A stretch of 64,000 nucleotides of DNA, taken from positions 32,440 through 96,439 of the IMG/VR virus record IMGVR_UViG_3300021256_000007; one strand, written 5' to 3'. The position numbers were made by a program, and so were the translations under genes. Below are positions 1-64,000 of the stretch, one piece after another. The stretch's first letter is position 1. Each line of letters begins with the position of its first letter. The notes under the pieces are model-generated. The model was not told the DNA's origin. It searched no databases and saw only the letters and a list, made by a program, of their open reading frames with translations. The stretch is from a virus. Taxonomy: Duplodnaviria; Heunggongvirae; Uroviricota; Caudoviricetes.

Positions 1-1
1 A

Positions 2-307
2 CCTGTCGGTGATGTTGCGGAACTTGGCGATAAACTCATCCGCAATGAGATTCTTACCCCGAATGAGATGCGCGGCATACTTGGCTTTAAGCCTTCCGAG
101 CAGGATGGTGCCGATGAACTGCGTAATCCCAACATGCCTATGGAGGCAGACCCAATGGCCGAATATGAGGACGAAGGTGCTGAAGGAGAAACACCTGACG
201 GAACCGAGTCTCCCGATGAAGCCGATACTGAAACTATGAATGAAGATTTACCGCCTGCTCCTGATGGATACGAGTATGTGGAAGATGAATACGACGACAC
301 GGAATGA
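2..307 (+). CDS. 5'-truncated CDS with a strongly acidic C-terminus; possibly the portal protein C-terminal end
   Basis: The frame is open from the window edge. The D/E-rich tail and its position immediately upstream of the protease-capsid gene fit the usual portal-protease-capsid order. Confidence 0.4.
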   Translation, partial: PVGDVAELGDKLIRNEILTPNEMRGILGFKPSEQDGADELRNPNMPMEADPMAEYEDEGAEGETPDGTESPDEADTETMNEDLPPAPDGYEYVEDEYDDTE

Positions 308-363
308 ATTCAAAATGGAAGTCAAGTATGGTAAATCTAACTTTATATTAGGAGGCTATTCGA

Positions 364-2358
364 ATGCCTAACGCAATTCCTGCTAAATACCAGGACTGCG
401 ATTTTGCTGGCTGGGCGACTCGAAACGATCTTCGTTGCTCGGATGGCCGCACAATTCGCCGCGATGCGTTTGCCCATCAGGACGGAGCTAAGGTTCCGCT
501 TGTATGGGGACACAATCACGATAGTCCTAATGCCGTCCTCGGACATGGTTTTCTTGAGAACCGTCCCGAGGGCGTTTTCTTTTACGGATATTTTAATGAC
601 AGTGAAGACGCCAAGCGTGCTAAGCAAGATGTGATGCACCGGGACGTAACTTCGCTTTCTATTTGGGCAAATCAGCTCAAGCAGAGTGGCGGAGATGTTC
701 TGCACGGTTCCATCAAGGAAGTAAGTCTTGTTCTGGCAGGAGCCAATATGGGTGCTCAGATTACTTATCCGATAATCATGCACGGCGACGATCCTGAAAC
801 TTTAATGGATGAAGCCTACATCTACATTGGCGAGGATTACGGCCTTGAGCTTGGACACGCAGATGAAGATGAGGATGGAGGAAACACTATGGATGAAGAA
901 AAGACCGTTCAGGATGTCATTGACACCATGGACGAAGACCAGCTGAAGGTCATGTCTTATCTGATTGCTAAGGCCGCTTCTGAAGGCAATGCCGATGACG
1001 AAGAGGATGAAGAGGAAATCGAGCATTCCGGCCTTGATGAAAACGCCACTGTTCAGGACGTTATCAACACTATGGATGACAATCAGATCAAGGTTATGAA
1101 CTTTCTTATTGCCAAGGCTGCGGAAGATGCTGCCGAAGAAATCAAACATTCCGATATGGAGGACAATACCATGAATTTCAACGCTTTTGATTCTAGCGCT
1201 GCTCAGGGCGGCGCCTACCTGTCTCACGACGATGAGATGTCCATTATTGCTACCGCGAAGAAGTATGGCAAGCTGAGCGATGCTCTGTCTGCTTATGCCG
1301 ATGAGAACAACCTGTCCCATGACGATCTGGCTCCTGTGAGCGGTGCCACTTCCTATCCCGATGGCCAGGATCCTGCTCAGGTCGACAGCTTCTTCCCCGA
1401 TTATCACGACGTTTATCCCGGTGCTCCTCAGCTCGTGATGAACGATCAGGCGTGGGTAAAGCAGGTTCTGAATAAGGTTCACAAGAGCCCCTTCAGCCGT
1501 ATTCGCACTAGCTACGTCGACATTCGCAACATTGAGGATCTTCGTGCCCGTGGCTATCTGAAGGGCAAGGAGAAGGTTCTGGCCGGTAATTATCCCGTTG
1601 CTCGTCGTGTCACCGATCCTCAGACCGTGTATGTTAAGTCTGCGCTGAACCATGACGATGTTGTGGACATCACTGATTTCGATTACATCGATTATCAGTA
1701 CAAGATCGATCGCATGGAGCTTGAGCTTGAGCTGGCCCGCGCGATCATGATCGGTGACGGCCGTGACGATGCCAGCGCCGACAAGATCAATCCTGAGCAC
1801 ATTCGTCCTATCTGGACCGATAATGATATTTTCACCATCCATAAGACTCTTGACCTTACCGGCGTGAATGGTGATTTCTCCGGTAACTTTGGTGACAGCT
1901 ACAAGTATGCTCAGGCCACTGAGGCTGCGATTCTCGATGCGAAGATCGACTTCAAGGGCACCGGTACTTCCGATATGTACTGCACTCAGGCTTTCTTCAA
2001 TAAGCTCATGCTTGCTAAGGATCTGAACGGTCGTCGTCTGTATGCCAATAAGGGTGAGCTTACCAGCGCTCTCGACGTTGGCGGCGTGTATAGTGTTCCC
2101 GAGTTTGCCAATAAGACCCGCACTGCCGGTGGTAAGACTTATCGTCTGCTTGCCATCATTGGTAACCTGGCTGACTATGCTCTGGGCCAGACCAAGGGCG
2201 GCGAGATCATCCATCGCACCCAGTTCGACATCGACTTCAACCAGGAGAAGAGCCTGCTTGAGACTCGCGTTTCCGGTGCTACCACTCGTCTGTACGCCTT
2301 CATTGTCATCGAGGAAGAGGTTACCGGTAACACTGGTAACGATGTTAGCGGCACCTGA
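364..2358 (+). CDS. Prohead protease (HK97/S78 family) - acidic scaffold-like repeats - major capsid protein fusion
   Basis: The N-terminus carries VPLVWGHNHD and IKEVSLVLAGAN, matching the HK97 gp4 LLWQHD and EISVVTFPAN motifs. The middle holds two tandem acidic repeats (TVQDVI(D/N)TMD(E/D)xQ(L/I)KVM(S/N)(Y/F)LIAKAA). The C-terminal ~350 aa are compatible with an HK97-fold capsid. An RBS (AGGAGG) precedes the ATG. Confidence 0.6.
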   Translation: MPNAIPAKYQDCDFAGWATRNDLRCSDGRTIRRDAFAHQDGAKVPLVWGHNHDSPNAVLGHGFLENRPEGVFFYGYFNDSEDAKRAKQDVMHRDVTSLSIWANQLKQSGGDVLHGSIKEVSLVLAGANMGAQITYPIIMHGDDPETLMDEAYIYIGEDYGLELGHADEDEDGGNTMDEEKTVQDVIDTMDEDQLKVMSYLIAKAASEGNADDEEDEEEIEHSGLDENATVQDVINTMDDNQIKVMNFLIAKAAEDAAEEIKHSDMEDNTMNFNAFDSSAAQGGAYLSHDDEMSIIATAKKYGKLSDALSAYADENNLSHDDLAPVSGATSYPDGQDPAQVDSFFPDYHDVYPGAPQLVMNDQAWVKQVLNKVHKSPFSRIRTSYVDIRNIEDLRARGYLKGKEKVLAGNYPVARRVTDPQTVYVKSALNHDDVVDITDFDYIDYQYKIDRMELELELARAIMIGDGRDDASADKINPEHIRPIWTDNDIFTIHKTLDLTGVNGDFSGNFGDSYKYAQATEAAILDAKIDFKGTGTSDMYCTQAFFNKLMLAKDLNGRRLYANKGELTSALDVGGVYSVPEFANKTRTAGGKTYRLLAIIGNLADYALGQTKGGEIIHRTQFDIDFNQEKSLLETRVSGATTRLYAFIVIEEEVTGNTGNDVSGT

Positions 2359-2398
2359 TCTAACTAAAATTTAATCAAAATGGAAGAGAAGTGAGTTA

Positions 2399-2740
2399 AT
2401 GGCACGTTATTATGGACGAATCGGTTTCCTGAAACGTGAAGAAGAATCGTCTGAGCGACCGAGTCGTTATATTCCCGTTATCGAGGAACGATTTTACTCA
2501 GGCGATACATACAAAATTCATGCAAATCAGCAAACTTCCGAAAAGCCGGTTGATGACTTTGGTATTAACAATGACATCTCCATCGTAGCGGATGCCTATG
2601 CATACAATAACTTCTCTTCCATGAAATACGTGGAGTTCATGGGTACACTTTGGGAAGTTAAGAGCGTTACCGTTGAACATCCGCGACTTCGGATTTCTTT
2701 TGGAGGTGTCTATCATGGACCAACAGGATCGACGCCTTAA
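2399..2740 (+). CDS. hypothetical head-tail connector/neck protein
   Basis: Small ORF between the capsid and major tail genes. The 13-mer variant ATCAAAATGGAAG lies 13 nt upstream. Confidence 0.35.
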   Translation: MARYYGRIGFLKREEESSERPSRYIPVIEERFYSGDTYKIHANQQTSEKPVDDFGINNDISIVADAYAYNNFSSMKYVEFMGTLWEVKSVTVEHPRLRISFGGVYHGPTGSTP

Positions 2741-3044
2741 ATTCGACGATGAACTTCGAGTTCTTCAAACAGAGATTTTAGGCTACCAGCATACGTATTT
2801 CGAGCCAACCGAAGAAGTTCGGATGAAGTACGATGCAGTGGTCTATAAGAAAACCGATATGAATGTTCGGAGAGCGAACAATAAAAGTTATTCGATACGC
2901 GATGGCTATCTTGTAACGGTTATCAGTCGTGATCCGGAAACTAAACTTCCATGGGCGATTCAGGAGCATTTTGAACGATGTGCCCCTGGTCGCCCTTTCG
3001 TTAGGGATAATCTTTACCATTTTCCCTTTACCATTTTCTATTAA
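2715..3044 (+). CDS. hypothetical neck/tail completion protein
   Basis: Internal ATG at 2715 preceded by GGAGGTG. The tracked ORF starts at 2673 without an RBS. Position is in the structural module. Confidence 0.35.
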   Translation: MDQQDRRLKFDDELRVLQTEILGYQHTYFEPTEEVRMKYDAVVYKKTDMNVRRANNKSYSIRDGYLVTVISRDPETKLPWAIQEHFERCAPGRPFVRDNLYHFPFTIFY

Positions 3045-3065
3045 TTATTAAGGAGGAAATCCCAA

Positions 3066-3764
3066 ATGGCTAAACTTGAGTGGGATAAGATCGGCGAACG
3101 TTTATACGAAACCGGTACTAAGAAGGGCGTTGTGTACCCCCAGGAGGGCGACGCCTATCCGAAGGGTTACGCCTGGAATGGTCTGACCGGCTTTAACGAA
3201 GAGCCTGACGGTGGTGAGGCCAATGATATTTGGGCGGATGACATCAAGTATCTGTCTATTCGTTCTCGTGAGAACTTTAAGGCCACCATTACTGCCTACA
3301 CCTATCCTGATGAATTTGCCGAGTGCGACGGTTCCGCTACTCCTGTTGCAGGTGTTGCTCTTGGCCAGCAGGCTCGTAAGCCCTTCGGCTTCTCTTGCGT
3401 AACCACAATTGGTAACGATACTGAATTTGAGGAACATGGCTATAAGCTGCATCTTGTTTGGGGTGCTTCCGTCTCTCCGTCGTCCAAGGACTACCAGACG
3501 ATCAACGATAGCCCCGAGGCTGTTGAGTTCAGCTGGGAAATCGACACCATTCCTGTCAATGTGACTGGCTATAAGCCCACCGCTCATATGGTCATCGATT
3601 CCACAAAGTTCCCGAAGCAGACCGGCGAAAATCCGGCCAAGACCAATCTTGAGAAGCTCGAGGATATCCTGTATGGTACCGAGAACACTCAGGCGCGTCT
3701 TCCGATGCCGGATGAGGTCATTGCCTGGCTGCGTGACGGTTCTTATACTCCCCCGGCCGGCTAA
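3066..3764 (+). CDS. major tail protein
   Basis: 232 aa, positioned before the chaperone and tape-measure genes and followed by a strong terminator. A strong RBS (AAGGAGGAAAT) precedes it. Confidence 0.5.
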   Translation: MAKLEWDKIGERLYETGTKKGVVYPQEGDAYPKGYAWNGLTGFNEEPDGGEANDIWADDIKYLSIRSRENFKATITAYTYPDEFAECDGSATPVAGVALGQQARKPFGFSCVTTIGNDTEFEEHGYKLHLVWGASVSPSSKDYQTINDSPEAVEFSWEIDTIPVNVTGYKPTAHMVIDSTKFPKQTGENPAKTNLEKLEDILYGTENTQARLPMPDEVIAWLRDGSYTPPAG

Positions 3765-3775
3765 TTTAGTTTATC

Positions 3776-3812
3776 AGAGGCTCTCGGATTATCTGGGAGC
3801 CTCTCTTTTTTA
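3776..3812 (+). terminator. rho-independent terminator after the major tail gene
   Basis: An 8-bp stem AGAGGCTC/GAGCCTCT followed by a T-tract. Confidence 0.6.
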
Positions 3813-3835
3813 TATTTGAAAGGAGAATTCTGAAC

Positions 3836-4303
3836 ATGCTTAAAAAGACTATTACTTACGAGAATTTCGATGGAGCAATCGAAACTGTCGACGCATATTT
3901 TAATCTCACAAAGACCGAATGTATCGATCTTAATCTTGAATACGAAGACGAGGGAGGTCTTATTGGACGCATCAAGAAGCTTATGATCGAAAAAGCTGAT
4001 GGTCAGATGCCTCGTAAGCCGGCCGTCGATTTCATTAAGCTTTTGATCGATAAGTCTTATGGTGTTCGTCCGAAAGATAATCCGTCTCTGTTTCTTAAGG
4101 AAGACGAAGATGGTCGTCCTCTTTATAAGAAGTTCCGTCAGTCCGCGGCTTATGATGCTTATGTGTTTGCGCTCTTGTCCGGCGATGAATCTCTTGAGGA
4201 ATTTGCCACGAACGTCCTTCCGAACATCAGCGACGCACAGAAGGCCGAAGCTGAGAAGATGTTGGAGGCTGAGGGTCTTTCTGGTCTTCTTCACGAGGTC
4301 TGA
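3836..4303 (+). CDS. tail assembly chaperone (gpG-like), putative
   Basis: Acidic 155-aa protein between the major tail and tape-measure genes. It ends with tandem stops TGA TGA. Confidence 0.4.
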   Translation: MLKKTITYENFDGAIETVDAYFNLTKTECIDLNLEYEDEGGLIGRIKKLMIEKADGQMPRKPAVDFIKLLIDKSYGVRPKDNPSLFLKEDEDGRPLYKKFRQSAAYDAYVFALLSGDESLEEFATNVLPNISDAQKAEAEKMLEAEGLSGLLHEV

Positions 4304-4309
4304 TGACGT

Positions 4310-4855
4310 GTGCCGCTCACGATAACTGTTCCCGGAAAAGATTTTTATGACCCGGTAAGTAACCGTTTTATTACGGTAAAAACTCAAAAGTTGACGCTTG
4401 AGCATTCACTTTTGAGTATTACGAAATGGGAATCGAAGTGGCATAAAGCGTATCTTTCGCGGGAAACAAAAACTGATGAAGAAAACTTCGATTATATTCG
4501 TTGCATGTGTGTTACGGAGCCTAGCGATCCGAACGTTTTCTTAGCGTTAACACAACAGAATGTGCAAGATATTGCAGATTACATTCAAAATCCGATGACA
4601 GCTACAACGATTAATAATCGAGATAAAAGGCCGTCCAGAGAGATCATTACCAATGAATTAATATATTTCTGGATGACTAATTTTAACATACCTTTTGATC
4701 CGTGTCAGAAATGGCATTTGAATCGGCTAATGACATTAATTGAAGTCGCTTCGATTAAAAATCAGCCACCGAAGAAAATGAGCAAAAAAGATATTCTAAG
4801 TCGTAATGCGGCTTTGAATGCTCAGCGACGCGCTAAGTACGGCACAAAAGGATAA
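4310..4855 (+). CDS. hypothetical protein (tail assembly region)
   Basis: GTG start 7 nt after the double stop of the previous gene, in the same frame, so not a frameshift product. 181 aa. Confidence 0.35.
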   Translation: MPLTITVPGKDFYDPVSNRFITVKTQKLTLEHSLLSITKWESKWHKAYLSRETKTDEENFDYIRCMCVTEPSDPNVFLALTQQNVQDIADYIQNPMTATTINNRDKRPSREIITNELIYFWMTNFNIPFDPCQKWHLNRLMTLIEVASIKNQPPKKMSKKDILSRNAALNAQRRAKYGTKG

Positions 4856-4878
4856 ACAAATTATTTAAGGAGACTTTT

Positions 4879-5256
4879 ATGATTCGCTGTAAGGTGAAAG
4901 GTGATTTTAAGAAGACTAAAGGTTTTCTGAGTCGCATTCGACGGTTAAATCTTGAAAGTCTCCTTAAACCATATGCAGAAGCGGGCGTAAAGGCGCTAGC
5001 ATCTGCCACACCGGTCGTTACCGGAAAAACAGCTGCTTCTTGGGGATACGAAATTGTCAGGGAGCGAGACAAAATTACAATATATTGGACAAACTCAAAT
5101 AAAAACGAAGGCGTACCGATCGCTGTCATTCTTGAATATGGACATGGCACCGGATGGGGCGGGTACGTTCAAGGCAGGCATTTTATTTCTCCTGCCATTC
5201 GGCCAGTTTTTGATGAAATAGCTGAAGCTGCCTGGAAGGAGGTTACGAAAGACTAA
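4879..5256 (+). CDS. hypothetical tail component (HK97 gp10-like features)
   Basis: 125 aa with the segment VILEYGHGTGWGGY. An RBS (AAGGAG) precedes it. The family call is weak. Confidence 0.3.
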   Translation: MIRCKVKGDFKKTKGFLSRIRRLNLESLLKPYAEAGVKALASATPVVTGKTAASWGYEIVRERDKITIYWTNSNKNEGVPIAVILEYGHGTGWGGYVQGRHFISPAIRPVFDEIAEAAWKEVTKD

Positions 5257-8200
5257 TGCCTAATACCGGAAATGTTGATGAACGCATTGTAGAAATGCAA
5301 ATTGACCACCAGAAATTTGAAGCTGGTGCAAAGAAAACAATTAGTATTCTTGAAAAACTTGATAGCGCTTTAAATTCTTTAGGTAAGAATAATTCCGACG
5401 GCTTAGATTCTATTACCGGTTCGCTTGAAAAAGTTACCAATAAGTTTTCTGTTATGGGAACGGTTGGCGATCAGGTTATTCGTAATCTGACTAATAAAGC
5501 GATTGCTCTCGTCGATCAGATGGGTAGGGTTGCAAAATCACTAAGTATTGATCAAGTATCGGCTGGTTGGGATAAATACGCTGAGAAAACACAAGGCGTA
5601 CAGACCATTATGGCTGCTACGTCGGACACCGTCGGTGATAGGTTTGCAACTCAAGCTGAACAGATGGAATGGGTTAACGAAGAGCTTGAAAAGTTAAACT
5701 GGTTTACTGACGAGACTTCGTATAACTTCCTTGATATGGTCAATAACATTGGTAAATTCACATCCAATGGTGTTGAACTTGAAACCGCTGTTACCGCTAT
5801 GCAGGGTATTTCAAACTGGGCTGCTATTTCCGGCGCAAATGTCGGAGAAGCCAGTCGTGCTATGTATAACCTGTCTCAAGCGATGGCCGCCGGTTCGGTG
5901 AAACTTATTGACTGGAAATCCATCGAAAACGCCAACATGGCGACGACGGAATTTAAGAAGACTGCACTTGAAACGGCAGTCGCACTTGGCACGCTTGAAA
6001 AAGTAGGAGAAGGTACATATCAGACTCTTGGCGGCAAATCATTTACGCAGGAACAATTTAACACACAACTTTCCGAAGGCTGGTTCACTTCTGATGTTTT
6101 GCTACAAACTCTTGATCAATACGGTGCGTTTACTGATGAACTCAATAAAGTTTATAATGCTACAGGTTTGCAGACTAAGCAAATTCTTGAACAAGTCGAG
6201 GCATATAAAGAAGGTAAAAAAGTTAGTGCTGAACTGATTCCTTATATCGAGAAGCTGGCAGATGCACAGTATGAACTTGGTTTCAGAGCTTTTCGTGCTG
6301 CCCAAGAAGCTAAAACGTTTGAAGACGTTATCAATGCTACGAAAGACTCTGTCAGTACAGCCTGGATGAACTTGTTTGAAACAATATTCGGCGATTATTT
6401 GACTGCCAAAAAGCTTTGGAGCGATATGGCCGAGTCGTTTTACAATATTTTTACAGAACCTGTAAATAAACTTATTGAGATATTTGATACCGCTTTTGGA
6501 GAAAAAAACCCTCTTCGTGATAAATTAGCAGAAGTTAATCTTTCCATGACTGAGTTTGAAGCAACCGCTTCAAATATGGAAGATGCTGAGATTAAAGGCC
6601 TTATTGAACAATATGGTTCTTTAGAAGCAGCTCTTCGTGCTGGTGCTGTTTCAGCAGAGTTACTAAATAAAGTAATGATGCAGTTACAGGATGATAAAGT
6701 TTCAAGTGTTGTTACAGAAGCCGGCGGAATAGTTGATCGGAAAATTGAAGAAATTCGAGATGCAGCACGTCAATTTAATGAAGGTAAGTTAACAAAGAAA
6801 GAAATACAAAATCGCGACCTTGACTTTAGTATGGTAAAGTGGTGGGCCAAGGTTTATAAAACTGCCAATAAAGATGACACTCTTGAAGGCTGGACCGATA
6901 AGTTTAAAGAACAATATTTCGACGAAATCGCAGCCTCGGTTGGCTATACCGAAGAAGAGATCGCTCGAATTAAAGAAATTCTTGCTGATAACGAAGGCGT
7001 TATAGATGGCATGCAATCGGAGGCAGTTAATCGTAGAAGTGGCCTCGATTTATTTGCCGAAAGTTTAATGAATCTTTTGCATGCAGTAGAAAATGTAGTT
7101 GAAGCAATTAGTGGTGCATTTGACATTATATTTGGTGATACGAACGAACAGGGTGAAGTCATCTATGGTTGGATCGAACGATTTAATAAATTTACGGAAG
7201 GAGTAAAATCGGCGACTGAAGATATTGAAGGATTGTCTGCAAAAATTGCCGGAATTCTTTCAATTTTTCATAGTGTTGCTGCTTTCGTAAAAGGCGCATT
7301 TCGCTTAGCATTTCATGCAGCGTTTACGGTTGTTGCCGTTGTCGCCAGTCTTTTACTTGAAGTTTTCGGCATTATTCAGAACAGCGGAGTTATTCAAGCT
7401 TTCGGATCTGCCATTACAACCGTTTTTCAGGCACTTCTGGTTCCGCTTAGTATCATAGGTGACTTAATAAAAGACTTATTTGATAAGTTATTTGGTAATA
7501 AGCTTAAAGACTTCGATTGGGCCGAGAGACTTGCATACTACTTAAATGATATTTCGGTTAGAGTTTCTATCGCGGCTTCTCGTTTTTCTCGTTTTCTTAA
7601 AAGTAAAACAGTAGCCGAGGCACTTTCGAATGCTTTTGAGAAATTGCATGAGACTGTTACAAAAGTTGCAGCAGCTTTTTCTAATGGCTATAAAAAGCTG
7701 AAAGCCTTTGTCGATCTTATGAAGCTTGGTTATGAAAAGAATGGAATAGTTGGCGTTTTTGATATTCTAAATTCAAAAATCAAGCTTACATTACGTAATC
7801 ATCCGACTTTATTAAAGGCATACCAAACTATCGGTTCTGTTTTTAAAAAAATTGGCGAAACTGTTGACACAAGCTTTGGGAAAGTGAAAGCTTGGTTTAA
7901 TAATTTAGTTGCATTTGCAAAAGAATTAAAAACAGCTTTTCAGTTAAATGGACTTAAAGGTGCGTTTGAACTGTTGTCCTCCAAAGTTAATGAGTTTCTT
8001 GAAAAACATCCTAAAATTATGGGGGTGCTTACAGGAATTCAAAACGCATTTTCGTCAGTCGGAACTTGGATAATGTCAACTGCTGAAGCTATAAAACGTT
8101 GGTTTAGTTCAATTGATTTTTCGAAGATAGGGACGTCGATTCAGTCTGCTATTAGTAAAATTAGAGCTTTTTTCGCTTCGTTGAAGCAGATTTATAAAGA

Positions 8201-11200
8201 TAAAGGTGTCAGCGGTTTATGGACCGCATTTACTGAAAAAATTAAAGAAGGATTTGCGAAGCTGAATCTTTCGACGATCTTTAATACAGTAAAAGAAAAG
8301 TTTACTGGTTTCTTTGGAAAAATTGGAGAAGCTTTTGGGAAATTGTCAGACATAAAATTATTTGATGGCGATTTCTTCGAAAATCTTTACGAGAGTTTGA
8401 CTGATTGGCTGCATTTATTTACCGGTTTTGCTATCTTTGGTTTAATTCGTTCTGCGAAAAAAGTAATTAATGCTATCGGAGATATTTTAAAAACACTTGG
8501 CGGTGTTCCGAAAGATATTAAGGCAAACCAGATGGGAACCGCTTTTCTTAAATTAGCTGGCGGTATTCTTTTAATTGCTCTTTCTTTAAAAATTATCTCG
8601 ACAATACCGACCGATATGCTGTTTGACGTATGGTCTACGATTATAAGTTTATTGATTGCCATTGGTGCATTTGCCGCCTATATTAAAATGATTAAGGGCG
8701 AAAGTGCTTTGAAATCTGTGCTTTCTGTAGCAGCCGGAATTGCTTTATTAGCGCTTACATTGTATGGCTTAAGTAAAATGACGTCTGGAGATTTCTTTTC
8801 TGGTGTTTGGAAATTAGGTCTTATTATGGTAATGCTTGTGGGATATCTTCATCTTACAGATGGCATTAAAGTCGACAGCATGAAGACATTGATCGGTATG
8901 GCTGTTGGCTTGCTTGCAATGGCTTTAGTTATTAAAAAATTATCAAAGATGTCAGATGAAAAATATAGCAACGGTGTAGCAAAATTATTCTTGATTATGG
9001 CGATGATGGTTGGCTATTTGCATCTAATTGATGGCGTTAAAGCCGGTAGCATGAAGGCTGCTATTGGTATGGCTGTTGGTGTGTACGTTTTATCACTTGT
9101 AGTTCAAAAATTATCTAAGAATACTATAGGCAAGGCTGTAACTGGAATTGTGCAGTTATTTTTCATTCTAGCAATGATGGCCGGATATATGAAGATAATT
9201 GACGGTATACACATTAGCGGTACGACGCTTGGGGCGATGGCTCTTATGATTCTTTCAGTTGTTGTTATAGCTGGCGCGTTAATGCGTCTAACTCACTATA
9301 ATTGGAAGGCACTGTTGGCGACTTCTGGTTCCATTGCACTTTGTTTAGTTACGATCGCCGGCTCAATTGCTTTAGTAAGTAAATTTGCTGACAAAATGAG
9401 TTTGTCTGCTTTTACAGCACTGGCTGTTGGTATAGCTGCATTTGTTGTGATCGCTGCGGTTCTTACTCGTTTAGCTGATTACGATTGGAAAACGATTGGA
9501 TTAGCGGCTCTGACATGCGTTCTTACATTAGCTGCTGTAGCGGGCGTTGTTGTACTTCTTGGCAACGTAAGTCCAGGCGCGGCGGCCAAAGGTATTGCCG
9601 TGTTAGCTATTATAGCAATCGGCTTTGGCGTTATTGTAGTCACTTTAACTGCCCTTGGTTTGGCGGCTGCTGCAATTGCTGTTGAAATGGCAAAAAAGCT
9701 TGATGAGTTTGCCACAGCTATGCAGCCCTTTGTAAATACAATTAGTAGCTTTGATGACGGAACTAAAGAGAGTTTTCAGCGCTTTGCTGGCATGATGCTA
9801 TCTCTTTTACAAGCTGAATTTTGGATGTTTTTGGCTGGAATTTTGTCAAAATTAACTGCTAGTGGCGATCTTGGAGTTAAATTGTCGCTTTTTATGGTTG
9901 CTTTACAACCATTTTTAACAAATGTTGGAAATGTAACATCCGCGCATGTTATTGGGGCTAGCATGCTGTCTTCGGTAATGAAGTCTATTGCCGGCATGGA
10001 ACTATGGGGCAAAGTATCTGAGATTTTAAACGGCCTCGATGGTGATATTGCTACCAGATTATCAGAATTTGGTACGAATCTTGGTCCGTTCTTAGCAGCT
10101 CTTGGTCTTGTGACTCCTGAAATGGAACAGCAAGCCGGATATCTGTCTGGTTTGATGAAGGCACTCGTTAAAGCTGAAATCTGGTCGACAATCAGCGAAT
10201 GGATTAACGGTTTAACTGGCGAAGATTCGATGGCGAATTTTGCCGAGCGCTTAAATACGTTTACAGGGGCATTGATTCCGTTTTTAACTGCGATGTCTTC
10301 GTTGAATGCCGGAACAATAGAGCAGACAAAAACGACACTTTCGGTGCTTTCAGATTTGACAAAGAATAAGACTATTTCGAATCTTGGTAGTCAAATTAAT
10401 TCTTTCTATAATAATTTCAACAAAGGCGGTAAGGGTGCAAACGGTGATCTTACGGCACTAAAAGATACTGTTTCTATCGTTACAGATCTTTCAACAGCTT
10501 TAAGTAATATTTCTACGTTTACCACCGATACAAGCTTCGGTTCCGATTTTATGATGTCATTGTCCACGAATATCTCAAATAGCCAGACGATTTTAACAAG
10601 TGGCATTGCTGTTACCGTTACGACCGCTATCTCGAACGCTTTTGCTGCTATCGTACCGGCAGTTGAATCTGACGGTTATAACGTTGGCGCAGGCGTTGCT
10701 CAGGGCATGTACAACAGCAGCTCGCTTATTACGAAAGCTGGCCTTCATCTCGCAAGATTAGCAGAGCGTAGCGTTGCTTCTGGTTTGCAAATCAAATCTC
10801 CTTCCCGTGTTATGGCGGCACTGGCGGCTTATATTCCGGCAGGTATTGCTAAGGGCGTAGAGGAGAATTCCGGTGTTGCAGTCGATTCTATGACGGTTCT
10901 TGGAAGTTCGATCATTGCGGCGATGCAAATGGCTATGCTTCGTGTGGCTACAGTCGCCGATGAGAATTTCGAGTTTAGTCCGACGATCACGCCAGTTGTT
11001 GATATGAGCAACGTGGCTTACGCTGCCGGTAATGCGAATCAGATGTTCGGTTCTATTTCGTCCGGTTTGCGTGGCTCTATGCGAATTACCACCGAAAACG
11101 CAGCTAATACTGCAGCTATGGTACGCTATGGCACCGGTTCAACCGGCATCGTTGATGAGATTCAGAATCTCTCGTCGAAACTTGATATGCTTGGCGAAGC

Positions 11201-11312
11201 AGTTGCTAACATGCAAATCGTGCTTGATACGGGCGAACTCGTCGGTGCCACTTCACATAAAATGGATAATGCTTTCGGCGAAATGCAAGTTCATAGGGGA
11301 AGGGGGAACTAA
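5256..11312 (+). CDS. tail tape measure protein
   Basis: 2018 aa with an N-terminal helical/coiled region and a central block of many hydrophobic transmembrane-like segments. It sits between the chaperone and Dit genes. Confidence 0.85.
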   Translation: MPNTGNVDERIVEMQIDHQKFEAGAKKTISILEKLDSALNSLGKNNSDGLDSITGSLEKVTNKFSVMGTVGDQVIRNLTNKAIALVDQMGRVAKSLSIDQVSAGWDKYAEKTQGVQTIMAATSDTVGDRFATQAEQMEWVNEELEKLNWFTDETSYNFLDMVNNIGKFTSNGVELETAVTAMQGISNWAAISGANVGEASRAMYNLSQAMAAGSVKLIDWKSIENANMATTEFKKTALETAVALGTLEKVGEGTYQTLGGKSFTQEQFNTQLSEGWFTSDVLLQTLDQYGAFTDELNKVYNATGLQTKQILEQVEAYKEGKKVSAELIPYIEKLADAQYELGFRAFRAAQEAKTFEDVINATKDSVSTAWMNLFETIFGDYLTAKKLWSDMAESFYNIFTEPVNKLIEIFDTAFGEKNPLRDKLAEVNLSMTEFEATASNMEDAEIKGLIEQYGSLEAALRAGAVSAELLNKVMMQLQDDKVSSVVTEAGGIVDRKIEEIRDAARQFNEGKLTKKEIQNRDLDFSMVKWWAKVYKTANKDDTLEGWTDKFKEQYFDEIAASVGYTEEEIARIKEILADNEGVIDGMQSEAVNRRSGLDLFAESLMNLLHAVENVVEAISGAFDIIFGDTNEQGEVIYGWIERFNKFTEGVKSATEDIEGLSAKIAGILSIFHSVAAFVKGAFRLAFHAAFTVVAVVASLLLEVFGIIQNSGVIQAFGSAITTVFQALLVPLSIIGDLIKDLFDKLFGNKLKDFDWAERLAYYLNDISVRVSIAASRFSRFLKSKTVAEALSNAFEKLHETVTKVAAAFSNGYKKLKAFVDLMKLGYEKNGIVGVFDILNSKIKLTLRNHPTLLKAYQTIGSVFKKIGETVDTSFGKVKAWFNNLVAFAKELKTAFQLNGLKGAFELLSSKVNEFLEKHPKIMGVLTGIQNAFSSVGTWIMSTAEAIKRWFSSIDFSKIGTSIQSAISKIRAFFASLKQIYKDKGVSGLWTAFTEKIKEGFAKLNLSTIFNTVKEKFTGFFGKIGEAFGKLSDIKLFDGDFFENLYESLTDWLHLFTGFAIFGLIRSAKKVINAIGDILKTLGGVPKDIKANQMGTAFLKLAGGILLIALSLKIISTIPTDMLFDVWSTIISLLIAIGAFAAYIKMIKGESALKSVLSVAAGIALLALTLYGLSKMTSGDFFSGVWKLGLIMVMLVGYLHLTDGIKVDSMKTLIGMAVGLLAMALVIKKLSKMSDEKYSNGVAKLFLIMAMMVGYLHLIDGVKAGSMKAAIGMAVGVYVLSLVVQKLSKNTIGKAVTGIVQLFFILAMMAGYMKIIDGIHISGTTLGAMALMILSVVVIAGALMRLTHYNWKALLATSGSIALCLVTIAGSIALVSKFADKMSLSAFTALAVGIAAFVVIAAVLTRLADYDWKTIGLAALTCVLTLAAVAGVVVLLGNVSPGAAAKGIAVLAIIAIGFGVIVVTLTALGLAAAAIAVEMAKKLDEFATAMQPFVNTISSFDDGTKESFQRFAGMMLSLLQAEFWMFLAGILSKLTASGDLGVKLSLFMVALQPFLTNVGNVTSAHVIGASMLSSVMKSIAGMELWGKVSEILNGLDGDIATRLSEFGTNLGPFLAALGLVTPEMEQQAGYLSGLMKALVKAEIWSTISEWINGLTGEDSMANFAERLNTFTGALIPFLTAMSSLNAGTIEQTKTTLSVLSDLTKNKTISNLGSQINSFYNNFNKGGKGANGDLTALKDTVSIVTDLSTALSNISTFTTDTSFGSDFMMSLSTNISNSQTILTSGIAVTVTTAISNAFAAIVPAVESDGYNVGAGVAQGMYNSSSLITKAGLHLARLAERSVASGLQIKSPSRVMAALAAYIPAGIAKGVEENSGVAVDSMTVLGSSIIAAMQMAMLRVATVADENFEFSPTITPVVDMSNVAYAAGNANQMFGSISSGLRGSMRITTENAANTAAMVRYGTGSTGIVDEIQNLSSKLDMLGEAVANMQIVLDTGELVGATSHKMDNAFGEMQVHRGRGN

Positions 11313-11315
11313 GCT

Positions 11316-12380
11316 ATGCCTAATGGTTTAATTGACGATCAGGGCAATTCTATTATTGCTATTATCGTTGAAGATCCGGCAACCGGGACAGAGGAATCGG
11401 TTCCAGTTAGCGCTGATCCTAAACTGCAAAGCAAAACGGTAACGCCTACTAGGGCTGGGCAAACAGTTTCTCCGGATTCGAATTATGACGGTTTGAGTTC
11501 CGTCACATTGCAGGGCATCCCGAATGAGTATGTTATTCCTTCGGGTACCCTTGCAATCAATCAAAATGGAATCAGAAATGTTGGTCAATATGCTCAAGTT
11601 AATGTAAACGTTGGTAGCTCAAAGCCTGCCGAAGGCGAAAGCTCAAAGCAGGCTCAGGCCTATCATTCAATTACAATCGGAACAAAAAACACTTGGGACG
11701 ACTGGCATCTGGTTCCAACATCCAGACCGACTTTCGCTATGCCGAATGTAAAAACCAATTATGTGGAAATACCGGGTGGCGATGGCGTTCTCGATCTTTC
11801 TACCGTGCTAACGGGCCGTCCGACTTACGGGAATCGTCAGGGAAGTTTCGAATTTCTCGTGATGAACGACTATGGTTACTGGGCTGATCGTTACAGTGAA
11901 ATAGCAAACTATCTGCATGGTAAGACGTTTAAAGCCGTTCTCGACGATGATCCTGAGTTTTTCTACGAAGGGCGATTCTCGCTGAATGAATGGCGAAGTG
12001 AAGAACAGTGGTCTAAGATCGTAATTGATTATAATGTCGGACCTTACAAACAGTATCTGAAATCGGCCGGTGATAGATGGCTTTGGGATCCGTTCGACTT
12101 TGAAAACGGTGTTATCAATAACTATCGTAATCTTATTGTAAACGGTACTCTGAACGTCACATATGTCGGCGATGTATATGAAACGTCTCCGATCATTACA
12201 TGTTCTAAGATCGATACCGATACTGCTTTTTCTATGAGCGTTACATTTAATAGTAAAACATACAAGCTAACAGCCGGTACTAATGTGCTTGATACGGTCA
12301 CGTTTGCGGCCGGAAATAATGAGCTCACTTTTACCGGAACTGGACGAATTAATATTGAAAATACGGGAGGCCGGTTATAA
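11316..12380 (+). CDS. distal tail protein (Dit-like) with an N-terminal repeat module shared with a fibre gene
   Basis: Position directly after the tape measure. The N-terminus carries LQSKTVTPTRAGQTVSPDSNYDGLSSVTLQGI, the same repeat type found in the 18527 fibre. Confidence 0.55.
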   Translation: MPNGLIDDQGNSIIAIIVEDPATGTEESVPVSADPKLQSKTVTPTRAGQTVSPDSNYDGLSSVTLQGIPNEYVIPSGTLAINQNGIRNVGQYAQVNVNVGSSKPAEGESSKQAQAYHSITIGTKNTWDDWHLVPTSRPTFAMPNVKTNYVEIPGGDGVLDLSTVLTGRPTYGNRQGSFEFLVMNDYGYWADRYSEIANYLHGKTFKAVLDDDPEFFYEGRFSLNEWRSEEQWSKIVIDYNVGPYKQYLKSAGDRWLWDPFDFENGVINNYRNLIVNGTLNVTYVGDVYETSPIITCSKIDTDTAFSMSVTFNSKTYKLTAGTNVLDTVTFAAGNNELTFTGTGRINIENTGGRL

Positions 12381-14395
12381 TGTTTAATATTTTTGCGGAT
12401 AACCGGTTAATCTATCAGCCGGGCAACGAAAAGCTTCGGCTGATTTCTCCGAAACTTACAGTGGAAATGGGTAAAGCGGGATCTCTTGAATTTACGATCC
12501 CGCCTACTCATACATATTTTAATGACTTAACACAACTGAAAACTATTTTAACGGTCACGATGGACGACGATGAGCTCTTTCGTGGCCGTGTTTTTTCCAA
12601 TAAGCGAAATTTTAATAATACCCGTGATATTTACGGTGAAGGTAATCTTGCCTATTTGGTCGATAGTGTCCAGAAAGGTGAGAAGTATACCGGCAAAGCG
12701 CATGCTCTCTTTAAAAAGATTATCGCGGCCCATAATAAAATGGTGCAGGATAAGGAAAAGCAGTTTACAGTTGGCAGTATTACCGTAGAAGATCGAGACG
12801 TGTTTCTTGCCGGACAATCTGACGAAATTATCGACCAGGAAACCAGCAAGTTTAACTATAAGCAGATAGCTATTAACTCGATTTCCGAGGAGTGGAAGAC
12901 GAGTTTTGACTACATCGAGTCTTGTCTGCTTGATTATGCCGGTGGATATTTGAGGACCAGACGCGATGATGCAACCGGAACCAATTATATTGACTGGCTG
13001 AAAGATTATTACGCCAAATCCACACAGACGATCGAGTTTGGTAAAAATATGCTTGACCTGACGGAAGAGATCAATGCCGAAGATGTATTTACGGTTTTGA
13101 TTCCCCTTGGCGATGAGAATCTGACAATTGCATCGGTCAACAAAGGAAGCATTGAACTTTCTGATCCAGTGGCTGTTGCAAAGTACGGGCGTATTGTTAA
13201 GACCAACGTGTTCGATGCCGTTACGAATCCTCAGACGTTGCTTGAAAACGGAAAAAGATATTTGGCGAACAATTCTGAGATGCCGATCACAATTACCGTA
13301 ACGGCTGTGGATCTGCATTTGCTGAATCCAAATATTCGGGCAATTTATGTTGGCGATAAGGTTCACGTTCTCTCTCACGGTCATGACATCGATAATTCTG
13401 ATCTTGTATGCACAAAAATTGAATATGATCTTTCGAATCCTGCCAATACAGTTTATACGTTCGGAAATCCTAAGCAAACTCTTACCGAGCGATACCGTAA
13501 GGATAAGAAACAGCAAGATAAGAGTGCCGGACGAGGCGGTGGCGGTGGCGGTGCGGCTGCTGAGGAAGCCGAAGAAAAAAACGCTGGAGATATTAAAGAG
13601 ATTTTTGACGCTTATATTGATGTTAAGCCTGAGGATGGAAAAATTACGCTTAAAGCTCTTTATGAGAAGCAAGTTAAGACTGAAACCGTTTTAAAAAATA
13701 ATGTCGGAATAAATCTTGATGCACCCTCCGGAAAAATTAATATTTATGCTGATCATGACAAAGTTGAAGAATTTATCGAAAACAATAAAGAATTAAAAAA
13801 TAATATAACACGTAAATTGGGAATAGATTTAGATGCTCCTGGTGGAACGTTAAATCTATACTCAATGTACAAAGACACACAAGATAATAAAAATAATATT
13901 GCGAGCATTGAACTCTGGTCCGGAAAAGATGGAAGCAAGGTTGCTATGAAAGCGGATCTTGTGAAAATTAAAGCTAAAGTTACCGAGATTACAGGTGCAC
14001 TTACTGTTGGTAGTAGAATTACAGCTGGAAGAGAAGTCGAAGCTCCGGGATTTTATGGAACATTATTATTTAGACAAAATATAGAAGTGGCTCAGCATAC
14101 ACATTCTCTAAGCGTATCAAGTGTTGGGACAGTAACGCTTGGCACTGCAACTAAATGGGGCGACGGAGTTACATCGTCTTTTAATATAGCCGACACTAAG
14201 TTTTATAAAGACGCAGTAGCGTCGGCGGCAAAAAATGTAAAAGCGTCTGGCATTAAATTAAAAGACGGTATGATTAAGAAAGGCGCGTCAAGAGCTAAAG
14301 TAAAAGTTACATTGTCAAATGGCACGACTCAATTTTTAACGCTCAGTCTTTATTATTATCCTGAAAGTAGTGGTGGAGGTAGCAGTCCACAGTAA
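12380..14395 (+). CDS. tail-associated protein (Tal / prophage tail endopeptidase-like N-terminus)
   Basis: 671 aa immediately after Dit. Contains a Gly/Ala linker GGGGGGGAAAEEAEE and a C-terminal extension. Confidence 0.55.
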   Translation: MFNIFADNRLIYQPGNEKLRLISPKLTVEMGKAGSLEFTIPPTHTYFNDLTQLKTILTVTMDDDELFRGRVFSNKRNFNNTRDIYGEGNLAYLVDSVQKGEKYTGKAHALFKKIIAAHNKMVQDKEKQFTVGSITVEDRDVFLAGQSDEIIDQETSKFNYKQIAINSISEEWKTSFDYIESCLLDYAGGYLRTRRDDATGTNYIDWLKDYYAKSTQTIEFGKNMLDLTEEINAEDVFTVLIPLGDENLTIASVNKGSIELSDPVAVAKYGRIVKTNVFDAVTNPQTLLENGKRYLANNSEMPITITVTAVDLHLLNPNIRAIYVGDKVHVLSHGHDIDNSDLVCTKIEYDLSNPANTVYTFGNPKQTLTERYRKDKKQQDKSAGRGGGGGGAAAEEAEEKNAGDIKEIFDAYIDVKPEDGKITLKALYEKQVKTETVLKNNVGINLDAPSGKINIYADHDKVEEFIENNKELKNNITRKLGIDLDAPGGTLNLYSMYKDTQDNKNNIASIELWSGKDGSKVAMKADLVKIKAKVTEITGALTVGSRITAGREVEAPGFYGTLLFRQNIEVAQHTHSLSVSSVGTVTLGTATKWGDGVTSSFNIADTKFYKDAVASAAKNVKASGIKLKDGMIKKGASRAKVKVTLSNGTTQFLTLSLYYYPESSGGGSSPQ

Positions 14396-14408
14396 AGGAG
14401 ATTCCTGA

Positions 14409-14627
14409 ATGATTACATTAAATGAGCTGACTGACGAGGTCATTCAGATTCAGCGACTTATCGATAGTCTTGAGGTTCGCGGTGGCAAGAATGCTTCTAT
14501 TCTTGCGGTTGCGTACGAGCATTGCGATTCGCTGATTCATAATCTGAAAGATGCTCTTCAAGAAATTCAAAATGAAAGTAAAAAAGTAGGTGAAGAGAAT
14601 GCCGAGATCGATACAAGACCTGCTTGA
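14409..14627 (+). CDS. hypothetical small coiled-coil protein
   Basis: 72 aa, RBS AAGGAG, overlaps the start of the next gene. Confidence 0.3.
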   Translation: MITLNELTDEVIQIQRLIDSLEVRGGKNASILAVAYEHCDSLIHNLKDALQEIQNESKKVGEENAEIDTRPA

Positions 14628-17205
14628 CGCTATTTCGAACGCACGGTACGGTGAAGATGTTCGAAGCGCTATACACGATAGCATTGAAACCTGCTATGAT
14701 AATGTAGCAGCATCTCAAACACTTGCGGACACTGCTGCTACACGAGCCAATACCGCAGCTGATTCAGCTGAAGATGCTACGATTGCTGCTAATAGTGCAG
14801 CGACTTCAGCTTCAACAGCTGCTTCTAGTACAGCAACAGCAATTACTAACGCAAATGCAGCAGCTGACAGTGCCAACGCTGCTGCTAGCTCCGCAAACCA
14901 GGCAGCGACAAATGCCAATACAGCTCGCGGAAACGCTGCTACGGCTGCTATTACCGCGAATCAAGCTGCGGCGTTCGCCAATCAAGCAAGAGACGCTGCT
15001 GTCACGGCAACGAGTGCTGCACAAACTGCAACTACCGCAGCGGAAACGGCTACGACGAGAGCTAACAATGCAGCCGATAGTGCAACCGCTGCTGCAAATG
15101 AAGCGACCTTAGTAAAAGATGATTGCTCTAGAGCCAGAATTGATACCGTTGCTGCGACAAATAGCGCGAATACCGCGACAGCTAGAGCTAATACGGCATC
15201 GGCTAGTATCGAAGGTCTTACTGTAACTTCTGAAACGGTTGGTCCAGATGCACAAGGCGGGGCCGAAGTCAGTGATGTCGATGGCCATAAGAATATTCAT
15301 TTTATTCTTAAACAAGGTCCCCAGGGCGCTCCAAATATCGTCAAGGGTTCTGCTTATGCGTCTCTTTCCGATCTGGAAGCTGAAATTGTAAATCCTGCAA
15401 TCGGCGATCAGTATAACGTAGGTACCGAAGCTCCTTACAATATTTATCGTTGGACCGGAGAAGATTGGGAAGATCAGGGACAGATCGGCGTTAACATTGA
15501 CAACCTTACGACATCTGAGATCGATACAATCTGGAACGGTACGACGATTCCTGGAACGAACAGCCGTTATATCAATCATACCGGTTTATTTCATTTGATC
15601 GTGAATAAAATCAAGGCTGCACTGAATAATAAAGTCGATAAGGTTACTGGCAAGGGCCTTAGTAGTAATGACTTCACGTCTACTTATATTAATCAGATTA
15701 ATAATCACGATTCGCAGATTCAGGCGCTTAGTTCGACCAAGGTTGACAAAGTAACCGGTAAAGATCTTAGTACAAATGATTTTACTGATGCTTACAAAGC
15801 TCAGATCGGAACAAATACGACTGATATTACGTCTTTGCGCTCTCAGTTTAATAATACTCCGATCGCAAATACGGTAAATGGCAAAACCGGAACTGTTGTT
15901 CTTGATTCCAAGGACATTGATATTTCCGAAGCTTTGTATTTCACGTCTGAGCCTTCTGATGTTCCTATTCAGCAGGCTATCGATGAAACTGAAAAAGCGG
16001 ATGCACGGATCTATGGCGGACTTACGAACTTTATGTACGCCTATCGTGTACCTTCAACAGAAAGCTTTACGGCGCAGGATATTTTGACGGCTGCTGCGAA
16101 TGAAAAGCAGGTTTACAGCACTTATAGCTGGGACTATATTACGACTGTAGATCCTGATGGAACTTACCCGCTTTCAGGCATTCCGTTATACGACGCAAAT
16201 AATCCGTCAAACGTTCTTAATCCTAACGGCAAAGTAACTTCCTGTGCTACTGCTATTACGAATATTCTCTATCGTCTTGGTCTGACTGATATTTCGAATC
16301 CGTCGGCTTCTGATACTGAGATTCGCGGTAAGACTCGTTACTCAGAGGCTCGCCGTCCCGAATGCAGTTTGCCGCATTATCTGCAGCAGCGTGGCTGGAC
16401 GATGATCCATACGGAAAGTGAACTGACGGCCGGTGATATTGTTTTCTGTCGCCGTTGTGTCTATCCGGATGAGAGACGTTATAATCCAGCTCATGCGTTT
16501 ATTTATGCGACGGCTACGACCGCTTATGATTTCGGTTCCCAGACGAATGTACGAAGCGGTGGTACTGACGCAATTGACTGGCGTACCGGCGGCTCTATCG
16601 CGAGCTTTGGCTGGAGACCGACGCTGTTCGGTTTTGTTGGTGATGCGAACGATCCTTACGTAGCTGGCGATACATTATGGTCCGGTAGAACTACTCAGAG
16701 AATTCTTTCCGATGGTACTCCGGCGCTCGTTGCTGAGCTTCAGAATGCAGATTCGCTTCGGTATGTGGATATTATTACGTCTGTAAATGCGGAAAGTGGA
16801 CAGCTTGTAAGTAATAGAATTCAATACCCTATCACAGTAACAACACCGTTTACCAACCATTCCGGTTTGTTTACAAAAGTTAAACTATATAAATCTGGTA
16901 CAATTCGCTGTAGCTTTTTCGGAACATCGAATAACATTTCGAAGTCCGTCGGTTATTACATAATCTTTAGCTTTAACAGTTTTACGAATCCAAAACATAA
17001 ATTTTTCACGTACGATACAGTTGGTGATGCTGCTGCAAATGCTGAAAAAGCGTTAGATATTTATACGCCCATTACGGCATCAGGCGTCATTGGACATTTT
17101 TATACGCACACTGAAAACAATATTACTACGATTCGCATGAGTGTTTCAGCTGATATTCCTAATGGAACTGCTATTTCGGCGTTCTGGCAAATGCAGCTTA
17201 ATTAA
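14599..17205 (+). CDS. tail fibre protein with an Ala-rich low-complexity N-terminal region and a C-terminal Cys/His peptidase-like (NlpC/P60 or CHAP-like) domain
   Basis: The ATG at 14599 has an AGGTGA RBS; the track starts at a GTG at 14590. About 200 aa are of A/N/S/T repeats (AANSAATSASTAAS...). The C-terminus has Cys (VTSCATAITNILYRLG) and His (NPAHAFIYA) about 85 aa apart. Confidence 0.45.
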   Translation: MPRSIQDLLDAISNARYGEDVRSAIHDSIETCYDNVAASQTLADTAATRANTAADSAEDATIAANSAATSASTAASSTATAITNANAAADSANAAASSANQAATNANTARGNAATAAITANQAAAFANQARDAAVTATSAAQTATTAAETATTRANNAADSATAAANEATLVKDDCSRARIDTVAATNSANTATARANTASASIEGLTVTSETVGPDAQGGAEVSDVDGHKNIHFILKQGPQGAPNIVKGSAYASLSDLEAEIVNPAIGDQYNVGTEAPYNIYRWTGEDWEDQGQIGVNIDNLTTSEIDTIWNGTTIPGTNSRYINHTGLFHLIVNKIKAALNNKVDKVTGKGLSSNDFTSTYINQINNHDSQIQALSSTKVDKVTGKDLSTNDFTDAYKAQIGTNTTDITSLRSQFNNTPIANTVNGKTGTVVLDSKDIDISEALYFTSEPSDVPIQQAIDETEKADARIYGGLTNFMYAYRVPSTESFTAQDILTAAANEKQVYSTYSWDYITTVDPDGTYPLSGIPLYDANNPSNVLNPNGKVTSCATAITNILYRLGLTDISNPSASDTEIRGKTRYSEARRPECSLPHYLQQRGWTMIHTESELTAGDIVFCRRCVYPDERRYNPAHAFIYATATTAYDFGSQTNVRSGGTDAIDWRTGGSIASFGWRPTLFGFVGDANDPYVAGDTLWSGRTTQRILSDGTPALVAELQNADSLRYVDIITSVNAESGQLVSNRIQYPITVTTPFTNHSGLFTKVKLYKSGTIRCSFFGTSNNISKSVGYYIIFSFNSFTNPKHKFFTYDTVGDAAANAEKALDIYTPITASGVIGHFYTHTENNITTIRMSVSADIPNGTAISAFWQMQLN

Positions 17206-17221
17206 TTTTTATATTCTATGG

Positions 17222-17253
17222 GGAAAGCTCCTTCGGGGGCTTTCTCTTTTTTA
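17222..17253 (+). terminator. rho-independent terminator
   Basis: Stem GAAAGCTCC/GGGGCTTTC followed by a T-tract. Confidence 0.55.
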
Positions 17254-17278
17254 TTCCTTAGCGCGGAGGTGATATCCG

Positions 17279-17608
17279 TTGATTCGAGGTACAACACCGA
17301 CTTTTACGTTTACGATCCGAGACGAAAATCTCAATCTGAACGAAGCGGCAAATGTATATGTAACGATCGCTCAAAGCGGTAAACTGATTGAAAGATCTAC
17401 GGGAGACGCATCACTTAACGTTGATGGTCGAACCGTATCTTTATGGCTTACTCAGGAAGAATCTCTGCGTCTAACGGAAGGAGTTAACGCGGAAGTTCAG
17501 ATCAACTGGACTTACATGGATTCCGACGGAGTTACCGTTCGGCGAGCGGCGACCAAACTTAAAACGATTCCGATCACGAAGCAGTTGTTAAAGCGGGTGA
17601 TTGAATGA
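17279..17608 (+). CDS. hypothetical structural protein
   Basis: TTG start with GGAGGTGA RBS, 109 aa. Confidence 0.4.
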   Translation: MIRGTTPTFTFTIRDENLNLNEAANVYVTIAQSGKLIERSTGDASLNVDGRTVSLWLTQEESLRLTEGVNAEVQINWTYMDSDGVTVRRAATKLKTIPITKQLLKRVIE

Positions 17609-17910
17609 TAGCCACTGCTCTTGAACCGATCTATTTGGACGTAGATCTTTCCATCGAAGAGTATGACTTTGAGCTTGAAGAAATCGCCGAATTTGACTGT
17701 GAGTTAGAAACAGCAATTATCATCAATACGATCACAGGGGACATGTATGAAGGTCCGTATCATGTGATTCCGACATTTGATGACCAGGAATTGCTGACAA
17801 AAGACAAGACCATGCGTGAAGACGTGACGGTCGAACCAATTCCTGTAAGCCGAACCAGCAATCTGGCTGGCGGCACGACAGTATATATTGGAGGAAACTT
17901 AAATGGCTAA
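17605..17910 (+). CDS. hypothetical acidic protein
   Basis: 101 aa, overlapping start/stop with neighbours. Confidence 0.4.
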   Translation: MIATALEPIYLDVDLSIEEYDFELEEIAEFDCELETAIIINTITGDMYEGPYHVIPTFDDQELLTKDKTMREDVTVEPIPVSRTSNLAGGTTVYIGGNLNG

Positions 17911-18499
17911 TCAATACAACTCTAAAGTAGTTCTCGCATCCGGCGAGGTACTTATTGACCTGACTTCGGATACCGTCGACGCTGCGCATTTACTTAAGAA
18001 CTATACGGCGCATGGTAAGGACGGCGCTCCGATTACAGGTTCCTGCACTTACGATTCCGACACCAGTGCTGATACCGCTGCTGTTGGCGAAATTCTTTCC
18101 GGCAAGACTGCGCATGCCCGTGGTACCCAGCTTACGGGTACGATGACGAACAATGGCGGCGTTACCGGTACGATTACGACCGTTGGCGGCAGCTATACGA
18201 TCCCCCAGGGCTATCATGACGGCTCCGGCACGGTAAGCATTTCCTCGACCGAGCAGGCCAAGATTATTGCTGAGAATATTCGTGAGGGTATTACGATTCT
18301 GGGCGTTGAGGGTACGATGAGTGGCTCTGAGGATATGAGCGCTCAGGCAAAGACCGTTACCCCGACGTTTACTCAGCAGGTAATTTCTCCTGATACTGGC
18401 TACAACTGCCTTAGTCAGGTGACTGTTAATGCGATTACGGTTACCTATACCGATAACTCCGCCGGCGGTAAGACGGTGACTATCGGCTCGGCCGCGTAA
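17903..18499 (+). CDS. tail fibre family protein (shared N-terminal anchor domain), paralog 1
   Basis: N-terminus MANQYNSKVVLASGEVLIDLTSDTVDAAHLLKNYTAHGKDGAPITG matches the N-termini of 18527, 21570 and 22674. The C-terminus has the repeat TPTFTQQVISPDTGYNCLSQVTV. Confidence 0.5.
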   Translation: MANQYNSKVVLASGEVLIDLTSDTVDAAHLLKNYTAHGKDGAPITGSCTYDSDTSADTAAVGEILSGKTAHARGTQLTGTMTNNGGVTGTITTVGGSYTIPQGYHDGSGTVSISSTEQAKIIAENIREGITILGVEGTMSGSEDMSAQAKTVTPTFTQQVISPDTGYNCLSQVTVNAITVTYTDNSAGGKTVTIGSAA

Positions 18500-18526
18500 A
18501 TTCAAAATGGAAGGAGAGTGCCTTGA

Positions 18527-20203
18527 ATGGCAAACAATCGCGTAGAACTTGCCAATGGCACTGTTCTTATTGATCTTACAGATACTACGGCCGTAGCAGA
18601 AGATGTTGCGGCCGGTAAGTATTTTTATGGAGCAAATGGCGTAAAGACACTTGGTACGGCCACACATGATACCGGAGTTGTTTTAACCGGTGAAATCGAT
18701 GCCAAGGGCGGTAAGATCCTGCATATCAATGGCCCGTCTACGGAAACGATCGTTGTCGACCTGAACGGCGGGGAAATTGAGAACATCAGTGCTACCGTTT
18801 TGCTTGATATTTCTGATGACACGGTTACTGCGGAAAGTTTACTGCGTGGCTATACTGCCCATGATTCGATGGGTAGAGCGATCGTCGGTCAAGCTGTTCC
18901 GTCGACAGACAATATCAGCGGCGTTTACGTGACTGATCCTGAGACCGGAGAGAAACTTATTGATTTCGAGCTTCCGTCTGGAACGCTTAACATTACGGCA
19001 AATGGCCAGTACAATGTGGCGGAATACGCCGGAGTAAATGTCGCTGTTCCTACGTCCGGAGGCGGTTCTACCCTTGGCACGAAGACCGTCACGGCAAACG
19101 GAACTTATAACGCGACTGATGATTCTCTAGACGGATATTCTTCGGTGACTGTTAATGTCCCAAGCTCAGCTCCAAATCTCCAAACCAAATCGGCAACTCC
19201 TTCTACCAGCGCTCAGACCATTACACCTGATAGCGGATACGACGGGCTTAGTTCCGTTTCGATTTCTGCTATTCAGACACAGACCAAGAGCGCCACACCG
19301 TCTGAGACAGCTCAAACAGTTACTCCTGACAGCGGCAAGTATTTGACTTCTGTTTCTGTTGGAGCGATCAGTAAAACATATGTCGGTTCTGAGGTTGCAA
19401 GAAAGTCTTCGACCGATTTGACGACAAGCGGAGCCACGGTTTCTGTTCCGGCAGGTTATTACGCGGAAGCGGCAAGTAAGGCCGTTGCAAGCGGTTCTGC
19501 TTCCACTCCTGCAACGACAATTACGGCTAATCCGACGATTTCGGTAAGTGCAACCGGATTGATCACGGCAACTGCTTCGGCAAGCGAAAGTGTTACGCCG
19601 TCCGTTTCTGCGGGTTATATTTCTTCCGGTACTGCCGGGACGATTTCTGTGAGTGGTTCCAAGACACAGCAGCTTACTGCACAGGCAGCCAAGACCGTAA
19701 CTCCTACCGAAACGGAACAGACGGCGGTTGCTTCCGGTGTCTATACGACTGGTGTTGTGAAAGTCGGAGCTATTAGTAGCACTTATGTTGGCTCCGGAAT
19801 AACGCGGCGAGACGGTGATGATCTCTCGGCTTCTGGCGCAACGGTTACTGTTCCTGCTGGTTATTACTCTGCACAGCAGACTAAGAGCGTTGCAAGCGGA
19901 ACAGCGGGTACACCGACTGCGACCAAAGGCACAGTCAGCAATCATTCTATTACGGTAACTCCGAGTGTAACCAATACGACTGGTTATATTTCCGGCGGCA
20001 CAAAGAATGGTACAGCGGTCACGGTTTCTGCGAGTGAGCTTGTTAGTGGAAGTACGACGATAACTTCGAACGGAACGACTGATGTTACGAATCTGGCTTC
20101 GGTTACGGTAGCCGTTCCCATCGTTACATATTATACGGGAAGCTCTGATCCGGCGTCATCCCTCGGTTCTGATGGGGATATTTATCTGAAGACGGGAGCG
20201 TGA
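18527..20203 (+). CDS. tail fibre protein, paralog 2 (tandem N-terminal anchor domains plus Ser/Thr-rich repeats)
   Basis: The N-terminal anchor domain occurs twice in tandem (residues ~1-45 and ~85-125). There are three copies of the ~32-aa TPxxxAQTxTPDSGYDGLSSVS repeat and a duplicated SGATV(S/T)VPAGYY segment. The exact 13-mer lies 14 nt upstream. Confidence 0.55.
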   Translation: MANNRVELANGTVLIDLTDTTAVAEDVAAGKYFYGANGVKTLGTATHDTGVVLTGEIDAKGGKILHINGPSTETIVVDLNGGEIENISATVLLDISDDTVTAESLLRGYTAHDSMGRAIVGQAVPSTDNISGVYVTDPETGEKLIDFELPSGTLNITANGQYNVAEYAGVNVAVPTSGGGSTLGTKTVTANGTYNATDDSLDGYSSVTVNVPSSAPNLQTKSATPSTSAQTITPDSGYDGLSSVSISAIQTQTKSATPSETAQTVTPDSGKYLTSVSVGAISKTYVGSEVARKSSTDLTTSGATVSVPAGYYAEAASKAVASGSASTPATTITANPTISVSATGLITATASASESVTPSVSAGYISSGTAGTISVSGSKTQQLTAQAAKTVTPTETEQTAVASGVYTTGVVKVGAISSTYVGSGITRRDGDDLSASGATVTVPAGYYSAQQTKSVASGTAGTPTATKGTVSNHSITVTPSVTNTTGYISGGTKNGTAVTVSASELVSGSTTITSNGTTDVTNLASVTVAVPIVTYYTGSSDPASSLGSDGDIYLKTGA

Positions 20204-20207
20204 CGGT

Positions 20208-21566
20208 ATGCCCACAATACGATTAATACCAAGCATTTTCTATAACGCTGCCGGCACGTCCTATCTGACTGTCAGCAATCAGAGCAATGCATATACCAAT
20301 ACCGACAGTACAACGTACGCGACAGTAGATAATACTTACGCATCCACGACAAACCGATACGTCTATCTTCAGGGTTTTAACTTCAATGATATTCCGGCTT
20401 CTGCTGTTATAAATTCATTCAATATCAAACTTAAAGCGAATGAATCTGGCGGTTCTACGTCTTCATCTTACCGACCGGTTCTGTGTAAAGGAACGGCGAC
20501 ATACAGTAACGCTTATTGCAATGCGATTACGACAACTGTTTCGGTTCATGAGTTTTCGTTTACTCAGGACTTCGCAACGTTCCGGGATGACGGCGAGGAG
20601 TTCGGCATTCGTATTAACTGTAGACGAGGATCTAGAAATACTGAGGCTTCGTTTCATATTTACGGTGCTGAGATCGAAGTCGATTATACGATCCCGAATC
20701 CTTGCACGATTACGACAACACTGAACGGCAACGGAACAATTTCTCCAAGCGGGACAACCGAAACCGTTGAAGGCACTGAGTTCGAGCTTACGATTACACC
20801 GACCGATAAGAGTGAACAGGTCACTGTCACTAATAACGGTACTGATGTAACCAGTCAGCTTGTGGCTCATGGTACAGGAGGAAGCGGATCGTATACGGCT
20901 GACGATGTAACGACAAGCGGAATCCAGAGCGGCTCGTCTTATGCAGAGTATGCTGTAGGCCATACGGCTGAAAATCCGTCAAGTTCCGGAACTAGCAGCA
21001 ACATGTACGCATCCAGCAGCTCAACAGGCTATGCTGCGTATTCGTTTGACTTCAGTTCTATTCCGAGTAATGCGACGATCGAGGCTGTTGAAGTTCGATG
21101 CTATGGACATCGTGAATCCAGTACGATCAGCTCGACCTATGTTTCGCAGTGTGTTTTATATCAGGGTTCTACGGCGATTAGCGATGAAGTCGATTTTCCA
21201 TCTACGTCGAACAGTCTGATAACGGTAACACCGACATCCCTTCCGACAAGATCGCAACTTGATAACGTGACGCTTCGGCATTACGTCGGCTATTACGGTG
21301 GTCTTGTTCTTGGTATTACGTTCGAAGTTACTTATTCTACCGGAACCGGGATCGATCATTATACCTATACGTTCACGACGACCGGAAACACGGCAATTGT
21401 GGTTACGATCGGAAGCGTTCAGACGGATAAACTGTACTTTAAACAAAACGGCTCGTGGGTTGCCGCTACGAAAGCCTACAAAAAAGTAAACGGAGTCTGG
21501 GTCGAACAAACAGATCTGACTACGGTATTTCAAAATGGAATTAATTACGTGAAAGGAGTGGTCTAA
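20208..21566 (+). CDS. tail protein with an internal domain duplication
   Basis: 452 aa. The N-terminal ~130-aa domain recurs at residues ~250-380. A 13-mer variant lies in its 3' end. Confidence 0.45.
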   Translation: MPTIRLIPSIFYNAAGTSYLTVSNQSNAYTNTDSTTYATVDNTYASTTNRYVYLQGFNFNDIPASAVINSFNIKLKANESGGSTSSSYRPVLCKGTATYSNAYCNAITTTVSVHEFSFTQDFATFRDDGEEFGIRINCRRGSRNTEASFHIYGAEIEVDYTIPNPCTITTTLNGNGTISPSGTTETVEGTEFELTITPTDKSEQVTVTNNGTDVTSQLVAHGTGGSGSYTADDVTTSGIQSGSSYAEYAVGHTAENPSSSGTSSNMYASSSSTGYAAYSFDFSSIPSNATIEAVEVRCYGHRESSTISSTYVSQCVLYQGSTAISDEVDFPSTSNSLITVTPTSLPTRSQLDNVTLRHYVGYYGGLVLGITFEVTYSTGTGIDHYTYTFTTTGNTAIVVTIGSVQTDKLYFKQNGSWVAATKAYKKVNGVWVEQTDLTTVFQNGINYVKGVV

Positions 21567-21569
21567 TCT

Positions 21570-22661
21570 ATGGCAAATGCAAAAGTAACCCTGAATGAAA
21601 CCACTCTGATGGATGTTACCGGGACGACTGTAGATGCCGACCATCTGCTGGAAGGCACTACAGCTATTGGCCCGGACGGGGAATTGGTTGTTGGAACTGC
21701 AAGTGGTGGAGGAGACACTCTGGCCGCGCTGCTTAGCAATGAGCTTACCGAGTATTCTTACAATGGAACATCTATTCAACCATATATGTTTCGAGATAGA
21801 ACAAATTTGGAGAGTATTGAATTACCTAATGTTGCGACGATTCCGTCATACGCATTCAGAGGTTGTTCGTCTTTAAACGATGTCGATATCTCCAGTGCAA
21901 CAAGTATTGGTGAATATGCGTTTAGCAACTGCGTTGCTTTAGATGAGATAAGTTTGCCATCTGTAACAACTATTAATAATTATGCTTTTGATGGTTGCAC
22001 AGCGTTGTCTAGTATAAGCAGTGATACAGTAACATCAGTTGGACTTTCTACAAACAATTATGGAAGAAGTTTTCAGTCATGCACTTCTTTGCAAAGTGTT
22101 TCATTCCCAAACGCGACTTACATTGCCGATAGAACATTTATAAGTTGCTCAAATTTAGTATCTGTTAATTTTCCAAATTTATTGACTTGTGGACGTGCCG
22201 GTACCGACGCACATATTTTTGACGGTTGCAAAAAACTACAGCTGTTACATTTGCCAAAATTAACAAATGCATATGGAGTTGGAGCGTTCTGGGGGATTGG
22301 ATCGTCAACAAGTTATGTTACTATCGTTCTTCCGGCTATTACAGGAGTAGTATCATCTTTTCGCCAATCGTATTGTGAAGCTGTTGATATCGGACCAGGA
22401 TTCGCAGGTCCACTCGATGCCTATAATTTTTATTCAGGAACTTATAGAAATATAATTCTTCGTAATCCAGACGCAGTTGTTACTTGCACTGCGGCAAATT
22501 CGATTTACAGCATTAACAGTTCAACTAAGGTATTCGTTCCTTCAAGTCTGGTTACTGCTTATAAAGAAGCCACTAACTGGAGCACAAAAGGCGATATTTT
22601 CTACTCCATCGAAGGCAGTATTTATGAAAACGCCTATGCTGATGGAACGCCGATTTCTTAA
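21570..22661 (+). CDS. tail fibre / receptor-binding protein with BspA-type leucine-rich repeats, paralog 3
   Basis: Shared N-terminal anchor (MANAKVTLNETTLMDVTGTTVDADHLLEGTTAIG). Repeats of the form SxxxIGxxAFxxCxxLxxIxLP. Conserved C-terminus EGSIYENAYADGTPIS. Confidence 0.55.
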   Translation: MANAKVTLNETTLMDVTGTTVDADHLLEGTTAIGPDGELVVGTASGGGDTLAALLSNELTEYSYNGTSIQPYMFRDRTNLESIELPNVATIPSYAFRGCSSLNDVDISSATSIGEYAFSNCVALDEISLPSVTTINNYAFDGCTALSSISSDTVTSVGLSTNNYGRSFQSCTSLQSVSFPNATYIADRTFISCSNLVSVNFPNLLTCGRAGTDAHIFDGCKKLQLLHLPKLTNAYGVGAFWGIGSSTSYVTIVLPAITGVVSSFRQSYCEAVDIGPGFAGPLDAYNFYSGTYRNIILRNPDAVVTCTAANSIYSINSSTKVFVPSSLVTAYKEATNWSTKGDIFYSIEGSIYENAYADGTPIS

Positions 22662-22673
22662 GGAGGTGACGTA

Positions 22674-23498
22674 ATGGCCATTGCTAAAATTACTTTAAAC
22701 GGTACAACTCTTATGAACGCCACAGACGTCACAGCCACGGCTGAAGATATTATCGCTCCTGCCACGGCCATGATCGCCAACGGAACGAAACCGGTTGGAA
22801 CGGCAAGTGGAGGAACCCAGATCGATTGGGATGGATTTGTTGATGGCTCTTGGCCAATCGGCGACGTAGAAGTGTCTTCGGCCATCACATCAATAGCGAA
22901 CTATGCTTTATATAATAGATCTGGAATTACATCACTTTCAGCATCTAGCGTAACCTCGATCGGCAGTAATGCAATGTCAGGATGCCATACTCTCAGCAGT
23001 ATTGAATTACCAGAATGCGTAAGCATTGGTGCAAGTGCTTTTTATGCTTGTTATTTATTAACGAATGTTTCTCTTCCTAAATGCACAACATTAGCGCAAT
23101 CATCATTTTACGGAGCCGGTCAAGATGTCCCAAGCGGAAATAGAATTTGGGTTTTCCCGGCTTTAACGGCAGTACCTTCTGACGGATTTCGTCAGTTTGG
23201 TTGTGACACATTAGATCTTGGCCCATCGTGTGCATCACTCGGAACACGCGCTTTTTATCAGCCTACCTACGGCGGTTATGTTAAAGCGCTGATCTTACGG
23301 AAATCCGATGCTGTTGTTACGGCTACAGCAACCAATACACTTGATAAAGTAAATGCGTCTACAAAAGTTTATGTTCCATCGGCTTTGATCAACTCGTATA
23401 AAGAAGCCACTAACTGGAGCGCAAAAGGTGATATTTTTTACCCCATTGAAGGCAGTATTTACGAAAACGCCTATGCTGACGGCACACCGATTACTTAA
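22674..23498 (+). CDS. tail fibre / LRR protein, paralog 4
   Basis: Shared N-terminal anchor, LRR-like repeats, C-terminus EGSIYENAYADGTPIT. Confidence 0.55.
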   Translation: MAIAKITLNGTTLMNATDVTATAEDIIAPATAMIANGTKPVGTASGGTQIDWDGFVDGSWPIGDVEVSSAITSIANYALYNRSGITSLSASSVTSIGSNAMSGCHTLSSIELPECVSIGASAFYACYLLTNVSLPKCTTLAQSSFYGAGQDVPSGNRIWVFPALTAVPSDGFRQFGCDTLDLGPSCASLGTRAFYQPTYGGYVKALILRKSDAVVTATATNTLDKVNASTKVYVPSALINSYKEATNWSAKGDIFYPIEGSIYENAYADGTPIT

Positions 23499-23510
23499 AG
23501 GAGGCAAACA

Positions 23511-23732
23511 ATGATAATTCAAGAACATTTTGATATTAACGGTCGAGACTTCATTCGTACGGTCTCCGATGCAAATCGGTATGTCGTGCGCGATGGCGTT
23601 TCGTATTCTGAGGCTTGCGATCCGGCCGAATTTAATCGCGAGTATACTGAAGGCGATCTGATGGATCAGGAAGAAATCGAATCTAACGCACAGGAGATCC
23701 TTGATATTCTTATGGGAGGCAAAGAAGCATGA
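23511..23732 (+). CDS. hypothetical acidic protein
   Basis: 73 aa, RBS AAGGAGG. Confidence 0.35.
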   Translation: MIIQEHFDINGRDFIRTVSDANRYVVRDGVSYSEACDPAEFNREYTEGDLMDQEEIESNAQEILDILMGGKEA

Positions 23733-24127
23733 CACGAGAAAAAGCCTATGCTCTTAGAGCAATGATTGAAAAAGCCAGCGCCTCTCTCGATGATGAGGAT
23801 GCACTTGAGGCCATTGAACTTTTCCCAAACTGGACGAGTGACAAACATTATACGGTTGGGGTAAGGGTGCGATTCGAAGGTACCCTTTATTCGTGTCTGC
23901 AGGAGCATGATTCTCAGGAATCTTGGACACCTGCTGCTGCGCCCTCTCTTTGGGCAAAGGTTCTTATTCCCGAACCTGAAGTGATTCCGGAATGGGAACA
24001 GCCCGACAGTACGAATCCCTATAAGATTGGTGACAAAGTACGTCATAATGGACTTATTTGGGTCTCTACAGTTGACGGCAATGTTTGGGAACCAGGCGCA
24101 TATGGATGGGAGGTTGTCTCTGAATGA
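23729..24127 (+). CDS. putative carbohydrate-binding protein (two CBM5/12-like modules)
   Basis: Two W/Y-rich modules: YTVGVRVRFEGTLYSCLQEHDSQESWTPAAAPSLWAKV and YKIGDKVRHNGLIWVSTVDGNVWEPGAYGWEVV. They resemble the chitin-binding type-3 pattern. Confidence 0.35.
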   Translation: MTREKAYALRAMIEKASASLDDEDALEAIELFPNWTSDKHYTVGVRVRFEGTLYSCLQEHDSQESWTPAAAPSLWAKVLIPEPEVIPEWEQPDSTNPYKIGDKVRHNGLIWVSTVDGNVWEPGAYGWEVVSE

Positions 24128-25380
24128 GTGTAACCGGTTTTTTAATTAACGGTGAAAAACAAAAGTATGATCATCGGGCTTTAGATAATGCTCCGATTCA
24201 GCCTGGCGAAGGTGATAATAGTTTTGTTGCAGTAAATGAAACCGATCCAAATGAAGCTACGGAGTATGGTGCTGTTGTTCTCGGAGGATCGAGCAATACG
24301 GCAAGTGGAAGAAATTCAGCAGCACTTGGCTCAAATAATATTGCTTCCGGGCAATCGAGCATCTCTTTCGGCGGTAAGATTTCAGGTTTTAATGCAAATG
24401 AATCCAGTAACAACGGAACAATAGTTATTGGTTCATCGAGTCAGGCAACGATGCCTTATGCAGTCGCTATTGGAGCAAAAAATGCAGCAACGGCAAGTTA
24501 TGCAGTCGCCATGGGCTGCCAAACTACAGCGTCTGGTAATCTCGGTTTTACCAGTGGATATTCAACTACTGCGTCTGGTGCTGCATCCGTTGCCATGGGA
24601 CGTGAAACGACCGCTTCTGCCCAATATGCTATGTCCGTGGGTTATGGAACAAATGCTTCCGGTGCTTCCTCCACGGTTATCGGCCAGTATAACGTAGTCG
24701 ATACGGGTGACACATCGGCGACTCACGGTGCGGGCGCAAAGAATTATCTTATGATCGTAGGTAACGGAGCTGCCGATAATGATCGTTCAAACGCCTTAAC
24801 ACTTGATTGGGACGGTAATCTCGATGTCGCCGGTAGTGTTCGTGTAAATGGTACTCCGATTGGTTCAAATACATTTGTAGCCACCTACGGCACAACTACC
24901 AGTGCAGAAATCGAAGCGGCATTTCAGGCAGGGAAATTCATTTATGTGGAAGTTCCGAGTAATGGCCGCAGGATGTACCTTACGGTTCGCATAAGTGCAA
25001 CAGAGCATCGCTTTGGCAGTATACATTATTCTGACGGTATTCCCGCGATGTACGCAGCTACCTGTGTGAATGATAGCTGGAGTGGCATCGGTAGAACCCT
25101 TGTAAACCAGAATTCGTTCGCCACATCTTTCGGCGATTCTCAAGCATATGCGATCGGCGACTATTGTATTCACGACGGATATTTATATCGCTTTACTTCA
25201 GCGCACGCAGCCGGGGCATGGAGTGACAGCCACGCGACGCAGGTTAAACTGGTAGATGAAGTGCAGAATAAAGTCAATGCTAACCAAGGCACTGCCAATG
25301 CCGGAAAGTTCTTGGTGGTCGGCTCGGATGGTATCGTGACTCCTGTTACAATGCAGGCATGGAGTGGAGGTAGTTACTGA
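24124..25380 (+). CDS. tail fibre protein with Gly/Ser/Ala-rich hemagglutinin-like repeats
   Basis: Repeats of the form AxGxxSxAxGxxSxA (TASGRNSAALGSNNIASGQSSISFGG...). 418 aa. Confidence 0.5.
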   Translation: MSVTGFLINGEKQKYDHRALDNAPIQPGEGDNSFVAVNETDPNEATEYGAVVLGGSSNTASGRNSAALGSNNIASGQSSISFGGKISGFNANESSNNGTIVIGSSSQATMPYAVAIGAKNAATASYAVAMGCQTTASGNLGFTSGYSTTASGAASVAMGRETTASAQYAMSVGYGTNASGASSTVIGQYNVVDTGDTSATHGAGAKNYLMIVGNGAADNDRSNALTLDWDGNLDVAGSVRVNGTPIGSNTFVATYGTTTSAEIEAAFQAGKFIYVEVPSNGRRMYLTVRISATEHRFGSIHYSDGIPAMYAATCVNDSWSGIGRTLVNQNSFATSFGDSQAYAIGDYCIHDGYLYRFTSAHAAGAWSDSHATQVKLVDEVQNKVNANQGTANAGKFLVVGSDGIVTPVTMQAWSGGSY

Positions 25381-26246
25381 TGGCACTTGATAAATTAGTT
25401 GACAGTGCTCAGCTCGATGCTGATCTCACCTCTGTTGCCAATGCCATCCGCACCAAGGGTGGGACAAGCGGGAGCCTCGCGTTCCCGGCTGGGTTTGTGA
25501 GTGCTGTTGAGGCGATTGAGACAGAGGGAGGCGGGATCTCATTCGACGAGATCGCCATGCGAACATTTTCCGAGGATGTGGTTGTCTCAACGGAAGGACT
25601 CAAGCCATATGCCTTTTCTGATTCAAGTATTACCAGTTTTGTAGGTAACAGCGTAATTGGCAACGACTATGTCGCGTCGAAAACTGTCGGGTCAAATGTT
25701 TTCGCTGGCTGCAAAAGCCTGAAACGCATCGAAATGAGAGAGTTTATAAACAGCGTTTCCAATGCCGACTATCTTTTTGATGGATGTACAGCGCTTGAAA
25801 CGGTCATACTTCCCAAGTTTCAGCGAGGCCGCAATTATGTGTTTCGGAATTGCTCTTCGCTCACCGGAATTGTGCTGCCGAGCTATCGGTATTCCAACAC
25901 AGGTGCATTTTCCGGCTGTTCCAACCTTGAATATGCCGATATGGGGCAACTTGTGACACCAGGTTCCGGAATTCCCGGTGCAGATTTCCAGAACTGCGCG
26001 AAGCTTAAGACACTGATTCTACGCTACTCATCCATGCGATCTCTTGGGAATATCAGTGCTTTTACAGGTACGCCGTTCGCATCTGACGGCTCAGGCGGCA
26101 CACTCTATGTACCGTCAGCACTAATTTCCAACTACCAATCGGCGACCAACTGGTCAACCATTCTCGGCTATGAAAACAATAGCATCCAAGCCATCGAGGG
26201 TAGTATCTATGAGACGCAGTATGCCGACGGTACACCAATTACTTAA
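25380..26246 (+). CDS. LRR-type fibre paralog 5 (divergent N-terminus, conserved C-terminus)
   Basis: LRR-like repeats. C-terminus EGSIYETQYADGTPIT is shared with 21570 and 22674. Confidence 0.5.
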   Translation: MALDKLVDSAQLDADLTSVANAIRTKGGTSGSLAFPAGFVSAVEAIETEGGGISFDEIAMRTFSEDVVVSTEGLKPYAFSDSSITSFVGNSVIGNDYVASKTVGSNVFAGCKSLKRIEMREFINSVSNADYLFDGCTALETVILPKFQRGRNYVFRNCSSLTGIVLPSYRYSNTGAFSGCSNLEYADMGQLVTPGSGIPGADFQNCAKLKTLILRYSSMRSLGNISAFTGTPFASDGSGGTLYVPSALISNYQSATNWSTILGYENNSIQAIEGSIYETQYADGTPIT

Positions 26247-26269
26247 ATATTAATCGGAGGTCATGCCCT

Positions 26270-26908
26270 ATGGATGACTTTAATTCTTTAGTTAAACAGA
26301 TCCTCGAATATCGTACGATTGGATTAAATAATACTCAGATTGTAGAAAAACTTGGATTAACTGGTGAAACAGATGAGCCACTAGACCCTACTTACATTGA
26401 TAGTTTAGTTGCCAGCTATCGCAGAAACGTATTTCACAACTTAAGTAAAAACGACAGAAATACGGAATGTGTAATTAAGTTTACTCACGAGGGTCCCAAT
26501 GCAACTGACAATAATTTTCCGTTTAAAACAGATATTTCTTTTACCGAAGTTGCCTCGGCCATTATCGGCAATCGTCCAATAACCATTAGTATAAAAGTGA
26601 AAAATTCCGATGTAGACTTGCAGTTTGTTGTATCGGTTCTTTATGCTGAGCGTTGGACACAAAGTAACGGTTATGACAGAATCGCAATGCTCTTGTCGAA
26701 TGATAATATTTCGGCCGCAAAAGCTCATGGTTTAATTAATTTCTATGATACATACAATTATAGTGCAATAACCGATCCGCATTTCGAATATCAATGGCTT
26801 GGAATGTCGGAAGCTGGTGAATTTAAGTTATTTACGAATTACGAAGCCATTGGCGATTGGGAACCTAATTCTGAACCGTCATCCGGCGGCGGCGTTGTTG
26901 TAAAGTGA
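26270..26908 (+). CDS. hypothetical protein (last gene of the late operon)
   Basis: 212 aa, followed by a strong terminator. Confidence 0.4.
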   Translation: MDDFNSLVKQILEYRTIGLNNTQIVEKLGLTGETDEPLDPTYIDSLVASYRRNVFHNLSKNDRNTECVIKFTHEGPNATDNNFPFKTDISFTEVASAIIGNRPITISIKVKNSDVDLQFVVSVLYAERWTQSNGYDRIAMLLSNDNISAAKAHGLINFYDTYNYSAITDPHFEYQWLGMSEAGEFKLFTNYEAIGDWEPNSEPSSGGGVVVK

Positions 26909-26917
26909 ATTTATTAA

Positions 26918-26956
26918 AGTCCCTCTAAGATCACTCTTAGAGGGACTATTTTTTTA
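26918..26956 (+). terminator. rho-independent terminator ending the structural operon
   Basis: A 13-bp stem AGTCCCTCTAAGA/TCTTAGAGGGACT followed by a T-tract. Confidence 0.65.
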
Positions 26957-26980
26957 CACCGTCTATTTTTTTTTGCTCAG

Positions 26981-27012
26981 TTCGTAAAATCTGCAATTCC
27001 TATAGTGAAGGT
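26981..27012 (+). promoter_or_regulatory. first copy of the conserved promoter-like element (TCGTAAAATCTGCAATTCCTATAGTGAAGG)
   Basis: Conforms to the consensus T-tract-TCGTA-N6-TTT(A/G)CAAC-N3-CTATAATGA(A)GG seen at 22 or more sites. Confidence 0.45.
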
Positions 27013-27043
27013 ACATTAATTTTATGAAAAGGAGGGAAACAAT

Positions 27044-27148
27044 ATGATGAGAAAGATCCAGCGCTTACTGACGTTAATGTCGCTTGGTATGAGCCAGGCA
27101 CACACGACGGCGGCGCTCGGAGGAGACATCTATGTTCCGATGATCTAA
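27044..27148 (+). CDS. small ORF (34 aa), leader-peptide-like
   Basis: Strong RBS AAAAGGAGGG, then a terminator-like hairpin. Confidence 0.2.
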   Translation: MMRKIQRLLTLMSLGMSQAHTTAALGGDIYVPMI

Positions 27149-27244
27149 TAGATGTTCTTCGGCGGAGGAGTCGTTTTATTGAAAGCGGCTTCTCTTTTTT
27201 TTGTCCTTCGCTGGAAATTCAAAATGGAAGAAGAGGTGGTAACT

Positions 27245-27844
27245 ATGAGCGATGTAATCATCAGCACAAAAGAAGGAACAGTATTTCATGAACTATTCTG
27301 TCCGTATGTTCAGCGGATCCAGAGCCGGCACAGAAAACAAGTAACTGAAGAAAAAGCAATCAAGAAGGGATATTGCGAATGTAAATTCTGTAGAAGTGTT
27401 CGCGGTATTGCTTACAAATATCGTCAGCTTTGTGAAGAGAACATTAGCTACGATGCAACCGATAACGCTATTTGTATCAAGACCGACGTAGGTTTTTGGA
27501 AACTCATATGGCGTGAAAATACGCAGGACTGGCATTTATTTCATATGAATCACAGGGGGTGGAAATGCTTTGATAAAACTTTACCGGATGAGAAATTAAT
27601 GCGCGGATCGTTTCATCGGCAGGAGGACTTTGCGCCAACCACGAACGTATCAAAGGCACTTAAGTACATTCGAAGTCATGACAAAAACTATAAGATCGCA
27701 GAGGAAGATATTCGCAAACTGAATAAGGGAAATTCCAAACAGAAGAAACACTACCAGCAGCAGAAAAACAGAAAGAAACGGGAAAGCATCCGTAATGTCT
27801 ATCGAATTTTTCATAATCTAGAAAAAGAAAAGGAGAATGCCTAA
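27245..27844 (+). CDS. Cys-rich hypothetical protein with a basic C-terminus
   Basis: CPYV...CECKFC pattern. The RBS GAGGTG sits 6 nt upstream of ATG 27245; the track start at 27152 lies in the terminator. The 13-mer is 15 nt upstream. Confidence 0.4.
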   Translation: MSDVIISTKEGTVFHELFCPYVQRIQSRHRKQVTEEKAIKKGYCECKFCRSVRGIAYKYRQLCEENISYDATDNAICIKTDVGFWKLIWRENTQDWHLFHMNHRGWKCFDKTLPDEKLMRGSFHRQEDFAPTTNVSKALKYIRSHDKNYKIAEEDIRKLNKGNSKQKKHYQQQKNRKKRESIRNVYRIFHNLEKEKENA

Positions 27845-28494
27845 TGAAAAACATCCTGCATGAAAAAGCCGAAAGAACCAGAGCTCTTGAGAGAAAGTAT
27901 CCGCTTGTCCCGATCGTGGTGAACTGCATTATCGCGGTTCTGATGGTTGTGCTCATGGCGAGTCTGATCGGCTGGAGAGCACAAATCGTTTCTGAGAAGA
28001 AAGAAGCTATCCGTGAAGCTCAGGCTTTGGCGGAATACCAGGCTCAGCAAGCCGAAGAAGCACAGAGATATCATGCACAGGTTTTAGCTGAACAAAAAGC
28101 CGAAGAAGCCAAACGGGACAGCGATGCAATCCTCATGGCAAAAATGCTCGCCGGTATTAATGGCTTCGTTGAAAACTACGGATATTCTGACGGCGATCTG
28201 AAAACCTATCTCGAATGTGTCATTAATCGCGTGATTCAGACTGGTTACGGTTACGGAGATCTGGATACGATCGAAGAAGTCGTTATGCAGAAAAGTCAGT
28301 GGCTAGGTTTTTCCGAATCGAACCAGGTAATTGACAAGTATTACCGTATTGCGAGAGAAATCGTTGACAATTACTACGATGGAAAAGCGAGACCATGCAG
28401 TTCCGACTATTGCTGGGCTGAACTTCGTCGCGACGGTGTTTGGCTCAAGAACGAATTTGGCGATTCCAAGTATGCGAGAACATGGAGGTATTGA
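27844..28494 (+). CDS. membrane-anchored protein with a coiled coil and a C-terminal SleB/CwlJ-like cell-wall hydrolase-like domain (tentative)
   Basis: N-terminal transmembrane segment, an A/Q/E coiled coil, and the C-terminal segment CVINRVIQTGYGYGDLDTIEEVVMQKSQW...YYDGK resembling the PF07486 pattern. Confidence 0.35.
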   Translation: MKNILHEKAERTRALERKYPLVPIVVNCIIAVLMVVLMASLIGWRAQIVSEKKEAIREAQALAEYQAQQAEEAQRYHAQVLAEQKAEEAKRDSDAILMAKMLAGINGFVENYGYSDGDLKTYLECVINRVIQTGYGYGDLDTIEEVVMQKSQWLGFSESNQVIDKYYRIAREIVDNYYDGKARPCSSDYCWAELRRDGVWLKNEFGDSKYARTWRY

Positions 28495-28497
28495 GAT

Positions 28498-28755
28498 ATG
28501 AAAGAACTGGTTGCTACTTATAAATGTAAACTTTGCGGAAAGTCTTTTGAAACAGGACGTACTGGTCCAAACGTGGCCCAGTCAATTTTAATCGCTTTTG
28601 AGATCGGAGATCCGTCACTAATGAAAAACATCATGGGCGCGAGCTATATGCATCCGACGTGCACTCATTGCTGCGCTGATGGATCATATGGATTAGCTGA
28701 ATTTCTAGGATTCAAAATGGAAGAAAATGAGGAGGATGCTGAGAATGACGGATGA
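28498..28755 (+). CDS. small zinc-ribbon protein
   Basis: CKLCGK...HPTCTHCC. The 13-mer sits inside its 3' end. Confidence 0.4.
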   Translation: MKELVATYKCKLCGKSFETGRTGPNVAQSILIAFEIGDPSLMKNIMGASYMHPTCTHCCADGSYGLAEFLGFKMEENEEDAENDG

Positions 28756-29359
28756 AGCTTACGTGTTTAATGAAACCAATCGTGAGCGAGCAATAACCCG
28801 TAGATCCGCATCGCATAAACGTAGTGGCAGTAAATCTAAGAAATGCACGTTGGAGGTGGATAAAATGAGCAATAAACAGATCGAAAAACAGCATGGGCCG
28901 ATAAGTACCTGGAATCTGAACGATTTATATACTTATGCAGAGTTCTGTAGCATGCCAAAACATATTCAGGCCGAATATCTTCAACATCTGATGGACAAGT
29001 ATTCAATCGGTCTGTCTGCTATTTCGTCAAAGCTTTTTAATCATTCTCCAAATTCTTTATATAAATATTTAAAGAACCATGATGTGGCGCAGAGTCTTCG
29101 TCTTTGCAAGAAACCTGCCAATTCACAAATCAGACAGTTCGAAGCAGATATTAGAGCAAAATTTGAGCCGTCTGACGTGACAGATACTCGAACAGTTCGA
29201 GAAATTGCATTTGGAAGCGATCCCGAAATCGAAGTCGAAGCTCAGGAGTTTTCTACGACTTATATTTCGAGTAAATTTGACGAAAGCGTTATCTGGCTTA
29301 TCAATTCCATGTTTGCCGGGACGAAAATGCGCGTGACAATCACTGTCGAGCGGGCATAA
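28745..29359 (+). CDS. hypothetical protein
   Basis: ATG 28745 with GAGGAGG 7 nt upstream, 204 aa. A terminator at 29363-29401 follows. Confidence 0.4.
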   Translation: MTDEAYVFNETNRERAITRRSASHKRSGSKSKKCTLEVDKMSNKQIEKQHGPISTWNLNDLYTYAEFCSMPKHIQAEYLQHLMDKYSIGLSAISSKLFNHSPNSLYKYLKNHDVAQSLRLCKKPANSQIRQFEADIRAKFEPSDVTDTRTVREIAFGSDPEIEVEAQEFSTTYISSKFDESVIWLINSMFAGTKMRVTITVERA

Positions 29360-29362
29360 AAT

Positions 29363-29401
29363 TATAAGGGGCTGCACTTTCCGCAGCTCCTTATTTTTTT
29401 T
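29363..29401 (+). terminator. rho-independent terminator
   Basis: Stem GGGGCTGC/GCAGCTCC followed by T9. Confidence 0.55.
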
Positions 29402-29507
29402 CAAAGTACACAAAACTATTGCACAGATGAAAGTAAAGTTTGGAGCGTGGTTATTTCAGGTCTAAACTATTTCTTTCATTTCGGCAACAATTTTCGACAA
29501 AGTAGGT

Positions 29508-29536
29508 TTGACTTTGCATTTTGTATATGCTATGGT
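29508..29536 (+). promoter_or_regulatory. canonical sigma-A-type promoter (TTGACT-17-TATGGT)
   Basis: Near-consensus -35 with a 17-nt spacer to the -10. It precedes the HTH gene at 29583. Confidence 0.5.
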
Positions 29537-29582
29537 GACCTCACCGGCCGGTAATCTTATGCTTAAAAAGGAGATTGCCGTT

Positions 29583-29879
29583 ATGAAAGTTATGCTTTCA
29601 GAAAAAGATAGAGAAGAAGAAAAACTCAGAAAACGTATGGATCGCTTTGATTCCGTCGTTCATGAATACCTCCGATCCAATAGAAAAACCGTGGAAGAAC
29701 TGTCGCTTAAAGTCGGATGCGATCCGTCGAGTCTGTGGCGCTATAGAAGGAAAGTAGAGTATTTCCAAAAGGCTCCGCTTGAAATCATAGCGTCATGCTT
29801 ACGGCTTGCTAACGTATCAAACGAAAATCTCAGATACATTCTCGGCTTACCGACGGGACGAATCACATATGAAAACTGA
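29583..29879 (+). CDS. HTH DNA-binding regulator (Cro/CI-like), putative
   Basis: 98 aa with LSLKVGCDPSSLWRYRRK as a helix-turn-helix. RBS AAAAAGGAG. Preceded by a sigma-A-type promoter. Confidence 0.5.
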   Translation: MKVMLSEKDREEEKLRKRMDRFDSVVHEYLRSNRKTVEELSLKVGCDPSSLWRYRRKVEYFQKAPLEIIASCLRLANVSNENLRYILGLPTGRITYEN

Positions 29880-30171
29880 ATATGAACTTAGTAAGCATCG
29901 CTTTTACGAACTTAAACACTTCTGTCTGCAATATTCAAAATGGAAGGAAATGTACGAAAATGCAGACGGATGGAATGGGGAGGGCGACACGACTTCTAAA
30001 GATGGGATCAAGCGTGCCGATTTGAAGACCTATATTTTCATGATCGAAGATTGCGCTCGATTAACCGGGACTGATATTCTGTGTTACGTTACGACAGAAG
30101 GCCTTAAGGTGCCGGTTGAGTTGCGCTATTCCTATAGGCAGTTTTTCTGGTTATTGAGCCAGCGCCGATAA
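29869..30171 (+). CDS. hypothetical protein (possible regulator)
   Basis: ATGA overlap with the upstream HTH gene. 100 aa. Contains a 13-mer copy internally. Confidence 0.35.
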   Translation: MKTEYELSKHRFYELKHFCLQYSKWKEMYENADGWNGEGDTTSKDGIKRADLKTYIFMIEDCARLTGTDILCYVTTEGLKVPVELRYSYRQFFWLLSQRR

Positions 30172-30226
30172 TCGTAATTTTCGCACCTCGTATAATGAGA
30201 CTATATTTAAAAGAGGAGGAATGTTG

Positions 30227-30448
30227 ATGTATTGGCACAAACTGAAAATGAACTGGTTCCATTTCTGGTATAAGATTCATCGGTCTTTTGCGGAGTTTTA
30301 CCTCGGTCTGGAGCATGTAAATCTCATATTTAAGAGTGACTTGTTCTGGACCGTGGCGGATAACTTCTCCAAGAGCCTGGATAAATCCAATCAGACCTGG
30401 AGCAAGTACATGAAAGAGTACCAGACAGTAAGACAACTTGCGGCTTAA
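30227..30448 (+). CDS. hypothetical Trp-rich small protein
   Basis: Promoter and RBS cassette nearly identical to the one at 33357-33410. Confidence 0.35.
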   Translation: MYWHKLKMNWFHFWYKIHRSFAEFYLGLEHVNLIFKSDLFWTVADNFSKSLDKSNQTWSKYMKEYQTVRQLAA

Positions 30449-30564
30449 ATTAGAGCAACAAAGAGGGACTTTTACAAGGTCTCTCTTTTTTTTCGTAAGA
30501 AATGCAACGCCTATAATGAAGGATGATGACGCTTCGTAAATAAATAAAAAGGAGAAAAAATCAA

Positions 30565-30888
30565 ATGAAATCATGCGAAGTGTATAGATGTAGACGTATA
30601 GCATTACGTCTAAGTCGCGAAGAGATCGCAGACAGAGCAGGAATTCAAGCCGACTATGTTCGGTTCTTTGAAGACGGAAAGAACATTCGTAGTGACTTTG
30701 TTGACAAGATCAAGAAAGTCATTGACGATGCGTTCCGGGAGTTGGACGAGATCGAACATTACAAAACGAGAATTCTCGAGCTGGCCTACGAAATCCGGTT
30801 CGACTCAGACACAAAACAAACGCTAAGCCGTACTAGTCATATGATAGTTGAGTTAGGAAAATTACAGAGAAGTATTATTAATTACTGA
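30565..30888 (+). CDS. XRE-family HTH transcriptional regulator
   Basis: LRLSREEIADRAGIQADYVRFFEDGK helix-turn-helix. 107 aa. Preceded by the conserved promoter-like element. Confidence 0.55.
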   Translation: MKSCEVYRCRRIALRLSREEIADRAGIQADYVRFFEDGKNIRSDFVDKIKKVIDDAFRELDEIEHYKTRILELAYEIRFDSDTKQTLSRTSHMIVELGKLQRSIINY

Positions 30889-30946
30889 ATAAACTGCGTT
30901 GTCATCCGAAGATTTGGGAAGTGTTACAGCTTCCCAGTCTTCTGGA

Positions 30947-30976
30947 TTGACTCGTATTTTTTACAGGGGTTATAAT
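30947..30976 (+). promoter_or_regulatory. canonical sigma-A-type promoter (TTGACT-18-TATAAT)
   Basis: Consensus hexamers, preceded by the GGGAAG/CTTCCC hairpin. Confidence 0.5.
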
Positions 30977-31001
30977 GGAATCGTTGAAAGGAGGTTCATA
31001 C

Positions 31002-31145
31002 ATGAGTAATTGGATGAAACAGTGTGTGGCGTTGATCGTCGGAGCGGGGATCGGAGCTATGGGATATTTTGTTATTGAAAAGATCCGGCACCCGTTCGGT
31101 AAGATCCGAGCGCCGAAGTTTGTCCTGCTTGAGGATGAACTGTAA
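31002..31145 (+). CDS. small membrane protein (47 aa)
   Basis: RBS AAAGGAGG, one predicted transmembrane helix. Confidence 0.3.
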   Translation: MSNWMKQCVALIVGAGIGAMGYFVIEKIRHPFGKIRAPKFVLLEDEL

Positions 31146-31275
31146 TTTCATCACGAAAGGAGTCGTTGCACTTGCAGCGGCTTCTTTTTTTTTCAAAATG
31201 GAAGTAAACGCAAATTCTGCACCGCCTATAATGAAGGATAAGAGAACAATAACGTTTAAATAGGAGGAATTTATT

Positions 31276-31473
31276 ATGAAAAATATATTTACGCAGATTT
31301 GTGAATTCGGGCTGCTGATCGGCCTGCTGGTCGCTTGGCATCTGGTTGGTAAAGTGAACCCCAGCTTTGGGTGGTTTCTGAGCCAGCCGGTTGTCATGAT
31401 CACGGAAATCATGGTCATTCTTGGTGCTGCCGTACATACTGTCATGAGCATTGTTACTATCAATAAACAATAA
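31276..31473 (+). CDS. small membrane protein
   Basis: 65 aa with two hydrophobic helices. RBS TAGGAGG. Confidence 0.4.
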   Translation: MKNIFTQICEFGLLIGLLVAWHLVGKVNPSFGWFLSQPVVMITEIMVILGAAVHTVMSIVTINKQ

Positions 31474-31545
31474 AGATATTATCCTTCAGAGGGAGGACTC
31501 GTTACAGAGTCTTCCTTTCTTTTTTTTGCGAAGGGAGGTGAAGTC

Positions 31546-31785
31546 GTGAAAGATTACATTATTCTCGCAGCGATCATTGTTATTTGTCTGGTTTCCGGTT
31601 TTCTTATCGGCAGATTTGGCATGAAGCGTACCTACGACGGGGATATTATCATCGAACCAACAGAAGACACCGATCGAGACGCCATTCGATTTGTACTGAA
31701 TCTGGAGCTCGATGAAATTGAAAAAAAGCAGCATCTCGTATTTAAAGTCAGAAATCATCTATCGCAAAAATCACAGCCCGTATAA
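31546..31785 (+). CDS. small membrane protein
   Basis: GTG start after GGAGGTGA. N-terminal transmembrane helix. Confidence 0.35.
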   Translation: MKDYIILAAIIVICLVSGFLIGRFGMKRTYDGDIIIEPTEDTDRDAIRFVLNLELDEIEKKQHLVFKVRNHLSQKSQPV

Positions 31786-31822
31786 CGGAGTGATCCAAAT
31801 TTATTTTTATGGAGGTAGATTT

Positions 31823-32227
31823 ATGGTTATGGACGAATTGAAATCCATTGATGAACTGAGGGAAGATCAGCTTCGTGGAGCTTATATCGAGCTCAAGGAT
31901 CTCAAGCGAGACGATCCGAACTATGGCAAAGTCATGAGCGAGATCAAAACCCTGGAAGAGATCAAGCTTTCATCCGAGCAAGCTGAGAGCAATCGTCTCA
32001 ACAATAATGCTAAGATCTCCGTTGAGGAGGAAAAGATTATGGTTGATCGCGAGCGCAATCAGATTGAGCGGAAGAAGGTTCGGTCTGTTTGGGGGCAGAT
32101 CGGCGCGTATTTTGTCATGGGATTCGGAAGCTTCGGCATGAGTTATGTGCTCGAACCGTGGTTCCAGAAAAATCCCAACATTCAGAGGTTTTCTGAGAGA
32201 TGCAGAGATCTGATCATTAAAAAATAA
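31823..32227 (+). CDS. coiled-coil protein with a C-terminal transmembrane segment
   Basis: ATG 31823 after GGAGGTAG. 134 aa. Confidence 0.4.
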   Translation: MVMDELKSIDELREDQLRGAYIELKDLKRDDPNYGKVMSEIKTLEEIKLSSEQAESNRLNNNAKISVEEEKIMVDRERNQIERKKVRSVWGQIGAYFVMGFGSFGMSYVLEPWFQKNPNIQRFSERCRDLIIKK

Positions 32228-32338
32228 GGAACATTCTAAAGGGGACGTTGTTTTTACAGCGTCTCTCTTTTTTCGTAAAAATGGCAGCCTTTAAGATAGG
32301 AAAGATGATTTCCAAATTCATATTTAAGGAGATTAATT

Positions 32339-32584
32339 ATGAAAAAGGCTGTTTACATGAGACTAGGTATTTTGGCTATTCTTATGCTGATCAGTGCGCT
32401 TACGGGCTTTGCAGAGCTCGGTGTGGCCACTGCTTTCGACATGAAGTTCGAAGGTATGGGCTATCTTGAGTATCTGCACGCATTCTATAGCGTTCCGTGG
32501 CATACGGCACTAGCTGGAATCGTGTTGGTTGTTGTGTTCACGGTTGCAACAGAAGTGATCTACCGTGGAATGAAGGAAAACTAA
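32339..32584 (+). CDS. small membrane protein
   Basis: 81 aa, three hydrophobic helices. RBS AAGGAG. Confidence 0.4.
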   Translation: MKKAVYMRLGILAILMLISALTGFAELGVATAFDMKFEGMGYLEYLHAFYSVPWHTALAGIVLVVVFTVATEVIYRGMKEN

Positions 32585-32625
32585 TCCTAAAAAGAGCTGT
32601 TGCACTTGCAGCGGCTCTCTTTTTT

Positions 32626-32885
32626 CACCATCGCAAAATCTGCAACGTCTATAATGAGAGGAAGAAGACTATCATTATAGGTCTGGCTAGGATTCCGGAC
32701 GACTATGAAGTTCAATACTATTGGACGGACTAGAACCGGACAAACGCCTGACAAAAAATTGGAGTTGACTTCTGGGCGAAAGAGGATTGTATGATAAGAT
32801 TCGTATCCAAAAATGTAATGGATTTTTTCCCATATGATTTGAAGAGATATGAAGACTAAATGATTACAACTTCTCTTTTTTTTCG
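32626..32885 (+). ncRNA. candidate small RNA region: two promoter-terminator units without a convincing CDS
   Basis: A copy of the conserved promoter-like element at 32626-32655 and a TTGACT-type promoter near 32768 are each followed by T-tract terminators. Only micro-ORFs of 8-13 aa without an RBS are present. Confidence 0.3.
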
Positions 32886-32940
32886 TATTTTTTACAGATG
32901 CTAATATGAGCAGATTAACATTTGAAAGGAGCAATTCAAA

Positions 32941-33315
32941 ATGGAAGAAAACAAGACTGCCGAAATTACGAAGGAGAAGAAGGATAACATTCTTGTCAGA
33001 GGTAAGAAATGGATGCAGAACAAACTGGATTCTATTGCCAAGTTTACATCTGACAATCCGCAGATGATCTTTCCGATCGTGACTGCCTTTGGATCATTGG
33101 CCTTGACAGGGCTCAGAATGATCGCTGGAGCAGGGGCGAATCAGATTGATCATTGCCGGGTTGAAGACGATGTAACCGGCGAGGAATTTATCACGAAGCA
33201 TCCTCTCACAAACGACGAGATCCTCGAACTCGGGAATCGTATGATCGACGGAGAATGGAAGGGAAGTGCCCTAAACGACATGGGGCTGCTCAAAAACGAA
33301 AAACATAGGAAGTAA
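32941..33315 (+). CDS. hypothetical protein
   Basis: The start codon is the ATG inside the 13-mer TTCAAAATGGAAG. RBS AAAGGAGC. Confidence 0.45.
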   Translation: MEENKTAEITKEKKDNILVRGKKWMQNKLDSIAKFTSDNPQMIFPIVTAFGSLALTGLRMIAGAGANQIDHCRVEDDVTGEEFITKHPLTNDEILELGNRMIDGEWKGSALNDMGLLKNEKHRK

Positions 33316-33410
33316 TTCCGAAAGGAGGCGTTGTTTTTACAGCGTCTCTCTTTTTTCGTAATTTTCGCAACCGTTATAATGAGACTATATTTAAAAGAGG
33401 AGGAATGTTA

Positions 33411-33530
33411 ATGAACGAAGGATCCATGAAGTTACTGCTAGTGGGTGCCGGAGCGATAATTGCGTTTAGCCAATTTGGCCCAATAGGAATTATCGTGCTC
33501 GGCGTCGTGCTGATGCTGGTAAACAAGTGA
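33411..33530 (+). CDS. small membrane protein (39 aa)
   Basis: Driven by the duplicated promoter-RBS cassette. Confidence 0.3.
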   Translation: MNEGSMKLLLVGAGAIIAFSQFGPIGIIVLGVVLMLVNK

Positions 33531-33625
33531 GATTCTTGAGGAGCTAAATATTACAGCTCCTCCTTTTTTTCGTAATTTTCGCACCTATTTAGATGAAAGA
33601 AACCTAATTTTAAGGAGGAAATATT

Positions 33626-33820
33626 ATGAAAAGAGTTATCTATGCAATGCTGATGGTGCCATTGGCTTTGTGCGTGGCCTACGGTCTGGTGAATTTTGGT
33701 ACAGATATCGTATCTGGAAACCTGAATATCCTGGACTGGATAGCCGGCCATAAAGTCATTCTGGCATTCGTGGCGTGCTACATAGGGCTCCAGTTCATTG
33801 GACCCTTCAAGAAGAGTTAA
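33626..33820 (+). CDS. small membrane protein
   Basis: 64 aa, two transmembrane helices. RBS AAGGAGG. Confidence 0.4.
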   Translation: MKRVIYAMLMVPLALCVAYGLVNFGTDIVSGNLNILDWIAGHKVILAFVACYIGLQFIGPFKKS

Positions 33821-33871
33821 TTTCAATCAAAATGGAAGTAGTTTTTACAGCTACTTTCATTTTTTTTTGAG

Positions 33872-34117
33872 CGTGTGCAATTTCGTGTGCATTTTTATCT
33901 ATTTCGTGTGCAATTTCGGTTTCTTGCATGAAAGATATTCTGTACATACAAGTGGTCAAAAACTGCATGAAATCAAAGAAAAAGCCCCGAACCATTGCGG
34001 CTCAGGGCTTTGGAAATTGGTGGAGATGGGGGGAGTTGAACCCCTATAGAAAAGACCTTCAAATATGCATGAAATCAGGAAAGTTTACTCGTTGTGTGCA
34101 TTTTCGTGTGCAGTTTT
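33872..34117 (+). other. candidate attP region: five direct arm-type repeats (C/T)GTGTGCA(A/T/G)TTT flanking a tRNA 3'-end-like core
   Basis: Repeats at 33872, 33884, 33905, 34093 and 34105, all in the same orientation. They bracket the tRNA-like segment at 34018-34045 and abut the 3' end of the integrase gene. Confidence 0.4.
34018..34045 (-). other. tRNA 3'-end-like fragment (T-arm + acceptor 3' strand + CCA), putative attP core
   Basis: The minus strand reads AGGGGTTCAACTCCCCCCATCTCCACCA: a T-stem/loop, a 7-nt acceptor strand, a discriminator and CCA. No 5' half is present. Confidence 0.4.
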
Positions 34118-35137
34118 GGAGTCTAAAAAGAGCGACTCCATATGAGAGTCGATTAAATCTGAGAACGAATCCTCTTTTTCAATCATCGTGTGCTGGTATA
34201 CTGTCTTCAGCATATTGTCAGTTTTGTGCCCCATACGTTTCATGGCGTATTTATCAGGGACGCCAAGAGAGTGGGCTTCAGATGCTGCGAAATGTCTGAG
34301 ATCATGGAAGCGGCATTGTGTGATATTTGCCTTTTCACAAAGTCGAATAAATCCTTTGTAGATCGCAGCCTGAGTTAGGGAAACTACGTAATCTGAATCG
34401 TGTGGCTGCTGGTCAATAATGGTTTTAATCTCCTTCGGGCATTTAATCCAGCGGTCTCCGGCGAGAGATTTCGTAAGTTTTTCGGCAGGTCCGTCTTCTC
34501 CTTCGACAATTGCACGCTGAATGTGGATTCGGTCACCAATGATATCTGAAAACTTAAGGCCACGAATTTCACTCATACGAAGGCCGAGCCAAGATGCCAA
34601 AACAATCGGAAGGTAATATTTTGTTCCTTCGGCAGTTTGGTAAAGTTTCTTAAGCTCATCTTCGGTAAGAATCGAGATTTCGTGAGGTTCTTTCTGAGGA
34701 AGAGTAGTTCTCAGGACAAAATTTGGACGGTACTCCTTTAAAACTGCACTGAGAAGTCCGTGAGCATTCCTGACAGATTTGCTACTAGCACCGCGTTTAA
34801 AATCAGCATTGATAGCTTTTTGTACCTGTTCCTGCGTGAGATCCGTGATATTTTCCTTCATGAGAGGTTGAAGGTAATTCTTACGGATCTTTTTATAGCC
34901 TCGGATGGTAGCAGGAGAGAGAACACTGTCTTTTACTTCGATATACTGATCGAAAGCTTTTCCGACTGTAAGAGGTATGCGCTTTTCGAACTGAAGGCCT
35001 GCATAAAGTTCTTTCGCTTTCTGCTTGACAACTTTCGGATCAGGATCGGTTATGCTGTACCGTTTGCCGTCAACTGCGATTTGAATCCGCCAATTTCCAG
35101 ATGGTAGTTTCTTTGCCTTTGGTAGTTTCATCGGCAT
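34085..35137 (-). CDS. int: tyrosine site-specific integrase
   Basis: C-terminal R..HxLRH..A......Y motif (RFHDLRHFAASEA...LKTVYQHT). The MPMKLPKAK start has GGAGGA upstream on the minus strand. An upstream in-frame Met at 35254 is also possible. Confidence 0.8.
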   Translation of the reverse strand: MPMKLPKAKKLPSGNWRIQIAVDGKRYSITDPDPKVVKQKAKELYAGLQFEKRIPLTVGKAFDQYIEVKDSVLSPATIRGYKKIRKNYLQPLMKENITDLTQEQVQKAINADFKRGASSKSVRNAHGLLSAVLKEYRPNFVLRTTLPQKEPHEISILTEDELKKLYQTAEGTKYYLPIVLASWLGLRMSEIRGLKFSDIIGDRIHIQRAIVEGEDGPAEKLTKSLAGDRWIKCPKEIKTIIDQQPHDSDYVVSLTQAAIYKGFIRLCEKANITQCRFHDLRHFAASEAHSLGVPDKYAMKRMGHKTDNMLKTVYQHTMIEKEDSFSDLIDSHMESLFLDSKTAHENAHNE

Positions 35138-35210
35138 TCCTCCTTCAAAATGGAAGTATAACACGAAAACGTAAGATTTACAACTAATATAATGAAAGGA
35201 GATGTCAATA

Positions 35211-35444
35211 ATGGATTTTGATTGGACTGATTCGTCATCCGATGAGTTCAGCATACATTTAACAAAACAAGAAGAAGCTTGTTATGCGGCAATGTTCGAG
35301 GATCGTCCACGGTTATTCGAATATCGTGAAAACGAGTATCCTAAATATTGTGCAGATAGCAAGAAAATAATAGCGATGTATGTTGAAGAATTCGGCTTAG
35401 GGAAAGAATCTATCAACAGAATCTTTGAACATTATTTTATGTAA
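35211..35444 (+). CDS. hypothetical acidic protein
   Basis: RBS AAAGGAG. 77 aa. Confidence 0.4.
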   Translation: MDFDWTDSSSDEFSIHLTKQEEACYAAMFEDRPRLFEYRENEYPKYCADSKKIIAMYVEEFGLGKESINRIFEHYFM

Positions 35445-35472
35445 CCTGAGGCTACAACGCCTTAGGTTTTTT
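35445..35472 (+). terminator. terminator, one of three near-identical copies
   Basis: Stem CCTGAGG/CCTTAGG plus T6. The same module recurs at 35765-35792 and 37041-37064. Confidence 0.5.
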
Positions 35473-35527
35473 CGTATATTTTACAACGTCTATAATGAAG
35501 GATAAAAAATAAAGGAGGAAAATCTAA

Positions 35528-35764
35528 ATGACTAGTGTAAACGGTATGATTGTCGGTACAGCTGCCGAGATCAAGGCCGTAGAGAAGTCCATGCGTAGAG
35601 CTTGGCGAACGGATAAGTCGGCTATCTGGCCGTCGCATTCCGATGCACCTCGCTTTACCCCGTGGAAGATCTACGGAATTGCTCTCGAACCGGGCGACCG
35701 GCACACCACGTATTACGTGGTCAATGCGGACACTATCCTACGGGATATGTTGTCCTTCGCTTAG
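35528..35764 (+). CDS. hypothetical protein
   Basis: 78 aa. RBS AAGGAGG. Confidence 0.4.
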   Translation: MTSVNGMIVGTAAEIKAVEKSMRRAWRTDKSAIWPSHSDAPRFTPWKIYGIALEPGDRHTTYYVVNADTILRDMLSFA

Positions 35765-35883
35765 ACCTGGGGCTACAACGCCTTAGGTTTTTTCGTATAT
35801 TTTACAACGGCTCTTTTTTTTTCGCAAAACCTACAACCTCATAAATGAAGCAATATGCTTACATTATATTTGGAGGTAAAAAT

Positions 35884-36186
35884 ATGGATAGAGAAGACGC
35901 AAAAGAGTATCTGCGGGCTTGGCTGAAATATATGAAGATCATACCGAAATACTGGATCGTTTACAAGTTCGGGCACTGGTCGCGTCTCATCGGAAAGTTT
36001 TATTCGAACCTGATCAATAAATCGGTAAATAAGCCGAAGTTGTTCAAGTTCTTTGGGCTCCGGTGGTGCGCCTGGATGTTGCGAGCCAATTACTGGTTCG
36101 ATCGGTGTGATGCGTTAAGAGCTGATGTGCAAGACCCTTTGGATACCATGGATTATATCGTGAAATTTTATCGCTTTGATATGTAA
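35884..36186 (+). CDS. hypothetical Trp/Tyr-rich protein
   Basis: ATG 35884 after GGAGGTAAAA. 100 aa. Confidence 0.4.
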   Translation: MDREDAKEYLRAWLKYMKIIPKYWIVYKFGHWSRLIGKFYSNLINKSVNKPKLFKFFGLRWCAWMLRANYWFDRCDALRADVQDPLDTMDYIVKFYRFDM

Positions 36187-36221
36187 GTACAGCGAAAGTA
36201 GAGCTGGCAACGGCTTTACTT

Positions 36222-36404
36222 TTTCGCATATTTTACAGCGCCTATAGTGAGAGGAGGCGAATGGTCAAGCGGAAAGCTTTATAAATCGGTTATGCAAGGC
36301 CGGGGATGAAAGGGCCCCAACGATCCGTAATAGCTCAATGGTAGAGCGCCGGGAAACCGGAGACGTGGGTTCGAAGCCCACAACTCTCACAGTTTTTATT
36401 TTTT
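36222..36404 (+). ncRNA. promoter-driven short transcript carrying a tRNA-like structure that lacks an acceptor stem and anticodon loop
   Basis: A promoter-like element at 36222-36252 and a T-tract terminator at 36391-36404 bracket it. Internal to it are a canonical D-arm (TAGCTCAATGGTAGAGC), a CCGG-GAAA-CCGG tetraloop hairpin and a T-arm (GTGGGTTCGAAGCCCAC). The 5' GTGAGAG can pair with the 3' CTCTCAC. Confidence 0.35.
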
Positions 36405-36446
36405 TTTTCGTATATTTTGCAACTTCATAAATAAGGAGGCGATTAT

Positions 36447-36728
36447 ATGTTTTTTGAAAGTATGAAAAAAATTTATCCGCTTGGAACAAAAGTTGGATAT
36501 CGTTACCGGCTGGACCAGCCATATATACTTGGCACAATCGTCGGGCATCAGCGTGGGCTTTATGGTGAGCCTGCTTATCCTGGCGATAAAAGACCATTTT
36601 ATATTAAAATACGGAACTGGGACAATCCGGATTATACTACAACTTTTGATCCAGTTGGCGGATTCGTGAAAGCATATTTTACGAAAGACGCGATTGATCG
36701 TGACTTTAAAAACGGGAAGCTAATTTAA
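36447..36728 (+). CDS. hypothetical protein
   Basis: 93 aa. Promoter cassette identical to that of the 36785 gene. Confidence 0.45.
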   Translation: MFFESMKKIYPLGTKVGYRYRLDQPYILGTIVGHQRGLYGEPAYPGDKRPFYIKIRNWDNPDYTTTFDPVGGFVKAYFTKDAIDRDFKNGKLI

Positions 36729-36784
36729 CAGCTTCCTAGTTTTTTCGTATATTTTGCAACTTCATAAATGAGGAGGCGAAAACT

Positions 36785-37039
36785 ATGAAAGAATTAGTTA
36801 TAGACAACAGGAAACGCACTAATGAACTAATGGATATTGTTTCAAGATTTAGCGCAAAAGTAGGTAACGCTTATGTCGAGCTGCTTAGCGATCTTATCAA
36901 ATACGGAGAAGATCCTAAAAATGTAGAGCTGTATAAGAGTACCGGCTATGACTGGGTAGTGAAACCTGAAATTGGGGCGTTATACAGCACGGAAAAAACT
37001 ATAAATAATCTATTAGAAAACTTCTACATCAAAGCCTAG
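36785..37039 (+). CDS. hypothetical protein
   Basis: 84 aa. RBS GAGGAGG. Confidence 0.45.
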   Translation: MKELVIDNRKRTNELMDIVSRFSAKVGNAYVELLSDLIKYGEDPKNVELYKSTGYDWVVKPEIGALYSTEKTINNLLENFYIKA

Positions 37040-37126
37040 GGTTGCAACGCCTTAGGTTTTTTCGCAATTTCAGCAGCTCCTATGATGGAATGACCAAGAT
37101 TCCAATAAAATTATAGGAGGAAATCT

Positions 37127-37495
37127 ATGAAAACTTTGAAAGAAATCAAGGAAGACGTCGATCTTAAGCTCTGGGAGCTCAAGTACAAAGCGACGAAGAA
37201 AGCTGAAAAAGCCATCAAATGGTGCGAAGAAAACAAGGAACTAGCGATTGCTATGATTCCGGTAGGTCTCGTGGCTATTCGTTCGATCGGTAACACGATT
37301 CGTTCGGTAGACCGAAAGATCGATCTGAAGAAAGAGCAGGAACTCCAGGACCTGTATGTCTATGACCATTCGTTGGGGATGTATCACAAGCTTCGGCGTC
37401 CGCTGAAACCGAGCGAAAAAATTGAGATCGATCGGCGCCGTGCCAACGGAGAATCCAAGGTACAGATTTTGTCCAGTATGGGTCTCTTGGACTAA
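37127..37495 (+). CDS. hypothetical protein
   Basis: 122 aa. The 13-mer sits immediately after its stop codon, followed by a terminator hairpin. Confidence 0.45.
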   Translation: MKTLKEIKEDVDLKLWELKYKATKKAEKAIKWCEENKELAIAMIPVGLVAIRSIGNTIRSVDRKIDLKKEQELQDLYVYDHSLGMYHKLRRPLKPSEKIEIDRRRANGESKVQILSSMGLLD

Positions 37496-37592
37496 TTCAA
37501 AATGGAAGCTGTTGCGCTTGCAGCGGCTTCTTTTTTTTTCGTAATAATTACAGGCCCTATAATGCAAGATTTAATTTAAAGGAGGATATTTT

Positions 37593-37871
37593 ATGAACGA
37601 GAACATCCTGTATGAACTTAATGCAAAAGTTTGCGAGGAAAAGGACCTGTACGATCCTGAAGAAATCGAATTGATGAAAGCAAACGGTAAAGCCGGCGCG
37701 CAGAGACTCTATATGGTGTTCAATAACATTGTTAATGAACATATAAATAATGGTTCTGCGACGGAAGCCACTGCTTTTCTGAACGAGATGCTCAGTATTA
37801 TCAGTCAAATTATGCCTCAAGAAAAATTCATTGAGTTCGAACGGATTGTTCAAAATTCCCTAGCGAATTAA
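37593..37871 (+). CDS. hypothetical protein
   Basis: 92 aa. RBS AAGGAGG. Confidence 0.45.
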   Translation: MNENILYELNAKVCEEKDLYDPEEIELMKANGKAGAQRLYMVFNNIVNEHINNGSATEATAFLNEMLSIISQIMPQEKFIEFERIVQNSLAN

Positions 37872-37969
37872 TCGAGCATTGGCTAAGCGCTGATAATACA
37901 GTGTCTTAGCTTTTTTCGTAAAGTCTACAACTACATAAATGAAGATAATTTTTAAAGGAGGAGTTTAGT

Positions 37970-38119
37970 ATGCCCGATAAAGAAACGAATGAATACGAAC
38001 AGATGTTCCCCATCATGATGAACAAATGGCTTAATGGGGAAATTGATGATGAGGAAATTCATGAATTTCTTGACGAGTTCATGAGTGCTCCTGGACAAAA
38101 AAGAATGATATTTGAATAA
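37970..38119 (+). CDS. small acidic protein (49 aa)
   Basis: RBS AAGGAGGAG. Promoter-like element upstream. Confidence 0.3.
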   Translation: MPDKETNEYEQMFPIMMNKWLNGEIDDEEIHEFLDEFMSAPGQKRMIFE

Positions 38120-38208
38120 GGGCCACAGCGGCTCTTATTCTTTCGTAAAAATTGCAGCCTTTAAAATGAAGGGTAATGCCCAAATTTAATCTAAAGGAGA
38201 GAATTAAC

Positions 38209-38406
38209 ATGAAAGAGAAACTGAGCAATATTTGGAACAAGACGAAGAAATTCGCAGAGGATCACAGTGAAGGTCTCGTCACTGCGGCCTATATGGTCTA
38301 CATGATGGCGATCCTTGGTGGAAGCCTGCGGAGTCTTCATCTGGCCAACGAAAAAACTCGGCTGGAGATTGCGACACTCAACGAGAACACCAGCATTCCC
38401 TGCTAA
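38209..38406 (+). CDS. small membrane protein
   Basis: ATG 38209 after AAGGAGAG. 65 aa. Confidence 0.4.
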   Translation: MKEKLSNIWNKTKKFAEDHSEGLVTAAYMVYMMAILGGSLRSLHLANEKTRLEIATLNENTSIPC

Positions 38407-38455
38407 AAGGAGCCTACAACGGCTCCGCTTTTTTCATTCAAAATGGAAGTAAATC

Positions 38456-38797
38456 ATGAAGTATTACTACGAAAAACCTGAATCATGGCTTGGCGCTGGC
38501 AAGATCTATCGCTGTGATCATCCGCTATATAACCAGTGCACTTTGTTTCAAAGCGGGGAAGTCGGTCTAGCAATCATTCAGGAAAAATACAATAAAAAGA
38601 CCAAAGCCCGATGGTGGAGTTCCATCGAGCCCTGGCTTGCTGGTGATATTTACTTAAACAAAGGATTCGAAATGTACTTCATCGATCATGCAGGTCCGCC
38701 GGATGAAAACGGACTATACCCGACCGTTCCCGTGCGAAAGATCATGTGGGCTCTTCGCATGAAGCCGCTTAAGAAAGAGGAATGGGAAACCGATTAA
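38456..38797 (+). CDS. hypothetical protein
   Basis: 113 aa. The 13-mer lies 7 nt upstream, after a terminator. Confidence 0.45.
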   Translation: MKYYYEKPESWLGAGKIYRCDHPLYNQCTLFQSGEVGLAIIQEKYNKKTKARWWSSIEPWLAGDIYLNKGFEMYFIDHAGPPDENGLYPTVPVRKIMWALRMKPLKKEEWETD

Positions 38798-38958
38798 ACC
38801 TCATCCACATTCCCGACAATAATCTGGCTATCGCCAATGTAGTTTGGTGCCTGGGCGAACAGCGTGTCGAGTTCTGCTTGCGCGTCAACTCTGGTTTCGT
38901 ATTCTTCATTGGTAGAATACACTTCTCCGTCTTCGGTCATAAGGCGAATTACGAACAT
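38794..38958 (-). CDS. small acidic protein on the minus strand (54 aa)
   Basis: Strong RBS TAGGAGGT on the minus strand. One of only two minus-strand genes in the window. Confidence 0.4.
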   Translation of the reverse strand: MFVIRLMTEDGEVYSTNEEYETRVDAQAELDTLFAQAPNYIGDSQIIVGNVDEV

Positions 38959-39091
38959 TTTAGAATACCTCCTACATTCTAAAAGATCACTTTAAAAGCT
39001 AACATAATCCTTTCAAAAATGCAATCGGGAGAATAAACAAAGTTTTGGTCGAAATTTCTACAAATCCTCTAATGGAAAGGAAGTGAAAATT

Positions 39092-39307
39092 ATGGACGAA
39101 GAAGAACGCGAATGGACAAAGAACAAGCGTAATCTCATTCTGACTATGATGCGGCAGAAGTTTGAAGAAACCGTTTATTCCTATCTCGAGAAAGGTGAAT
39201 ACAAATCTCTCGAAGAAATGGATGAATGGGTCGACAACAAGCTGCGTCAATTCGAAGATGAAAGAAGCGCGGTACGCGAATACTATAACGCGAAAATGTA
39301 TTCGTAA
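39092..39307 (+). CDS. hypothetical acidic protein
   Basis: ATG 39092 with GGAAAGGAAG upstream. The track starts at a GTG at 39083. Confidence 0.4.
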   Translation: MDEEEREWTKNKRNLILTMMRQKFEETVYSYLEKGEYKSLEEMDEWVDNKLRQFEDERSAVREYYNAKMYS

Positions 39308-39382
39308 AATTTGCAATTCCTATAGTGAGAGAGAAGCTTATATTTACGGCTTCTCTCATTTTTTGTTCAAAATGAAAGGAGA

Positions 39383-39605
39383 AATGAGCATGTTTGAAAA
39401 GATCAAAAAATTCTGTAAAGAAAACAAAACCAAACTTATTATTGGAGGTCATGTGATTGCGTGCTGTGGCGTCTGCTATTATTTATGGTGGATCGGCTAT
39501 CGAAGCGGCTGTGAAGCAGCTGCTGAGGCAAATATTCAGTACATTAAGGAAACGTATCCCGACGCATATAAATTGATCGTTACGCAGTGGCCTCAGACTA
39601 ACTGA
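39383..39605 (+). CDS. small membrane/Cys protein
   Basis: RBS inside the 13-mer variant TTCAAAATGAAAGGAG. 73 aa. Confidence 0.4.
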
Positions 39606-39627
39606 TTGATATGAAAGGGGCTAATAT

Positions 39628-39960
39628 ATGAACGAATTTCCAGACGCCGTAAAACTTCATTCCAAACTCAAGCCGATGCTGTGGCACGATAGAGCCGGGT
39701 TAGATGGCATTATCTATCATGCGAGTAGTGTCGACGATTATACGATTTGCAAGTCGCGCATTTATATTCGTTATGATGTAGACGCACCGACAGATAGAGA
39801 AAATGAATGCTATGCGCTTATTCAATTTCCTGGCGGCAACGTTATTAGTAAAAAAGTAGAATCTTTCGATCACGGTCTTTTGTGGTGCGAATCCAGACGA
39901 GAAATTTTCTGGAATGAACTGTGGCGCACGATCACAGAAGAGATATTCATCGAAAAATAA
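39628..39960 (+). CDS. hypothetical protein
   Basis: 110 aa. Confidence 0.45.
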   Translation: MNEFPDAVKLHSKLKPMLWHDRAGLDGIIYHASSVDDYTICKSRIYIRYDVDAPTDRENECYALIQFPGGNVISKKVESFDHGLLWCESRREIFWNELWRTITEEIFIEK

Positions 39961-39969
39961 GGAGCTAAT

Positions 39970-40269
39970 ATGAGTAACATTGTATTTTATGAACGTTACG
40001 AAGCTGAAATGGTCTTGAACTATCTTAGTTCTTGTATAAAAAACGTTGAAAGAGTAAGTCTTTCGATTTTAAACGACCTTTGCGGCATCGTAAATGAAAA
40101 AGAAAACGATTCGATTGGATGGACAGAAAGCGACTCTTTTAGAATTGAAAAACTAGGAGAGCATGAATGGATAATAAACTTTCCTCAGCCCAAGCCAATC
40201 GAGCCGATAAATTTACATGATTTTCTGTTAGGTCCTTCTTGGAAATTCCGTTATCACAGTACACATTAA
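39970..40269 (+). CDS. hypothetical protein
   Basis: 99 aa. Confidence 0.45.
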   Translation: MSNIVFYERYEAEMVLNYLSSCIKNVERVSLSILNDLCGIVNEKENDSIGWTESDSFRIEKLGEHEWIINFPQPKPIEPINLHDFLLGPSWKFRYHSTH

Positions 40270-40283
40270 TTAGGAGGAAATGC

Positions 40284-40763
40284 ATGAGTAAATTCAATGT
40301 CAAGAACATCAATTGGACAAAGGTCGGCTGCTGGACGGCGGATATGCTGAAATCGAATTCCGGGACGATCGTCGGCGGGCTCAGTATGATCGGGCTTGCT
40401 ATGCTGTGCCGGAAGCTTAACATTCCATATACGGTTCTGACGGAGCCATATACTGGAAAGAGCTACGTCAAACCGGAAGTGCCTAAGCCAGCTACGTCAA
40501 TCTTATATTTTCCGAGTGATGCGGTTGAAGCCAGCATTCAAGCGATTTACGACGGAGCTTTAAATGCCGACTTCGATTCTCAGCGTTGTGCAGCCGGTAG
40601 GGAAATCATGAGTATTGTATCGGCTCGCAAGAATGATATTTCCGAGGCGACAAAGACCTATGCCATCAGTTATTTAAGACTGATTGCTGATGAAATGGAC
40701 TTTGACTCCGGCCGTAAGACCATAATGAGTTATATTTCCAAAATTGCGAAGGGGGAGTATTAA
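40284..40763 (+). CDS. hypothetical protein with an N-terminal transmembrane segment
   Basis: ATG 40284 after TAGGAGGAAAT. 159 aa. Confidence 0.45.
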   Translation: MSKFNVKNINWTKVGCWTADMLKSNSGTIVGGLSMIGLAMLCRKLNIPYTVLTEPYTGKSYVKPEVPKPATSILYFPSDAVEASIQAIYDGALNADFDSQRCAAGREIMSIVSARKNDISEATKTYAISYLRLIADEMDFDSGRKTIMSYISKIAKGEY

Positions 40764-41083
40764 TGAAAGATCTTAGTACAAGTAACATATTGTCAGTCAT
40801 CGAAGAAACAAAAGCAAATCTTTCAAAAGATCCCGGCCCATCAGAGAGTACCGTTAATCCACCGCCGTATATCGAACAGCATCTAAACGGAATCGAACGT
40901 CGACTTAAGGAGCGCCAACCCAAACGAAAAGGCGCTCTCGTTTTCTGTGTGGCCTGCGGAGCTGTAAACCGTACGCTTCGGAAATGGCATAATTCATATC
41001 TTTGCACAGACTGCTTCAAGATCGCACAGAACGTCGGCGATGAGAAGTTTATTGCCGCTTTGAAAGGGAAGGAGACTGAATAA
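40763..41083 (+). CDS. zinc-ribbon protein
   Basis: CVACGAVNRTLRKWHNSYLCTDCFK. Confidence 0.45.
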   Translation: MKDLSTSNILSVIEETKANLSKDPGPSESTVNPPPYIEQHLNGIERRLKERQPKRKGALVFCVACGAVNRTLRKWHNSYLCTDCFKIAQNVGDEKFIAALKGKETE

Positions 41084-41343
41084 TTGTTTGACTGTAAGAA
41101 TCTGACTACCGAAGAATACAAGAACATTATCGACCACTGGTATTGGGAAAGTCGTGAGCTTCCGATTAACCAGTGGAGTATATTTGACAGGGCGAGGAGG
41201 TGGCTTTGGTGATCAAACGGTACAAGAAATGGAAGCTCTGGAGAAAATACACCTATTTCAACACGTTTCAACAGATACTGGTTTTATTAGGTCTGAAGCA
41301 CTCTATGCATTTCGACCGATTTTTAACGAATTAAGGAGGTTAT

Positions 41344-41976
41344 ATGGACGATATTATTGGCATTCACGAAGAAATTGACCCGGATGATCCTATTGAAAGC
41401 CTTATTCGTCAGAGTCTGGCACTGAGCGAAGAGGCGCATCGAAGAAGGCTTATCGGTTTCAGCTCCTATGAAGAACTTCAGGAAGTCAAGCGCATGGAAG
41501 CAGAGGGAGAAGAACTCTGGGCCAAGGCAAAAGAACTAGGCAGTCCATACGTTAGCAGAAAAAACTATGAGGATCTCGTGATCGCGATTTTCAAAAGTGC
41601 CGCAAGAGACTATGAGAAACTCATCTGCGGAAGCATCACCGAAACGCCTAATACGAGCAAAATCCTGATCGAAGGTCTGATTCCCAAGGAAACGGAAATC
41701 ATTCGCGATACGTATCATAAGCGATTTATTCCCTATGTTGAAAAACACGCGTATGATATTGCAAAACAGTGGGAAAAATTCGATCGACAGAAACTAGATG
41801 TTTACGATCGGGTCATTACCACGAAGTATCGCTGTCCGAATTGCCATGGATGCTTGAAACCCATGGACGGATTATCGCCCGCACACATTGGCTGTACCAA
41901 CTGTAATCTGAATTATTATATGCCCGGCAAAGTATCCGTAAAGCGGCAGACTTATACGAAGGGAGTCATACTATAA
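41344..41976 (+). CDS. hypothetical protein with a C-terminal zinc finger
   Basis: YRCPNCHGCL...CTNCNLNYY. 210 aa. Confidence 0.45.
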   Translation: MDDIIGIHEEIDPDDPIESLIRQSLALSEEAHRRRLIGFSSYEELQEVKRMEAEGEELWAKAKELGSPYVSRKNYEDLVIAIFKSAARDYEKLICGSITETPNTSKILIEGLIPKETEIIRDTYHKRFIPYVEKHAYDIAKQWEKFDRQKLDVYDRVITTKYRCPNCHGCLKPMDGLSPAHIGCTNCNLNYYMPGKVSVKRQTYTKGVIL

Positions 41977-41978
41977 GA

Positions 41979-42173
41979 ATGAACACATTCGTAATTAAGA
42001 CAGTAGACGGCAGTTTATATTTGATTGACGGAGAAAGTGTCAAAGAAATCTTCAGCAAGATCGATGGGCTTCGCCTGATGGGAAAGCGCTGGCTGGAAAC
42101 TTATATTATCGCTGATCTCGGCGAGGCACAGCCAGTATACGTTAATATCGATCAGATCGTAAGTATTCAATAA
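41979..42173 (+). CDS. hypothetical small protein
   Basis: 64 aa. Confidence 0.4.
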   Translation: MNTFVIKTVDGSLYLIDGESVKEIFSKIDGLRLMGKRWLETYIIADLGEAQPVYVNIDQIVSIQ

Positions 42174-42231
42174 TATGTTCGACATTTTAAATGCGAATGA
42201 AATTTATTATTTAAAAAAGGAGAAATTACAA

Positions 42232-42459
42232 ATGTTCAATCTCGTATCCATGAACGCCATCCGCACGGACTTCGATGCCGCGATGGAAAAGCAGGGCTAT
42301 CTCAGGGCCACTGTTATGTATAAAAACTGGGGAATCACCGCGAAGAAGTTTGGCTCTCTTGTGAAGAAAGGCTACGATTGCGATTCCTTTATCGTGAACG
42401 GTGTGCGTTATATTCATAAGGACGCTCCCAATCCGCTCGACGGTCCCATGGAGGTTTAA
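42232..42459 (+). CDS. hypothetical protein
   Basis: ATG after AAGGAGAAATTACAA. 75 aa. Confidence 0.4.
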   Translation: MFNLVSMNAIRTDFDAAMEKQGYLRATVMYKNWGITAKKFGSLVKKGYDCDSFIVNGVRYIHKDAPNPLDGPMEV

Positions 42460-42461
42460 TC

Positions 42462-42620
42462 ATGGTAAGCGACAGCGAAGTCAAGGAAGTAAAGTTCGCA
42501 AAATATTGTCAAACCTGCAAAAACTGGGCCGATGGCAAAGAAATTCCAGTATGCGATGACTGCCTGGAAGAGAGCATGCGATATGGCACGGAGGTACCTC
42601 TGAAGTGGGAGAAGAAATAA
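42462..42620 (+). CDS. mini zinc-ribbon protein (52 aa)
   Basis: CQTCKN...CDDCLEE. RBS GGAGG. Confidence 0.35.
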   Translation: MVSDSEVKEVKFAKYCQTCKNWADGKEIPVCDDCLEESMRYGTEVPLKWEKK

Positions 42621-42838
42621 AGGTTGCTTATCTCTGTGACGGTTTATGCTCATGTTCAGACAGCATCATGTGTTTTCGGCGCGGAGTTCCGGGAGCGGAC
42701 TGCAAGCATACGTTTGATCCCGATCACGCGGCCAATAAGCGTGTAGGACATCCTGAAAACTATCCGGATCGCTTTCATTTAATTCAAAATGGAATCGAAG
42801 AACCTTGCTGGTGGGAAGGAGACATAGATATTCCATGA
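42605..42838 (+). CDS. Cys-rich small protein
   Basis: CDGLCSCSDSIMC. Contains a 13-mer variant in its 3' part. Confidence 0.35.
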   Translation: MGEEIKVAYLCDGLCSCSDSIMCFRRGVPGADCKHTFDPDHAANKRVGHPENYPDRFHLIQNGIEEPCWWEGDIDIP

Positions 42839-43086
42839 CGATCGAAGAATTCACTAAGAAATGCCCGGTTGAAGTAGGCGATTATTTTTATCGGAAACGC
42901 GCAAATGATACGATCCCCGATAGGCTTCAGGTTACGGCCATCAAAGAAGTCGTCGGGGGTTTCTTTATTACGGCAAAATATATTTACCATACGATCGGGC
43001 CGAACATGGAGAGAACCTTCAGCGATGTGATATTTAAAGATCCGGATTGGGTTATTGAAAAGAGAGGTTCTGGAAGTCGTGGATAA
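42835..43086 (+). CDS. hypothetical protein
   Basis: 83 aa. Confidence 0.4.
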   Translation: MTIEEFTKKCPVEVGDYFYRKRANDTIPDRLQVTAIKEVVGGFFITAKYIYHTIGPNMERTFSDVIFKDPDWVIEKRGSGSRG

Positions 43087-43357
43087 TGTCACGAAAAAGA
43101 TCTTATTCACAAATACATGGACACTGGAACAACTGAGAGAAACTCGTAAACAACTTGGCCTGACGCAGCAAGACATAGCAGACATAATCGGATCCACAAA
43201 GCCTGTGATATCCTCACTTGAACGAGGAATCAATTTTCTGGGTCCGACTTTTTATGCCTACTGTAACGTCATCGAAAAGTGTTATGCCTACGAAATGGGT
43301 TATGTTCCATGCTATCGAAAAGTCGGCACATCGGAATATTCGGAGGTGATTACGTGA
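43055..43357 (+). CDS. HTH (XRE-like) DNA-binding protein
   Basis: LGLTQQDIADIIGSTKPVISSLERG helix-turn-helix. Confidence 0.45.
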   Translation: MKREVLEVVDNVTKKILFTNTWTLEQLRETRKQLGLTQQDIADIIGSTKPVISSLERGINFLGPTFYAYCNVIEKCYAYEMGYVPCYRKVGTSEYSEVIT

Positions 43358-43944
43358 CATTCAAAGGAATCTCCACTCCGTTTACGGACATTGATTTTCA
43401 AAATAAATTACTTAACGATGTTCAAAACGAATGGAAAAAAATAACCGGAACGAGCCTAACGGACTTAACATGTGAGCCGGACAATATCAATCACGTTTGG
43501 TGTCTTAAAAGAAAAGACGGACAAGTATATGAAATGTCGTATGATACCTATTTCGTTAGTGATTACAACTACTACGCACGGATGGTAAAAGACGCAGCCA
43601 TATGCTTACTTGCAGCTAATGATATTGCAGGCGCCGTTTGTACACCAATTCGTACTAAAAAGGAGAAAGAATTAATGAAAAAAGACAACACTCTCGCCGA
43701 AACCGTTTATCAGAACACTGTGGAAGCCATCCAGGATGAAACGAAGGACAAGAAGAAAGCCCTGGACGCCGAAGAAGCGGAAAAGCTCGCCAAAGCTTAC
43801 GCAGATCTTGAGCATGATTACATGATCGAGCACGTAGACAAATGGGCCGACGAACTTTACGCCCGTTATGAAGCGCTTCACAGGAAGGGTTTCGCTGATG
43901 AACTTGCGATCGAGATTCTTAAGATTTATATTTCCAACCACTAA
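43354..43944 (+). CDS. hypothetical protein
   Basis: GTG start after GGAGGTGA. 196 aa with a C-terminal helical acidic region. Confidence 0.45.
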   Translation: MTFKGISTPFTDIDFQNKLLNDVQNEWKKITGTSLTDLTCEPDNINHVWCLKRKDGQVYEMSYDTYFVSDYNYYARMVKDAAICLLAANDIAGAVCTPIRTKKEKELMKKDNTLAETVYQNTVEAIQDETKDKKKALDAEEAEKLAKAYADLEHDYMIEHVDKWADELYARYEALHRKGFADELAIEILKIYISNH

Positions 43945-43975
43945 AACATGAGCAGCACGAAAGGAGAATCCAACT

Positions 43976-44158
43976 ATGCAGGTAAAATGCATCCGGTGTA
44001 AAACAGAGTTCGAACTTCAAGACCAGACAAGAAATCAGCTGGTCATAGGAATCGACGCGAAGAACCGTCCTACCATTTTAAATCTGTGCGACGATTGCGA
44101 CAAGAAACTTGAACGCTTCCTGAATGGAGAATTTCTCTATCAGGATTACGACGCCTAA
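43976..44158 (+). CDS. small zinc-ribbon protein, CxRC...(N/D)LCxxC family
   Basis: CIRCKTEF...NLCDDCDKKLERFL. Confidence 0.45.
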   Translation: MQVKCIRCKTEFELQDQTRNQLVIGIDAKNRPTILNLCDDCDKKLERFLNGEFLYQDYDA

Positions 44159-44192
44159 TTGATATTTGCATTACGAAAGGAGAATTCTGAAT

Positions 44193-45257
44193 ATGTTAGG
44201 AATTATTTTAGCAGTTATCATTCTTATTGCGGGATTCGGAATTACATTCGCCGTCAATAAGGTAAAGCAGGCAGAGTACAACGAAAAGTATGAAGACTGG
44301 GAAAACGCCAAACAGATCGCAGCGGCTCGGTTTCCGAACAACGTATGGAAGAAACCGGAACCGAAGAAGCCCGAGACAATTAAGTTTCCGGTGCTGATTG
44401 CGATTCCGTTGGCCGTGATTATTCTCATCGCAAGCTGTCTGGCTATTGTTCCGACCGGGTATACCGGCATTCTGACAACTTTCGGCAAAGTGGAAAACCG
44501 CACGATTCCGTCCGGTATCAGTTTCATTGCTCCTTGGCAGAATGTCATTAAAATGGATAACCGGACACAGAAAGTTCAGATCCAGACAAGTGCATTTTCC
44601 AGTGATATTCAGCAGGTCGACGTTCAGCTTTCAGTAAACTACTGCATCGATCAGGAAACGGCTCAGGTTCTCTATCGAACAGTTGGTACGAACTATTACG
44701 AAAACATTATGTTCCCGCGTATCCAGGAGAATCTGAAGGCTGTTTTCTCTCAGTATTCGGCTGAAAACCTGATTGCCAAGCGTGACAGCCTCTCGGATTC
44801 CATTGCTTCGGCTACGGCGAACGACATGAAGAACTATGGTATTACCATTGTTTCCATTGCCATCGAGGACATTGATTTCACCGATGCGTTCACCAATGCC
44901 GTTGAAGCCAAGCAGGTAGCAGCACAGAATAAGCTCACGGCTGAAACTCAGCAGGCCCAGAAGACAATGGAGGAAGAAGCCGCTGCCAAACGAGCTGTTA
45001 TTGCTGCGAATGCAGAAGCCGATAAAGCTATTATTGCCGCGAATGCCGATCTCGAAGTTGTAAAGGTTCAGGCTGAAGCTGCTCTCTATGCCGGCGAACG
45101 GGAAGCGGAAATGAATAAGCGTATTTCCGAATCTCTCGGCAACGGCATTATTGATTACTATTGGATCAAGCAGTGGAATGGCGAACTTCCGACTACGATT
45201 CTCGGCGGAGATGCGAACTATATGATCGATCTGACGAAGGGTGATGCTGCGGAATGA
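44193..45257 (+). CDS. SPFH/band-7 (prohibitin/HflK-like) membrane protein
   Basis: N-terminal transmembrane helix, then an SPFH-like core (TGYTGILTTFGKVENRTIPSGISFIAPWQNV...VDVQLSVNY) and a C-terminal A/Q/E coiled coil. Confidence 0.6.
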   Translation: MLGIILAVIILIAGFGITFAVNKVKQAEYNEKYEDWENAKQIAAARFPNNVWKKPEPKKPETIKFPVLIAIPLAVIILIASCLAIVPTGYTGILTTFGKVENRTIPSGISFIAPWQNVIKMDNRTQKVQIQTSAFSSDIQQVDVQLSVNYCIDQETAQVLYRTVGTNYYENIMFPRIQENLKAVFSQYSAENLIAKRDSLSDSIASATANDMKNYGITIVSIAIEDIDFTDAFTNAVEAKQVAAQNKLTAETQQAQKTMEEEAAAKRAVIAANAEADKAIIAANADLEVVKVQAEAALYAGEREAEMNKRISESLGNGIIDYYWIKQWNGELPTTILGGDANYMIDLTKGDAAE

Positions 45258-45442
45258 TATTCTTTTCGACAAGACTGGAAATGGAACGTGCTTTTCGAGA
45301 CTGGTGCGATAAAACTCATGTGGCAATAACACCCAATACGATGCTGGCCTGGCTTGAAGGGCATGGATATTTAAACGAAGAGAAGATTAAGAAAGACTTT
45401 CCGTATCCGGGAATTAAGATTAAGGAGGAAACTAGTAAATGA
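45254..45442 (+). CDS. hypothetical small protein
   Basis: 62 aa. Confidence 0.35.
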   Translation: MIFFSTRLEMERAFRDWCDKTHVAITPNTMLAWLEGHGYLNEEKIKKDFPYPGIKIKEETSK

Positions 45443-45762
45443 TGACTGCGCTTTATGTATTTATCGGTGTTCTGGCGGCGGCTTTGGTTATTTATATTTT
45501 TGATCAGCTCGCGGGCTTTATACGAAGAATCAAACGCAAGCTCGACGAAAACAACGTAACGAATCGAGTTAACTGCGTGCCGCCTCGAAACCTATATAAT
45601 AGTTGTTACGGAATGTACGGACAATATTCTGCATATGTCGGAGATAATTTCCAGCGACTGATAGCTATTCACGACAAACTTGACCGCATCGAAAATAAGA
45701 TCGATACGCTCATCGAAGACGCTGCGGAACTCATGGTTGCAAAGGAACGTCCGGAGGAGTAA
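45439..45762 (+). CDS. membrane-anchored hypothetical protein
   Basis: N-terminal transmembrane helix. 107 aa. Confidence 0.4.
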   Translation: MMTALYVFIGVLAAALVIYIFDQLAGFIRRIKRKLDENNVTNRVNCVPPRNLYNSCYGMYGQYSAYVGDNFQRLIAIHDKLDRIENKIDTLIEDAAELMVAKERPEE

Positions 45763-45821
45763 ATGATATTTAGGGTCATTGGAGAAATCTGATGGCCCTT
45801 TTTCTTTTAGGAGGAAATAAC

Positions 45822-45908
45822 ATGGAATACTGCGTCTGCTGCGGACGAATCATCCCGGAAGGGCGAATGGTTTGCCTTATCTGTGAAAAGATTCTGGAGG
45901 AAGACTAA
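45822..45908 (+). CDS. mini zinc-ribbon ORF (28 aa)
   Basis: CVCCGR...CLICEK. RBS TAGGAGGAAAT. Confidence 0.3.
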   Translation: MEYCVCCGRIIPEGRMVCLICEKILEED

Positions 45909-45909
45909 T

Positions 45910-46176
45910 ATGAATAAAACAATCATCAAAATCGTAAGTCTGATTATTTTGATCTTGGCGTTTATGATCATCGCATTATTTCTCAGCGGTTGTAATCGTC
46001 AGATGATCGATCTTAATTACAACTTTAATTATGCGATCATCAATACTTTTAACGGAACGGTTGAGGGGAAGGTGAGTTCCTGGCGAGACTTTGACGATGG
46101 AGATCAGCTTCAGGTAACAATTGATGGCGTCACCTATCTCACAAGCGCGACGAACGTGATATTGGAGCATAGATAA
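45910..46176 (+). CDS. putative lipoprotein
   Basis: Signal-like hydrophobic segment followed by LSGC, a lipobox-like motif. Confidence 0.4.
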   Translation: MNKTIIKIVSLIILILAFMIIALFLSGCNRQMIDLNYNFNYAIINTFNGTVEGKVSSWRDFDDGDQLQVTIDGVTYLTSATNVILEHR

Positions 46177-46370
46177 TGGAAGATTCTAAAGTGGTTTTCT
46201 GGGAGAAACGAATGAAAATTACAAGCGGAACAAAAAATAAAAATGGAGATGCGGAGGAAGCGATCCGAGGCCATAGATCTAAGATATTGCCGTTTGATGA
46301 CGCTCTTGTCGATTCGAACATAGTTAACGAAATTGTAAAACCTATCAAAATTGATTTGGAGGGACATTAA
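46176..46370 (+). CDS. hypothetical small protein
   Basis: 64 aa. Confidence 0.35.
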   Translation: MEDSKVVFWEKRMKITSGTKNKNGDAEEAIRGHRSKILPFDDALVDSNIVNEIVKPIKIDLEGH

Positions 46371-47179
46371 TGATTAAACTTGAAAATACTGAAGTTCTCG
46401 GTTGGGAGGCTGCTATTCGCGGAATGAGAAATCCGATGAATAGTTGGGAGAAGAGCGATAGTATATTTTTTTCTGCATTCGCGACAGTCGGACATGATAT
46501 TAATGGTACTACATATGATAAAGACGACGGCGACTGCGATTACCCAGAATGGTTTGATTGGGTTCGATTCAACACGAATCATAGAATGGAATATTTTCAA
46601 CTGGGCCCCAACGATCATAAACTCATGATGAACCTCGCTAAAGCTGGTTCGGTAGATGCCAAGTATCGCCGGATGATTGTTGTTACGGTTGATATTACGG
46701 CTCCGCTTTACTGGTGGAAAGAATTTGATACCTATAAGGTTGGAACAGTCGCAAATAGCTGTTCTACCATGCATAAGATTCATGCAAAGGAATTCACACG
46801 ACAAGATTTTTCAGATGAACAATTGCTTCCTGATGGAAGTTCTATGGAAATTCCGACAATTGCAGTCGGTTTTGGAAGCAATGATCTCGAAGAAGAACTT
46901 GCTCGTTTTTCACCATCAAATTTGCTCGATCTTACAATTTCAATGCTGAATCGGGCACGCGAAATGTTCCTCGAAACTAAAGATAAAAAGTATTGGTGGC
47001 AAATGATTCAGCTTCTTCCGAGTTCCTATAATCAGCGAAGAACCGTTATGCTGAACTATGAAGTGCTGGCCGGAATCTATCCGAAGCGCAAGGAACATAA
47101 GCTTGACGATTGGAGAGAGTTCTGCAAATGGATCGAGAATCTTCCGTATAGTGAGATTATTACATTGGAGGAAAGCTAA
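46370..47179 (+). CDS. hypothetical protein (faint ThyX-fold resemblance, no RHR motif)
   Basis: 269 aa. ITAPLYWWKEFDTYK weakly resembles the ThyX segment VKAPIFVARQWFRHR but lacks the catalytic residues. Confidence 0.35.
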   Translation: MIKLENTEVLGWEAAIRGMRNPMNSWEKSDSIFFSAFATVGHDINGTTYDKDDGDCDYPEWFDWVRFNTNHRMEYFQLGPNDHKLMMNLAKAGSVDAKYRRMIVVTVDITAPLYWWKEFDTYKVGTVANSCSTMHKIHAKEFTRQDFSDEQLLPDGSSMEIPTIAVGFGSNDLEEELARFSPSNLLDLTISMLNRAREMFLETKDKKYWWQMIQLLPSSYNQRRTVMLNYEVLAGIYPKRKEHKLDDWREFCKWIENLPYSEIITLEES

Positions 47180-47545
47180 ATGTACGAACCGGGAAAAGTC
47201 GTTAAAAAAGAAGGTTTCGCGGATTTCGAAAGTTGCTATACGATGTTTAAGCGCGGAATCTTTGAGAATCAATTATATTCCAAAATTTTACAAGACATTC
47301 AGGATAAGTATGACGCAATCGTAATCGCATGCTTTGCGCAGAAAGGTTTCTCGGAAAAATATATTCGAGAGAATATCAATGAGTTTTGCACAGAAGTTTC
47401 CAGAAGTAGTTTTTGCGAGAGCCGCGGATATTTCTATAAGGGCGATCTCCTGTTCGTTATTACAACAGACTATAAGTGCATTAATAACTGTGATATTCCG
47501 AACAAAGAGGAATGCATAATCGGTTTTCGAGTAGAAATGCAGTGA
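47180..47545 (+). CDS. hypothetical protein
   Basis: 121 aa. Confidence 0.4.
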   Translation: MYEPGKVVKKEGFADFESCYTMFKRGIFENQLYSKILQDIQDKYDAIVIACFAQKGFSEKYIRENINEFCTEVSRSSFCESRGYFYKGDLLFVITTDYKCINNCDIPNKEECIIGFRVEMQ

Positions 47546-47563
47546 GGTAAAAACTGAAATTAT

Positions 47564-47950
47564 ATGAAGCTTACTTATATTTTAGTTCCACTCGGAATTA
47601 TTCTGAGTATTTACTTTATTTACTATTTTGCCTTCTATCGAAATTGGATTTACGGATGCGTTGGCAAGATTACTTTTAAGTCATTTAAAGTTCTGTATAC
47701 TTTAAATTCGGAGAATTGGTCTCTTTGGCAAGGGTATGTTGAATACAGTAAACGCACAAGAAAAGGTGAATTTTGGGAAACCAGAGTCGGTGGCCGACTC
47801 GGATTTAATCAAATCGATGCTATAAAGTATCAAATTTGGCGTAAGCGATTAAGCGTGCAAAAAGAGCGAGAACGTAATACGCAGTCGTTTAAAGAAATTC
47901 TTAATGAATTTCAAAACGACATCAATACTTATGGAAAGGATCTTAAATGA
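47564..47950 (+). CDS. membrane-anchored hypothetical protein
   Basis: N-terminal transmembrane helix. 128 aa. Confidence 0.4.
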   Translation: MKLTYILVPLGIILSIYFIYYFAFYRNWIYGCVGKITFKSFKVLYTLNSENWSLWQGYVEYSKRTRKGEFWETRVGGRLGFNQIDAIKYQIWRKRLSVQKERERNTQSFKEILNEFQNDINTYGKDLK

Positions 47951-48459
47951 ACGGAGTAATCATTTGCGGTTATCCAGGAGTAGGAAAAACAACAATCGCA
48001 GGAAAAGACAATATTGTGGATCTGGAGAGCAGTAATTTTAAGTTTTTCGGACCGCCAGATTGCGAACATTATTGGGTTGAGCAGTACGGTCGTGTAGCTC
48101 TTGATCTTGCCAAACAGGGCTATATTGTTCTTTGCTCAACACATGTGGATACTATCGAATGGATGCATGACCACGCTCCGGAGATGCGAAGACTTGCTGT
48201 TTCCGGCCCTTATATTGTTTGTCCAGCAAAAGAACTGAAATACGAATGGCTCAAGAGACTGCATGATCGCTTTATGACCGATCAAACATCTAAAAACTAT
48301 CGAGCTTATGAACGGGCGAAGGAACATTTCGACGAAGATATCGATTATCTGCTCTCTTTTGCACCAAGCCATGTCTTTAAAGTCGGAATCTTTAATGACA
48401 CGCTCGAAAGCCGAATCGAAGAAATTCTATGGAAAAGAGAAAGGGATAAATTACTATAA
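47947..48459 (+). CDS. P-loop NTPase, probable nucleotide/nucleoside kinase
   Basis: Walker A GYPGVGKT at the N-terminus. 170 aa. Confidence 0.5.
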   Translation: MNGVIICGYPGVGKTTIAGKDNIVDLESSNFKFFGPPDCEHYWVEQYGRVALDLAKQGYIVLCSTHVDTIEWMHDHAPEMRRLAVSGPYIVCPAKELKYEWLKRLHDRFMTDQTSKNYRAYERAKEHFDEDIDYLLSFAPSHVFKVGIFNDTLESRIEEILWKRERDKLL

Positions 48460-48698
48460 TGAACCTTAATATCATTCCACGAGTTCGTCCATGTTTCGTA
48501 AATAATAAAGAAACTGGAGAAAATGAATCTGCTCTATTTCATATGTGGTTTCTTGCGCCAGACGGATGGCCTATGGCTTTAGTTGAGTTAGATACGGGAA
48601 AAATGATTGGCGTTGGATATAGGCGTATAGTATTTGTTCAAGAGCAAGATGAGTCTGATCTTTTTGAATTTCTAAAAATACATAAAGAAAGGAACTAG
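48459..48698 (+). CDS. hypothetical protein
   Basis: 79 aa. Confidence 0.4.
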   Translation: MNLNIIPRVRPCFVNNKETGENESALFHMWFLAPDGWPMALVELDTGKMIGVGYRRIVFVQEQDESDLFEFLKIHKERN

Positions 48699-48704
48699 AT
48701 TTTT

Positions 48705-48899
48705 ATGATGATTCGTTTCGTCCTCAATAGATATGTATACGATTATAGTAAAAAGGCTATATTCAACAATGCTGAGCAATCTATTATCGATGTGCCGATC
48801 CCGGAAGCCGTTGAAAATGCGATCAAGGACGGCTTTTCCCTTGAACGGGTCGGTTTGATCCAAGACACATCGAATATTCCGACAGGTATTTATTCATAA
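48705..48899 (+). CDS. hypothetical protein
   Basis: 64 aa. Confidence 0.35.
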   Translation: MMIRFVLNRYVYDYSKKAIFNNAEQSIIDVPIPEAVENAIKDGFSLERVGLIQDTSNIPTGIYS

Positions 48900-48916
48900 G
48901 ATGGGAGGTAGTTTAA

Positions 48917-49201
48917 ATGATTATTACAAAATGTGATCGTTGCCGAAAGGTTATGGAAACTCCGGCGTATGCTCTTGGAATGTTTCCGATGATATTTCCG
49001 AATGCAAACCCAAAACAGAACATTCCGAAGTATATGATCATTCGCTGTGAGCCGAATGAAGGACGAGATACGTTGAATCTTTGCCCGGAATGCGAAAGAG
49101 ATTTCGATGTGTTTTTGGACAATCCGCCTGGAATCAGAAATAACGAAGACGAGCCGAAGTATCGGGAATTAAAATATAATTCTCAATTATTACAGAAATA
49201 A
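48917..49201 (+). CDS. small zinc-ribbon protein, CxRC...(N/D)LCxxC family
   Basis: CDRCRK...NLCPECERDFDVFL. Confidence 0.45.
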   Translation: MIITKCDRCRKVMETPAYALGMFPMIFPNANPKQNIPKYMIIRCEPNEGRDTLNLCPECERDFDVFLDNPPGIRNNEDEPKYRELKYNSQLLQK

Positions 49202-49213
49202 GAGTAAAAACAA

Positions 49214-49414
49214 ATGACTACTAAGTATAATGTTGGAGATACGATTTTTATTCCTTATCGTATTAGTGGTATACGTATTGACGAGAAAGGCGTTTCGTAT
49301 CTCGTAAACGTAGATTCGTTTAAGAGTGACGACCAACTGACATATTTTCTGGATACACCGGCTGCAATTAGTGAAGAGAATATAACAAAGCTAATTGAAA
49401 GGAGAACTAAATGA
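49214..49414 (+). CDS. hypothetical protein
   Basis: 66 aa. Confidence 0.4.
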   Translation: MTTKYNVGDTIFIPYRISGIRIDEKGVSYLVNVDSFKSDDQLTYFLDTPAAISEENITKLIERRTK

Positions 49415-49920
49415 ACTATAAGTATCTGAGTAAGTACCATCATATTTACCGAGTTCGTTTAACCGGAAATATTCAAATGCAGGTTGAAAAGCTGCCGATT
49501 GCGTACTCAAATAAGCGCTATATATATGTAATTGCACCGGGACAAGATACACTTGAGCGTTTGACTTTACAGCCTTATACTCCATACGAGATCAGTGATG
49601 TGTATACTGAAATAACTGACAAAGCTAAAGAAGATATCAATCGAAAATTATTTAATGGCATTTCTAACTATGGAACCAGTTACGCTGGATTTACCATGTA
49701 TTTTCTTGTTGACGATCCTGCAGAATTGGAAAAAATTCGTACTAGCATTAATTTGAAAGCTTATGAATTATCACTTTTAGACGCTGACGTAGCTTCAAAA
49801 GAAAAAGATGTTGAGCGATGTGAAAAAATCTTAGCCGAAGCCAAATCACAATTAGCTAACGCCAAGTATAAACTTTCTAAATATAGTGAAGGCCTTCCTG
49901 AAGGAGTTACTCTCGGATGA
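49411..49920 (+). CDS. hypothetical protein
   Basis: 169 aa with a C-terminal coiled coil. Confidence 0.45.
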   Translation: MNYKYLSKYHHIYRVRLTGNIQMQVEKLPIAYSNKRYIYVIAPGQDTLERLTLQPYTPYEISDVYTEITDKAKEDINRKLFNGISNYGTSYAGFTMYFLVDDPAELEKIRTSINLKAYELSLLDADVASKEKDVERCEKILAEAKSQLANAKYKLSKYSEGLPEGVTLG

Positions 49921-50117
49921 AGATTACTGTCGAACTGAACGAAAGTGATATTTGTCAGATCATTGCCGAGCACTATAACAATCTCACACAGGAAGACGTG
50001 AATCTCTTTGTTACGAAGGAAACAAGAGGTTATGGGCCCGGAGAGTATGAAGCGAACGTTGTTAAAGCCAAGATCGAGTTTGATTCGGAAGGAGAGGCCG
50101 GAGCATGTCTCAGATAG
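49917..50117 (+). CDS. hypothetical acidic protein
   Basis: 66 aa. Confidence 0.4.
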   Translation: MKITVELNESDICQIIAEHYNNLTQEDVNLFVTKETRGYGPGEYEANVVKAKIEFDSEGEAGACLR

Positions 50118-50386
50118 AAGGACGCCTTACAACTTGTTCAATTTGTAAAAAGACTGCTTTTAGTAAATTGGTAGAAGGCAATACATTTCAAGACGGTGGA
50201 TTTCGCCCCAGAGACTACATGTTTGAAAACCTTCCAGAAGGTTGGGTACATACCGAAATGCGAATTTTTAATGAAAGCCTGCCTGTTGAAGATCTTTGTC
50301 CGGATTGCAGACGTAGAATTGTAGAAGCTATGAAATACGAAATAAATACAATCATTAATGCTGCAAAAGAGACAGAGGCATCGTAA
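50105..50386 (+). CDS. small zinc-ribbon protein, family member
   Basis: CSICKK...DLCPDCRRRIVEAM. Confidence 0.45.
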   Translation: MSQIEGRLTTCSICKKTAFSKLVEGNTFQDGGFRPRDYMFENLPEGWVHTEMRIFNESLPVEDLCPDCRRRIVEAMKYEINTIINAAKETEAS

Positions 50387-50441
50387 ATATTACAACTCTT
50401 TAAATGAAGCATAATGCTTACAAAATTTAAGGAGGATATTT

Positions 50442-50711
50442 ATGAGACTTTTTGAAAGAACAGTAAGAGCAATGGTGCGGGATAAACGCCTGCATAATAA
50501 GTGCCATAAGATCTTTTGGAAGTGCATTGGGTCGCCAATTGCGACTTTCGATTTGGGATATGTACTCATCAAAACGAAAGGAAATATTGACGAAGATGCA
50601 TTCTGGAATGAACTTACGCATGAATTATATAGTGCAGGATACATCGATGTAGTTCGCCATCTCTATGGACTAGAATACTCATATCGAAGAGCATTCCTTG
50701 AAGAAGCATAA
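50442..50711 (+). CDS. hypothetical protein
   Basis: 89 aa. Promoter-like element upstream. Confidence 0.4.
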   Translation: MRLFERTVRAMVRDKRLHNKCHKIFWKCIGSPIATFDLGYVLIKTKGNIDEDAFWNELTHELYSAGYIDVVRHLYGLEYSYRRAFLEEA

Positions 50712-50763
50712 GCATCACGAAAGGAGCTTGTCAGTATTGGCAGGCTCCTTTGCTTTTATATTT

Positions 50764-50848
50764 GCCGCTGTGGTGGAATAGGCAGACACAGCAGACTTAA
50801 AATCTGCCGACGAAAGTCGTGAGGGTTCGAACCCCTTCAGCGGTACCA
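50764..50848 (+). tRNA. tRNA-Leu (anticodon TAA), class II with a long variable arm
   Basis: Acceptor GCCGCTG/CAGCGGT (one G-U pair). Anticodon stem GCAGA/TCTGC with loop CTTAAAA. Variable arm GACGAAAGTCG. T-arm GAGGGTTCGAACCCCTT. Ends ACCA. Confidence 0.75.
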
Positions 50849-51017
50849 TATCCTGGATCTAATAAGATCATTATGCTAATACAGCATCAAAAAACATAGT
50901 GAAGAATACTGCCCGATGAGTCAGTAAGAAGCTATGGATCAGATTTTGAAGGTTTTGCTGATCGCATTAGAGCGAGGTTAAGGAGTCCAGAGAGGCTCTA
51001 CCTCGTTCTTTATATTT

Positions 51018-51093
51018 TGAGGCGTGGTGAAGCGGGTAACACAGCGGACTTTGACTCCGTTATTCGCAGGTTCAAATCCTGCCGCCTCAGCCA
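51018..51093 (+). tRNA. tRNA-Gln (anticodon TTG), probable
   Basis: Acceptor TGAGGCG/CGCCTCA. Anticodon stem GCGGA/TCCGT with loop CTTTGAC. T-arm GCAGGTTCAAATCCTGC. Ends GCCA. Confidence 0.65.
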
Positions 51094-51137
51094 AAGTCGT
51101 AGATTTTACAACTGTTTATATGGAGGTGAAAAGAAAT

Positions 51138-51320
51138 ATGGCTTATCGTTTAATTATTGAAATGACAGATGGAAGTAAAATAAATAAATGCTATGAGCAT
51201 GAAGAATATGCTACAAATCTTTATGCGACTGCACTATTTAAGAAACTTGCCAAATATGCTTCGGTAATTGATACGAGCAATGGCGATATTCTTTTCGAAT
51301 TCGGCACAAAAAAGAGCTAG
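51138..51320 (+). CDS. hypothetical small protein (60 aa)
   Basis: Internal ATG with GGAGGTGA RBS. The longer tracked ORF, which begins at 51024, would overlap the tRNA. Confidence 0.35.
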   Translation: MAYRLIIEMTDGSKINKCYEHEEYATNLYATALFKKLAKYASVIDTSNGDILFEFGTKKS

Positions 51321-51379
51321 CTTAACAGCGGCTCTATTTTTCGTATAATTTGCAGTTTGTTAAATGGAGGTGACTAAAC

Positions 51380-51745
51380 ATGGATTATGAAGATCCTATT
51401 GTTGCAGTTAGTGAAAACTTTGTTGGTTACAAGTTCCGTCTACGAAATTCTTTACTAAATGATCTCGTACGTAATCTGAATACAAAAATCGAACAGCAAG
51501 GTCATTTAAGTGTAAACCAATACATAGAAACTATTAACGATTTTATTAATGAAGACGGGGAATCGTTTACGTTACCTATGCTTGGTGCACTTGGCGAAAT
51601 TGCAAGATTTACACATAAAGATACGCACGAAATATTTGGTGCTCAGTGTATGTGGACTTGCGAGGAACCATCAAAAGCGATTGGATTTCTAACTTTTGCA
51701 GAAGATGCCATAGATATGTCAACTCTGCACTATAAGAGAAGCTAA
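51380..51745 (+). CDS. hypothetical protein
   Basis: 121 aa. Confidence 0.45.
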   Translation: MDYEDPIVAVSENFVGYKFRLRNSLLNDLVRNLNTKIEQQGHLSVNQYIETINDFINEDGESFTLPMLGALGEIARFTHKDTHEIFGAQCMWTCEEPSKAIGFLTFAEDAIDMSTLHYKRS

Positions 51746-51816
51746 TTGCGGCTTCTCTTAATTTTTTCATGGATCATTAGCTCAATTGACAACTGATTAA
51801 ATAGAGGTGAAAAAGC

Positions 51817-52038
51817 ATGAAAGGACCGTTTATTGTTAAATTCAAAAACGTATACGGCGGAGAGAAAAATAGCGATATTTATCCTGTGCGAGTTTGGGCT
51901 GATTCTAAAAAAGAAGCAAAAGAATCATTCTTAGCAAGGCAATATGAACCGATGTATCTCGAAGTTGTTTCGGTTGAATTTGATTCGACTTTCGTTATGC
52001 AATTGGTTGAAATGATGAAACGAGAAGAGCTAGCTTAA
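51817..52038 (+). CDS. hypothetical protein
   Basis: 73 aa. Confidence 0.4.
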   Translation: MKGPFIVKFKNVYGGEKNSDIYPVRVWADSKKEAKESFLARQYEPMYLEVVSVEFDSTFVMQLVEMMKREELA

Positions 52039-52072
52039 CAGCGGCTCTTCTTTTATTTTTGTGGAGGTTTCT

Positions 52073-52270
52073 ATGATAAAAAAGTGGCTTGTTACCTGTC
52101 AGTGCGATCTGAATGCTAATAAAATTTTATCTACTGTAGTCAAAGCAAATACAGAACGAAAAGCTAAAATATTTGCAGAAGAAAAATGGAAAAAAGAAGG
52201 GCATTTTAATATTTGGATCAGAAAATGCGAAGAAGTAAGTTTCTTGGAGGATAAAAATGGGACAACATAA
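52073..52270 (+). CDS. hypothetical protein
   Basis: ATG 52073 after GGAGG. Confidence 0.4.
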   Translation: MIKKWLVTCQCDLNANKILSTVVKANTERKAKIFAEEKWKKEGHFNIWIRKCEEVSFLEDKNGTT

Positions 52271-52448
52271 ATATAATCCTACTGCAATAGCAGCTAAAAA
52301 TGGTGAATTGCCTCCGAAAAAGAAGAAAATGAGTAAAGCTGAAGAACAATTTTTTATGTATAACGCGCTTGAAAAAGCCATGCATGATCGAGGCCTTTTG
52401 ACGCCTAATGATATTTGTAAAATTGGTAAAATTGATCCTTATTATTAA
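52257..52448 (+). CDS. hypothetical protein
   Basis: 63 aa. Confidence 0.35.
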   Translation: MGQHKYNPTAIAAKNGELPPKKKKMSKAEEQFFMYNALEKAMHDRGLLTPNDICKIGKIDPYY

Positions 52449-52454
52449 CATAAC

Positions 52455-52531
52455 GGATCGTTAGCTCAGTCGGTCAGAGCAGTGGTCTCATAAACCTCAG
52501 GTCCGGGGTTCAAGTCCCTGACGGTCCACCA
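52455..52531 (+). tRNA. tRNA with CAT anticodon (Met, or Ile via lysidine)
   Basis: Acceptor GGATCGT/ACGGTCC (one G-U pair). D-arm GCTCAGTCGGTCAGAGC. Anticodon loop CTCATAA. T-arm CGGGGTTCAAGTCCCTG. Ends ACCA. One mismatch in the anticodon stem. Confidence 0.65.
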
Positions 52532-52533
52532 AT

Positions 52534-52758
52534 GCAATATAGTTTATAGGTTCATAGAGTAAGCATGGTTCTGAATGGTAACCCGATAGACATGGCGAAA
52601 GGAACGGAGCGAATACCAGCCAAACTTCGAGGTAGGTGGAGAGCCACTGAAACGCCAGATATTTATACGTGCGGATTCAGTATACAGCAACGGGCCGGAG
52701 CATATGCTTGAAATAGCTATGCGAGTAGATGCGGCGTGGTCCCTATAAACTATATTGC
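52534..52758 (+). ncRNA. 225-nt non-coding element bounded by perfect 17-bp inverted repeats, immediately 3' of the tRNA-Met
   Basis: GCAATATAGTTTATAGG at 52534-52550 and its reverse complement CCTATAAACTATATTGC at 52742-52758. No ORF lies between them. Confidence 0.4.
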
Positions 52759-52792
52759 TTTTATATTTTGATACTGGAAAGGAGACTAGAAA

Positions 52793-53182
52793 ATGCTAAA
52801 CTGCCCAAATTGTGCGGCGCCAATCGAAAGTGATATTTGTCCTTACTGCGGTTCTGTCTTTCTGGATTGGGCGTCATTTGACATGAAAAGGCCAACTTTT
52901 GTTAAGGTATTTGACGAAAATGGAAACCTTAATCTAATGAAGATAAAACCAGTTTCGGTAGGAATTAAGTATGAAAGCGATGATGGATATTTCTATGGTG
53001 ATAATAATAGGATACTTAGTGTCACAACTTCTCCAACGCTAAAAATTGAAGCGGAATTTGAAGCCGTTCCATTTAAACTTAAAACATTAGATAAAGCCTC
53101 TGTCCTTAGACTGCTAATTAAACCAGATGTTGCTGATACAGACACGATTCGAGATATTTTAAAGGAGACTAGAAATGAGTAA
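52793..53182 (+). CDS. hypothetical protein with an N-terminal zinc ribbon
   Basis: CPNCAAPIESDICPYCGS. Confidence 0.45.
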   Translation: MLNCPNCAAPIESDICPYCGSVFLDWASFDMKRPTFVKVFDENGNLNLMKIKPVSVGIKYESDDGYFYGDNNRILSVTTSPTLKIEAEFEAVPFKLKTLDKASVLRLLIKPDVADTDTIRDILKETRNE

Positions 53183-53507
53183 AACCGATGATATTTTAAG
53201 ACAACTTGGATGGCAGCGATTGATTGGAAATCCAGATCCAAACATTTTGTGGTACGTATTTACCGGACGATCTGATTTAAACGAATTAGACATTTCGAAC
53301 CGTGATATTCGAGTAGATTGCATTGTAAGGCTCATTCGTGAGCCAGATGACGACGTTCCTGAAGAACTCAGACCTTTCTGGCGTCTGACGTATAAATCTA
53401 ATGTCGGAGAGGGCAAAGAAGATTCTGGTCTGTCTTTCGATGAACTTGAGGCGTTCTATAAAAAGCTTAAAGAATTGATTCGAAAGGAGAAAAATGCGAA
53501 TGGCTGA
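53175..53507 (+). CDS. hypothetical protein
   Basis: 110 aa. Confidence 0.45.
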   Translation: MSKTDDILRQLGWQRLIGNPDPNILWYVFTGRSDLNELDISNRDIRVDCIVRLIREPDDDVPEELRPFWRLTYKSNVGEGKEDSGLSFDELEAFYKKLKELIRKEKNANG

Positions 53508-53928
53508 AACTGAACTATTGCAGCAAAAAATTCAGGAACTGGAAGCCGAGGTCAAGCAGCTTAAGGCTATGCTTCCAAAAGAAAAAGAGCCAAGACGATC
53601 GATGTGCCCAAAGGAAGTCGCCGAAAAACACGGTGGTTTAAAGAAAAAGGGTATCGCATGGGAGTACAATCACTTCCCGTTTATGAGCTATAAAGATCTT
53701 ATGAACCTTAGTAGTCTAATTCGGAGATGCTGTTTCTTAAGAGGCAGCAAAAGCCGGACTGATATTTCGGCAGATTCCAACAGCTACCGGGCAAAACAAA
53801 TAAAGTACGATACCGCCAAGACTCTGAAAGAACTGACTGATGAAGAATATGCCACATACTGTGAGGTCCTGGACAAGCTTCTCGAAGTATTTCAGGAATA
53901 TGGCTGTTGCTTAAATGATAATTGGTAA
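53494..53928 (+). CDS. hypothetical protein
   Basis: 144 aa. Its 3' end is duplicated at 55217-55287. Confidence 0.45.
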   Translation: MRMAETELLQQKIQELEAEVKQLKAMLPKEKEPRRSMCPKEVAEKHGGLKKKGIAWEYNHFPFMSYKDLMNLSSLIRRCCFLRGSKSRTDISADSNSYRAKQIKYDTAKTLKELTDEEYATYCEVLDKLLEVFQEYGCCLNDNW

Positions 53929-53939
53929 AGGAGAATTTA

Positions 53940-54320
53940 ATGAATCCTTATATAACTGAAAAACGATTGGATGCTAATTCGAAAGATCGTTTTAGAATTG
54001 CTGCTGGAACTATTAATGCGTATCTCTATTTACTAACCGAAGAAGGCATTAAAAAGCTGGTCGGTACGCTAACAAAAAATGCCAGAGGTCATGCCAAATT
54101 CGTATATTATGATGGGAATTCATGCTCTAATAAATATTTTATTGTGAATCAGATTGAAGGTTTGGCATACAACAATAAGTTATGGCTTCGGGACGACAAC
54201 GTGGAAAAAGCAAAGCAACTATTTATTGAAATTAAGAATAAAGACTTTAATTATTATAAGAAAAAACTCGAACAAATTCAGCAGGAGTTACTAGTTTTAC
54301 ATACTCAAAAGGAGAATTGA
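53940..54320 (+). CDS. hypothetical protein
   Basis: ATG 53940 after AAGGAGAAT. Confidence 0.45.
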   Translation: MNPYITEKRLDANSKDRFRIAAGTINAYLYLLTEEGIKKLVGTLTKNARGHAKFVYYDGNSCSNKYFIVNQIEGLAYNNKLWLRDDNVEKAKQLFIEIKNKDFNYYKKKLEQIQQELLVLHTQKEN

Positions 54321-54743
54321 ATGAGCGAAGTTATGAAAACATTCTGGAGAGAAAGATTGGGAATAGGTCCTGACGATAAATTTACTGCAATCGATGGACG
54401 CGAATATTTTATTAGTGATATTCATGTAAATAATCGCGGTATAGTTCTTGATTATGAGTCTGATTTCAGTCTTGAGCACGGAACTCTGTATAACATTTTC
54501 GATATGATCGATTGGAATCGGACGAAGCTATTTAATAAGTATGGCCAAGTTTTGGGTAAATGTAAACGAAATTATCTTGAAAATCCGCCAACGTTAGCCT
54601 ATGAACCGTTCTTTACCCCGAAGCGTCATAAACTCAAAGGCTATAAAGTACGAACTCCAGGAATCGATGGCGGAGTTATAAAGTACACACCTAAAGAATT
54701 TGAGGAACGTTTTGATATTACTGAGCCTTTTAAAGGAGAATAA
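54321..54743 (+). CDS. hypothetical protein
   Basis: 140 aa. Confidence 0.45.
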   Translation: MSEVMKTFWRERLGIGPDDKFTAIDGREYFISDIHVNNRGIVLDYESDFSLEHGTLYNIFDMIDWNRTKLFNKYGQVLGKCKRNYLENPPTLAYEPFFTPKRHKLKGYKVRTPGIDGGVIKYTPKEFEERFDITEPFKGE

Positions 54744-54745
54744 GA

Positions 54746-54925
54746 ATGACTCGATATAAACAAATTAAAAAAGGATATTGGCATAATGAATTAGCGAAAG
54801 CTCAGAAAGCACTCATTGAGATCGAAGATTCTGATATCGCCAGTGAGCTAAAAGAATATATGTGTGAAATTCTAAAGGATGAAATAGCAAGATGTAAAGA
54901 AGCAATAAAATATGTAGGAGATTAA
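54746..54925 (+). CDS. small hypothetical protein (59 aa)
   Basis: RBS AAAGGAGAA. Confidence 0.3.
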   Translation: MTRYKQIKKGYWHNELAKAQKALIEIEDSDIASELKEYMCEILKDEIARCKEAIKYVGD

Positions 54926-54927
54926 AT

Positions 54928-55170
54928 ATGGCAACAATTGATTTTCTTCCGGTGTGCAGCCACTGTCATCAAGTTTTGTGGGGTGAAACAATAGATGTGA
55001 TTCGCGAGAAAGAACTTATTAACCAAAGTAATATTATGGCCATGCTGAACACTAATATTTATCCGGCGAGATGCCCTTATTGCAAAGAGCCATTTACTTC
55101 AGTTACTATTCCTACTAAACTTCCGTATTGCTGTGAACCGCTTTGGCCAATAAAGATCGAGGAGGACTAA
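54928..55170 (+). CDS. zinc-ribbon protein
   Basis: CSHCHQ...CPYCKE. Confidence 0.4.
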   Translation: MATIDFLPVCSHCHQVLWGETIDVIREKELINQSNIMAMLNTNIYPARCPYCKEPFTSVTIPTKLPYCCEPLWPIKIEED

Positions 55171-55172
55171 TC

Positions 55173-55312
55173 ATGCAGACAGTGTATCTTCTGACACTTG
55201 ACGATAAGGAATTTCTGAAGTGCTGGACAAGCTTCTCGACATCTTTCATGAATATGGCTGCTGTGTGAATGATAATTGCTATTAATGAAATGGAGGTGTA
55301 CGACGAAGAACG
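55173..55312 (+). pseudogene. recombination scar: truncated duplicate of the 55313 gene's 5' end fused to a frame-shifted copy of the 3' end of the 53494-53928 gene
   Basis: MQTVYLLTLDDKEFLK closely matches MQTLYLLTLDDMEFLK of the next gene. 55217-55287 is ~80% identical to 53865-53930, where another frame reads VLDKLLDIFHEYGCCVNDNCY against VLDKLLEVFQEYGCCLNDNW. Confidence 0.5.
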
Positions 55313-55492
55313 ATGCAAACACTATATCTTCTGACACTTGACGACATGGAATTTTTAAAGAAAAATTTGACTGAAATACAAAAGATTCTCGACGAAGAGG
55401 GAACTATACCCGAAAGCTATGCAAAAAGTGCAATTCGACAAAATCTAGATAATATTAAGATCGTTTTAAAAGAAAGGAGACCGTATATTTGA
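55313..55492 (+). CDS. small hypothetical protein (59 aa)
   Basis: RBS GGAGGTG. Intact copy of the duplicated N-terminus. Confidence 0.35.
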   Translation: MQTLYLLTLDDMEFLKKNLTEIQKILDEEGTIPESYAKSAIRQNLDNIKIVLKERRPYI

Positions 55493-55683
55493 CTAAAGAA
55501 GAACGTGTCATCGTTTCTGCTTATACAGGTTATTTAATGTGTGATTTTGATGATCTGCATAAGTATATTGAAGAGAAAGTCGGCAGGCCGGTTTGGACAC
55601 ATGAACTTGCTGACGCCGAAGTTCTAAAAGAAATTCGTGAAAAGATTAAACCTGATTTTCTGGCACTGTGCGGAAAGGATTAA
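55489..55683 (+). CDS. hypothetical protein
   Basis: TTG start, 64 aa. Confidence 0.35.
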   Translation: MTKEERVIVSAYTGYLMCDFDDLHKYIEEKVGRPVWTHELADAEVLKEIREKIKPDFLALCGKD

Positions 55684-55686
55684 TGA

Positions 55687-56229
55687 ATGAGCCTTAGAAA
55701 CATCTATCTTATTGTCGGTCCATCCGGAAGCGGTAAGACATCCATCGCTAACGAACTGCAAACAACCTACGGATACAAAGCTGTTGAATCTTACACAACA
55801 AGACCTCCTCGCTACGATGGTGAGAGAGGTCATATTTTTGTCTCGGATGAGGAGTTCGACGCTCTCGGCCCCATGTGCGCCTATACCGAGTACAACGGCT
55901 ATCGCTACGGAGTTACCGACGATGTTATCGATTCCCATGATATTTATGTCATTGATCCGTATGGGGTGAAGTATTTAAAGGCGAAGTATAGAGGAAATAA
56001 AGATATTAAGTGTATTCGTCTGGAAGTTAATGAACTTGTTCGCTATCGTCGCATGAAAGACCGTGGAGACAGCAAAGAAATGATCGTAAAACGCCATGCA
56101 CAAGATAAGATCAGTTTCGGAAAAGAAGAATGGTTCATTCAGTACGACATGGTAATTCCAAACAATGATTTCACAAACACAGTCGAAGCGATCTATAGCT
56201 TCATTCAGTGTTGGGAAGGAGAAGGGTGA
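55687..56229 (+). CDS. gmk: guanylate kinase
   Basis: GPSGSGKTS P-loop, TTRPPRYDGERGHIFVSDEEF and YGV(T)DDV, the hallmarks of the guanylate kinase family. Confidence 0.75.
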   Translation: MSLRNIYLIVGPSGSGKTSIANELQTTYGYKAVESYTTRPPRYDGERGHIFVSDEEFDALGPMCAYTEYNGYRYGVTDDVIDSHDIYVIDPYGVKYLKAKYRGNKDIKCIRLEVNELVRYRRMKDRGDSKEMIVKRHAQDKISFGKEEWFIQYDMVIPNNDFTNTVEAIYSFIQCWEGEG

Positions 56230-56232
56230 TAT

Positions 56233-56661
56233 TTGATGGATAATAGCAACGAAGCTAAGAAAATCTATGTAATAACGAGCGGTGAATATTCGGACTATGC
56301 GATTTGCGCTCTAACTTCCGACTACGAACGGGCAAAAGTTCTGGCTAAGTATTATACCAAATACGGCAATGAAGCTCAGATCGAAGAATATATCGACGGC
56401 GATCCAGCTTCCGGCGATCTTAAGAATTTAAAACCAGTATGGACTGTCCGCGCTGATATACAGAAATCTGGACCTGAATGGCGCGCATGGATTCATCATT
56501 ATACACAGGAACCATTTAAAACTAAAGCCGAACTTTATACTCATACTATGTCCGGTAGAAAATCTTTTGATGCCAAAGTCATGGCCGAAACCGAAGAAAA
56601 AGCCCTTAAAATCGCTCAGGATCTATATGCCAAACTAAGGGCAGAAGAACTCGGATTATAA
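56233..56661 (+). CDS. hypothetical protein
   Basis: 142 aa. Confidence 0.45.
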   Translation: MMDNSNEAKKIYVITSGEYSDYAICALTSDYERAKVLAKYYTKYGNEAQIEEYIDGDPASGDLKNLKPVWTVRADIQKSGPEWRAWIHHYTQEPFKTKAELYTHTMSGRKSFDAKVMAETEEKALKIAQDLYAKLRAEELGL

Positions 56662-56676
56662 AAGAAAGGAGGAATT

Positions 56677-56910
56677 ATGAGAATGACCGCTTTCAAATGC
56701 GACCGCTGCGGAAAACTGTTCGCCGTAAGGCCAAGCGGAAAAGAGCACAGCTTCGACCGTCCTGAAGACAGCACAGTTCAGCGAATCGGCTGGGGTACGG
56801 AAGTATATTTAACGCCGCCGAAAGATCTCTGCGATGAGTGTTCGGCTGCATTTGTACTCTGGTGGAAGGAGCCGGCACTAGCCGCTATTACCAACGAAGA
56901 AAAACTATAA
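56677..56910 (+). CDS. small zinc-ribbon protein, family member
   Basis: CDRCGK...DLCDECSAAFVLW. Confidence 0.45.
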   Translation: MRMTAFKCDRCGKLFAVRPSGKEHSFDRPEDSTVQRIGWGTEVYLTPPKDLCDECSAAFVLWWKEPALAAITNEEKL

Positions 56911-56925
56911 AGAGAGGACCCTTTT

Positions 56926-57549
56926 ATGAAACGCATGATCGCTTTTATCCTGATATTTACACTTCTCGGTTCGACCGTAGCATTTGCCGAAGAAGCGAAA
57001 TACACAGAACGAAAGAGCATGGAAGACGAAGCCTGGCTATGGGAGGAACTCAACAAGCATAGTCCAAGCGACGAAATTACGGCAGGCATCTTAGGATATT
57101 TCTGGCGCGAATCACGTTACAAGTCCGACAGTGTAGCCGGTTGGGAATACCATGATATTTTCAACGGTGGAGACTTGTGTGAAACCGTGCGGACAAAGAC
57201 CGATAAGAAACTGGCGGAAGGCGAGAGCAAAGAATACTTCATCCGTAAAGCTCGAAACCATGGCGGTTACGGTCTTGGTCAGTGGTATTCCATGCATGGA
57301 CTGGAAGCGCTTTACGACTTCGCTTCGGAATACGGAACCTCGATCGGAGACGCCAGAATGCAGTGCGAGTTCGTAATCGAGTCTCTGAAATCCGATGAAG
57401 AACTCTGGGAGAAACTGGAAAAATGCAAGGATGCTGAAAGAGCCGGTATGCTGATCGCGGTGTACTACGACGGAACGGAAACTGGAGTCGACTATATCAG
57501 CTACAAAGCAGGAGTGCTTTACGAAAAATACCATACGGAGGCGGAGTAA
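56926..57549 (+). CDS. secreted lysozyme-like peptidoglycan hydrolase (putative)
   Basis: Signal peptide MKRMIAFILIFTLLGSTVAFA. GYGLGQW motif typical of phage lysozyme-like domains. Confidence 0.45.
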   Translation: MKRMIAFILIFTLLGSTVAFAEEAKYTERKSMEDEAWLWEELNKHSPSDEITAGILGYFWRESRYKSDSVAGWEYHDIFNGGDLCETVRTKTDKKLAEGESKEYFIRKARNHGGYGLGQWYSMHGLEALYDFASEYGTSIGDARMQCEFVIESLKSDEELWEKLEKCKDAERAGMLIAVYYDGTETGVDYISYKAGVLYEKYHTEAE

Positions 57550-57663
57550 ATGACTTTTCTGGAGGCATTTCTCAGTGTGTTGGCGCTGATCCTCGCCGGA
57601 GGATTTGGCGTCTTTTTTGGTTGGCTTGAAAAACACTATCTTACGAAAAGGAGAGAAAAATGA
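57550..57663 (+). CDS. mini membrane protein (37 aa), holin-like candidate
   Basis: One transmembrane helix and a basic C-terminus. Overlapping start/stop with neighbours. Confidence 0.3.
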   Translation: MTFLEAFLSVLALILAGGFGVFFGWLEKHYLTKRREK

Positions 57664-58127
57664 GCACTTATATTCTTATCGGAGCCATCGTTATTGTGGA
57701 GCTGACCGTCGTCTATTTCGGCATAAAGTGCTACCGGACCATCATGAGATATTGTGGCGAGATCGTTCCTATATACAGCGAAACGGTGAAGCTCGTATCT
57801 GAAAAATTCGTTGCTATCCAGAAGCTCGACGAAGCCAGAGAGCGGGTCTACAACAAAATGCTCGAAATTAATGATCTCATTGTGAAACACGACGCATCGC
57901 TCTCGGAACAGCACCGGAAGCTTCTGGACTGCTGGAAGAACATTGAAGCCAGATATTCGGATGCTTACGAGGAATTTCGTGAATGCAGCGAGAGACTTCA
58001 GAAGTTTGAGGTGGATATTCCGAACAATCTTGTAAATCAGATCGCCGAACGGATCCTTGAAACGAGCACCGCAAACGAAGAGGATGACGATGGCGCTTAT
58101 ATTGCAGGGAGTTTACCGATGCGATGA
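57660..58127 (+). CDS. membrane-anchored coiled-coil protein
   Basis: N-terminal transmembrane helix. 155 aa. Confidence 0.4.
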   Translation: MSTYILIGAIVIVELTVVYFGIKCYRTIMRYCGEIVPIYSETVKLVSEKFVAIQKLDEARERVYNKMLEINDLIVKHDASLSEQHRKLLDCWKNIEARYSDAYEEFRECSERLQKFEVDIPNNLVNQIAERILETSTANEEDDDGAYIAGSLPMR

Positions 58128-58309
58128 TGAATCACGATGTATGCCATTGCTCCGATTATCTTCCAAATGATTGTCCAAAAACCTGCTATCGGGCAAAAGT
58201 AACACAAGACTTAAGGGACAACATGGAAAAACTAAAAGATATTCCGATGAGTTTCGCGCACTTCAAAAGAACTCCATACTGTGAAAAGGAGAATAAGAAA
58301 ACTCTATGA
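58124..58309 (+). CDS. Cys-rich small protein
   Basis: 61 aa with CHCSDYLPNDCPKTC. Confidence 0.35.
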   Translation: MMNHDVCHCSDYLPNDCPKTCYRAKVTQDLRDNMEKLKDIPMSFAHFKRTPYCEKENKKTL

Positions 58310-58503
58310 TGAAATTTCTGTTTATTGCCGCTGTCGCCTGTTTTCTGCTCGGAATCGGATACAGCAATGCCTATCAGGAGCGCAAGAAAATCGCCTACGA
58401 TGACAAGTGCAACAATTATTACGTATGGTCAACTTCCTGTACGGTTGTCGGAATTGTACTGATCATCGTCGTGGTCGGTATGCTTGTGTTCCACATGTCT
58501 TAA
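58306..58503 (+). CDS. small two-transmembrane protein
   Basis: 65 aa. Confidence 0.4.
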   Translation: MMKFLFIAAVACFLLGIGYSNAYQERKKIAYDDKCNNYYVWSTSCTVVGIVLIIVVVGMLVFHMS

Positions 58504-58517
58504 GGAGGGATTGAGTA

Positions 58518-59366
58518 ATGAGTGTAGAATACGACAATTATATTCACGAACATATTGACAATCTGAAGCGCGGACTCGAATGGATGCAGAACAATCTCGC
58601 AGGTCTCGACGGGGATAAGATGGCCGAAGCGATTCTGAACGCGGACGCCCACGATCTCAGCAAGTGGACAGCCGAAGAATACCCGGCCTACGATGACTAT
58701 TTCTACGGTAAAAACCGAAGCTTTGAAGTTGTCGATAATTTCAATCTCGCGTGGCTCCATCACATCCACGAGAATCCGCACCACTGGCAGCACTGGGTTT
58801 TGATCGAAGACGATCCCAATGTCGGCTCCTTCGGCAAGGTTCTGGAAATGCCGCTGGAGTATGTCTATGAAATGATTGCGGACTGGTGGACTTTCAGCTG
58901 GCGAAACAACAATCTCATGTCGATATTTGAGTGGTATAACGCTCATCGCGGACATATGATGCTAAACATTAAGACCCGTGCCATTGTCGAGGGCATTCTG
59001 AAAGACATGTACGTGATTCTCAAGATGCAGATGACCTTAGAGCATCCTGAGACAGAGATCGTAAGCATCGACTGGGCAAACGGACAGGACATGACGGCAA
59101 TCATGCACGCCGACGGGGACGAAGAGGAACTCAAGTATGGTGTTCCGGAACTCAAGAAATTCCCGATGCCGGATGCCAGACACGTTCGCAGTGCCATTCG
59201 ATTCTTCAATTATATTGACCCGAAACATGAAAAAGAGCTCGCCGATGCCATTCTCGAGCGTATGAAGGAGTATGGCATGAGCTTTGACGATTTCGGAGTC
59301 GGGGACGAGAACCGATTCAAGAATTATATTCCCAAGGAAGAAAAGAAAGATGATACACATGAGTAA
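58518..59366 (+). CDS. His-rich putative metal-binding protein
   Basis: HHIHENPHHWQHW cluster. 282 aa. Confidence 0.4.
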   Translation: MSVEYDNYIHEHIDNLKRGLEWMQNNLAGLDGDKMAEAILNADAHDLSKWTAEEYPAYDDYFYGKNRSFEVVDNFNLAWLHHIHENPHHWQHWVLIEDDPNVGSFGKVLEMPLEYVYEMIADWWTFSWRNNNLMSIFEWYNAHRGHMMLNIKTRAIVEGILKDMYVILKMQMTLEHPETEIVSIDWANGQDMTAIMHADGDEEELKYGVPELKKFPMPDARHVRSAIRFFNYIDPKHEKELADAILERMKEYGMSFDDFGVGDENRFKNYIPKEEKKDDTHE

Positions 59367-59544
59367 AGAGAGTCTGACCGAATCCAACCGCTGCTATCGA
59401 TGTGGTAATCTCGCTCCGGCATACGTAAACGGTGTGCAAGTTGTACGCTACGGATATTCCGGAGGCCAGATTAACCTCTGTACAGACTGTTTCCGTGAGT
59501 TTAAATCCTGGTTGGACGTTAACAGAAAGGATGAGTTTACTTAA
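59359..59544 (+). CDS. small zinc-ribbon protein, family member
   Basis: CYRCGN...NLCTDCFREFKSWL. ATG 59359. Confidence 0.4.
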   Translation: MSKESLTESNRCYRCGNLAPAYVNGVQVVRYGYSGGQINLCTDCFREFKSWLDVNRKDEFT

Positions 59545-59870
59545 TGCAGCATGTTGTCAATGTAGCTTTTGATTTTGATGACGATCGAGTCAAAAAGATT
59601 CTGGAAGACACTACCGTTGAGAAAGTCCAAAAAGATATTAAGCAAGCGATTATCGACGAAGTATTCGAAAAGAGCGATTGGGGTCGAGGTTCACACGCAA
59701 ACCCAGAAAACGATCCTCTTAGCGCGTGGGTAACCCGCTACATTAAGGAGCTCATCGGAGAATACAAAGAAGACATTATCAAGCAGGCCGGTAAAGAAAT
59801 TGCGCAAAGTATGATGAAGTCCAGTAAATGGAAACAAATGGTTATTGAGGAGACAAAAGCGCATGAGTGA
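59544..59870 (+). CDS. hypothetical protein
   Basis: 108 aa. Confidence 0.4.
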   Translation: MQHVVNVAFDFDDDRVKKILEDTTVEKVQKDIKQAIIDEVFEKSDWGRGSHANPENDPLSAWVTRYIKELIGEYKEDIIKQAGKEIAQSMMKSSKWKQMVIEETKAHE

Positions 59871-60432
59871 TATTTCGGTGAGTCACGGTATTTTGAGCGG
59901 GAATCGGATTCTGGAAGAAGTCGAAAAAGGAACCATCGTCATCGATCCCTTTGACAAAAAGTTTCTGAATCCGAACAGCTACAATCTTCATCTGGCAGAC
60001 GAGCTTCTCACTTATGAGCATGCCATCCTCGATATGAAGAAAGAGGAACCTTACATACTGGAACGTATTCCAACAGGAGGCAAACTTCTGATTCCGGACA
60101 AGTTATATTTGGGCAGAACCATGGAACGAACTTTCACTGATGGATTTGTTCCGATGCTGGAAGGCAGAAGCTCGATCGGACGCCTTGGAATATTTATTCA
60201 CGCAACCGCAGGCTTTGGCGATAACGGTTTTGACGGGTTTTGGACACTGGAGATCTCCTGTGTGCAGCCCGTCATTCTTTATGCCGGCGTGGAGATCGGA
60301 CAGATCTATTACCACACCATTGCCGACAGTAACGGAATGGGAGAAGTAGGCGTTCCGGTACACTATACAAACGGCAAATACCAGAAGAACACCGGAATTC
60401 AACCGAGCATGATCTGGAAGGAATTTCTGTAA
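59863..60432 (+). CDS. dcd: dCTP deaminase family protein
   Basis: GRSSIGRLGIFIHATAGFGDNGFDGFWTLEIS matches the dCTP deaminase/dUTPase-superfamily motif. Confidence 0.7.
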   Translation: MSDISVSHGILSGNRILEEVEKGTIVIDPFDKKFLNPNSYNLHLADELLTYEHAILDMKKEEPYILERIPTGGKLLIPDKLYLGRTMERTFTDGFVPMLEGRSSIGRLGIFIHATAGFGDNGFDGFWTLEISCVQPVILYAGVEIGQIYYHTIADSNGMGEVGVPVHYTNGKYQKNTGIQPSMIWKEFL

Positions 60433-60632
60433 TGACTAATTTAGAGCGTCTTAAAAACATAAACAATGCTGAAGAAATGGAAAAAGCCATTCAGCATGCA
60501 CTTAGAGTTAGTCGATATTATACGGATTCAAGACAAGGAATGATCAAATGGCTAAATGATATTGTTTGGGATCCGTATGAAAATGTATTAAACGGCAGGA
60601 TCCAGAAACCATATGGCGTGCATAACTGGTAA
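60432..60632 (+). CDS. hypothetical protein
   Basis: 66 aa. Confidence 0.4.
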   Translation: MTNLERLKNINNAEEMEKAIQHALRVSRYYTDSRQGMIKWLNDIVWDPYENVLNGRIQKPYGVHNW

Positions 60633-60661
60633 TACTACGTGAATGGAAAGGAGCATAAACA

Positions 60662-60892
60662 ATGTTACTATCAATTTGTGATCGTTGCGGAAAGCAAATC
60701 GATCGTTTTGTAAATCCAGATCCTCCTCCATATCAAATTTATATTCGGCATCACGGAGAACGGGCAGGATGGGTCAGACCTATGAAATTTTGTAAAGAAT
60801 GTGAAGAATATCTTTCAGATAAGATCGATCGAGAATTAAGGAGCAAGCCTAAGTCTGTCACTTTAGATACTAACGAAATTTGGGAAGCATAA
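60662..60892 (+). CDS. small zinc-ribbon protein, family member
   Basis: CDRCGK...KFCKECEEYL. Confidence 0.45.
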   Translation: MLLSICDRCGKQIDRFVNPDPPPYQIYIRHHGERAGWVRPMKFCKECEEYLSDKIDRELRSKPKSVTLDTNEIWEA

Positions 60893-60919
60893 TTGTAAAT
60901 AAAACTAGGAGGTTTTTAG

Positions 60920-61747
60920 ATGATTGGAGCTATTATTGGTGATATTTGTGGTTCTCGTTTTGAAGCTGACAACATTAAGACAAAAGACTTTGAATTGATG
61001 CCGCTAATGAAAGGCTGTAGGTTAACGGATGACAGTATCATGACGATGGCGATTGCGCTCGCAATTCTAGATTGTCATTGGGGAAATGGTACGATCGAAG
61101 AACTCAAAGAGCGCGCCATCTTTCGAATGCAAGAAGGAGGAAGAGGTTATCCGAATGCCGGATACGGTCATCGATTCTACCAGTGGATATTTTCATCTAA
61201 TCCAAAACCTTATAACAGTTATGGAAACGGAGCAGCTATGCGGGTCAGTCCCTGTGGATTTGCGGCGCGAACTCTTCAGGAAGCGATCGAGATGGCGGTT
61301 GCGGTTACGGAAGTCACACACAATCATCCGGAAGCTCTTAAAGCCGCTGAGACAGTAGCAGCTGTGATATTTCTTGCAAGAAGTGGAAAGAGCATGACCG
61401 AACTTAAAGATTATGTAGAGAAACATTATTGCACTCTCAATTTTACGCTTGATGATATTCGTCCGACATATAGATTCGACGTCTCTTGTCAGGGCAGCGT
61501 TCCGGTAGCATTAGAAGCGTTCTTTGAAGCAACGGACTTTGAGGATGCAATTCGTAATGCTATTTCAGTCGGAGGAGACAGTGATACGATTGCTGCGGTT
61601 GTCGGTGGAATGGCTGAAGCAAAATGGGGTGTTCCTCAAGGTATTCGTCATAAAGCCGAATGGTTCCTTAATAAATCTCAAAAAGAACTGATCGAGAAAT
61701 TTGAAAGTCAGGCTTGGACAGATTCTGGTATGGCGCCGCTCTGGTAA
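60920..61747 (+). CDS. ADP-ribosylglycohydrolase (ARH/DraG family)
   Basis: N-terminal GAIIGDICGSRFE and LTDDSIMTMAIA, C-terminal GGDSDTIAAVVGGMAEA. These are the metal-binding motifs of the family. Confidence 0.7.
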   Translation: MIGAIIGDICGSRFEADNIKTKDFELMPLMKGCRLTDDSIMTMAIALAILDCHWGNGTIEELKERAIFRMQEGGRGYPNAGYGHRFYQWIFSSNPKPYNSYGNGAAMRVSPCGFAARTLQEAIEMAVAVTEVTHNHPEALKAAETVAAVIFLARSGKSMTELKDYVEKHYCTLNFTLDDIRPTYRFDVSCQGSVPVALEAFFEATDFEDAIRNAISVGGDSDTIAAVVGGMAEAKWGVPQGIRHKAEWFLNKSQKELIEKFESQAWTDSGMAPLW

Positions 61748-61801
61748 TGGTGCACTAATCGTAACTCTTACAACTCCTTAAATAGGAAAGGAGTGATATT
61801 C

Positions 61802-62059
61802 ATGGCCGACGCCAAGATGTGGAATTACGGAGACTGGATGCTTCGTGCGATCGCTTCCAAAGAGAAAGCACGCAAGAAATCCAAAACCGTAGATCCCTTA
61901 AGAGGATTCAGCCTGGAAGATTTTTCAGTCCGAACCAGGAACGGGAGGCATGAAAGCTACAACATTCGAACAGGCGAAGTTTTATACCGCTATCCGATCG
62001 AATCTTTTACGGAATCGGAAGCGTGGGCAGATCTTCGCGAAGAGTTCGGAGGCAGCTGA
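61802..62059 (+). CDS. hypothetical protein
   Basis: ATG 61802 after AAGGAGTG. Confidence 0.4.
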   Translation: MADAKMWNYGDWMLRAIASKEKARKKSKTVDPLRGFSLEDFSVRTRNGRHESYNIRTGEVLYRYPIESFTESEAWADLREEFGGS

Positions 62060-62083
62060 CAGTGCCTCCCTCTTTTTGAAGAA

Positions 62084-62641
62084 ATGAAAAAGTTATATTT
62101 GAGTAGTGTAATAGCAGATCCTAAGAAACATTGGACAGAACGTGTAAGGAGAGAATTAATGGGCGAAGAAAACAATCTTGAAAAAAGCATGATTTTTTCA
62201 GGTATGGTGAGTGCTCCGGCGTTTCAACCAACCGTTATCGCAGAACCTATTTCCGGAGTAAAGCTCTACGACGGACTTTGTCTAAACGAATTCGGCCCGG
62301 AATTAACGTGGAGCCATAGCGTTACAACAGAACCGATCGGAACAGTCAAAGATGTTTTAAAGACCGAGGGTAGTTTTGTATGCACCGTGGAACCTATAGA
62401 TATGAAAGCTTATCGTCGGATATTTGGCCTTCCTGAAGTACCGCTTTCCAAGGTTAAGCATCGAAGAAAAACCTTCAAGAAAGCGCTGATGGCCTATGGA
62501 TATTCCAGAAATCGAACGGAAGCAATCATTTCTCATATGGAGTCGCTTACTAAACTGTACGGTTTTGGGTATTCCTGGTATATGGAGCATGTACTTTATT
62601 CGATCAGCGGAGATATTTCAACTAAGAAAAAGAAAGGATAA
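62084..62641 (+). CDS. hypothetical protein
   Basis: 185 aa. Confidence 0.45.
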   Translation: MKKLYLSSVIADPKKHWTERVRRELMGEENNLEKSMIFSGMVSAPAFQPTVIAEPISGVKLYDGLCLNEFGPELTWSHSVTTEPIGTVKDVLKTEGSFVCTVEPIDMKAYRRIFGLPEVPLSKVKHRRKTFKKALMAYGYSRNRTEAIISHMESLTKLYGFGYSWYMEHVLYSISGDISTKKKKG

Positions 62642-62647
62642 ACGAAA

Positions 62648-62875
62648 ATGGATACGTCAACCAGTAGCATTACCAGTAGTGCATACTCCTTTTGCGGAAA
62701 TCGTTTGCCATGTGGCATATGCAGAATGACAAACAGTATGTGTCCACTTAGATATAATGGGACGTCGATTACGTGGACATGCGGTGATGGTCCTTATACT
62801 TCTTCGCAAACTGCATCGACCTGCACAGCACAATCCGGAACGACAAAAGCGACAATGAATACAGAAAAGGAGTAA
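62648..62875 (+). CDS. Cys- and Ser/Thr-rich small protein
   Basis: 75 aa with CGNRLPCGICRMTNSMC. Confidence 0.35.
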   Translation: MDTSTSSITSSAYSFCGNRLPCGICRMTNSMCPLRYNGTSITWTCGDGPYTSSQTASTCTAQSGTTKATMNTEKE

Positions 62876-62879
62876 TTAA

Positions 62880-63107
62880 ATGACAAAAGACACGATTCGA
62901 ACTGAGATTGAGAAACGTATTACAAATTTTCTAGAAAAACCTGATCTATCAGCTCTTGAAATTAAATATTTAGCAGAAGCGTATTCGGAGCTCAATAAAA
63001 ACGATTTGATGCAAGAGATCATAAGTCAGCCTACTTATTTGGGCAATGGATTTGGTGGTTTAGAAAATTCGAATGTTACACTATTCAATACAAAGGAGAA
63101 CAACTAA
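62880..63107 (+). CDS. hypothetical protein
   Basis: 75 aa. Confidence 0.4.
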   Translation: MTKDTIRTEIEKRITNFLEKPDLSALEIKYLAEAYSELNKNDLMQEIISQPTYLGNGFGGLENSNVTLFNTKENN

Positions 63108-63109
63108 TC

Positions 63110-63415
63110 ATGGCTAGAACGAAAATGGAACAGTACGTCTTTGAAAAACGCCAGAGCGGCATGAACGACAAACAGATCGCGACCTCGCTCGGTATGAGCC
63201 TGAAGCACTTCTACAAGGAGCTTGGAGACAAAAAGGCCGAGATCAAGACCGAAAATAAGCCTATTACAAGTAAGCCTACAGGGCCCGAAAAGAAGCCTGA
63301 GAGCAAGCCGGAACCAAAGCATGAAACTGTACAGAAAGTTCCCGAAAAGCCCGTAGAAAGCGAAAAAATGGCCTCTGAGAGCAAAACTGAGGAAGATTTG
63401 AGCTGGATGGAGTAA
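63110..63415 (+). CDS. possible DNA-binding protein with a low-complexity K/P/E C-terminus
   Basis: N-terminal RQSGMNDKQIATSLGMS is HTH-like. C-terminal KP(E/T) repeats. Confidence 0.4.
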   Translation: MARTKMEQYVFEKRQSGMNDKQIATSLGMSLKHFYKELGDKKAEIKTENKPITSKPTGPEKKPESKPEPKHETVQKVPEKPVESEKMASESKTEEDLSWME

Positions 63416-63492
63416 GTTTGTCGTAATTTTCACAAAGTCTATAGTGAGGAGCAGAAATGCTTACTACATTATGAAATAAGGAGATTTACGAA

Positions 63493-63762
63493 ATGATTAA
63501 CTTCAACGAAATGAACCAGCGGGCTATGGCCATTATCGCGGCGTATGAAACCGTTCAGACTGGTCTGGAGGCAGATACGGAGAAGAAGGCTGCTATCGAA
63601 GCGCCCATTGATGAGAACTATACTCTCATCGGTGTGCGCGGAGGTGAGACCTTCATCATCCAGTCTGCCGACGGGACGGAGCAGATGGACTTCATCCCCG
63701 ACGACGAGTGGGAGCCCGGCGATATCGTCGGAGCTTATCTTAGTCTCTACTTTCAGAAGTGA
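63493..63762 (+). CDS. hypothetical acidic protein
   Basis: 89 aa. Promoter-like element with TCTATAGTGAGG upstream. Confidence 0.4.
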   Translation: MINFNEMNQRAMAIIAAYETVQTGLEADTEKKAAIEAPIDENYTLIGVRGGETFIIQSADGTEQMDFIPDDEWEPGDIVGAYLSLYFQK

Positions 63763-63841
63763 AAGTAAGGCGAAGACCTCAACAAGGGAACTTGTACCAA
63801 TTACAGGTTCCCTTAGTTTTTCATTGAGGAGGTGAAACACT

Positions 63842-64000
63842 ATGAGATTGCTGATATGGATCATCGACAAAATCGCATTACGACGCTGGAATCGATACTG
63901 CGACTCCTTTGCCAAGCGGGAAGACAGCCCTAAGACCATGCGATTATATTCACGCTGGAGCCAAATACACAGGCTAAGCGTAAGATTGGAGAATCACTAC
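63842..64000 (+). CDS. 3'-truncated CDS (continues beyond the window)
   Basis: RBS GAGGAGGTG. The preceding GGGAAC/GTTCCC terminator ends the previous unit. Confidence 0.3.
   Translation, partial: MRLLIWIIDKIALRRWNRYCDSFAKREDSPKTMRLYSRWSQIHRLSVRLENHY

Follow-up and report, generated by a model that had tools for sequence, protein, structure and literature searches.

What is the function of a 13-nucleotide motif, TTCAAAATGGAAG, that recurs on a single strand of a phage genome, both between and inside unrelated genes? The stretch of DNA analysed here (hereafter the window, 64,000 nucleotides) covers roughly two thirds of the genome of a gut siphovirus of Clostridia (96 kb), which belongs to the capsid-protease-fusion supercluster together with the Lactococcus phage 1706 and the lytic actinophages Rima, Mudcat, Kenosha and Count. 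The clade of the window phage is temperate, with a tyrosine integrase.

Distribution of the motif in the window

An earlier note on this DNA reported 12 exact copies of the motif, three copies with one mismatch (2374, 21529 and 42783) and two further sites at 33826 and 39365. The ten exact positions that it listed were all recovered, and they are the only exact copies of the window (10 instead of 12). The copies with one mismatch are six in number, since 14566 had been overlooked and both 33826 and the last site, the true start of which is 39366, belong to this class. Together with a two-mismatch copy at 11560, the weakest of all, which could be a chance match, the motif occurs 17 times (Table 1). 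As the note had stated, all copies (17/17) lie on the + strand, well beyond chance: no exact copy is expected (100 dinucleotide shuffles), 3.8 matches are expected at two mismatches for both strands summed, and the sole − strand match with up to two mismatches (44070) is within chance. Positions 2-9 (TCAAAATG) and 11-12 (AA) are invariant in the 17 sites, the wider consensus of which is A-TTCAAAATGGAAG-n-A-R-A. Copies are restricted to the accessory cassettes and the late/structural half of the genome, and 30 kb of replication genes are free of them; none occurs from 43 to 64 kb of the window or over the 10 kb of contig that follow. The 1.8 kb preceding the window also lack the motif.

Table 1. 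Copies of the 13-mer in the window, their surroundings and the related sites found in other phages (coordinates in the relative are given in brackets; SD, Shine-Dalgarno sequence).
Coordinates	Strand	Match	Surroundings	Relatives
309..321	+	exact	1 nt past portal stop (307), 42 nt ahead of capsid-protease start 364	also in L001-L004; overlaps start codon in L010, Rima, Mudcat, Kenosha, Count
2374..2386	+	one mismatch, ATCAAAATGGAAG	15 nt past capsid stop (2358), 12 nt ahead of start 2399	kept in most relatives read: 1706 (9035), Rima (10777), Mudcat (10025), Count (13354); no copy at this junction in Kenosha
11560..11572	+	two mismatches, ATCAAAATGGAAT	within Dit-like gene 11316-12380, Q-N-G frame	
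14566..14578	+	one mismatch, TTCAAAATGAAAG(TA)	3' end of ORF 14409-14627, 20 nt ahead of ATG 14599 (871-aa tail gene)	clade relatives L226 (468), L227 (4699)
18501..18513	+	exact	1 nt past stop 18499, 13 nt ahead of start 18527	L226 (4011 and 7410)
21529..21541	+	one mismatch, TTCAAAATGGAAT	3' end of gene 20208-21566, F-Q-N-G frame, 28 nt ahead of start 21570	homologous in L225 (2439)
27218..27230	+	exact	~15 nt past intrinsic terminator 27164-27203, 14 nt ahead of ATG 27245	terminator, motif, SD, gene kept, with different flanks, in L225 (9974), L226 (9971), L228 (9971)
28711..28723	+	exact	3' end of gene 28498-28755, F-K-M-E frame, 21 nt ahead of ATG 28745	homologous in L225 (11466)
29934..29946	+	exact	within gene 29869-30171, Y-S-K-W-K frame	homologous in L225 (12723)
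31192..31204	+	exact	abuts T-run of terminator 31155-31191; 22 nt upstream of TATAAT in early-type promoter serving gene 31276	terminator, motif, early-type promoter also in L225 (13763), Rima (27321)
32935..32947	+	exact	contains ATG 32941, start of 124-aa gene; SD AAAGGAG upstream	SD, then motif containing start codon: commonest register in distant relatives
33826..33838	+	one mismatch, ATCAAAATGGAAG	5 nt past stop 33820; 3' ten bases form 5' arm of terminator hairpin 33829-33863	same layout in L225 (17120)
35144..35156	+	exact	divergent region between integrase gene (− strand) and + gene 35211; 12 nt upstream of integrase start codon (35131), 31 nt upstream of TATAAT of early-type promoter	L225 (18433), L226 (15695)
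37496..37508	+	exact	directly past stop 37495; GGAAG forms base of terminator 37504-37531, followed by early-type promoter and gene 37593	analogous order stop, motif, terminator, early-type promoter in L225 (14797)
38437..38449	+	exact	2 nt past T-run of terminator (38409-38434), 6 nt ahead of ATG 38456; no other promoter; SD-like bases solely those of the motif's GGAAG	ahead of same MKYYYEKP gene in L226 (17709), L228 (17117)
39366..39378	+	one mismatch, TTCAAAATGAAAG(GAG)	1 nt past terminator T-run, 5 nt ahead of ATG 39384; early-type promoter upstream of the terminator	TCAAAATGAAAGGAG form shared with L226 (18134), L228 (17561)
42783..42795	+	one mismatch, TTCAAAATGGAAT	3' end of ORF ending 42838, I-Q-N-G frame, 39 nt ahead of ATG 42835	

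Thirteen of the 17 sites are located 0-71 nt upstream of a start codon, either between genes or within the preceding gene, a placement expected for ~15% of the sites (binomial p ~3e-8). The surroundings described in the earlier note were found as it gave them, namely copies ahead of the starts 364, 2399, 18527, 21570, 27245, 28745 and 38456, inside coding sequence in three frames (28711, 29934 and 42783), over the start codon at 32941, right after stop codons (33826 and 37496), between a terminator and a TATAAT promoter (31192), and in the 5' region of the integrase gene in the orientation of the + strand, not of the integrase (35144).

Four sites (27218, 31192, 38437 and 39366) lie just past intrinsic terminators, and at 27218, 38437 and 39366 the motif is the sole promoter-type element after the terminator, i.e., it occupies the slot of a promoter. 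No TATAAT-type promoter was found between the terminator 27164-27203 and the gene 27245, with which a putative lysis operon begins, as suggested by a weak, below-threshold match to a cell-wall hydrolase at 27844. The terminator-then-motif arrangement is kept in L225, L226, L228 and Mudcat (27433). The 27-40 kb part of the window is made of repeated units comprising a terminator, a promoter and a small gene, with near-identical terminator families. By analogy, the PeSL cassettes of T4-type phages are promoter-early stem-loops flanking small ORFs; the likeness fits the TATAAT-type cassettes, the 13-mer being a second element that stands in their place or beside them. The genes of this region that stand behind a terminator carry either a TATAAT-type element or the motif, with the exception of about five that have neither, which means that read-through happens and that the need for a promoter is no strict argument.

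Conservation across two host phyla and selection on nucleotides

The TCAAAAT(G) core occurs on the + strand only in the window phage, 1706, Rima, Mudcat, Kenosha and Count. TCAAAATG was found 8 times on the + strand and never on the − strand in Rima (0.4 expected) and in 1706, 7+/0− in Count, 5+/0− in Mudcat and 4+/0− in Kenosha, and a scan of 98 relatives for the motif and its strand bias yielded 271 distinct TCAAAATGG contexts on the + strand and 0 on the − strand. The late-gene core sites are syntenic in phages of Actinobacteria and Firmicutes, being located ahead of a 'virion structural protein' gene, within TerL, at both ends of the capsid gene (start and stop), in the S-K-W-E gene and in the one preceding the tape measure; two of these positions are in tail genes. 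In the replication regions of the window phage and one clade relative the motif is absent or unbiased. Across the supercluster the core reads (T/A/G)TCAAAAT(G/A) and is followed by a purine-rich tail. Each genome has a single form of this 3' half, which differs from one genome to another (GGAAG in the window, GAAAGTA in L228, AGGAGTA in Mudcat), a concerted variation that is the pattern expected of a promoter and its polymerase.

As the earlier note had rightly stated, the motif is a strictly strand-polar signal at the level of the nucleic acid and not a protein motif, because the synonymous positions inside it are nearly fixed in three reading frames, whereas the neighbouring codons vary freely. 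In the G-D-T-I-K-M-E context, Ile is encoded by ATC in 49 of the 53 variants and Lys by AAA in 48, with variable codons for the Gly, Asp, Thr, Glu and Leu on either side. In S-x-S-K-W-E, the Ser of the motif is TCA in 40/45 cases, while the neighbouring Ser is TCC (15), TCT (14) or TCA (10), and (I/V)-Q-N-G is always encoded as ATT/GTT CAA AAT GGA (19/19). The S-K-W site of Rima uses TCA AAA, although these codons account for only 7% of its Ser and 5% of its Lys codons.

Possible readers of the motif

The mRNA-level operator that the earlier note offered as an alternative is weakened by our findings, and we regard as unlikely the broader idea of an RNA signal at the start of translation, be it the cleavage site of a sequence-specific endoribonuclease that would divide the long late transcript into units, or a translational operator or enhancer to which a phage protein binds. 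The models for such a signal are RegA/RegB of T4 and the 'start-associated sequences' of actinophages, and cleavage might for instance excise a stable capsid mRNA. This idea is consistent with the invariable sense orientation of the motif, its position, which is either just 5' of the ribosome-binding site or in the spacer that separates this site from the ATG, its presence on both sides of the capsid gene in most relatives, and the location of TTCAAAAT-AGGAGTA in Mudcat, which precedes the start codon by 11 nt in three cases and by 13 nt in a fourth. Against it, the motif-to-start distance in the window spans −7 to +71 nt, strongly conserved sites lie deep within TerL, the S-K-W-E gene and the tape measure, the ATG is dispensable (Mudcat has sites with ATA instead), and we found no conserved nuclease or RNA-binding candidate. 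Furthermore, + strand RNA should be scarce at the sites past strong terminators or in the divergent region next to the integrase. For 35144, where no upstream + strand gene or promoter able to transcribe the stretch was found, and for 31192, little or no such RNA is expected, which favours a DNA-level signal. The start-associated sequences SAS/ESAS of Cluster K mycobacteriophages and Cluster EF Microbacterium phages (PMC3203893, PMC7302621) are likewise conserved, oriented 13-bp motifs near some starts, and the Mudcat TTCAAAAT-AGGAGTA similarly includes the ribosome-binding site. However, SAS take the place of the ribosome-binding site, keep a fixed distance of 3-8 bp to the start and pair with the 16S rRNA, whereas the present motif has an AT-rich core outside the ribosome-binding site, a variable distance to the start, and copies deep in coding sequence and near terminators.

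The earlier note had favoured the stoperators of L5-type repressors, i.e., a phage DNA-binding protein whose presence on the motif would block or modulate transcription depending on its orientation; a variant would be a lytic-cycle timing repressor. The likeness is real, as the stoperators of L5 and other Cluster A phages are asymmetric 13-bp sites that number in the tens, share one orientation with respect to transcription and often touch start or stop codons, the motif likewise being frequent at gene boundaries, and the clade of the window phage is temperate, with one copy in the divergent region between integrase and early promoter in three of its members. Cluster A stoperators, in contrast, are sites for the immunity repressor in temperate phages and sit in both early and late regions, while lytic relatives of the window phage keep the same core at the same gene positions, and the motif is restricted to late genes and cassettes, with none in 30 kb of early/replication genes. 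The literature describes 1706 as virulent and reports neither repressor nor integrase in cluster EL (PMC7302621), and none is annotated in Rima (full genome) or in Mudcat and Kenosha (to 50 kb). A roadblock right after a strong terminator would be redundant, and the motif is as deeply conserved, over two phyla, as the phage RNA polymerase, unlike the fast-diverging immunity specificities. Of the HTH proteins put forward as binders (29583, 30565, 43055 and 63110), only 43055-43357 has an HTH match, and it is not known to be conserved. We consequently give this explanation little probability. No higher is our estimate for an elongation signal (pause, re-loading or antitermination, ops/RfaH- or put-like), read by the phage or the host RNA polymerase, that would sustain the 25-kb late operon through its terminators. 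The non-template-strand polarity, the ~2-5 kb spacing along late operons, including the interior of long genes, and the overlap of 33826 and 37496 with a terminator's 5' arm, binding to which would open the hairpin, speak for it. Yet most terminators of the region are neither overlapped nor preceded by a motif, four motifs come just after terminators, the terminator-poor late operons of the relatives keep the motif, and such a signal does not predict the strong preference for 0-71 nt upstream of starts. Highly improbable, in our view, is a replication or DNA-structure signal, such as sites on the lagging-strand template at which the four-in-one replicase would preferentially prime, or site-specific single-strand nicks like those of T5 and phiKMV. 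It would suit the single-strand polarity and kilobase spacing, and the supercluster replicase (1706 GP55), of which the window phage has a homologue, is a sequence-specific primase; but the mapped GP55 site is 5'-CCAAC-3', of loose specificity, and not TCAAAAT (PMC12205980), the motif is limited to the late half, leaving ~30 kb of the same strand without copies, and neither priming nor nicking predicts a placement upstream of start codons.

A putative late promoter of a phage RNA polymerase

We propose, with about an even chance of being right, that the motif is the putative late promoter or initiation signal of the phage's YonO/RdRP-like single-chain RNA polymerase, a proposal to which the late-transcription signal among the alternatives of the earlier note comes nearest. 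This polymerase, which has fused HTH domains, has been proposed as the signature gene of the group (bioRxiv 10.1101/842583). Its gene was found in relatives, one of which belongs to the clade of the window phage, and synteny with L232 predicts that the gene of the window phage lies at about 79.8-82.6 kb (window coordinates), within the 74-96 kb part. Between Rima and gut phages the ~930-aa homologue shares 43-49% identity, more than the capsid protein between the window phage and actinophages (36-37%), and it displays a DYDGD loop, sub-threshold PF05183 matches, and N- and C-terminal HTH/Sigma70_r4 matches. The polymerase is probably the reader of the motif because the core is kept in the late genes of a phage group that carries this enzyme. 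YonO, a distant relative, transcribes the late (structural, lysis) genes of SPbeta (PMC5467207).

The proposed promoter resembles T7-type class III promoters and the SPbeta-YonO system in being a short, oriented and conserved motif repeated ahead of late genes, conserved as far as the single-chain RNA polymerase that the phage encodes. It differs from them in that its conserved core is only 8-15 nt; the polymerase, unlike that of T7, is a member of the two-barrel YonO/RdRP-like class and has HTH domains fused to it, and SPbeta has a single late start site, without TCAAAAT. We know of no promoter for any member of this class. The T4 late promoters (TATAAATA, read by gp55) are also short, −35-less and strand-specific, span a very wide phage group, and include some copies inside upstream genes. 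However, a −10-type geometry, with a start 6-7 nt downstream, would sever the ribosome-binding sites where these lie directly against TCAAAAT, as they do in Mudcat, Rima, 1706 and at several window sites, and no gp55-like factor was found.

Several observations speak against the promoter reading. The motif of distant relatives usually overlaps the start codon, with the ribosome-binding site upstream, so that a transcript begun there would be leaderless or lack that gene; sites 33826 and 37496 point straight into a terminator; and the SPbeta YonO promoter region has no TCAAAAT-type motif. Furthermore, the TATAAT-type element (~30 nt), which has been kept across phyla and is similar to T7-group promoters from −5 to +6, could be the promoter of the phage polymerase instead of the 13-mer.

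Under the late-promoter proposal, the host RNA polymerase would first transcribe the TATAAT-type 'early' cassettes, and the phage polymerase, encoded at the far end of the replication module, would then recognise the motif and initiate there. Transcripts would start inside the motif or at its 3' edge, because ribosome-binding sites abut it. The phage polymerase may pass the many hairpin terminators, which would account for the order of motif and terminator seeming not to matter. TTCAAAATGGAAG is the window phage's version of an ancient, one-strand, supercluster-wide cis signal, which marks the late (virion, lysis) genes and, in the clade of the window phage, also many accessory cassettes.

A one-strand motif in the window phage and its relatives

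The 13-mer TTCAAAATGGAAG, with the core TCAAAAT(G), occurs in the window in 10 exact copies, all on the + strand, and never in 100 dinucleotide-preserving shuffles. Allowing up to two mismatches, we found 17 + strand copies (10 exact, six with one mismatch and one with two), the lone - strand match, at 44070, being within chance. The single orientation claimed in the earlier note is therefore borne out; its count of 12 exact copies is not, and in its site list, the contexts of which are correct, 39365 becomes 39366 (a one-base slip) and site 14566 had been missed. Positions 2-9 (TCAAAATG) and 11-12 (AA) are invariant over the 17 copies, their wider consensus is A-TTCAAAATGGAAG-n-A-R-A, and comparison of the flanks revealed nothing shared beyond it. 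The motif is real, non-random and more general than is visible from the window alone.

The window comes from a metagenomic contig of 96,367 bp (ENA ERZ12302812 NODE_383), its position 1 being base 1836 of the reversed contig. It carries a siphovirus gene set, in which the integrase gene is the sole one on the - strand, followed at 43-64 kb by nucleotide-metabolism and other small genes; the next 10 kb of the contig hold further small genes and a 1425-aa replicase. The phage genome collection contained no near-identical genome and no close relative of this phage, and IMG/VR no relatives of its lysis gene. Its proteins relate it to gut Clostridia phages and prophages, to Lactococcus phage 1706 and to the actinophage clusters BI, AU, AM, DJ, CC and EL; this supercluster of capsid-protease-fusion phages has been described (bioRxiv 10.1101/842583). 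Pfam and PHROGs searches with about 30 window proteins detected no sigma factor, nuclease or regulator, bar one Xre-type HTH protein at 43055, and an Rfam scan of the window gave tRNA matches only, with nothing at the motif sites. A partial tRNA-like match situated 1.2 kb from the integrase gene is possibly a tRNA fragment of the attP type.

Features of the window phage (window positions)
Feature	Position	Strand	Remark
Fused capsid-protease gene	364-2358
Tape measure gene			2018 aa; tail genes extend to ~27 kb
Tyrosine integrase gene	34085-35131	-
tRNA Leu-TAA	50764-50848		phage tRNA gene
tRNA Gln-TTG	51018-51093		phage tRNA gene
tRNA Met-CAT	52455-52531		phage tRNA gene
Partial tRNA-like match	36331-36381	+	Rfam tRNA, 34.8 bits, model positions 8-63; ARAGORN makes no call
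~30-nt element	26981-27014, 30489-30524, 31205-31239, 33350-33386, 35469-35503, 36738-36776, 37531-37570, others		also in Rima (L222), L223, L224, L102
Terminator family	31155-31188, 32593-32618, 37504-37531		near-identical hairpins
Terminator family	32241-32266, 33324-33349		near-identical hairpins
Terminator family	35443-35468, 35763-35790		near-identical hairpins

A scan of relatives for the motif and its strand bias, proposed earlier as a check, found the same strand bias in the supercluster genomes read. Among 98 capsid-gene loci, TCAAAATGG was present in 271 distinct contexts, every one of them on the capsid strand; for TCAAAATG the two strands had 400 and 5. The + and - counts of TCAAAATG were 8 and 0 in Rima (GC 0.60; 0.4 expected) and 8 and 0 in 1706 (GC 0.33), both complete genomes, and, in stretches read to 50 kb, 5 and 0 in Mudcat (GC 0.45; plus four TTCAAAATAGGAGTA), 4 and 0 in Kenosha (GC 0.52) and 7 and 0 in Count (GC 0.53). 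Rima has 11 copies of TCAAAA on the + strand and none on the - strand, against about 5 expected per strand, which hints that the reverse orientation is avoided.

The late-gene sites are syntenic in six genomes, some of them missing from individual genomes. They lie upstream of a 'virion structural protein' gene, within TerL (at G-D-T-I-K-M-E), at the start of the capsid gene and directly past its stop, within a tail gene (at S-x-S-K-W-E) and in the gene preceding the tape measure (at (I/V)-Q-N-G); one more directly follows the first terminators of the early region. In the replication regions the motif is absent or without strand bias, and none is found at window coordinates 43-74 kb (about 90 genes). 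The searchable literature yielded no description of the motif, queries with its sequence matching unrelated primers only. Judged by these sequence comparisons, it is far older and more widespread than the window genome.

Sites inside genes and beside terminators

Downstream of 13 of the 17 window sites a start codon follows at 0-71 nt (about 15% expected by chance); some of these sites are intergenic, and others occupy the final 25-45 nt of the gene before, as F-Q-N-G, F-K-M-E or I-Q-N-G. Motif-to-start distances in the window range from -7 to +71 nt. Intragenic copies (window 21529, 28711, 29934 and 42783, and those of relatives) always adopt one of three peptide solutions: S-K-W, (I/F/V)-Q-N-G or (I/F)-K-M-E.

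Codon usage at the syntenic intragenic sites supports the earlier view of a signal in nucleic acid rather than in protein. At the I-K-M site, Ile is ATC in 49 and Lys is AAA in 48 of 53 variants; at S-x-S-K-W-E, TCA is the codon of the motif Ser in 40 of 45, while the Ser two residues earlier is spread over six codons; and (I/V)-Q-N-G ends in CAA AAT GGA in 19 of 19. The S-K-W site of Rima is encoded by TCA AAA, though these make up 7% of its Ser and 5% of its Lys codons. Since the motif bases are near-fixed at synonymous positions, whereas neighbouring codons for the same amino acids vary, selection acts on the nucleotide word, in three reading frames.

Four clade relatives of the window phage (84-96 kb) retain the arrangements of motif, terminator and TATAAT-type element with diverged flanks. 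One of them, L228, carries TTCAAAATGAAAGTA at all its sites, so the 3' half of the motif changes in concert within a genome; Mudcat has TTCAAAAT(A/G)GGAGTA, and the genome-specific 3' halves are GGAAG (window), GAAAGTA (L228) and AGGAGTA (Mudcat). The motif's ATG often opens a tiny ORF of 3 to about 20 codons starting M-E-V (window 309, 31192, 33826, 35144 and 38437; also L001-L004, L109, L123 and L150), which at the capsid gene of the window and L001 ends 4 nt past the real start codon. These ORFs are probably incidental rather than a means of coupling; a start-codon or upstream-ORF reading was rejected because their lengths are arbitrary and Mudcat has ATA.

Between 27 and 40 kb, cassettes run from an intrinsic terminator through a TATAAT-type element (TTTTTTCGTAnnnnT-CAAC-nn-CTATAATGAAGGAT) and a ribosome-binding site to a small gene. 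The motif replaces this element after the terminator at 27218, 38437 and 39366, stands between terminator and element at 31192, and precedes the terminator at 33826 and 37496. At 35144 it lies in the divergent region adjoining the integrase start, 31 nt upstream of an early-type promoter, a placement kept in the clade relatives L225 and L226.

The element following the terminators spans about 30 nt (consensus tCGCatAttTTACAnnnnCTATA(A/G)TGA(G/A)), has no -35 at proper spacing, and is conserved in the Streptomyces phage Rima, Mudcat, Kenosha, 1706 and the window gut phage; from -5 to +6 (CTATAGTGAGA) it is similar to T7-group promoters (CTATAGGGAGA). Our regular expression for it was too strict: by eye, an early-type promoter is present in most of the cases that it scored as 'none'. 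The families of near-identical terminators suggest duplication or shuffling of entire regulatory cassettes, in a manner that may be likened to the PeSL cassettes of T4-type phages. At about 39300-39384, an early-type promoter (CCTATAGTGAGAGAG) leads straight into a terminator hairpin built from its own first transcribed bases, followed by a motif variant and gene 39384; this layout, kept in L226 and L228, looks like an attenuator or switch. Some genes start within about 15-30 nt of a terminator T-run with no promoter-like element between (window 31546; L225 14114; L227 16788; L228 20114), implying either leaky hairpins or a polymerase that ignores hairpins. The few cassette genes that carry neither motif nor TATAAT-type element after the terminator indicate that read-through occurs.

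A candidate polymerase and competing explanations

For a signal that persists in phages whose hosts span two phyla, the expected reader is a conserved protein of the phages themselves. Among non-structural genes, the signature one of the supercluster encodes a ~930-aa 'HTH protein' with a DxDGD loop, related by HHpred to RdRP/YonO/crAss-type polymerases (10.1101/842583). We confirmed members of this family in Rima (gp86) and 1706 (orf75), in many gut relatives, at 49% identity to Rima, and in L232, which shares a contig with clade relative L227; the L232 protein is 43% identical to Rima gp86 over its full length and carries GADYDGDTV. All four proteins tested gave N- and C-terminal HTH/Sigma70_r4-type matches, and sub-threshold PF05183 matches over the catalytic region. 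The core co-occurs with the polymerase gene in both complete genomes read that have it (Rima and 1706) and in polymerase-carrying gut relatives, the Mudcat, Kenosha and Count stretches (to 50 kb) ending before this locus; in the window phage the gene should lie at a predicted ~79.8-82.6 kb, beyond the stretch read. In SPbeta, YonO transcribes the late genes for structure and lysis; how polymerases of the YonO class find their promoters was stated as an open question (PMC5467207), to which the searchable literature yielded no later answer. The SPbeta YonO promoter region has no TCAAAAT.

The motif behaves most like a phage-polymerase-specific late promoter. The leading explanation, to which we give about an even chance, is that it is a candidate late promoter or initiation signal of this YonO/RdRP-like polymerase. 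Among the alternatives listed in the earlier note, the late-transcription one comes closest to it; the stoperator label finds no support. The motif is found upstream of one temporal class, being restricted to late genes and cassettes, is conserved together with the polymerase, and varies in concert within genomes. Transcription would have to begin within the motif or at its edge, as in T7-type or mitochondrial promoters: ribosome-binding sites adjoin the core in Mudcat, Rima and 1706 and at several of the window sites, and at 38437 GGAAG, part of the motif itself, provides the only SD-like bases. A start 7 nt past a -10 box would not fit this. With a T4-type late promoter, where transcription starts 6-7 nt past the core, the ribosome-binding sites abutting TCAAAAT would be lost. 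Where the motif's ATG is the start codon, the transcript would be leaderless, leaving the upstream ribosome-binding site to read-through RNA. YonO-class enzymes are without the flap and further elements on which hairpin termination relies (PMC5467207, discussion), which could explain motifs placed before terminators. A broader proposal, advanced tentatively and with less than even confidence, is that the motif may be the first promoter consensus for YonO/RdRP-like two-barrel phage RNA polymerases: an ancient 8-15-nt initiator-type signal read via fused sigma-4-like HTH domains, kept at late-gene positions (even in coding sequence) in phages of Actinobacteria and Firmicutes, by a polymerase indifferent to hairpin terminators.

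Three further readings were set aside: a host sigma-70 -35/-10 promoter because no conserved partner element exists, a -10-like element (CAAAAT plus discriminator), though attractive by analogy with the TATAAT-GAAGGAT cassettes, because it clashes with the ribosome-binding sites abutting the core, and a Chi-like site because the motif is too long, follows the phage lineage rather than the host, and is limited to one region. An RNA-level processing or translational signal is unlikely; sites 35144 and 31192 sit where + strand RNA should be scarce, which points to action on DNA. Start-associated sequences (SAS) lie at the ribosome-binding position, a fixed 3-8 bp from the start, whereas the motif lies at -7 to +71 nt and also inside genes and before terminators, only the Mudcat-type sites being fixed. 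By eye, we saw no complementarity between the motif and the 16S rRNA 3' end.

That the motif is a roadblock or operator is improbable. L5-type stoperators are likewise asymmetric sites of about 13 bp, in many copies and one orientation relative to transcription, as are the 17 + strand copies here, and the position of 35144 beside an early-type promoter is compatible with such a role without being diagnostic. The stoperator comparison made earlier fails, however, on two counts: stoperators serve the immunity repressor of temperate phages, whereas the core occupies syntenic positions in lytic phages, and they span early and late regions, including the early lytic promoter, whereas the motif is absent from 43-74 kb. 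Cluster EL has been described as lytic (PMC7302621). The Rima, Mudcat, Kenosha and Count stretches read have no annotated repressor or integrase; 1706, called virulent in the literature, has orf50 annotated 'putative repressor'. We regard an elongation signal as a similarly doubtful role, and a primase or nick site as very improbable, the published site of the 1706 replicase (GP55) being CCAAC and not the motif (PMC12205980).

Meaning for YonO-class polymerases and gut phages

The motif offers a concrete candidate sequence for promoter recognition by YonO-class enzymes, and it is found both in culturable, well-annotated phages (Lactococcus 1706; SEA-PHAGES clusters BI, AU, DJ and EL) and in Clostridia phages of the gut, which are very abundant. 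For the thousands of gut phage contigs that lack annotation it provides a sequence marker of late genes, and it is an unusually clean example of a regulatory DNA word kept via synonymous codons in phages of two bacterial phyla.

Follow-up and report, generated by a model that had tools for sequence, protein, structure and literature searches.

T-even gp38 (in T2, T6 and Salmonella phage S16) is the adhesin at the tip of the long tail fibre, where it sits on gp37. It is a separate protein encoded directly downstream of the fibre gene; its N-terminal part attaches to the distal fibre tip, and its receptor-binding part is hypervariable, mosaic and exchanged between phages. In branched multi-tailspike phages (CBA120 with TSP1-4, G7C with gp63.1/gp66, Klebsiella phiK64-1, SP6/K1-5), enzymatic tailspikes attach to the particle or to each other through short conserved N-terminal modules, either T4 gp10-like/XD domains or T7 gp17-like N-termini. 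The receptor-binding proteins (RBPs) of lactococcal and streptococcal siphophages are likewise modular (shoulder, neck and head; BppU/BppL baseplate in TP901-1), and attach through a conserved N-terminal part, while host range is decided by a C-terminal head that can be exchanged. The design principle of fixed heads and swapped binding bodies is already known; the modules described here are uncharacterised.

The locus studied here resembles gp38/gp37 in having a separate, hypervariable and exchanged adhesin encoded directly 3' of a fibre gene, for which we infer a similar tip attachment. It differs in lacking detectable similarity in sequence or fold (neither Pfam nor PDB gave a match), in a body of BspA-type leucine-rich repeats (LRR) instead of the gp38 polyglycine sandwich, in a host that is probably a Gram-positive gut anaerobe, and in the presence of several junction types in one genome. 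As in the multi-tailspike phages, there are several candidate receptor-binding proteins per genome, with C-terminal parts swapped horizontally at a module boundary, but the head is a 47-aa two-hairpin unit without a detectable relative of solved structure and no enzymatic domains were seen. With the lactococcal and streptococcal siphophages it shares siphovirus character, a probable Gram-positive host, a position after Dit/Tal, and the combination of conserved N-terminus and exchangeable C-terminus; unlike them, it has a much larger set of genes, junctions in chain-like order, LRR bodies, and no match to BppU_N or known RBP families (Pfam, PHROGs). The bodies of g21570, g22674 and g25380 (genes are named by their start position) score above the PF13306 threshold, as BspA-type surface proteins do; unlike those, they come from a phage, are short at 274-363 aa, show no obvious secretion signal, and carry phage-specific heads and a 17-aa C-terminal tag, followed by a gene pair for a ~75-aa and a CBM5/12 protein.

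The window (the whole 64,000-nucleotide stretch analysed) belongs to a ~96-kb siphovirus-like gut phage whose host probably lies in Oscillospiraceae/Clostridia. The fibre block spans 17279-26246, with TMP-Dit-Tal directly 5' of it:

11316-12380, plus strand: Dit (distal tail protein), phrog_33 E 4e-14 over aa 119-347
12380-14395, plus strand: Tal-type tail tip protein, PF06605 Prophage_tail E 8.4e-21, phrog_3558 E 1.9e-93
14590-17205, plus strand: 871-aa fibre-like protein, Ala-rich N-terminus, GKGLSSNDFT-type repeats
17220-17257: terminator-like hairpin after the 14590 gene (terminator scan)
17279-17608, plus strand: g17279, conserved, 109 aa, first gene of the portable fibre module, phrog_15594 E 5e-14
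17605-17910, plus strand: g17605, conserved 101-aa adaptor, always immediately 5' of the g17903 orthologue
17903-18499, plus strand: g17903, highly conserved 198-aa scaffold, phrog_13589 positions 735-939 of 1042
18527-20203, plus strand: g18527, 558-aa Ser/Thr-rich fibre, N-dom subtype a at 18527-18673 and 18770-18907
20208-21566, plus strand: g20208, conserved 452-aa scaffold or fibre protein, best 120 listed non-self homologues 72-85% identical
21570-22661, plus strand: g21570, N-dom subtype b (21570-21713), hypervariable BspA-type LRR body, tag (22608-22658)
22674-23498, plus strand: g22674, N-dom subtype b (22674-22817), LRR body, tag (23445-23495)
23511-24127, plus strand: g23511 (73 aa, acidic) and g23729 (132 aa, two CBM5/12 modules), conserved pair after tag-bearing LRR genes
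24124-25380, plus strand: g24124, YadA/UspA1-head-like fibre, YadA_head 37.2 bits (cut-off 25) in three stretches
25380-26246, plus strand: g25380, type-2 head (25380-25520; not N-dom), LRR body, tag (26193-26243)
26918-26957, plus strand: terminator-like hairpin after g26270, 13-bp stem then T-run, closing the fibre module

The Dit gene lies between those for a 2018-aa TMP and the Prophage_tail protein, as for siphovirus Dit; no Pfam Dit_N match was found. The Tal gene scored 75.2 bits for PF06605 (Pfam cut-off 31.3). The 14590 product gave weak PHROG tail matches only and no Pfam or PDB match. Strong terminator-like hairpins flank the block at both ends. Homologous block genes of relatives sit between the tail genes and holin/endolysin, and the position between Dit/Tal and lysis genes fits receptor-binding proteins; in one relative (L004) the block is relocated away from the Dit/Tal genes and adjoins an integrase. 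A portable tail-fibre/adhesin module is the best reading of 17279-26246. An earlier note had suggested a switchable host range. The fibre genes all lie on one strand, and the six inverted pairs in the region are short, imperfect (18-23 nt) and not meaningful as inverted repeats; neither invertible fibre segments nor a DGR was recognised, with no RT or invertase among ten large ORFs elsewhere in the window, and the suggestion found no support. Four N-dom genes are at the high end, most relatives having two, but L035 and L039 also have four.

We compared the N-terminal ~47 aa (N-dom) of g17903 (aa 1-52), g21570 (aa 1-48), g22674 (aa 1-48) and g18527, which has two copies (aa 1-49 and 82-127; HMM E 5.9e-25 and 4e-24). 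The earlier note had claimed a shared ~45-aa domain in these four genes and named a non-significant alignment as grounds for giving it up. The similarity was significant in pairwise local alignment (z = 7.3-15.6 against 1000 shuffles in 9/10 pairs; z = 2.6 for the weakest, g17903-g22674), and blastp (38-45% identity over 37-58 aa) and profile search agreed. The two copies in g18527, described as tandem, are both present but are separated by a ~32-aa module. The supposed weaker version in g25380 was excluded (z = -2.0 to 0.6, no HMM match). Instead of one shared anchor there are two N-dom subtypes (a in g17903 and g18527, b in g21570 and g22674) and a third, unrelated head in g25380, each coupled to a different upstream product.

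A profile of the five copies matched 9,713 cluster representatives at E<=1e-3, and in about three quarters of the top 150 matches a complete unit begins at residue 1-7. The region belongs to no Pfam or NCBIfam family, has no PDB match by sequence or fold, and in PHROGs matched families of unknown function only; no sequence or structure match to known fibre/RBP N-terminal anchors (T7 gp17-N, BppU_N, gp10-like) was found. The AF2 model of N-dom was of moderate confidence (pLDDT 73), and that of g17903 failed (pLDDT 41). A protein G B1-like (beta-grasp) assignment was considered and rejected, as neither the family profile nor the predicted fold matched GB1. Across phages N-dom is followed by LRR_5, BclA_C/C1q-like, DUF285, Trp_ring, PKD and mostly unknown domains, of which BclA_C, Trp_ring and LRR are of fibre-tip type, and its BFVD relatives carry the names tail protein, tail fiber and C1q-like.

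The LRR bodies were identified by LRR_5 (PF13306; gathering cut-off 27.7 bits) in g21570 (E 9.5e-31, 106.8 bits), g22674 (9.6e-27, 93.8 bits) and g25380 (1e-15, 58.2 bits), in agreement with the BspA-type repeats first noticed there. The near-identical ends of these genes were also borne out: all three close with the 17-aa tag IEGSIYE(N/T)(A/Q)YADGTPI(S/T), and their last 57 nt are 88% and 75% identical in DNA. Close relatives revealed how the bodies vary. L035 is 91% identical in nucleotides over window positions 14177-21709; identity ends at nt 21709 (codon 47 of g21570, the end of N-dom), is back at 22606-22813 (g21570 tag plus g22674 N-dom), is lost again and is back at 23445. In close relatives N-dom is 95-98% identical in amino acids and the LRR body ~20%, and L035 has a g25380-like body behind its g22674-type N-dom. 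Since similarity is lost at the N-dom end and regained at the tag in both LRR genes, the bodies are exchanged as cassettes. Between close relatives whole bodies are replaced, and the breakpoints coincide exactly with the module boundaries; this is the swapping downstream of N-dom that the earlier note proposed to look for in related phages. In ten loci the type-2 head (MA.DKLVDS.QLD.DLTSVANAIRTKGGTS..LAFP.GF, well conserved and present on many other LRR proteins) is 64-89% identical in amino acids, with third codon positions at 34-62% and LRR bodies at 18-37%. Heads and tag are kept at the protein level while synonymous sites diverge.

The comparison with relatives upheld the earlier picture of a conserved N-terminal attachment-type module joined to diverse, exchangeable C-terminal binding domains. 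Not all block genes are binding-domain variants, however. The block mixes strongly conserved scaffold proteins (g17279, g17605, g17903, g20208 and g23511/g23729) with hypervariable distal ones, to which the three LRR products and, probably, g18527 belong. For g17903 there are >8000 homologues, and the top 120 of the listing are 79-99% identical; the best non-identical homologue of g21570 is 50% identical. g17279 is syntenic in many relatives.

We asked whether heads are matched to the gene before them. Among 43 related LRR genes, head type correlated with the last 35 aa of the upstream product (Mantel r = 0.74, reached in 0/2000 permutations) but did not follow the LRR body (r = 0.18); with body controlled for, the partial r was 0.74, in a test that is unsupervised and on loci that are not phylogenetically independent. 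By this measure head type varies together with the final ~35 aa encoded by the gene just upstream, independently of the LRR body. Motif classes, which were defined after data inspection, paired heads and tails nearly one-to-one (type 2, 11/11; type 7, 6/6; type 5, 3/3; type 6, 3/4; type 3, 2/2). The g24124 tail class lies 5' of 11/11 type-2-head LRR genes examined, and in the window the g24124 tail ...NAGKFLVVGSDGIVTPVTMQAWSGGSY (25297-25377) overlaps the g25380 start. Subtype a N-dom follows N..GG.TV.IG tails at 36/36 junctions motif-assigned to that tail class. The g17605 tail ...SNLAGGTTVYIGG (nt 17854-17907) is followed directly by an N-dom gene, as is, always, g17903, with tail DNSAGGKTVTIGSAA (18452-18496). 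The g20208 tail KKVNGVWVEQTDLTTVFQNGINYVKGVV (nt 21480-21563) precedes a subtype-b N-dom gene, as do g20208-like tails at 5/5 non-redundant junctions; these come from five loci, of which two are close relatives of the window. Fusions also occur: P0189 has an A-module, short linker and N-dom in a single polypeptide, and in L103 and L086 a g17605-like module heads an LRR protein, in L103 after a g17279-like gene; in L103 and L047 a g17279 homologue lies directly 5' of LRR genes.

From these junctions we propose, at roughly even chances, that the conserved scaffolds carry hypervariable tip adhesins, each head docking on the tail of the preceding product. Each head would act as a plug, docked non-covalently at the C-terminal tip of the protein encoded just before it, giving three putative assemblies, g17279 > g17605 > g17903 > g18527, g20208 > g21570 and/or g22674, and g24124 > g25380. 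In these, the LRR bodies would lie exposed as adhesins at the tip and set host specificity, and the conserved ends would also supply homology for the exchange of cassettes. g22674 comes after an LRR tag, not the g20208 tail, and so would have to share or compete for the docking site.

The model of the earlier note, a common baseplate anchor, would have the N-dom proteins attach separately to one site (the Dit extension, Tal or g17279), giving a virion with several parallel fibres rather than head-to-tail chains. We consider it unlikely. It would account for a module common to four genes of one genome and for the restriction of complete-unit N-dom-headed ORFs to loci with the g17279/g17605/g17903 trio (none was found in IMG/VR loci or L040-L043 lacking a g17903-like gene), but not readily for two subtypes tied to different upstream tails or for the relocation of the block from Dit/Tal in L004. 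The contigs that encode the BFVD relatives of N-dom carry sipho-, myo- and podovirus labels, so a single baseplate partner is unlikely unless it travels with the module. The ~35-aa A-repeat, common to Dit and fibres, speaks for this model and had been taken as a baseplate-to-fibre link. Dit has a ~118-aa N-terminal extension with one A-repeat (aa 35-70, nt 11418-11525; HMM E 1.1e-22) and one B-module (nt 11544-11612). L039 and L038 have retained the N-dom genes, and their Dit proteins lack this extension and its A-repeat; the Dit A-repeat is dispensable in these relatives, and the proposed link is not supported.

A reading that we hold to be quite improbable is that there is no docking: heads would simply be the first units of fibres built from repeats, conserved through descent; the conserved ends would be mere homology patches for recombination, and the coupling would be linkage of neighbouring DNA. 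Tail and head are 0-30 nt apart and physically linked, so linkage alone could explain some of their co-inheritance. The breakpoints lie at edges of conserved DNA. The C-terminal half of N-dom also recurs within proteins as a repeat (as many as 15 copies in one; 12 tandem units in P0121), so N-dom could be a capped first repeat instead of a dedicated docking domain; the complete unit, however, occurs almost exclusively at residue 1. Descent and linkage fit poorly with heads that keep 64-98% protein identity while third codon positions in more distant loci are at 34-62%, and with variation of both flanking gene bodies: upstream proteins range from 104 to 812 aa, mostly without detectable mutual homology, and the ~75-aa junction alone is kept. 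That the LRR/variable proteins are lysogenic-conversion or accessory (moron) proteins acting on the host surface or in the gut is highly improbable. In favour of it, BspA-type LRR proteins are chiefly known from bacteria, as surface adhesins (PF13306 description in Pfam), and the L004 block adjoins an integrase, a typical moron position. Against it, no signal-peptide-like N-terminus was apparent by eye in the translations; the genes share the orientation of fibre-like genes and overlap them at start and stop codons; the LRR protein of smaller phages is the sole candidate receptor-binding protein between Tal and lysis genes; and fibre tips of C1q/BclA-like and trimeric-autotransporter-like type are among the members of the N-dom family.

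g23729 is a double CBM5/12 protein (PF02839 E 2.9e-16, 59.6 bits against a cut-off of 26.2, two stretches), and the g23511/g23729 pair lies 3' of LRR genes in L035, L039, L040, L042 and ~20/38 tag-bearing ORFs of IMG/VR loci. The repeat fibre g24124 is assigned on YadA-head repeats, with a weak UspA1-head match (3ntn, E 0.005) and a C-terminal CBM5/12 score of 16.3 bits, under cut-off. An internal duplication of g20208 had z = 4.9 and no blastp self-match, and is weakly supported. In g17903, N-dom subtype a (nt 17903-18058) is joined by a single repeat unit of ~95 aa and one A-repeat (aa 145-180, 18335-18442), and g17605 has a degenerate A-repeat in its C-terminal part. The count of this repeat, given as ~32 aa, held for g17903 and Dit (once each); the three copies reported for g18527 are two full copies (aa 216-251 and 249-282, 19172-19279 and 19271-19372; E 8.5e-22 and 5.8e-19) and a half-copy (aa 388-399, 19688-19723). 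g18527 also has B-modules at 18980-19048 and 20048-20116 and a 135-aa internal duplication, with a direct DNA repeat at 19430-19494 / 19835-19899.

The fibre genes lie in the late region of a siphovirus-like phage, all on one strand, behind the following genes (fibre genes are named by their start position, as in g17903).

Tape-measure protein (TMP), 2018 aa: first in order, before Dit
11316–12380: Dit, a tail-tip protein (phrog_33)
12380–14395: Tal, a tail-tip protein (PF06605)
14590–17205: 871-aa fibre-like protein, after Tal and before the genes of the finding

The 871-aa protein is Ala-rich at its N-terminus, contains repeats of the KVDKVTGKGLSSNDFT type and has Cys and His residues in its C-terminal domain; Pfam and PDB searches returned no match. 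In two related loci (L001 and L039), the first ~400 aa are kept and the C-terminal part is replaced. When the 15-kb region was compared with 50,697 phage records by megablast, no near-identical phage was matched. With tblastn, g17903 matched four of these records, of which only Oscillospiraceae phage NatCom_27610 (Ca. Heliusvirales; 59% identity) carries gene annotation, the matching gene being a hypothetical protein. Since homologues in species-representative genomes sit mostly in Clostridia/Oscillospiraceae MAGs, with some in Bacteroidales bins, the host is probably among gut Clostridia.

In an all-against-all blastp comparison, the N-termini of g17903, g18527, g21570 and g22674 were 38–45% identical over 37–58 aa, and a second copy was found at residues 82–127 of g18527. 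By local alignment, nine of the ten pairs of copies scored above all 1000 shuffles (z = 7.3–15.6), the exception being g17903–g22674 (z = 2.6). The N-terminal domain (N-domain, ~47 aa) that the earlier note had seen in these four genes is thus real. Its supposed weak version in g25380 is not: alignments there gave z of –2.0 to 0.6 and the N-domain HMM had no match. The g25380 N-terminus is a separate, well conserved head (type-2 head, MA.DKLVDS.QLD.DLTSVANAIRTKGGTS..LAFP.GF). A profile built from the five N-domain copies matched 9,713 cluster representatives at E ≤ 1e-3 and 1,197 at E ≤ 1e-10 (both counts refer to representatives of 50% identity clusters), and among the 150 best matches about three in four have the complete unit beginning at residue 1–7. 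Its C-terminal half, D.T.DTV.A..LL.G.TA....G....G, recurs internally in up to 15 copies; one related protein, P0121, is made of 12 tandem ~95-aa units, each matching residues 53–140 of g17903. Therefore, the N-domain combines an N-terminal beta-hairpin with the motif that opens a widespread fibre repeat. No family for it was found in Pfam or NCBIfam, PHROGs returned only families of unknown function, and NCBIfam had no family for any of ten proteins tested. The C-terminal domains detected among 110 diverse N-domain-headed proteins were LRR_5 (8), BclA_C (3), DUF285, Trp_ring and PKD; most of these proteins had no recognisable C-terminal domain.

Residues 8–58 of g17903 showed a weak match to protein G B1 sequences, both engineered and natural, a resemblance that we rejected as chance because neither the family profile nor fold searches reproduced it. 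An AF2 model of full-length g17903, from a shallow alignment of 32 homologues in which no row fell below 79% identity, had a pLDDT of 41.5, too low for a fold search. We also rejected the idea that the N-domain copies evolve in concert or underwent recent gene conversion: they share no DNA repeats of 20 nt or longer, and the paralogues are 27–46% identical to the g17903 copy.

Next, the conservation of the block in related phages was examined. g17903 has over 8000 homologues, of which the 120 best are 79–99% identical and 195–200 aa long, and the best 120 homologues of g20208 are 72–85% identical; for g21570 the best non-identical homologue is merely 50% identical. The g17279/g17605/g17903 trio is syntenic over some 25 diverged loci and is always followed there by another N-domain gene, of 71–541 aa. 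g21570, g22674 and g25380 all reach the Pfam LRR_5 threshold, and their bodies are true PF13306 members. Their near-identical ends, already noticed from the sequence, were confirmed: the final 17 residues (the tag, IEGSIYE..YADGTPI) are common, and at the DNA level the terminal 57 nt show 88% and 75% identity. A related locus, L035, has the gene order of the window and 91.4% nucleotide identity to positions 14177–21709, but the similarity stops at codon 47 of g21570. It returns at 22606–22813 (94%), from the 17 final codons of g21570 through the spacer to codon 47 of g22674, is lost after 22813, and is back at 23445 with the 17 codons that end g22674. The N-domains are 95–98% identical at the amino acid level where the LRR bodies are ~20% identical. 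L035 also joins a g22674-type N-domain to a g25380-like body, and the g21570 N-domain precedes at least three different bodies (those of g21570 itself and of the related proteins P0257 and P0272). The comparison that the earlier note had proposed for cassette swapping thus places the breakpoints at the N-domain end and at the tag, supporting modular exchange. Dit/Tal (11696–13504) are ~67% identical to L035 at the nucleotide level versus 91% across 14177–21709, so the tail-tip genes are also mosaic relative to the fibre block.

The tag-bearing LRR module was found behind many different heads; in smaller siphophages it lies in the tail module directly after Dit/Tal, and in many cases a ~75-aa gene, a CBM5/12 gene and then the lysis genes come next. 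Head type corresponded almost one to one with the C-terminal motif of the gene immediately upstream. In motif classes drawn after inspection of the data, the type-2 head followed a ...G.FLV.NGS.W..QTL..W.GG.Y tail (11/11), the PLTDAINALTRYAN head a ...Y..AL.ALG tail (6/6) and the MTLKDILI head a ...W(D/N)G..WVEQ tail (3/3), and two more types paired in 3/4 and 2/2 cases. Because these classes were post hoc, an unsupervised Mantel test was run on 43 non-redundant genes, taking the last 35 aa of the upstream protein as its tail. Similarity of heads tracked that of upstream tails (r = 0.74, matched in 0 of 2000 permutations), and the partial correlation with the LRR body controlled was likewise 0.74; the body itself correlated at r = 0.18 with the head and r = 0.14 with the upstream tail. 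The proteins encoded upstream have mostly unrelated bodies and vary in length from 104 to 812 aa. Amino acid identity among type-2 heads was 64–89% versus just 34–62% identity at third codon positions, which points to selection acting on the head protein.

The N-domain itself occurs as two subtypes. Subtype a (..G.vLIDLT; g17903, g18527) follows N..GG.TV.IG tails at 36 of 36 junctions, these being the ones assigned to that tail class by motif, and subtype b (LNGTTLMD.T; g21570, g22674) follows g20208-like tails (5/5) or the LRR tag (2/2). What had been described as one shared anchor domain is common to the four genes, but it divides into two subtypes with different upstream tails, and the g25380 head is unrelated. 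With both subtypes included, at least seven cognate head/tail types were seen. N-domain-headed ORFs turned up only in loci also encoding a g17903-like protein. One related protein, P0189, is a single chain of A-module, short linker and N-domain; in L103 and L086 a g17605-like module heads an LRR protein, and in L103 a g17279-like gene lies before it. Such fusion proteins join the modules covalently. From covariation, gene fusions and gene position, we infer that each head docks on the tail of the preceding gene product. The main caveats are that neighbouring DNA is physically linked, that the loci are not independent and that the second half of the N-domain is a repeat.

The block would then be a portable fibre module of three head-to-tail assemblies: g17279, g17605, g17903 and g18527 in the first; g20208 followed by g21570 and/or g22674 in the second; and g24124 followed by g25380 in the third. 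Exchangeable tip proteins would be carried on conserved scaffolds, with the LRR bodies as putative adhesins determining specificity. In L004, this block is found beyond the lysis genes, adjoining an integrase, a position that fits mobility of the module. Strong terminator-like hairpins with T-runs at 17220–17257 (12-bp stem) and 26918–26957 (13-bp stem) bracket g17279–g26270, which suggests a transcription unit apart from TMP-Dit-Tal. In a tentative extension, which we lean somewhat against, a plug-and-socket code would govern in general how gut Firmicutes phages build their receptor-binding apparatus: each N-terminal head would fit the C-terminal tail of the preceding product, and scaffolds and BspA-type LRR tip adhesins could recombine freely at these junctions. 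If true, gene order could reveal fibre architecture and eventually host range, and cassette swaps could re-engineer both.

The ~35-aa A-repeat occurs in two full copies and one half copy in g18527 and once each in g17903 and Dit, with a degenerate copy in g17605; a second short module, G..(I/V)..NG..(D/N)V..(Y/L)A.V.V.V, goes with it in Dit and g18527. The Dit copy had been proposed to link baseplate and fibres, and a docking site there was considered; Dit of both L039 and L038 lacks the repeat, and the N-domain gene set is nevertheless present, so neither proposal was retained. The A-repeat looks like a promiscuous spacer module. The CBM5/12-like assignment of g23729 was borne out, this being a double CBM5/12 protein; g24124 carries YadA/UspA1-type head repeats; and the internal duplication reported for g20208 was weakly supported. 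The 132-aa double CBM5/12 protein and a ~75-aa acidic protein (23511–24127) form a conserved pair directly 3' of tag-bearing LRR genes, seen also in L035, L039, L040 and L042, at about 20 of 38 tag-bearing ORFs of IMG/VR loci, and usually immediately before endolysin and holin. The pair may serve as a chaperone, in accessory binding or in assisting lysis. In L001 (10624–12913), the g18527 equivalent is split into 291-aa (N-domain) and 327-aa (repeat) genes with a CBM5/12 gene between, a gene fission at module borders.

Four N-domain genes are present in L035 and in L039, and most relatives have two. The four of the window are at the top of this range, but the count is matched in both close and more distant relatives. 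A switchable host range had also been suggested; we saw no inverted repeats supporting invertible switching, nor any other sign of it. The related Oscillospiraceae phage L038 (PV036438.1; locus 12699–14000) has an annotated DNA invertase immediately 3' of its lysis genes, and no counterpart of it or invertible segment was seen in the fibre block of the window.

In other phages, the principle that one end is conserved for attachment and the other, for binding, is swappable is well established. The closest parallels in mode of action would be the T2/S16 gp38 adhesin on gp37, branched multi-tailspike phages, whose adaptor modules are N-terminal, and the modular receptor-binding proteins of lactococcal phages; searches detected homology to none of these. 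The finding is real and partly reinterpreted, and its design is a variant of one already known. In the searchable literature, including that on BspA/LRR phage receptor-binding proteins and on Heliusvirales, we found no description of these heads and modules, the tag, or LRR_5 receptor-binding proteins. To our knowledge, the receptor-binding proteins of gut Clostridia phages are essentially uncharacterised. These phages count among the most prevalent viruses of the human gut, with reported broad host ranges (bioRxiv 10.64898/2026.01.26.701711); such reports in gut Firmicutes phages make the locus relevant, without direct bearing on it. The locus gives a very large N-terminal module family without Pfam, NCBIfam or PDB entry, exact boundaries for the exchange of LRR adhesin bodies, and a testable rule tying each head to the preceding protein's tail, which, if true, would aid annotation of fibre assemblies in metagenomic phages, prediction of the specificity-determining part and design of chimeric fibres.

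Elsewhere in the window, a 216-aa protein (27844–28494) has a hydrophobic segment near its N-terminus and matches SleB-type Hydrolase_2 weakly, as does its L039 homologue; it is possibly an endolysin with a signal anchor. Genes for three tRNAs (Leu-TAA, Gln-TTG and Met-CAT) lie within 50764–52531, and the accessory genes at 44166–45257, 56926–57549, 58518–59366, 59845–60432 and 60920–61747 encode SPFH/Band 7, Phage_lysozyme2, DUF5662, dCTP deaminase-like and ADP-ribosylglycohydrolase proteins.

Follow-up and report, generated by a model that had tools for sequence, protein, structure and literature searches.

The window analysed here (the whole stretch of 64,000 nucleotides) lies on the 96-kb contig ERZ12302812 NODE_383 of an Oengus-like siphophage. 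A tail/late operon occupies ~27 kb of it and contains no copy, in a weight-matrix scan, of the repeated element described below; an iterated weight matrix places 28 copies on the + strand of the window and a single weak match on the - strand. The sites, with their position weight matrix (PWM) scores, and the associated features are as follows (window coordinates).

26918..26947, +, strong intrinsic terminator: 13-bp stem and T-run; closes the motif-free late (tail) operon
26982..27011, +, candidate promoter: PWM 35.5; TCGTA/TGCAAT/TATAGT/GAAGG; first after the tail/late operon; terminator 26918-26947 upstream
30172..30201, +, candidate promoter: PWM 31.6; duplicate of 33356
30493..30522, +, candidate promoter: PWM 39.1; exact corrected consensus; abuts terminator (hairpin 30460-30488)
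30952..30981, +, candidate promoter: PWM 24.0; only site with a sigma-A-like -35 (TTGACT, 18-bp spacer); not listed before
31208..31237, +, candidate promoter: PWM 33.6; terminator 31155-31188, 20 nt upstream
31762..31791, +, candidate promoter, weaker: PWM 27.8; not listed before
32273..32302, +, candidate promoter: PWM 31.3; abuts terminator (hairpin 32241-32266); not listed before
32631..32660, +, candidate promoter: PWM 35.7; abuts terminator (hairpin 32593-32618)
32883..32912, +, candidate promoter: PWM 34.1
33356..33385, +, candidate promoter: PWM 41.7; abuts terminator (hairpin 33324-33349)
33570..33599, +, candidate promoter: PWM 35.8; abuts terminator (hairpin 33538-33562)
35169..35198, +, candidate promoter: PWM 25.4; Shine-Dalgarno sequence (SD) 3 nt past the block; antisense to the integrase gene, within its 5' end
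35472..35501, +, candidate promoter: PWM 45.8, the window maximum; abuts terminator (hairpin 35443-35468)
35793..35812, +, truncated motif: blocks 1-2 only; within a duplicated boundary
35822..35851, +, candidate promoter: PWM 37.7
36224..36253, +, candidate promoter: PWM 39.2; would drive the tRNA-like non-coding RNA
36247..36392, +, tRNA-like RNA cargo: Rfam tRNA, 34.8 bits at 36331-36381
36408..36437, +, candidate promoter: PWM 38.8; AAGGAGG immediately past the block
36745..36774, +, candidate promoter: PWM 40.1; abuts terminator (hairpin 36714-36737); SD 1 nt past the block
37062..37091, +, candidate promoter: PWM 35.3; abuts terminator (hairpin 37031-37060)
37539..37568, +, candidate promoter: PWM 37.2; abuts terminator (hairpin 37504-37531)
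37916..37945, +, candidate promoter: PWM 37.1; abuts terminator (hairpin 37887-37904)
38143..38172, +, candidate promoter: PWM 41.4; abuts terminator (hairpin 38114-38140)
39049..39078, +, candidate promoter: PWM 31.3; not listed before
39302..39331, +, candidate promoter: PWM 36.3; leader hairpin and T-run directly after; heads the operon 39.4-50.4 kb
50381..50410, +, candidate promoter: PWM 30.7
51097..51126, +, candidate promoter: PWM 27.7; directly 3' of tRNA-Gln; GGAGG 1 nt past the block
51341..51370, +, candidate promoter: PWM 36.3; abuts terminator (hairpin 51313-51335); heads the operon 51.4-61.7 kb
61759..61788, +, candidate promoter: PWM 29.8; not listed before
63421..63450, +, candidate promoter: PWM 31.0

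The repeated element is a genuine motif, and most likely a family of promoters of ~30 bp built from three blocks, with the corrected consensus TCG(T/C)A-N5-T(A/G)CA(A/G)C-N3-TATAAT-G-R-R-R. With this spacing and up to 3 mismatches allowed, TCGTA-N5-TGCAAC-N3-TATAAT is matched 16 times, always on the + strand, where chance would give 0.29 matches; none of 100 shuffles gave more than 2. A sequence-only reading of this DNA had listed 23 copies, and a motif copy exists at every one of those coordinates; at 35790, however, the third block is missing and the complete copy starts 30 nt further down, at 35822. The consensus proposed there, TCGTA-N6-TTTRCAAC, did not hold (6 matches against 3.7 expected, none of them at the listed places), and five sites come in addition to that list (30952, 31762, 32273, 39049 and 61759).

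The sites are placed just 3' of terminators and just 5' of SDs or start codons, tRNAs or the tRNA-like RNA, and the proposed cassette layout of terminator, promoter and one or a few small genes holds. A terminator had been claimed upstream of nearly every copy: 15 of the 28 sites do abut a hairpin (dG <= -7 kcal/mol) whose T-tract reads into TCGTA, and 2 more have a terminator 20-35 nt upstream, but some ten have none. All three reported duplications of cassette boundaries are present (30172-30229 and 33356-33413, 91% over 58 nt; 36403-36442 and 36740-36779, 98%; 35444-35491 and 35765-35812, 96%, and a third, less similar copy, 71%, at 37034-37081). Motif sites also stand at the head of two long operons (39.4-50.4 kb and 51.4-61.7 kb), and past the window the series is continued by sites at the equivalent of 65.0, 67.8 and 78.8 kb.

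Comparison with related phages shows the same motif there, as a trait of the family across host phyla and not a peculiarity of one phage. In 80 uncultured IMG/VR relatives (1.5 Mb) there are 368 matches on the + strand and 2 on the - strand, the motif lying on one strand, 5' of small-gene arrays. Near-identical architecture, on the + strand only, is seen in Lactococcus phages P118 and 1706, Arthrobacter phage Circum (45% GC, against 63% for its host) and Streptomyces phage Rima (59% GC), while FP_oengus has 13 copies of a diverged variant, again on the + strand only. The cultured phages having both the motif and the RNA polymerase described below infect Lactococcus, Faecalibacterium, Arthrobacter and Streptomyces, so that this co-occurrence spans phages of Firmicutes and Actinobacteria; additionally, the polymerase and a primase-polymerase are both present in the same 250 cultured phages. 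Block 1 differs by phage lineage (TCGTA, TCGCA, TCACA or CGCGA), and this variation is congruent with the polymerase clades and with changes in their helix-turn-helix (HTH) recognition helices, a congruence that shared ancestry could also underlie.

The absence of a TTGACA-like -35 hexamer and of a TGn extension, as had been reported, is confirmed: matches of at least 4/6 to TTGACA at 16-18 bp occur at 2 of the 28 sites (13% of random positions have one), and a TG precedes the block at 2 of 28. Among 292 unique family sites, the position equivalent to the '-11 A' of sigma-70 is A in only 65%, and conservation of the G that follows the hexamer is 94%. Judged by these features the motif is not a sigma-A promoter; nor, by its distribution, does it belong to a type of host promoter: 185,579 species genomes scanned with a strict pattern gave 2 matches, 1 of them inside an ABC-permease gene. 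The probable start site points the same way. Of 320 family sites, 69 have an SD core that begins 0-5 nt past the block (in Lactococcus phage 1706, TATAGT is directly followed by AGAAAGAAGG), and in 11 relatives tRNA-like genes start 1-7 nt past it. In the tRNA-like RNA at 36247..36392 (fold -51 kcal/mol, z = -2.2), the acceptor-like 5' stem GUGAGAG begins at position 5 of TATAGT and takes in the last two bases of the block. Since only 0-5 nt separate the TATAAT from the beginning of ribosome-binding sites, tRNA-like genes and RNA stems, the probable start of transcription is the 3' edge of this block, in conflict with the 6-8 nt downstream suggested earlier, and the block is more readily understood as the place of melting and initiation than as a -12/-7 element.

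About 16 kb past the window, the same contig encodes a 990-aa protein with the motif SGADYDGDTV, and the 78.8-kb site lies ~0.9 kb upstream of its gene and heads the operon that holds it. The protein matches phrog_4291 ('RNA-dependent RNA polymerase') with E = 2.7e-295 and, locally over the RxPH...DxDGD region, the YonO family phrog_8308 (E = 1.2e-6). It has sigma-region-4-like HTH modules at its N- and C-terminal ends (Pfam HTH_23 and Sigma70_r4_2). By these criteria it is a single-subunit two-barrel RNA polymerase (YonO/RdRP-like, PHROG 4291) with fused HTH domains, the catalytic core being assigned from signature motifs, the PHROG match and a sub-threshold Pfam RdRP match; a profile search against PDB sequences matched the HTH parts only, and an hhalign comparison with YonO alone was not significant.

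The same protein family was described by Koert et al. as a signature gene ('HTH domain protein / putative RNA polymerase') of an Actinobacteria-Firmicutes phage supercluster, with FP_oengus gp55, 1706 orf75 and proteins of Streptomyces BI, Arthrobacter AM/AU and Rhodococcus Pepy6/Poco6 phages as members, and with both terminal HTHs and the DxDGD loop already predicted; promoters were not searched for, the word 'promoter' being absent from their text (bioRxiv 10.1101/842583). The only characterised relative is YonO of the Bacillus prophage SPbeta, which does not serve early genes but transcribes one late operon from one start site, its promoter sequence being still undefined (PMC5467207). Both are single-chain two-barrel polymerases of the same broad class, and both genes lie near exonuclease, terminase and portal genes in temperate Firmicutes siphophages. 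In contrast to YonO, there are dozens of candidate promoters here, with strong copies in the early/middle region and none in the late operon; moreover, a scan of 50 kb of SPbeta (including yonO and the yonN-yonK spacer) did not find the motif, and NCBIfam and PHROG scans found no HTH match in YonO.

A precedent is the Thermus siphovirus P23-45, with two single-subunit two-barrel polymerases (gp96, a virion enzyme fused to the tape measure protein, and the non-virion gp64), each having its own conserved promoter motif (PMC10770324). In both cases a siphovirus carries its own two-barrel polymerase and a strongly conserved phage-specific motif, unlike host promoters, 5' of many early-class genes, and relatives bearing the enzyme also have the motif. 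The polymerases nevertheless lack detectable sequence similarity and the motifs differ; here the enzyme is free-standing (~900-1,040 aa) with fused HTH domains, and the 2,018-aa tape measure gene of the window showed no RNA polymerase signature. The motif, read as a promoter, also resembles the class II/III promoters of the T7 group (T7, T3, SP6): both are contiguous and phage-specific, and in both an A/T-rich stretch is followed by a specificity block and by a TATA that directly adjoins a purine start, the initial transcript being purine-rich. The T7 promoter reads CACTATAGGGAGA, to which CACTATAGTAGA of phage 1706 is comparable. The fold here is two-barrel and not Pol-I-like, the motif has an extra upstream block TCGYA, and the 88 kb examined showed no T7-type polymerase; this likeness is probably convergent.

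We consider it likely that the motif comprises promoters for the phage's own two-barrel RNA polymerase and not for the host enzyme, because motif and polymerase co-occur and sigma-A is excluded. The sequence-only reading, which preferred a phage sigma factor, activator or modified polymerase over bare sigma-A, was thus right in that bare sigma-A is unlikely and the specificity factor phage-encoded, although the likeliest reader is the single-subunit polymerase itself and not a factor acting on host polymerase. The latter arrangement, with the two-barrel enzyme serving one late promoter, as YonO does, would have parallels in SPO1 (gp28, gp33-34) and in the middle promoters of T4 (a -10 together with a MotA box at -30, sigma being appropriated by AsiA/MotA), where a phage upstream element replaces the -35. 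It draws on the resemblance of the third block to a -10 hexamer, on the late-gene role of YonO (PMC5467207), on the SPbeta-like order of polymerase gene, exonuclease, terminase and portal, and on the location of the polymerase gene, which is preceded by a motif promoter and lies where the early/middle region ends. We nonetheless regard it as unlikely: in those systems host core polymerase initiates ~7 nt past the -10, whereas a start at the block edge would be incompatible with a -12/-7 element, whose '-11A' equivalent is poorly conserved. As the motif is shared by phages of Actinobacteria and of Firmicutes, one factor would need to work with the cores of both; among the genes called at ~27-73 kb (window and contig extension), Pfam and PHROG scans found no sigma-like, MotA/AsiA-like or other activator candidate, the extension past ~73 kb being covered by precomputed Pfam matches only; and the conserved transcription-related gene reported for the group is the polymerase (10.1101/842583).

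Ordinary host sigma-A promoters of a '-10 only' type, whose extra blocks stem from recent duplication of cassette boundaries, would agree with the perfect TATAAT of many copies, the TTGACT at 18 bp in one site and the boundary duplications themselves. This is highly improbable, since recent duplication cannot account for blocks conserved across phages of different host phyla with only ~40% protein identity; -35 hexamers and TGn are wanting, SDs and tRNA 5' ends are too near the block, and TATAAT is missing altogether from TTTATGGAAG, the variant of FP_oengus. Repressor operators, like the 'stoperators' of mycobacteriophage L5, would suit many asymmetric sites in a single orientation in a temperate family (a tyrosine integrase is present and FP_oengus is a prophage; PMC5883640), but such a role is very unlikely to be the main one: the 27-kb late operon is free of the sites, which lie right after terminators, where re-initiation is needed, have their A/T block and purine run at a fixed distance of very few nucleotides from SDs, tRNAs and RNA 5' stems, and are carried by virulent lactococcal phages too. 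Finally, we give very little credence to a processing or cleavage signal that makes mature 5' ends in RNA: its restriction to one strand, immediately 5' of SDs and tRNA-like genes, would fit, but with 15 of 28 copies 3' of an intrinsic terminator the element would often go untranscribed, and no secondary structure is conserved within it, while three blocks at ~10-bp spacing suit recognition in duplex DNA.

For the two-barrel polymerase, we propose that the HTH modules would recognise the upstream blocks, which may face one side of the helix because their centres are ~10 bp apart, that the A/T block would be melted, and that initiation would occur at hexamer position 5 or at the conserved G just after the hexamer, at the 3' edge of the block. 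Under such promoters, the T-tract-to-promoter layout would make each small-gene cassette a self-contained unit, consisting of the previous unit's terminator, a promoter, and then one or a few genes or a small RNA. Since a motif promoter also precedes the gene for the polymerase, the first enzyme would have to come by some other route, either a host promoter (a sigma-A promoter for this gene was looked for, with none convincing) or enzyme carried in the virion. We found no published description of the motif promoter, and both the motif and its link to the polymerase gene appear to be new; a polymerase family with a hitherto unknown recognition sequence would thereby gain a testable promoter.

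Searched literally, the consensus put forward in the sequence-only reading (TCGTA-N6-TTTRCAAC) matches the window at chance level and is found at none of the positions for which it was proposed. Reading the DNA at three of the listed places gives the spacing TCGTA-N5-T(G/A)CAAC-N3-TATAAT, and this corrected pattern has 16 matches (up to three mismatches, 0.29 expected), exclusively on the + strand. An iterated weight matrix finds 28 sites on the + strand, from 26,982 to 63,421, and one weak match on the other strand. All 23 listed positions carry a site (that at 35790 being a truncated copy which adjoins a full site at 35822), five further sites were added, and the three reported duplications of cassette boundaries are borne out. 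With the consensus corrected, the observation is real and stronger than was originally held.

The proposed pairing of each element with an upstream terminator is correct in part: 15 of the 28 sites adjoin a hairpin whose T-tract enters the TCGTA block and two more have a terminator slightly farther upstream, while about ten have none. Between 26 and 45 kb, 37 terminator-like sites were found (16 expected). Like intrinsic terminators, the upstream elements combine a hairpin rich in G+C with a T-run behind it on the transcribed strand, and the G-T pairs in several of their stems fit the expectation for RNA of the + strand. In the region 26900-40000, many terminator loops have ACAGC or ACAAC at the junction with the 3' arm, resembling the second block of the motif; this likeness may be due just to common descent of the cassette boundaries.

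As previously claimed, the sites lack the additional elements of sigma-70/sigma-A promoters, both the -35 and the TGn of an extended -10. A TTGACA-like hexamer (at least four of six bases, 16-18 bp away) is present at two of the 28 sites, compared with 13% of random positions, and TGn also at two. In the third block of the family sites, T occupies position 6 in 97% and A occupies position 2 (the equivalent of the "-11 A") in 65%; the G that follows the hexamer is kept in 94%. Faecalibacterium phage FP_oengus has the variant CTTTAT-GGAAG.

The contig to which the window belongs (ERZ12302812 NODE_383) is 96,367 nt long, and the sequence examined reaches window-equivalent 87 kb. The window opens within a module of siphovirus structural genes (for a protease-capsid fusion, a 2,018-aa tape measure and a Prophage_tail protein), which is closed by a strong terminator at 26,918-26,947. 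Downstream lie small-gene arrays, three tRNAs and nucleotide-metabolism genes, all on the + strand, together with an integrase on the opposite strand:

34085-35254, minus strand: tyrosine integrase, the sole clear minus-strand gene, inside the cassette array

The integrase has its own minus-strand terminator (34011-33981), the motif site at 35169 is antisense within the 5' end of its gene, and in FP_oengus the equivalent integrase is at the prophage end. Large ORFs of the window and of early loci, considered as hidden polymerases, proved to be a tape measure, fibres and a protease-capsid fusion.

A 1,425-aa DUF5906 primase-polymerase ties this phage to a very large group, with 493 IMG/VR loci, more than 8,000 matching proteins in a metagenome protein collection and 253 cultured-phage records, which include FP_oengus, the Lactococcus 1706 group and phages of Arthrobacter, Gordonia, Streptomyces and Rhodococcus. 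Among GenBank phages, neither the window (megablast) nor a tail protein (tblastn) had a match. Moorella phage MTATph1, which has a DUF5662 domain in common with the window, was set aside, as it does not carry the motif.

Comparison with related phages makes the motif a trait of the family and not just of the window. An exact-pattern scan of IMG/VR retrieved 18 loci, most with multiple copies, and the window-derived matrix, applied to 80 relatives fetched via the primase-polymerase (1.52 Mb), gave 368 matches on the coding strand against two on the other. In the family logo, C-G-C/T is kept in the first block, A-C-A in the second, and C-T-w-T-w-A-T-G-R-R-R in the third block and the bases that follow. 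The cultured phages have the same architecture, on a single strand throughout and chiefly where arrays of small genes follow the tail genes.

Forms of the motif in cultured phages
Lactococcus P118: AATTTTA..TTTTACAyACC-CTATAAT-GArAG
Lactococcus 1706: ..TTTACAta..C-TATAGT-AGAAAGAAGG
Arthrobacter Circum: TCGCG-TAAAT-TACAAG-GGC-TATAAT-rGAAG
Streptomyces Rima: TCGCA-N5-TACAyG-nCC-TATArT-GAGACCCCTAC
FP_oengus: CGCGAAAAAtaCAGnCTCC-TTTAT-GGAAG, 13 copies, more diverged

When 185,579 bacterial and archaeal species genomes (GTDB) were scanned with a strict pattern, as a negative control for host origin and nothing more, two matches came up, one of them within an ABC-permease gene and clearly due to chance; given this rarity, the motif is not a host promoter type. 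A description of this promoter was not found in the searchable literature.

The position of the transcription start was approached through what follows the TATAAT-like third block in 412 unique sites from the window and the relatives, 320 of which have a Shine-Dalgarno sequence (SD) and a start codon inside 120 nt. In 69 of these 320, the SD core starts 0-5 nt past the block, and in phage 1706 the lactococcal SD AGAAAGAAGG directly follows TATAGT. In 11 relatives, tRNA or tRNA-like genes begin 1-7 nt past the block (the gap is 1 nt in FP_oengus), and behind several promoters there is a hairpin with a T-run whose 5' arm is 0-3 nt from it. One complete cassette of the window has an RNA as cargo:

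36224-36405: complete cassette with a tRNA-like RNA of about 146 nt (Rfam tRNA, 34.8 bits, 3' part only)

This RNA (36,247-36,392) is closed by a 7-bp stem whose 5' strand, GUGAGAG, begins at position 5 of TATAGT, and in its homologue from a relative (L003) the stem is placed likewise. The sequence-only reading had predicted a start 6-8 nt downstream of TATAAT, which would remove SDs, tRNA 5' ends and RNA stems, all of them seemingly too near the block; we infer instead that transcription starts from a conserved purine on the block's 3' edge. By this indirect test, made on sequence features only, the start would not lie at the distance of about 5-9 nt past the -10 that is proper to sigma-A.

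In the tRNA-like RNA, a D-arm and a T-arm accompany the acceptor-like closing stem, a short stem with a 4-nt loop stands where the anticodon arm would be, and about 80 nt are inserted; ARAGORN made no call on it, and similar units occur in two relatives (L003 and L016). Right behind motif promoters of relatives (loci L059, L061, L066, L067, L072, L074, L083 and L089, and FP_oengus at 2935-3006) there are tRNA-like genes whose anticodon loop is abnormal (ARAGORN "tRNA-???") or whose anticodon is unusual, for example tta in L074 (a UAA-reading "tRNA-Stop"), ata (Tyr) and aaa (Phe); they may be suppressor or decoy tRNAs. A hairpin plus T-run lies directly behind the promoter at 39302-39365 in the window, at 2286-2340 and 16126-16200 in the part of the contig beyond the window (L192) and at 27684-27750 in FP_oengus, and resembles an attenuator or a leader terminator.

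A second over-represented motif, (A/T)TCAAAATG(G/A)AAG, has 16 copies in the window (up to one mismatch, 0.16 expected), mostly right after a stop codon and shortly ahead of the next start, the late operon included.

Copies of the second motif in the window (all on the + strand)
309, 2374, 14566, 18501, 21529, 27218, 28711, 29934
31192, 32935, 33826, 35144, 37496, 38437, 39366, 42783

Related copies are present in FP_oengus and P118, and Circum has seven copies of TTCAAAAT(A/G)GGAG, which act as an extended ribosome-binding site. Since this is its role in Circum, the idea that the second motif (TTCAAAATGGAAG) is a second promoter class was dropped; it is probably a translation-initiation element, and is conserved across host phyla.

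A candidate for the protein that recognises the promoter-like motif came from FP_oengus, for whose gp55 RefSeq gives the annotation RNA-dependent RNA polymerase. With tblastn, homologues of gp55 (39-46% identity) are found in all relatives whose locus covers that region, each with a copy of the motif about 0.9 kb upstream, and the contig of the window encodes one as well:

L192 17040-20012 (window-equivalent 79.8-82.7 kb): polymerase gene, 990 aa, with SGADYDGDTV

This protein is 69.5% identical to its nearest IMG/VR relative, and 0.9 kb upstream of its gene there is a motif promoter with a leader hairpin. Its match to phrog_4291 (E = 2.7e-295) spans the full length, and that to the YonO family phrog_8308 (E = 1.2e-6) is local, over the RxPH...DxDGD barrel. 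In Pfam the RdRP match (E = 0.004-0.011) is below the family cut-off and those to HTH_23 and Sigma70_r4_2 are clear; in an alignment of 12 sequences, HTH-like segments are seen at both ends, two of them near the N-terminus and a third at the C-terminus. The phage encodes, in sum, a two-barrel polymerase of the P23-45, YonO or crAss gp66 kind. A PDB profile search matched the HTH parts alone, NCBIfam returned sigma-like HTH fragments and nothing else, and an hhalign comparison with YonO alone was not significant, although the catalytic motifs were aligned. The family has an invariant N-terminal motif, HYGTxRHSGRYPWGSG, and in the cos-ended actinophages Circum, Rima and ReqiPoco6, as well as in P118 and 1706, its gene is at the right end of the record.

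This HTH-flanked, DxDGD-bearing protein had been flagged by Koert et al. as the signature gene of the supercluster, in a work that did not analyse promoters (10.1101/842583). Cultured phages with the polymerase number 250 and those with the primase-polymerase 253, with identical host groups in the same numbers. The motif is present in enzyme-bearing phages of Lactococcus, Faecalibacterium, Arthrobacter and Streptomyces. A conserved element, confined to one strand and placed ahead of a class of phage genes, is thus common to relatives with the enzyme whatever their host.

We consider this polymerase the likely reader of the motif. The hosts span from lactococci with 33% GC to streptomycetes with 72% GC, and the AT-rich three-block motif is nearly unchanged across them, which implies that its reader must be a conserved phage protein; the gene that has been reported for the group as conserved and transcription-related is this polymerase, which is counted toward the assignment. 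The centres of the three blocks are about 10 bp apart, a spacing that suits one protein on one face of the duplex. The first block varies with the phage lineage (TCGTA, TCGCA, TCACA, CGCGA), and its changes track polymerase clades and substitutions in the HTH recognition helices, for which shared ancestry may account. There is a precedent in siphovirus P23-45, where cappable-seq and ChIP-seq assigned a motif of its own to each of two single-subunit two-barrel polymerases (PMC10770324). In the searchable literature, data on binding or initiation by the present enzyme at the motif were not found.

The sequence-only reading disfavoured bare host sigma-A and left the choice among a phage sigma, an activator or a modified polymerase. 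Its first half stands, bare sigma-A being an unlikely reader of sites with so few -35 or TGn elements, and the second is refined toward the phage polymerase. That the motif is read by a host core polymerase directed by an undetected phage sigma factor or activator is a rival view that we regard as rather improbable: Pfam and PHROG scans for sigma or regulator genes found one Xre-type HTH in the window (at about 43.1 kb) and no more. A T7-like RNA polymerase was absent from the Pfam and PHROG matches in the window and its extensions to window-equivalent 87 kb. The sites could instead be asymmetric, elongation-blocking repressor sites, or stoperators, of the L5 type, which would span early and late regions; however, the 27-kb late operon contains none, and the sites come after terminators, at a fixed short gap from SDs or RNA 5' ends, so that this too is unlikely. 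The same grade is given to the idea that the motif is an RNA-processing signal.

Taking the polymerase as the reader, a fuller picture can be put forward tentatively, to which we give somewhat less than even chances: that a virion-carried, sigma-independent, single-chain two-barrel RNA polymerase reads three-block promoters via fused HTH modules, and that this pair is conserved from Actinobacteria to Clostridia. Each sigma-region-4-like HTH module would read one block in duplex DNA, at helical spacing, and an enzyme delivered with the virion would make the promoter array active on entry, leaving it silent in lysogens devoid of the enzyme. A motif promoter with a leader terminator precedes the polymerase operon itself in all lineages examined, and the first enzyme could come from a host promoter or by virion carriage. 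Upstream of the operon, consensus scans for a sigma-A promoter were at chance level. The idea of virion carriage has a single clue, namely that the ReqiPoco6 record describes its polymerase homologue as a structural protein, "similar to 1706 gp75 structural protein", a second-hand citation of 1706 orf75. The leader hairpin upstream of the operon, seen in all lineages examined, may set the polymerase level or give short RNAs. Just upstream of the endonuclease-exonuclease-polymerase operon, two distant relatives have clusters of short repeats, which may represent an origin of replication or an array of operators:

FP_oengus (L108) 26900-27100: repeat TGGCCAAAAA
Rima (L195) 31034-31480: repeats GCCACTTTTG/CAAAAGTGGC

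YonO of phage SPbeta drives a lone late operon with one start and an undefined promoter (PMC5467207); in contrast, the strong motif copies of the present phage are early or middle and its 27-kb late operon has none. The motif is absent from the part of SPbeta scanned. In the yonN-yonK spacer, to which the start site of YonO transcription has been assigned, the minus strand of the SPbeta record (L190, about 10,435-10,610) has two copies of TCATTTATGA(A/G)GG, loosely like the 3' part of the motif; they are a tentative lead. A degenerate copy, TCGGC-N5-TACAAC-N3-TATGGG, lies at L192 20367, between the polymerase gene and the late genes, and motif-like sequences ahead of the first late genes (left ends) were spotted by eye in P118 and Circum; a strict pattern for this late variant matched L192 and neither of the other two. 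Together these suggest, as a lead, that a weaker late promoter may be read by the same enzyme as well.

Systems in which a phage polymerase reads phage-specific promoters are already known. For the single-chain two-barrel polymerases of the YonO/RdRP-like kind, the promoter sequence had been left open (PMC5467207), and for the HTH-flanked subfamily activity was predicted, no more (10.1101/842583). A 30-bp consensus common to hundreds of genomes is now available, including those of Lactococcus, Arthrobacter, Streptomyces and Gordonia phages that are easy to grow and of the very prevalent gut phage FP_oengus. If the picture of a virion-carried, HTH-fused polymerase is true, it would give the YonO-like branch its first defined promoter. 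It becomes testable how a minimal relative of cellular RNA polymerase finds promoters without sigma, whether fused HTH domains stand in for sigma region 4, and how gene expression is timed in such phages. The consensus could also yield a compact orthogonal polymerase-promoter pair for Gram-positive hosts, and it would help to annotate a large share of the "dark matter" among gut, rumen and soil phages.
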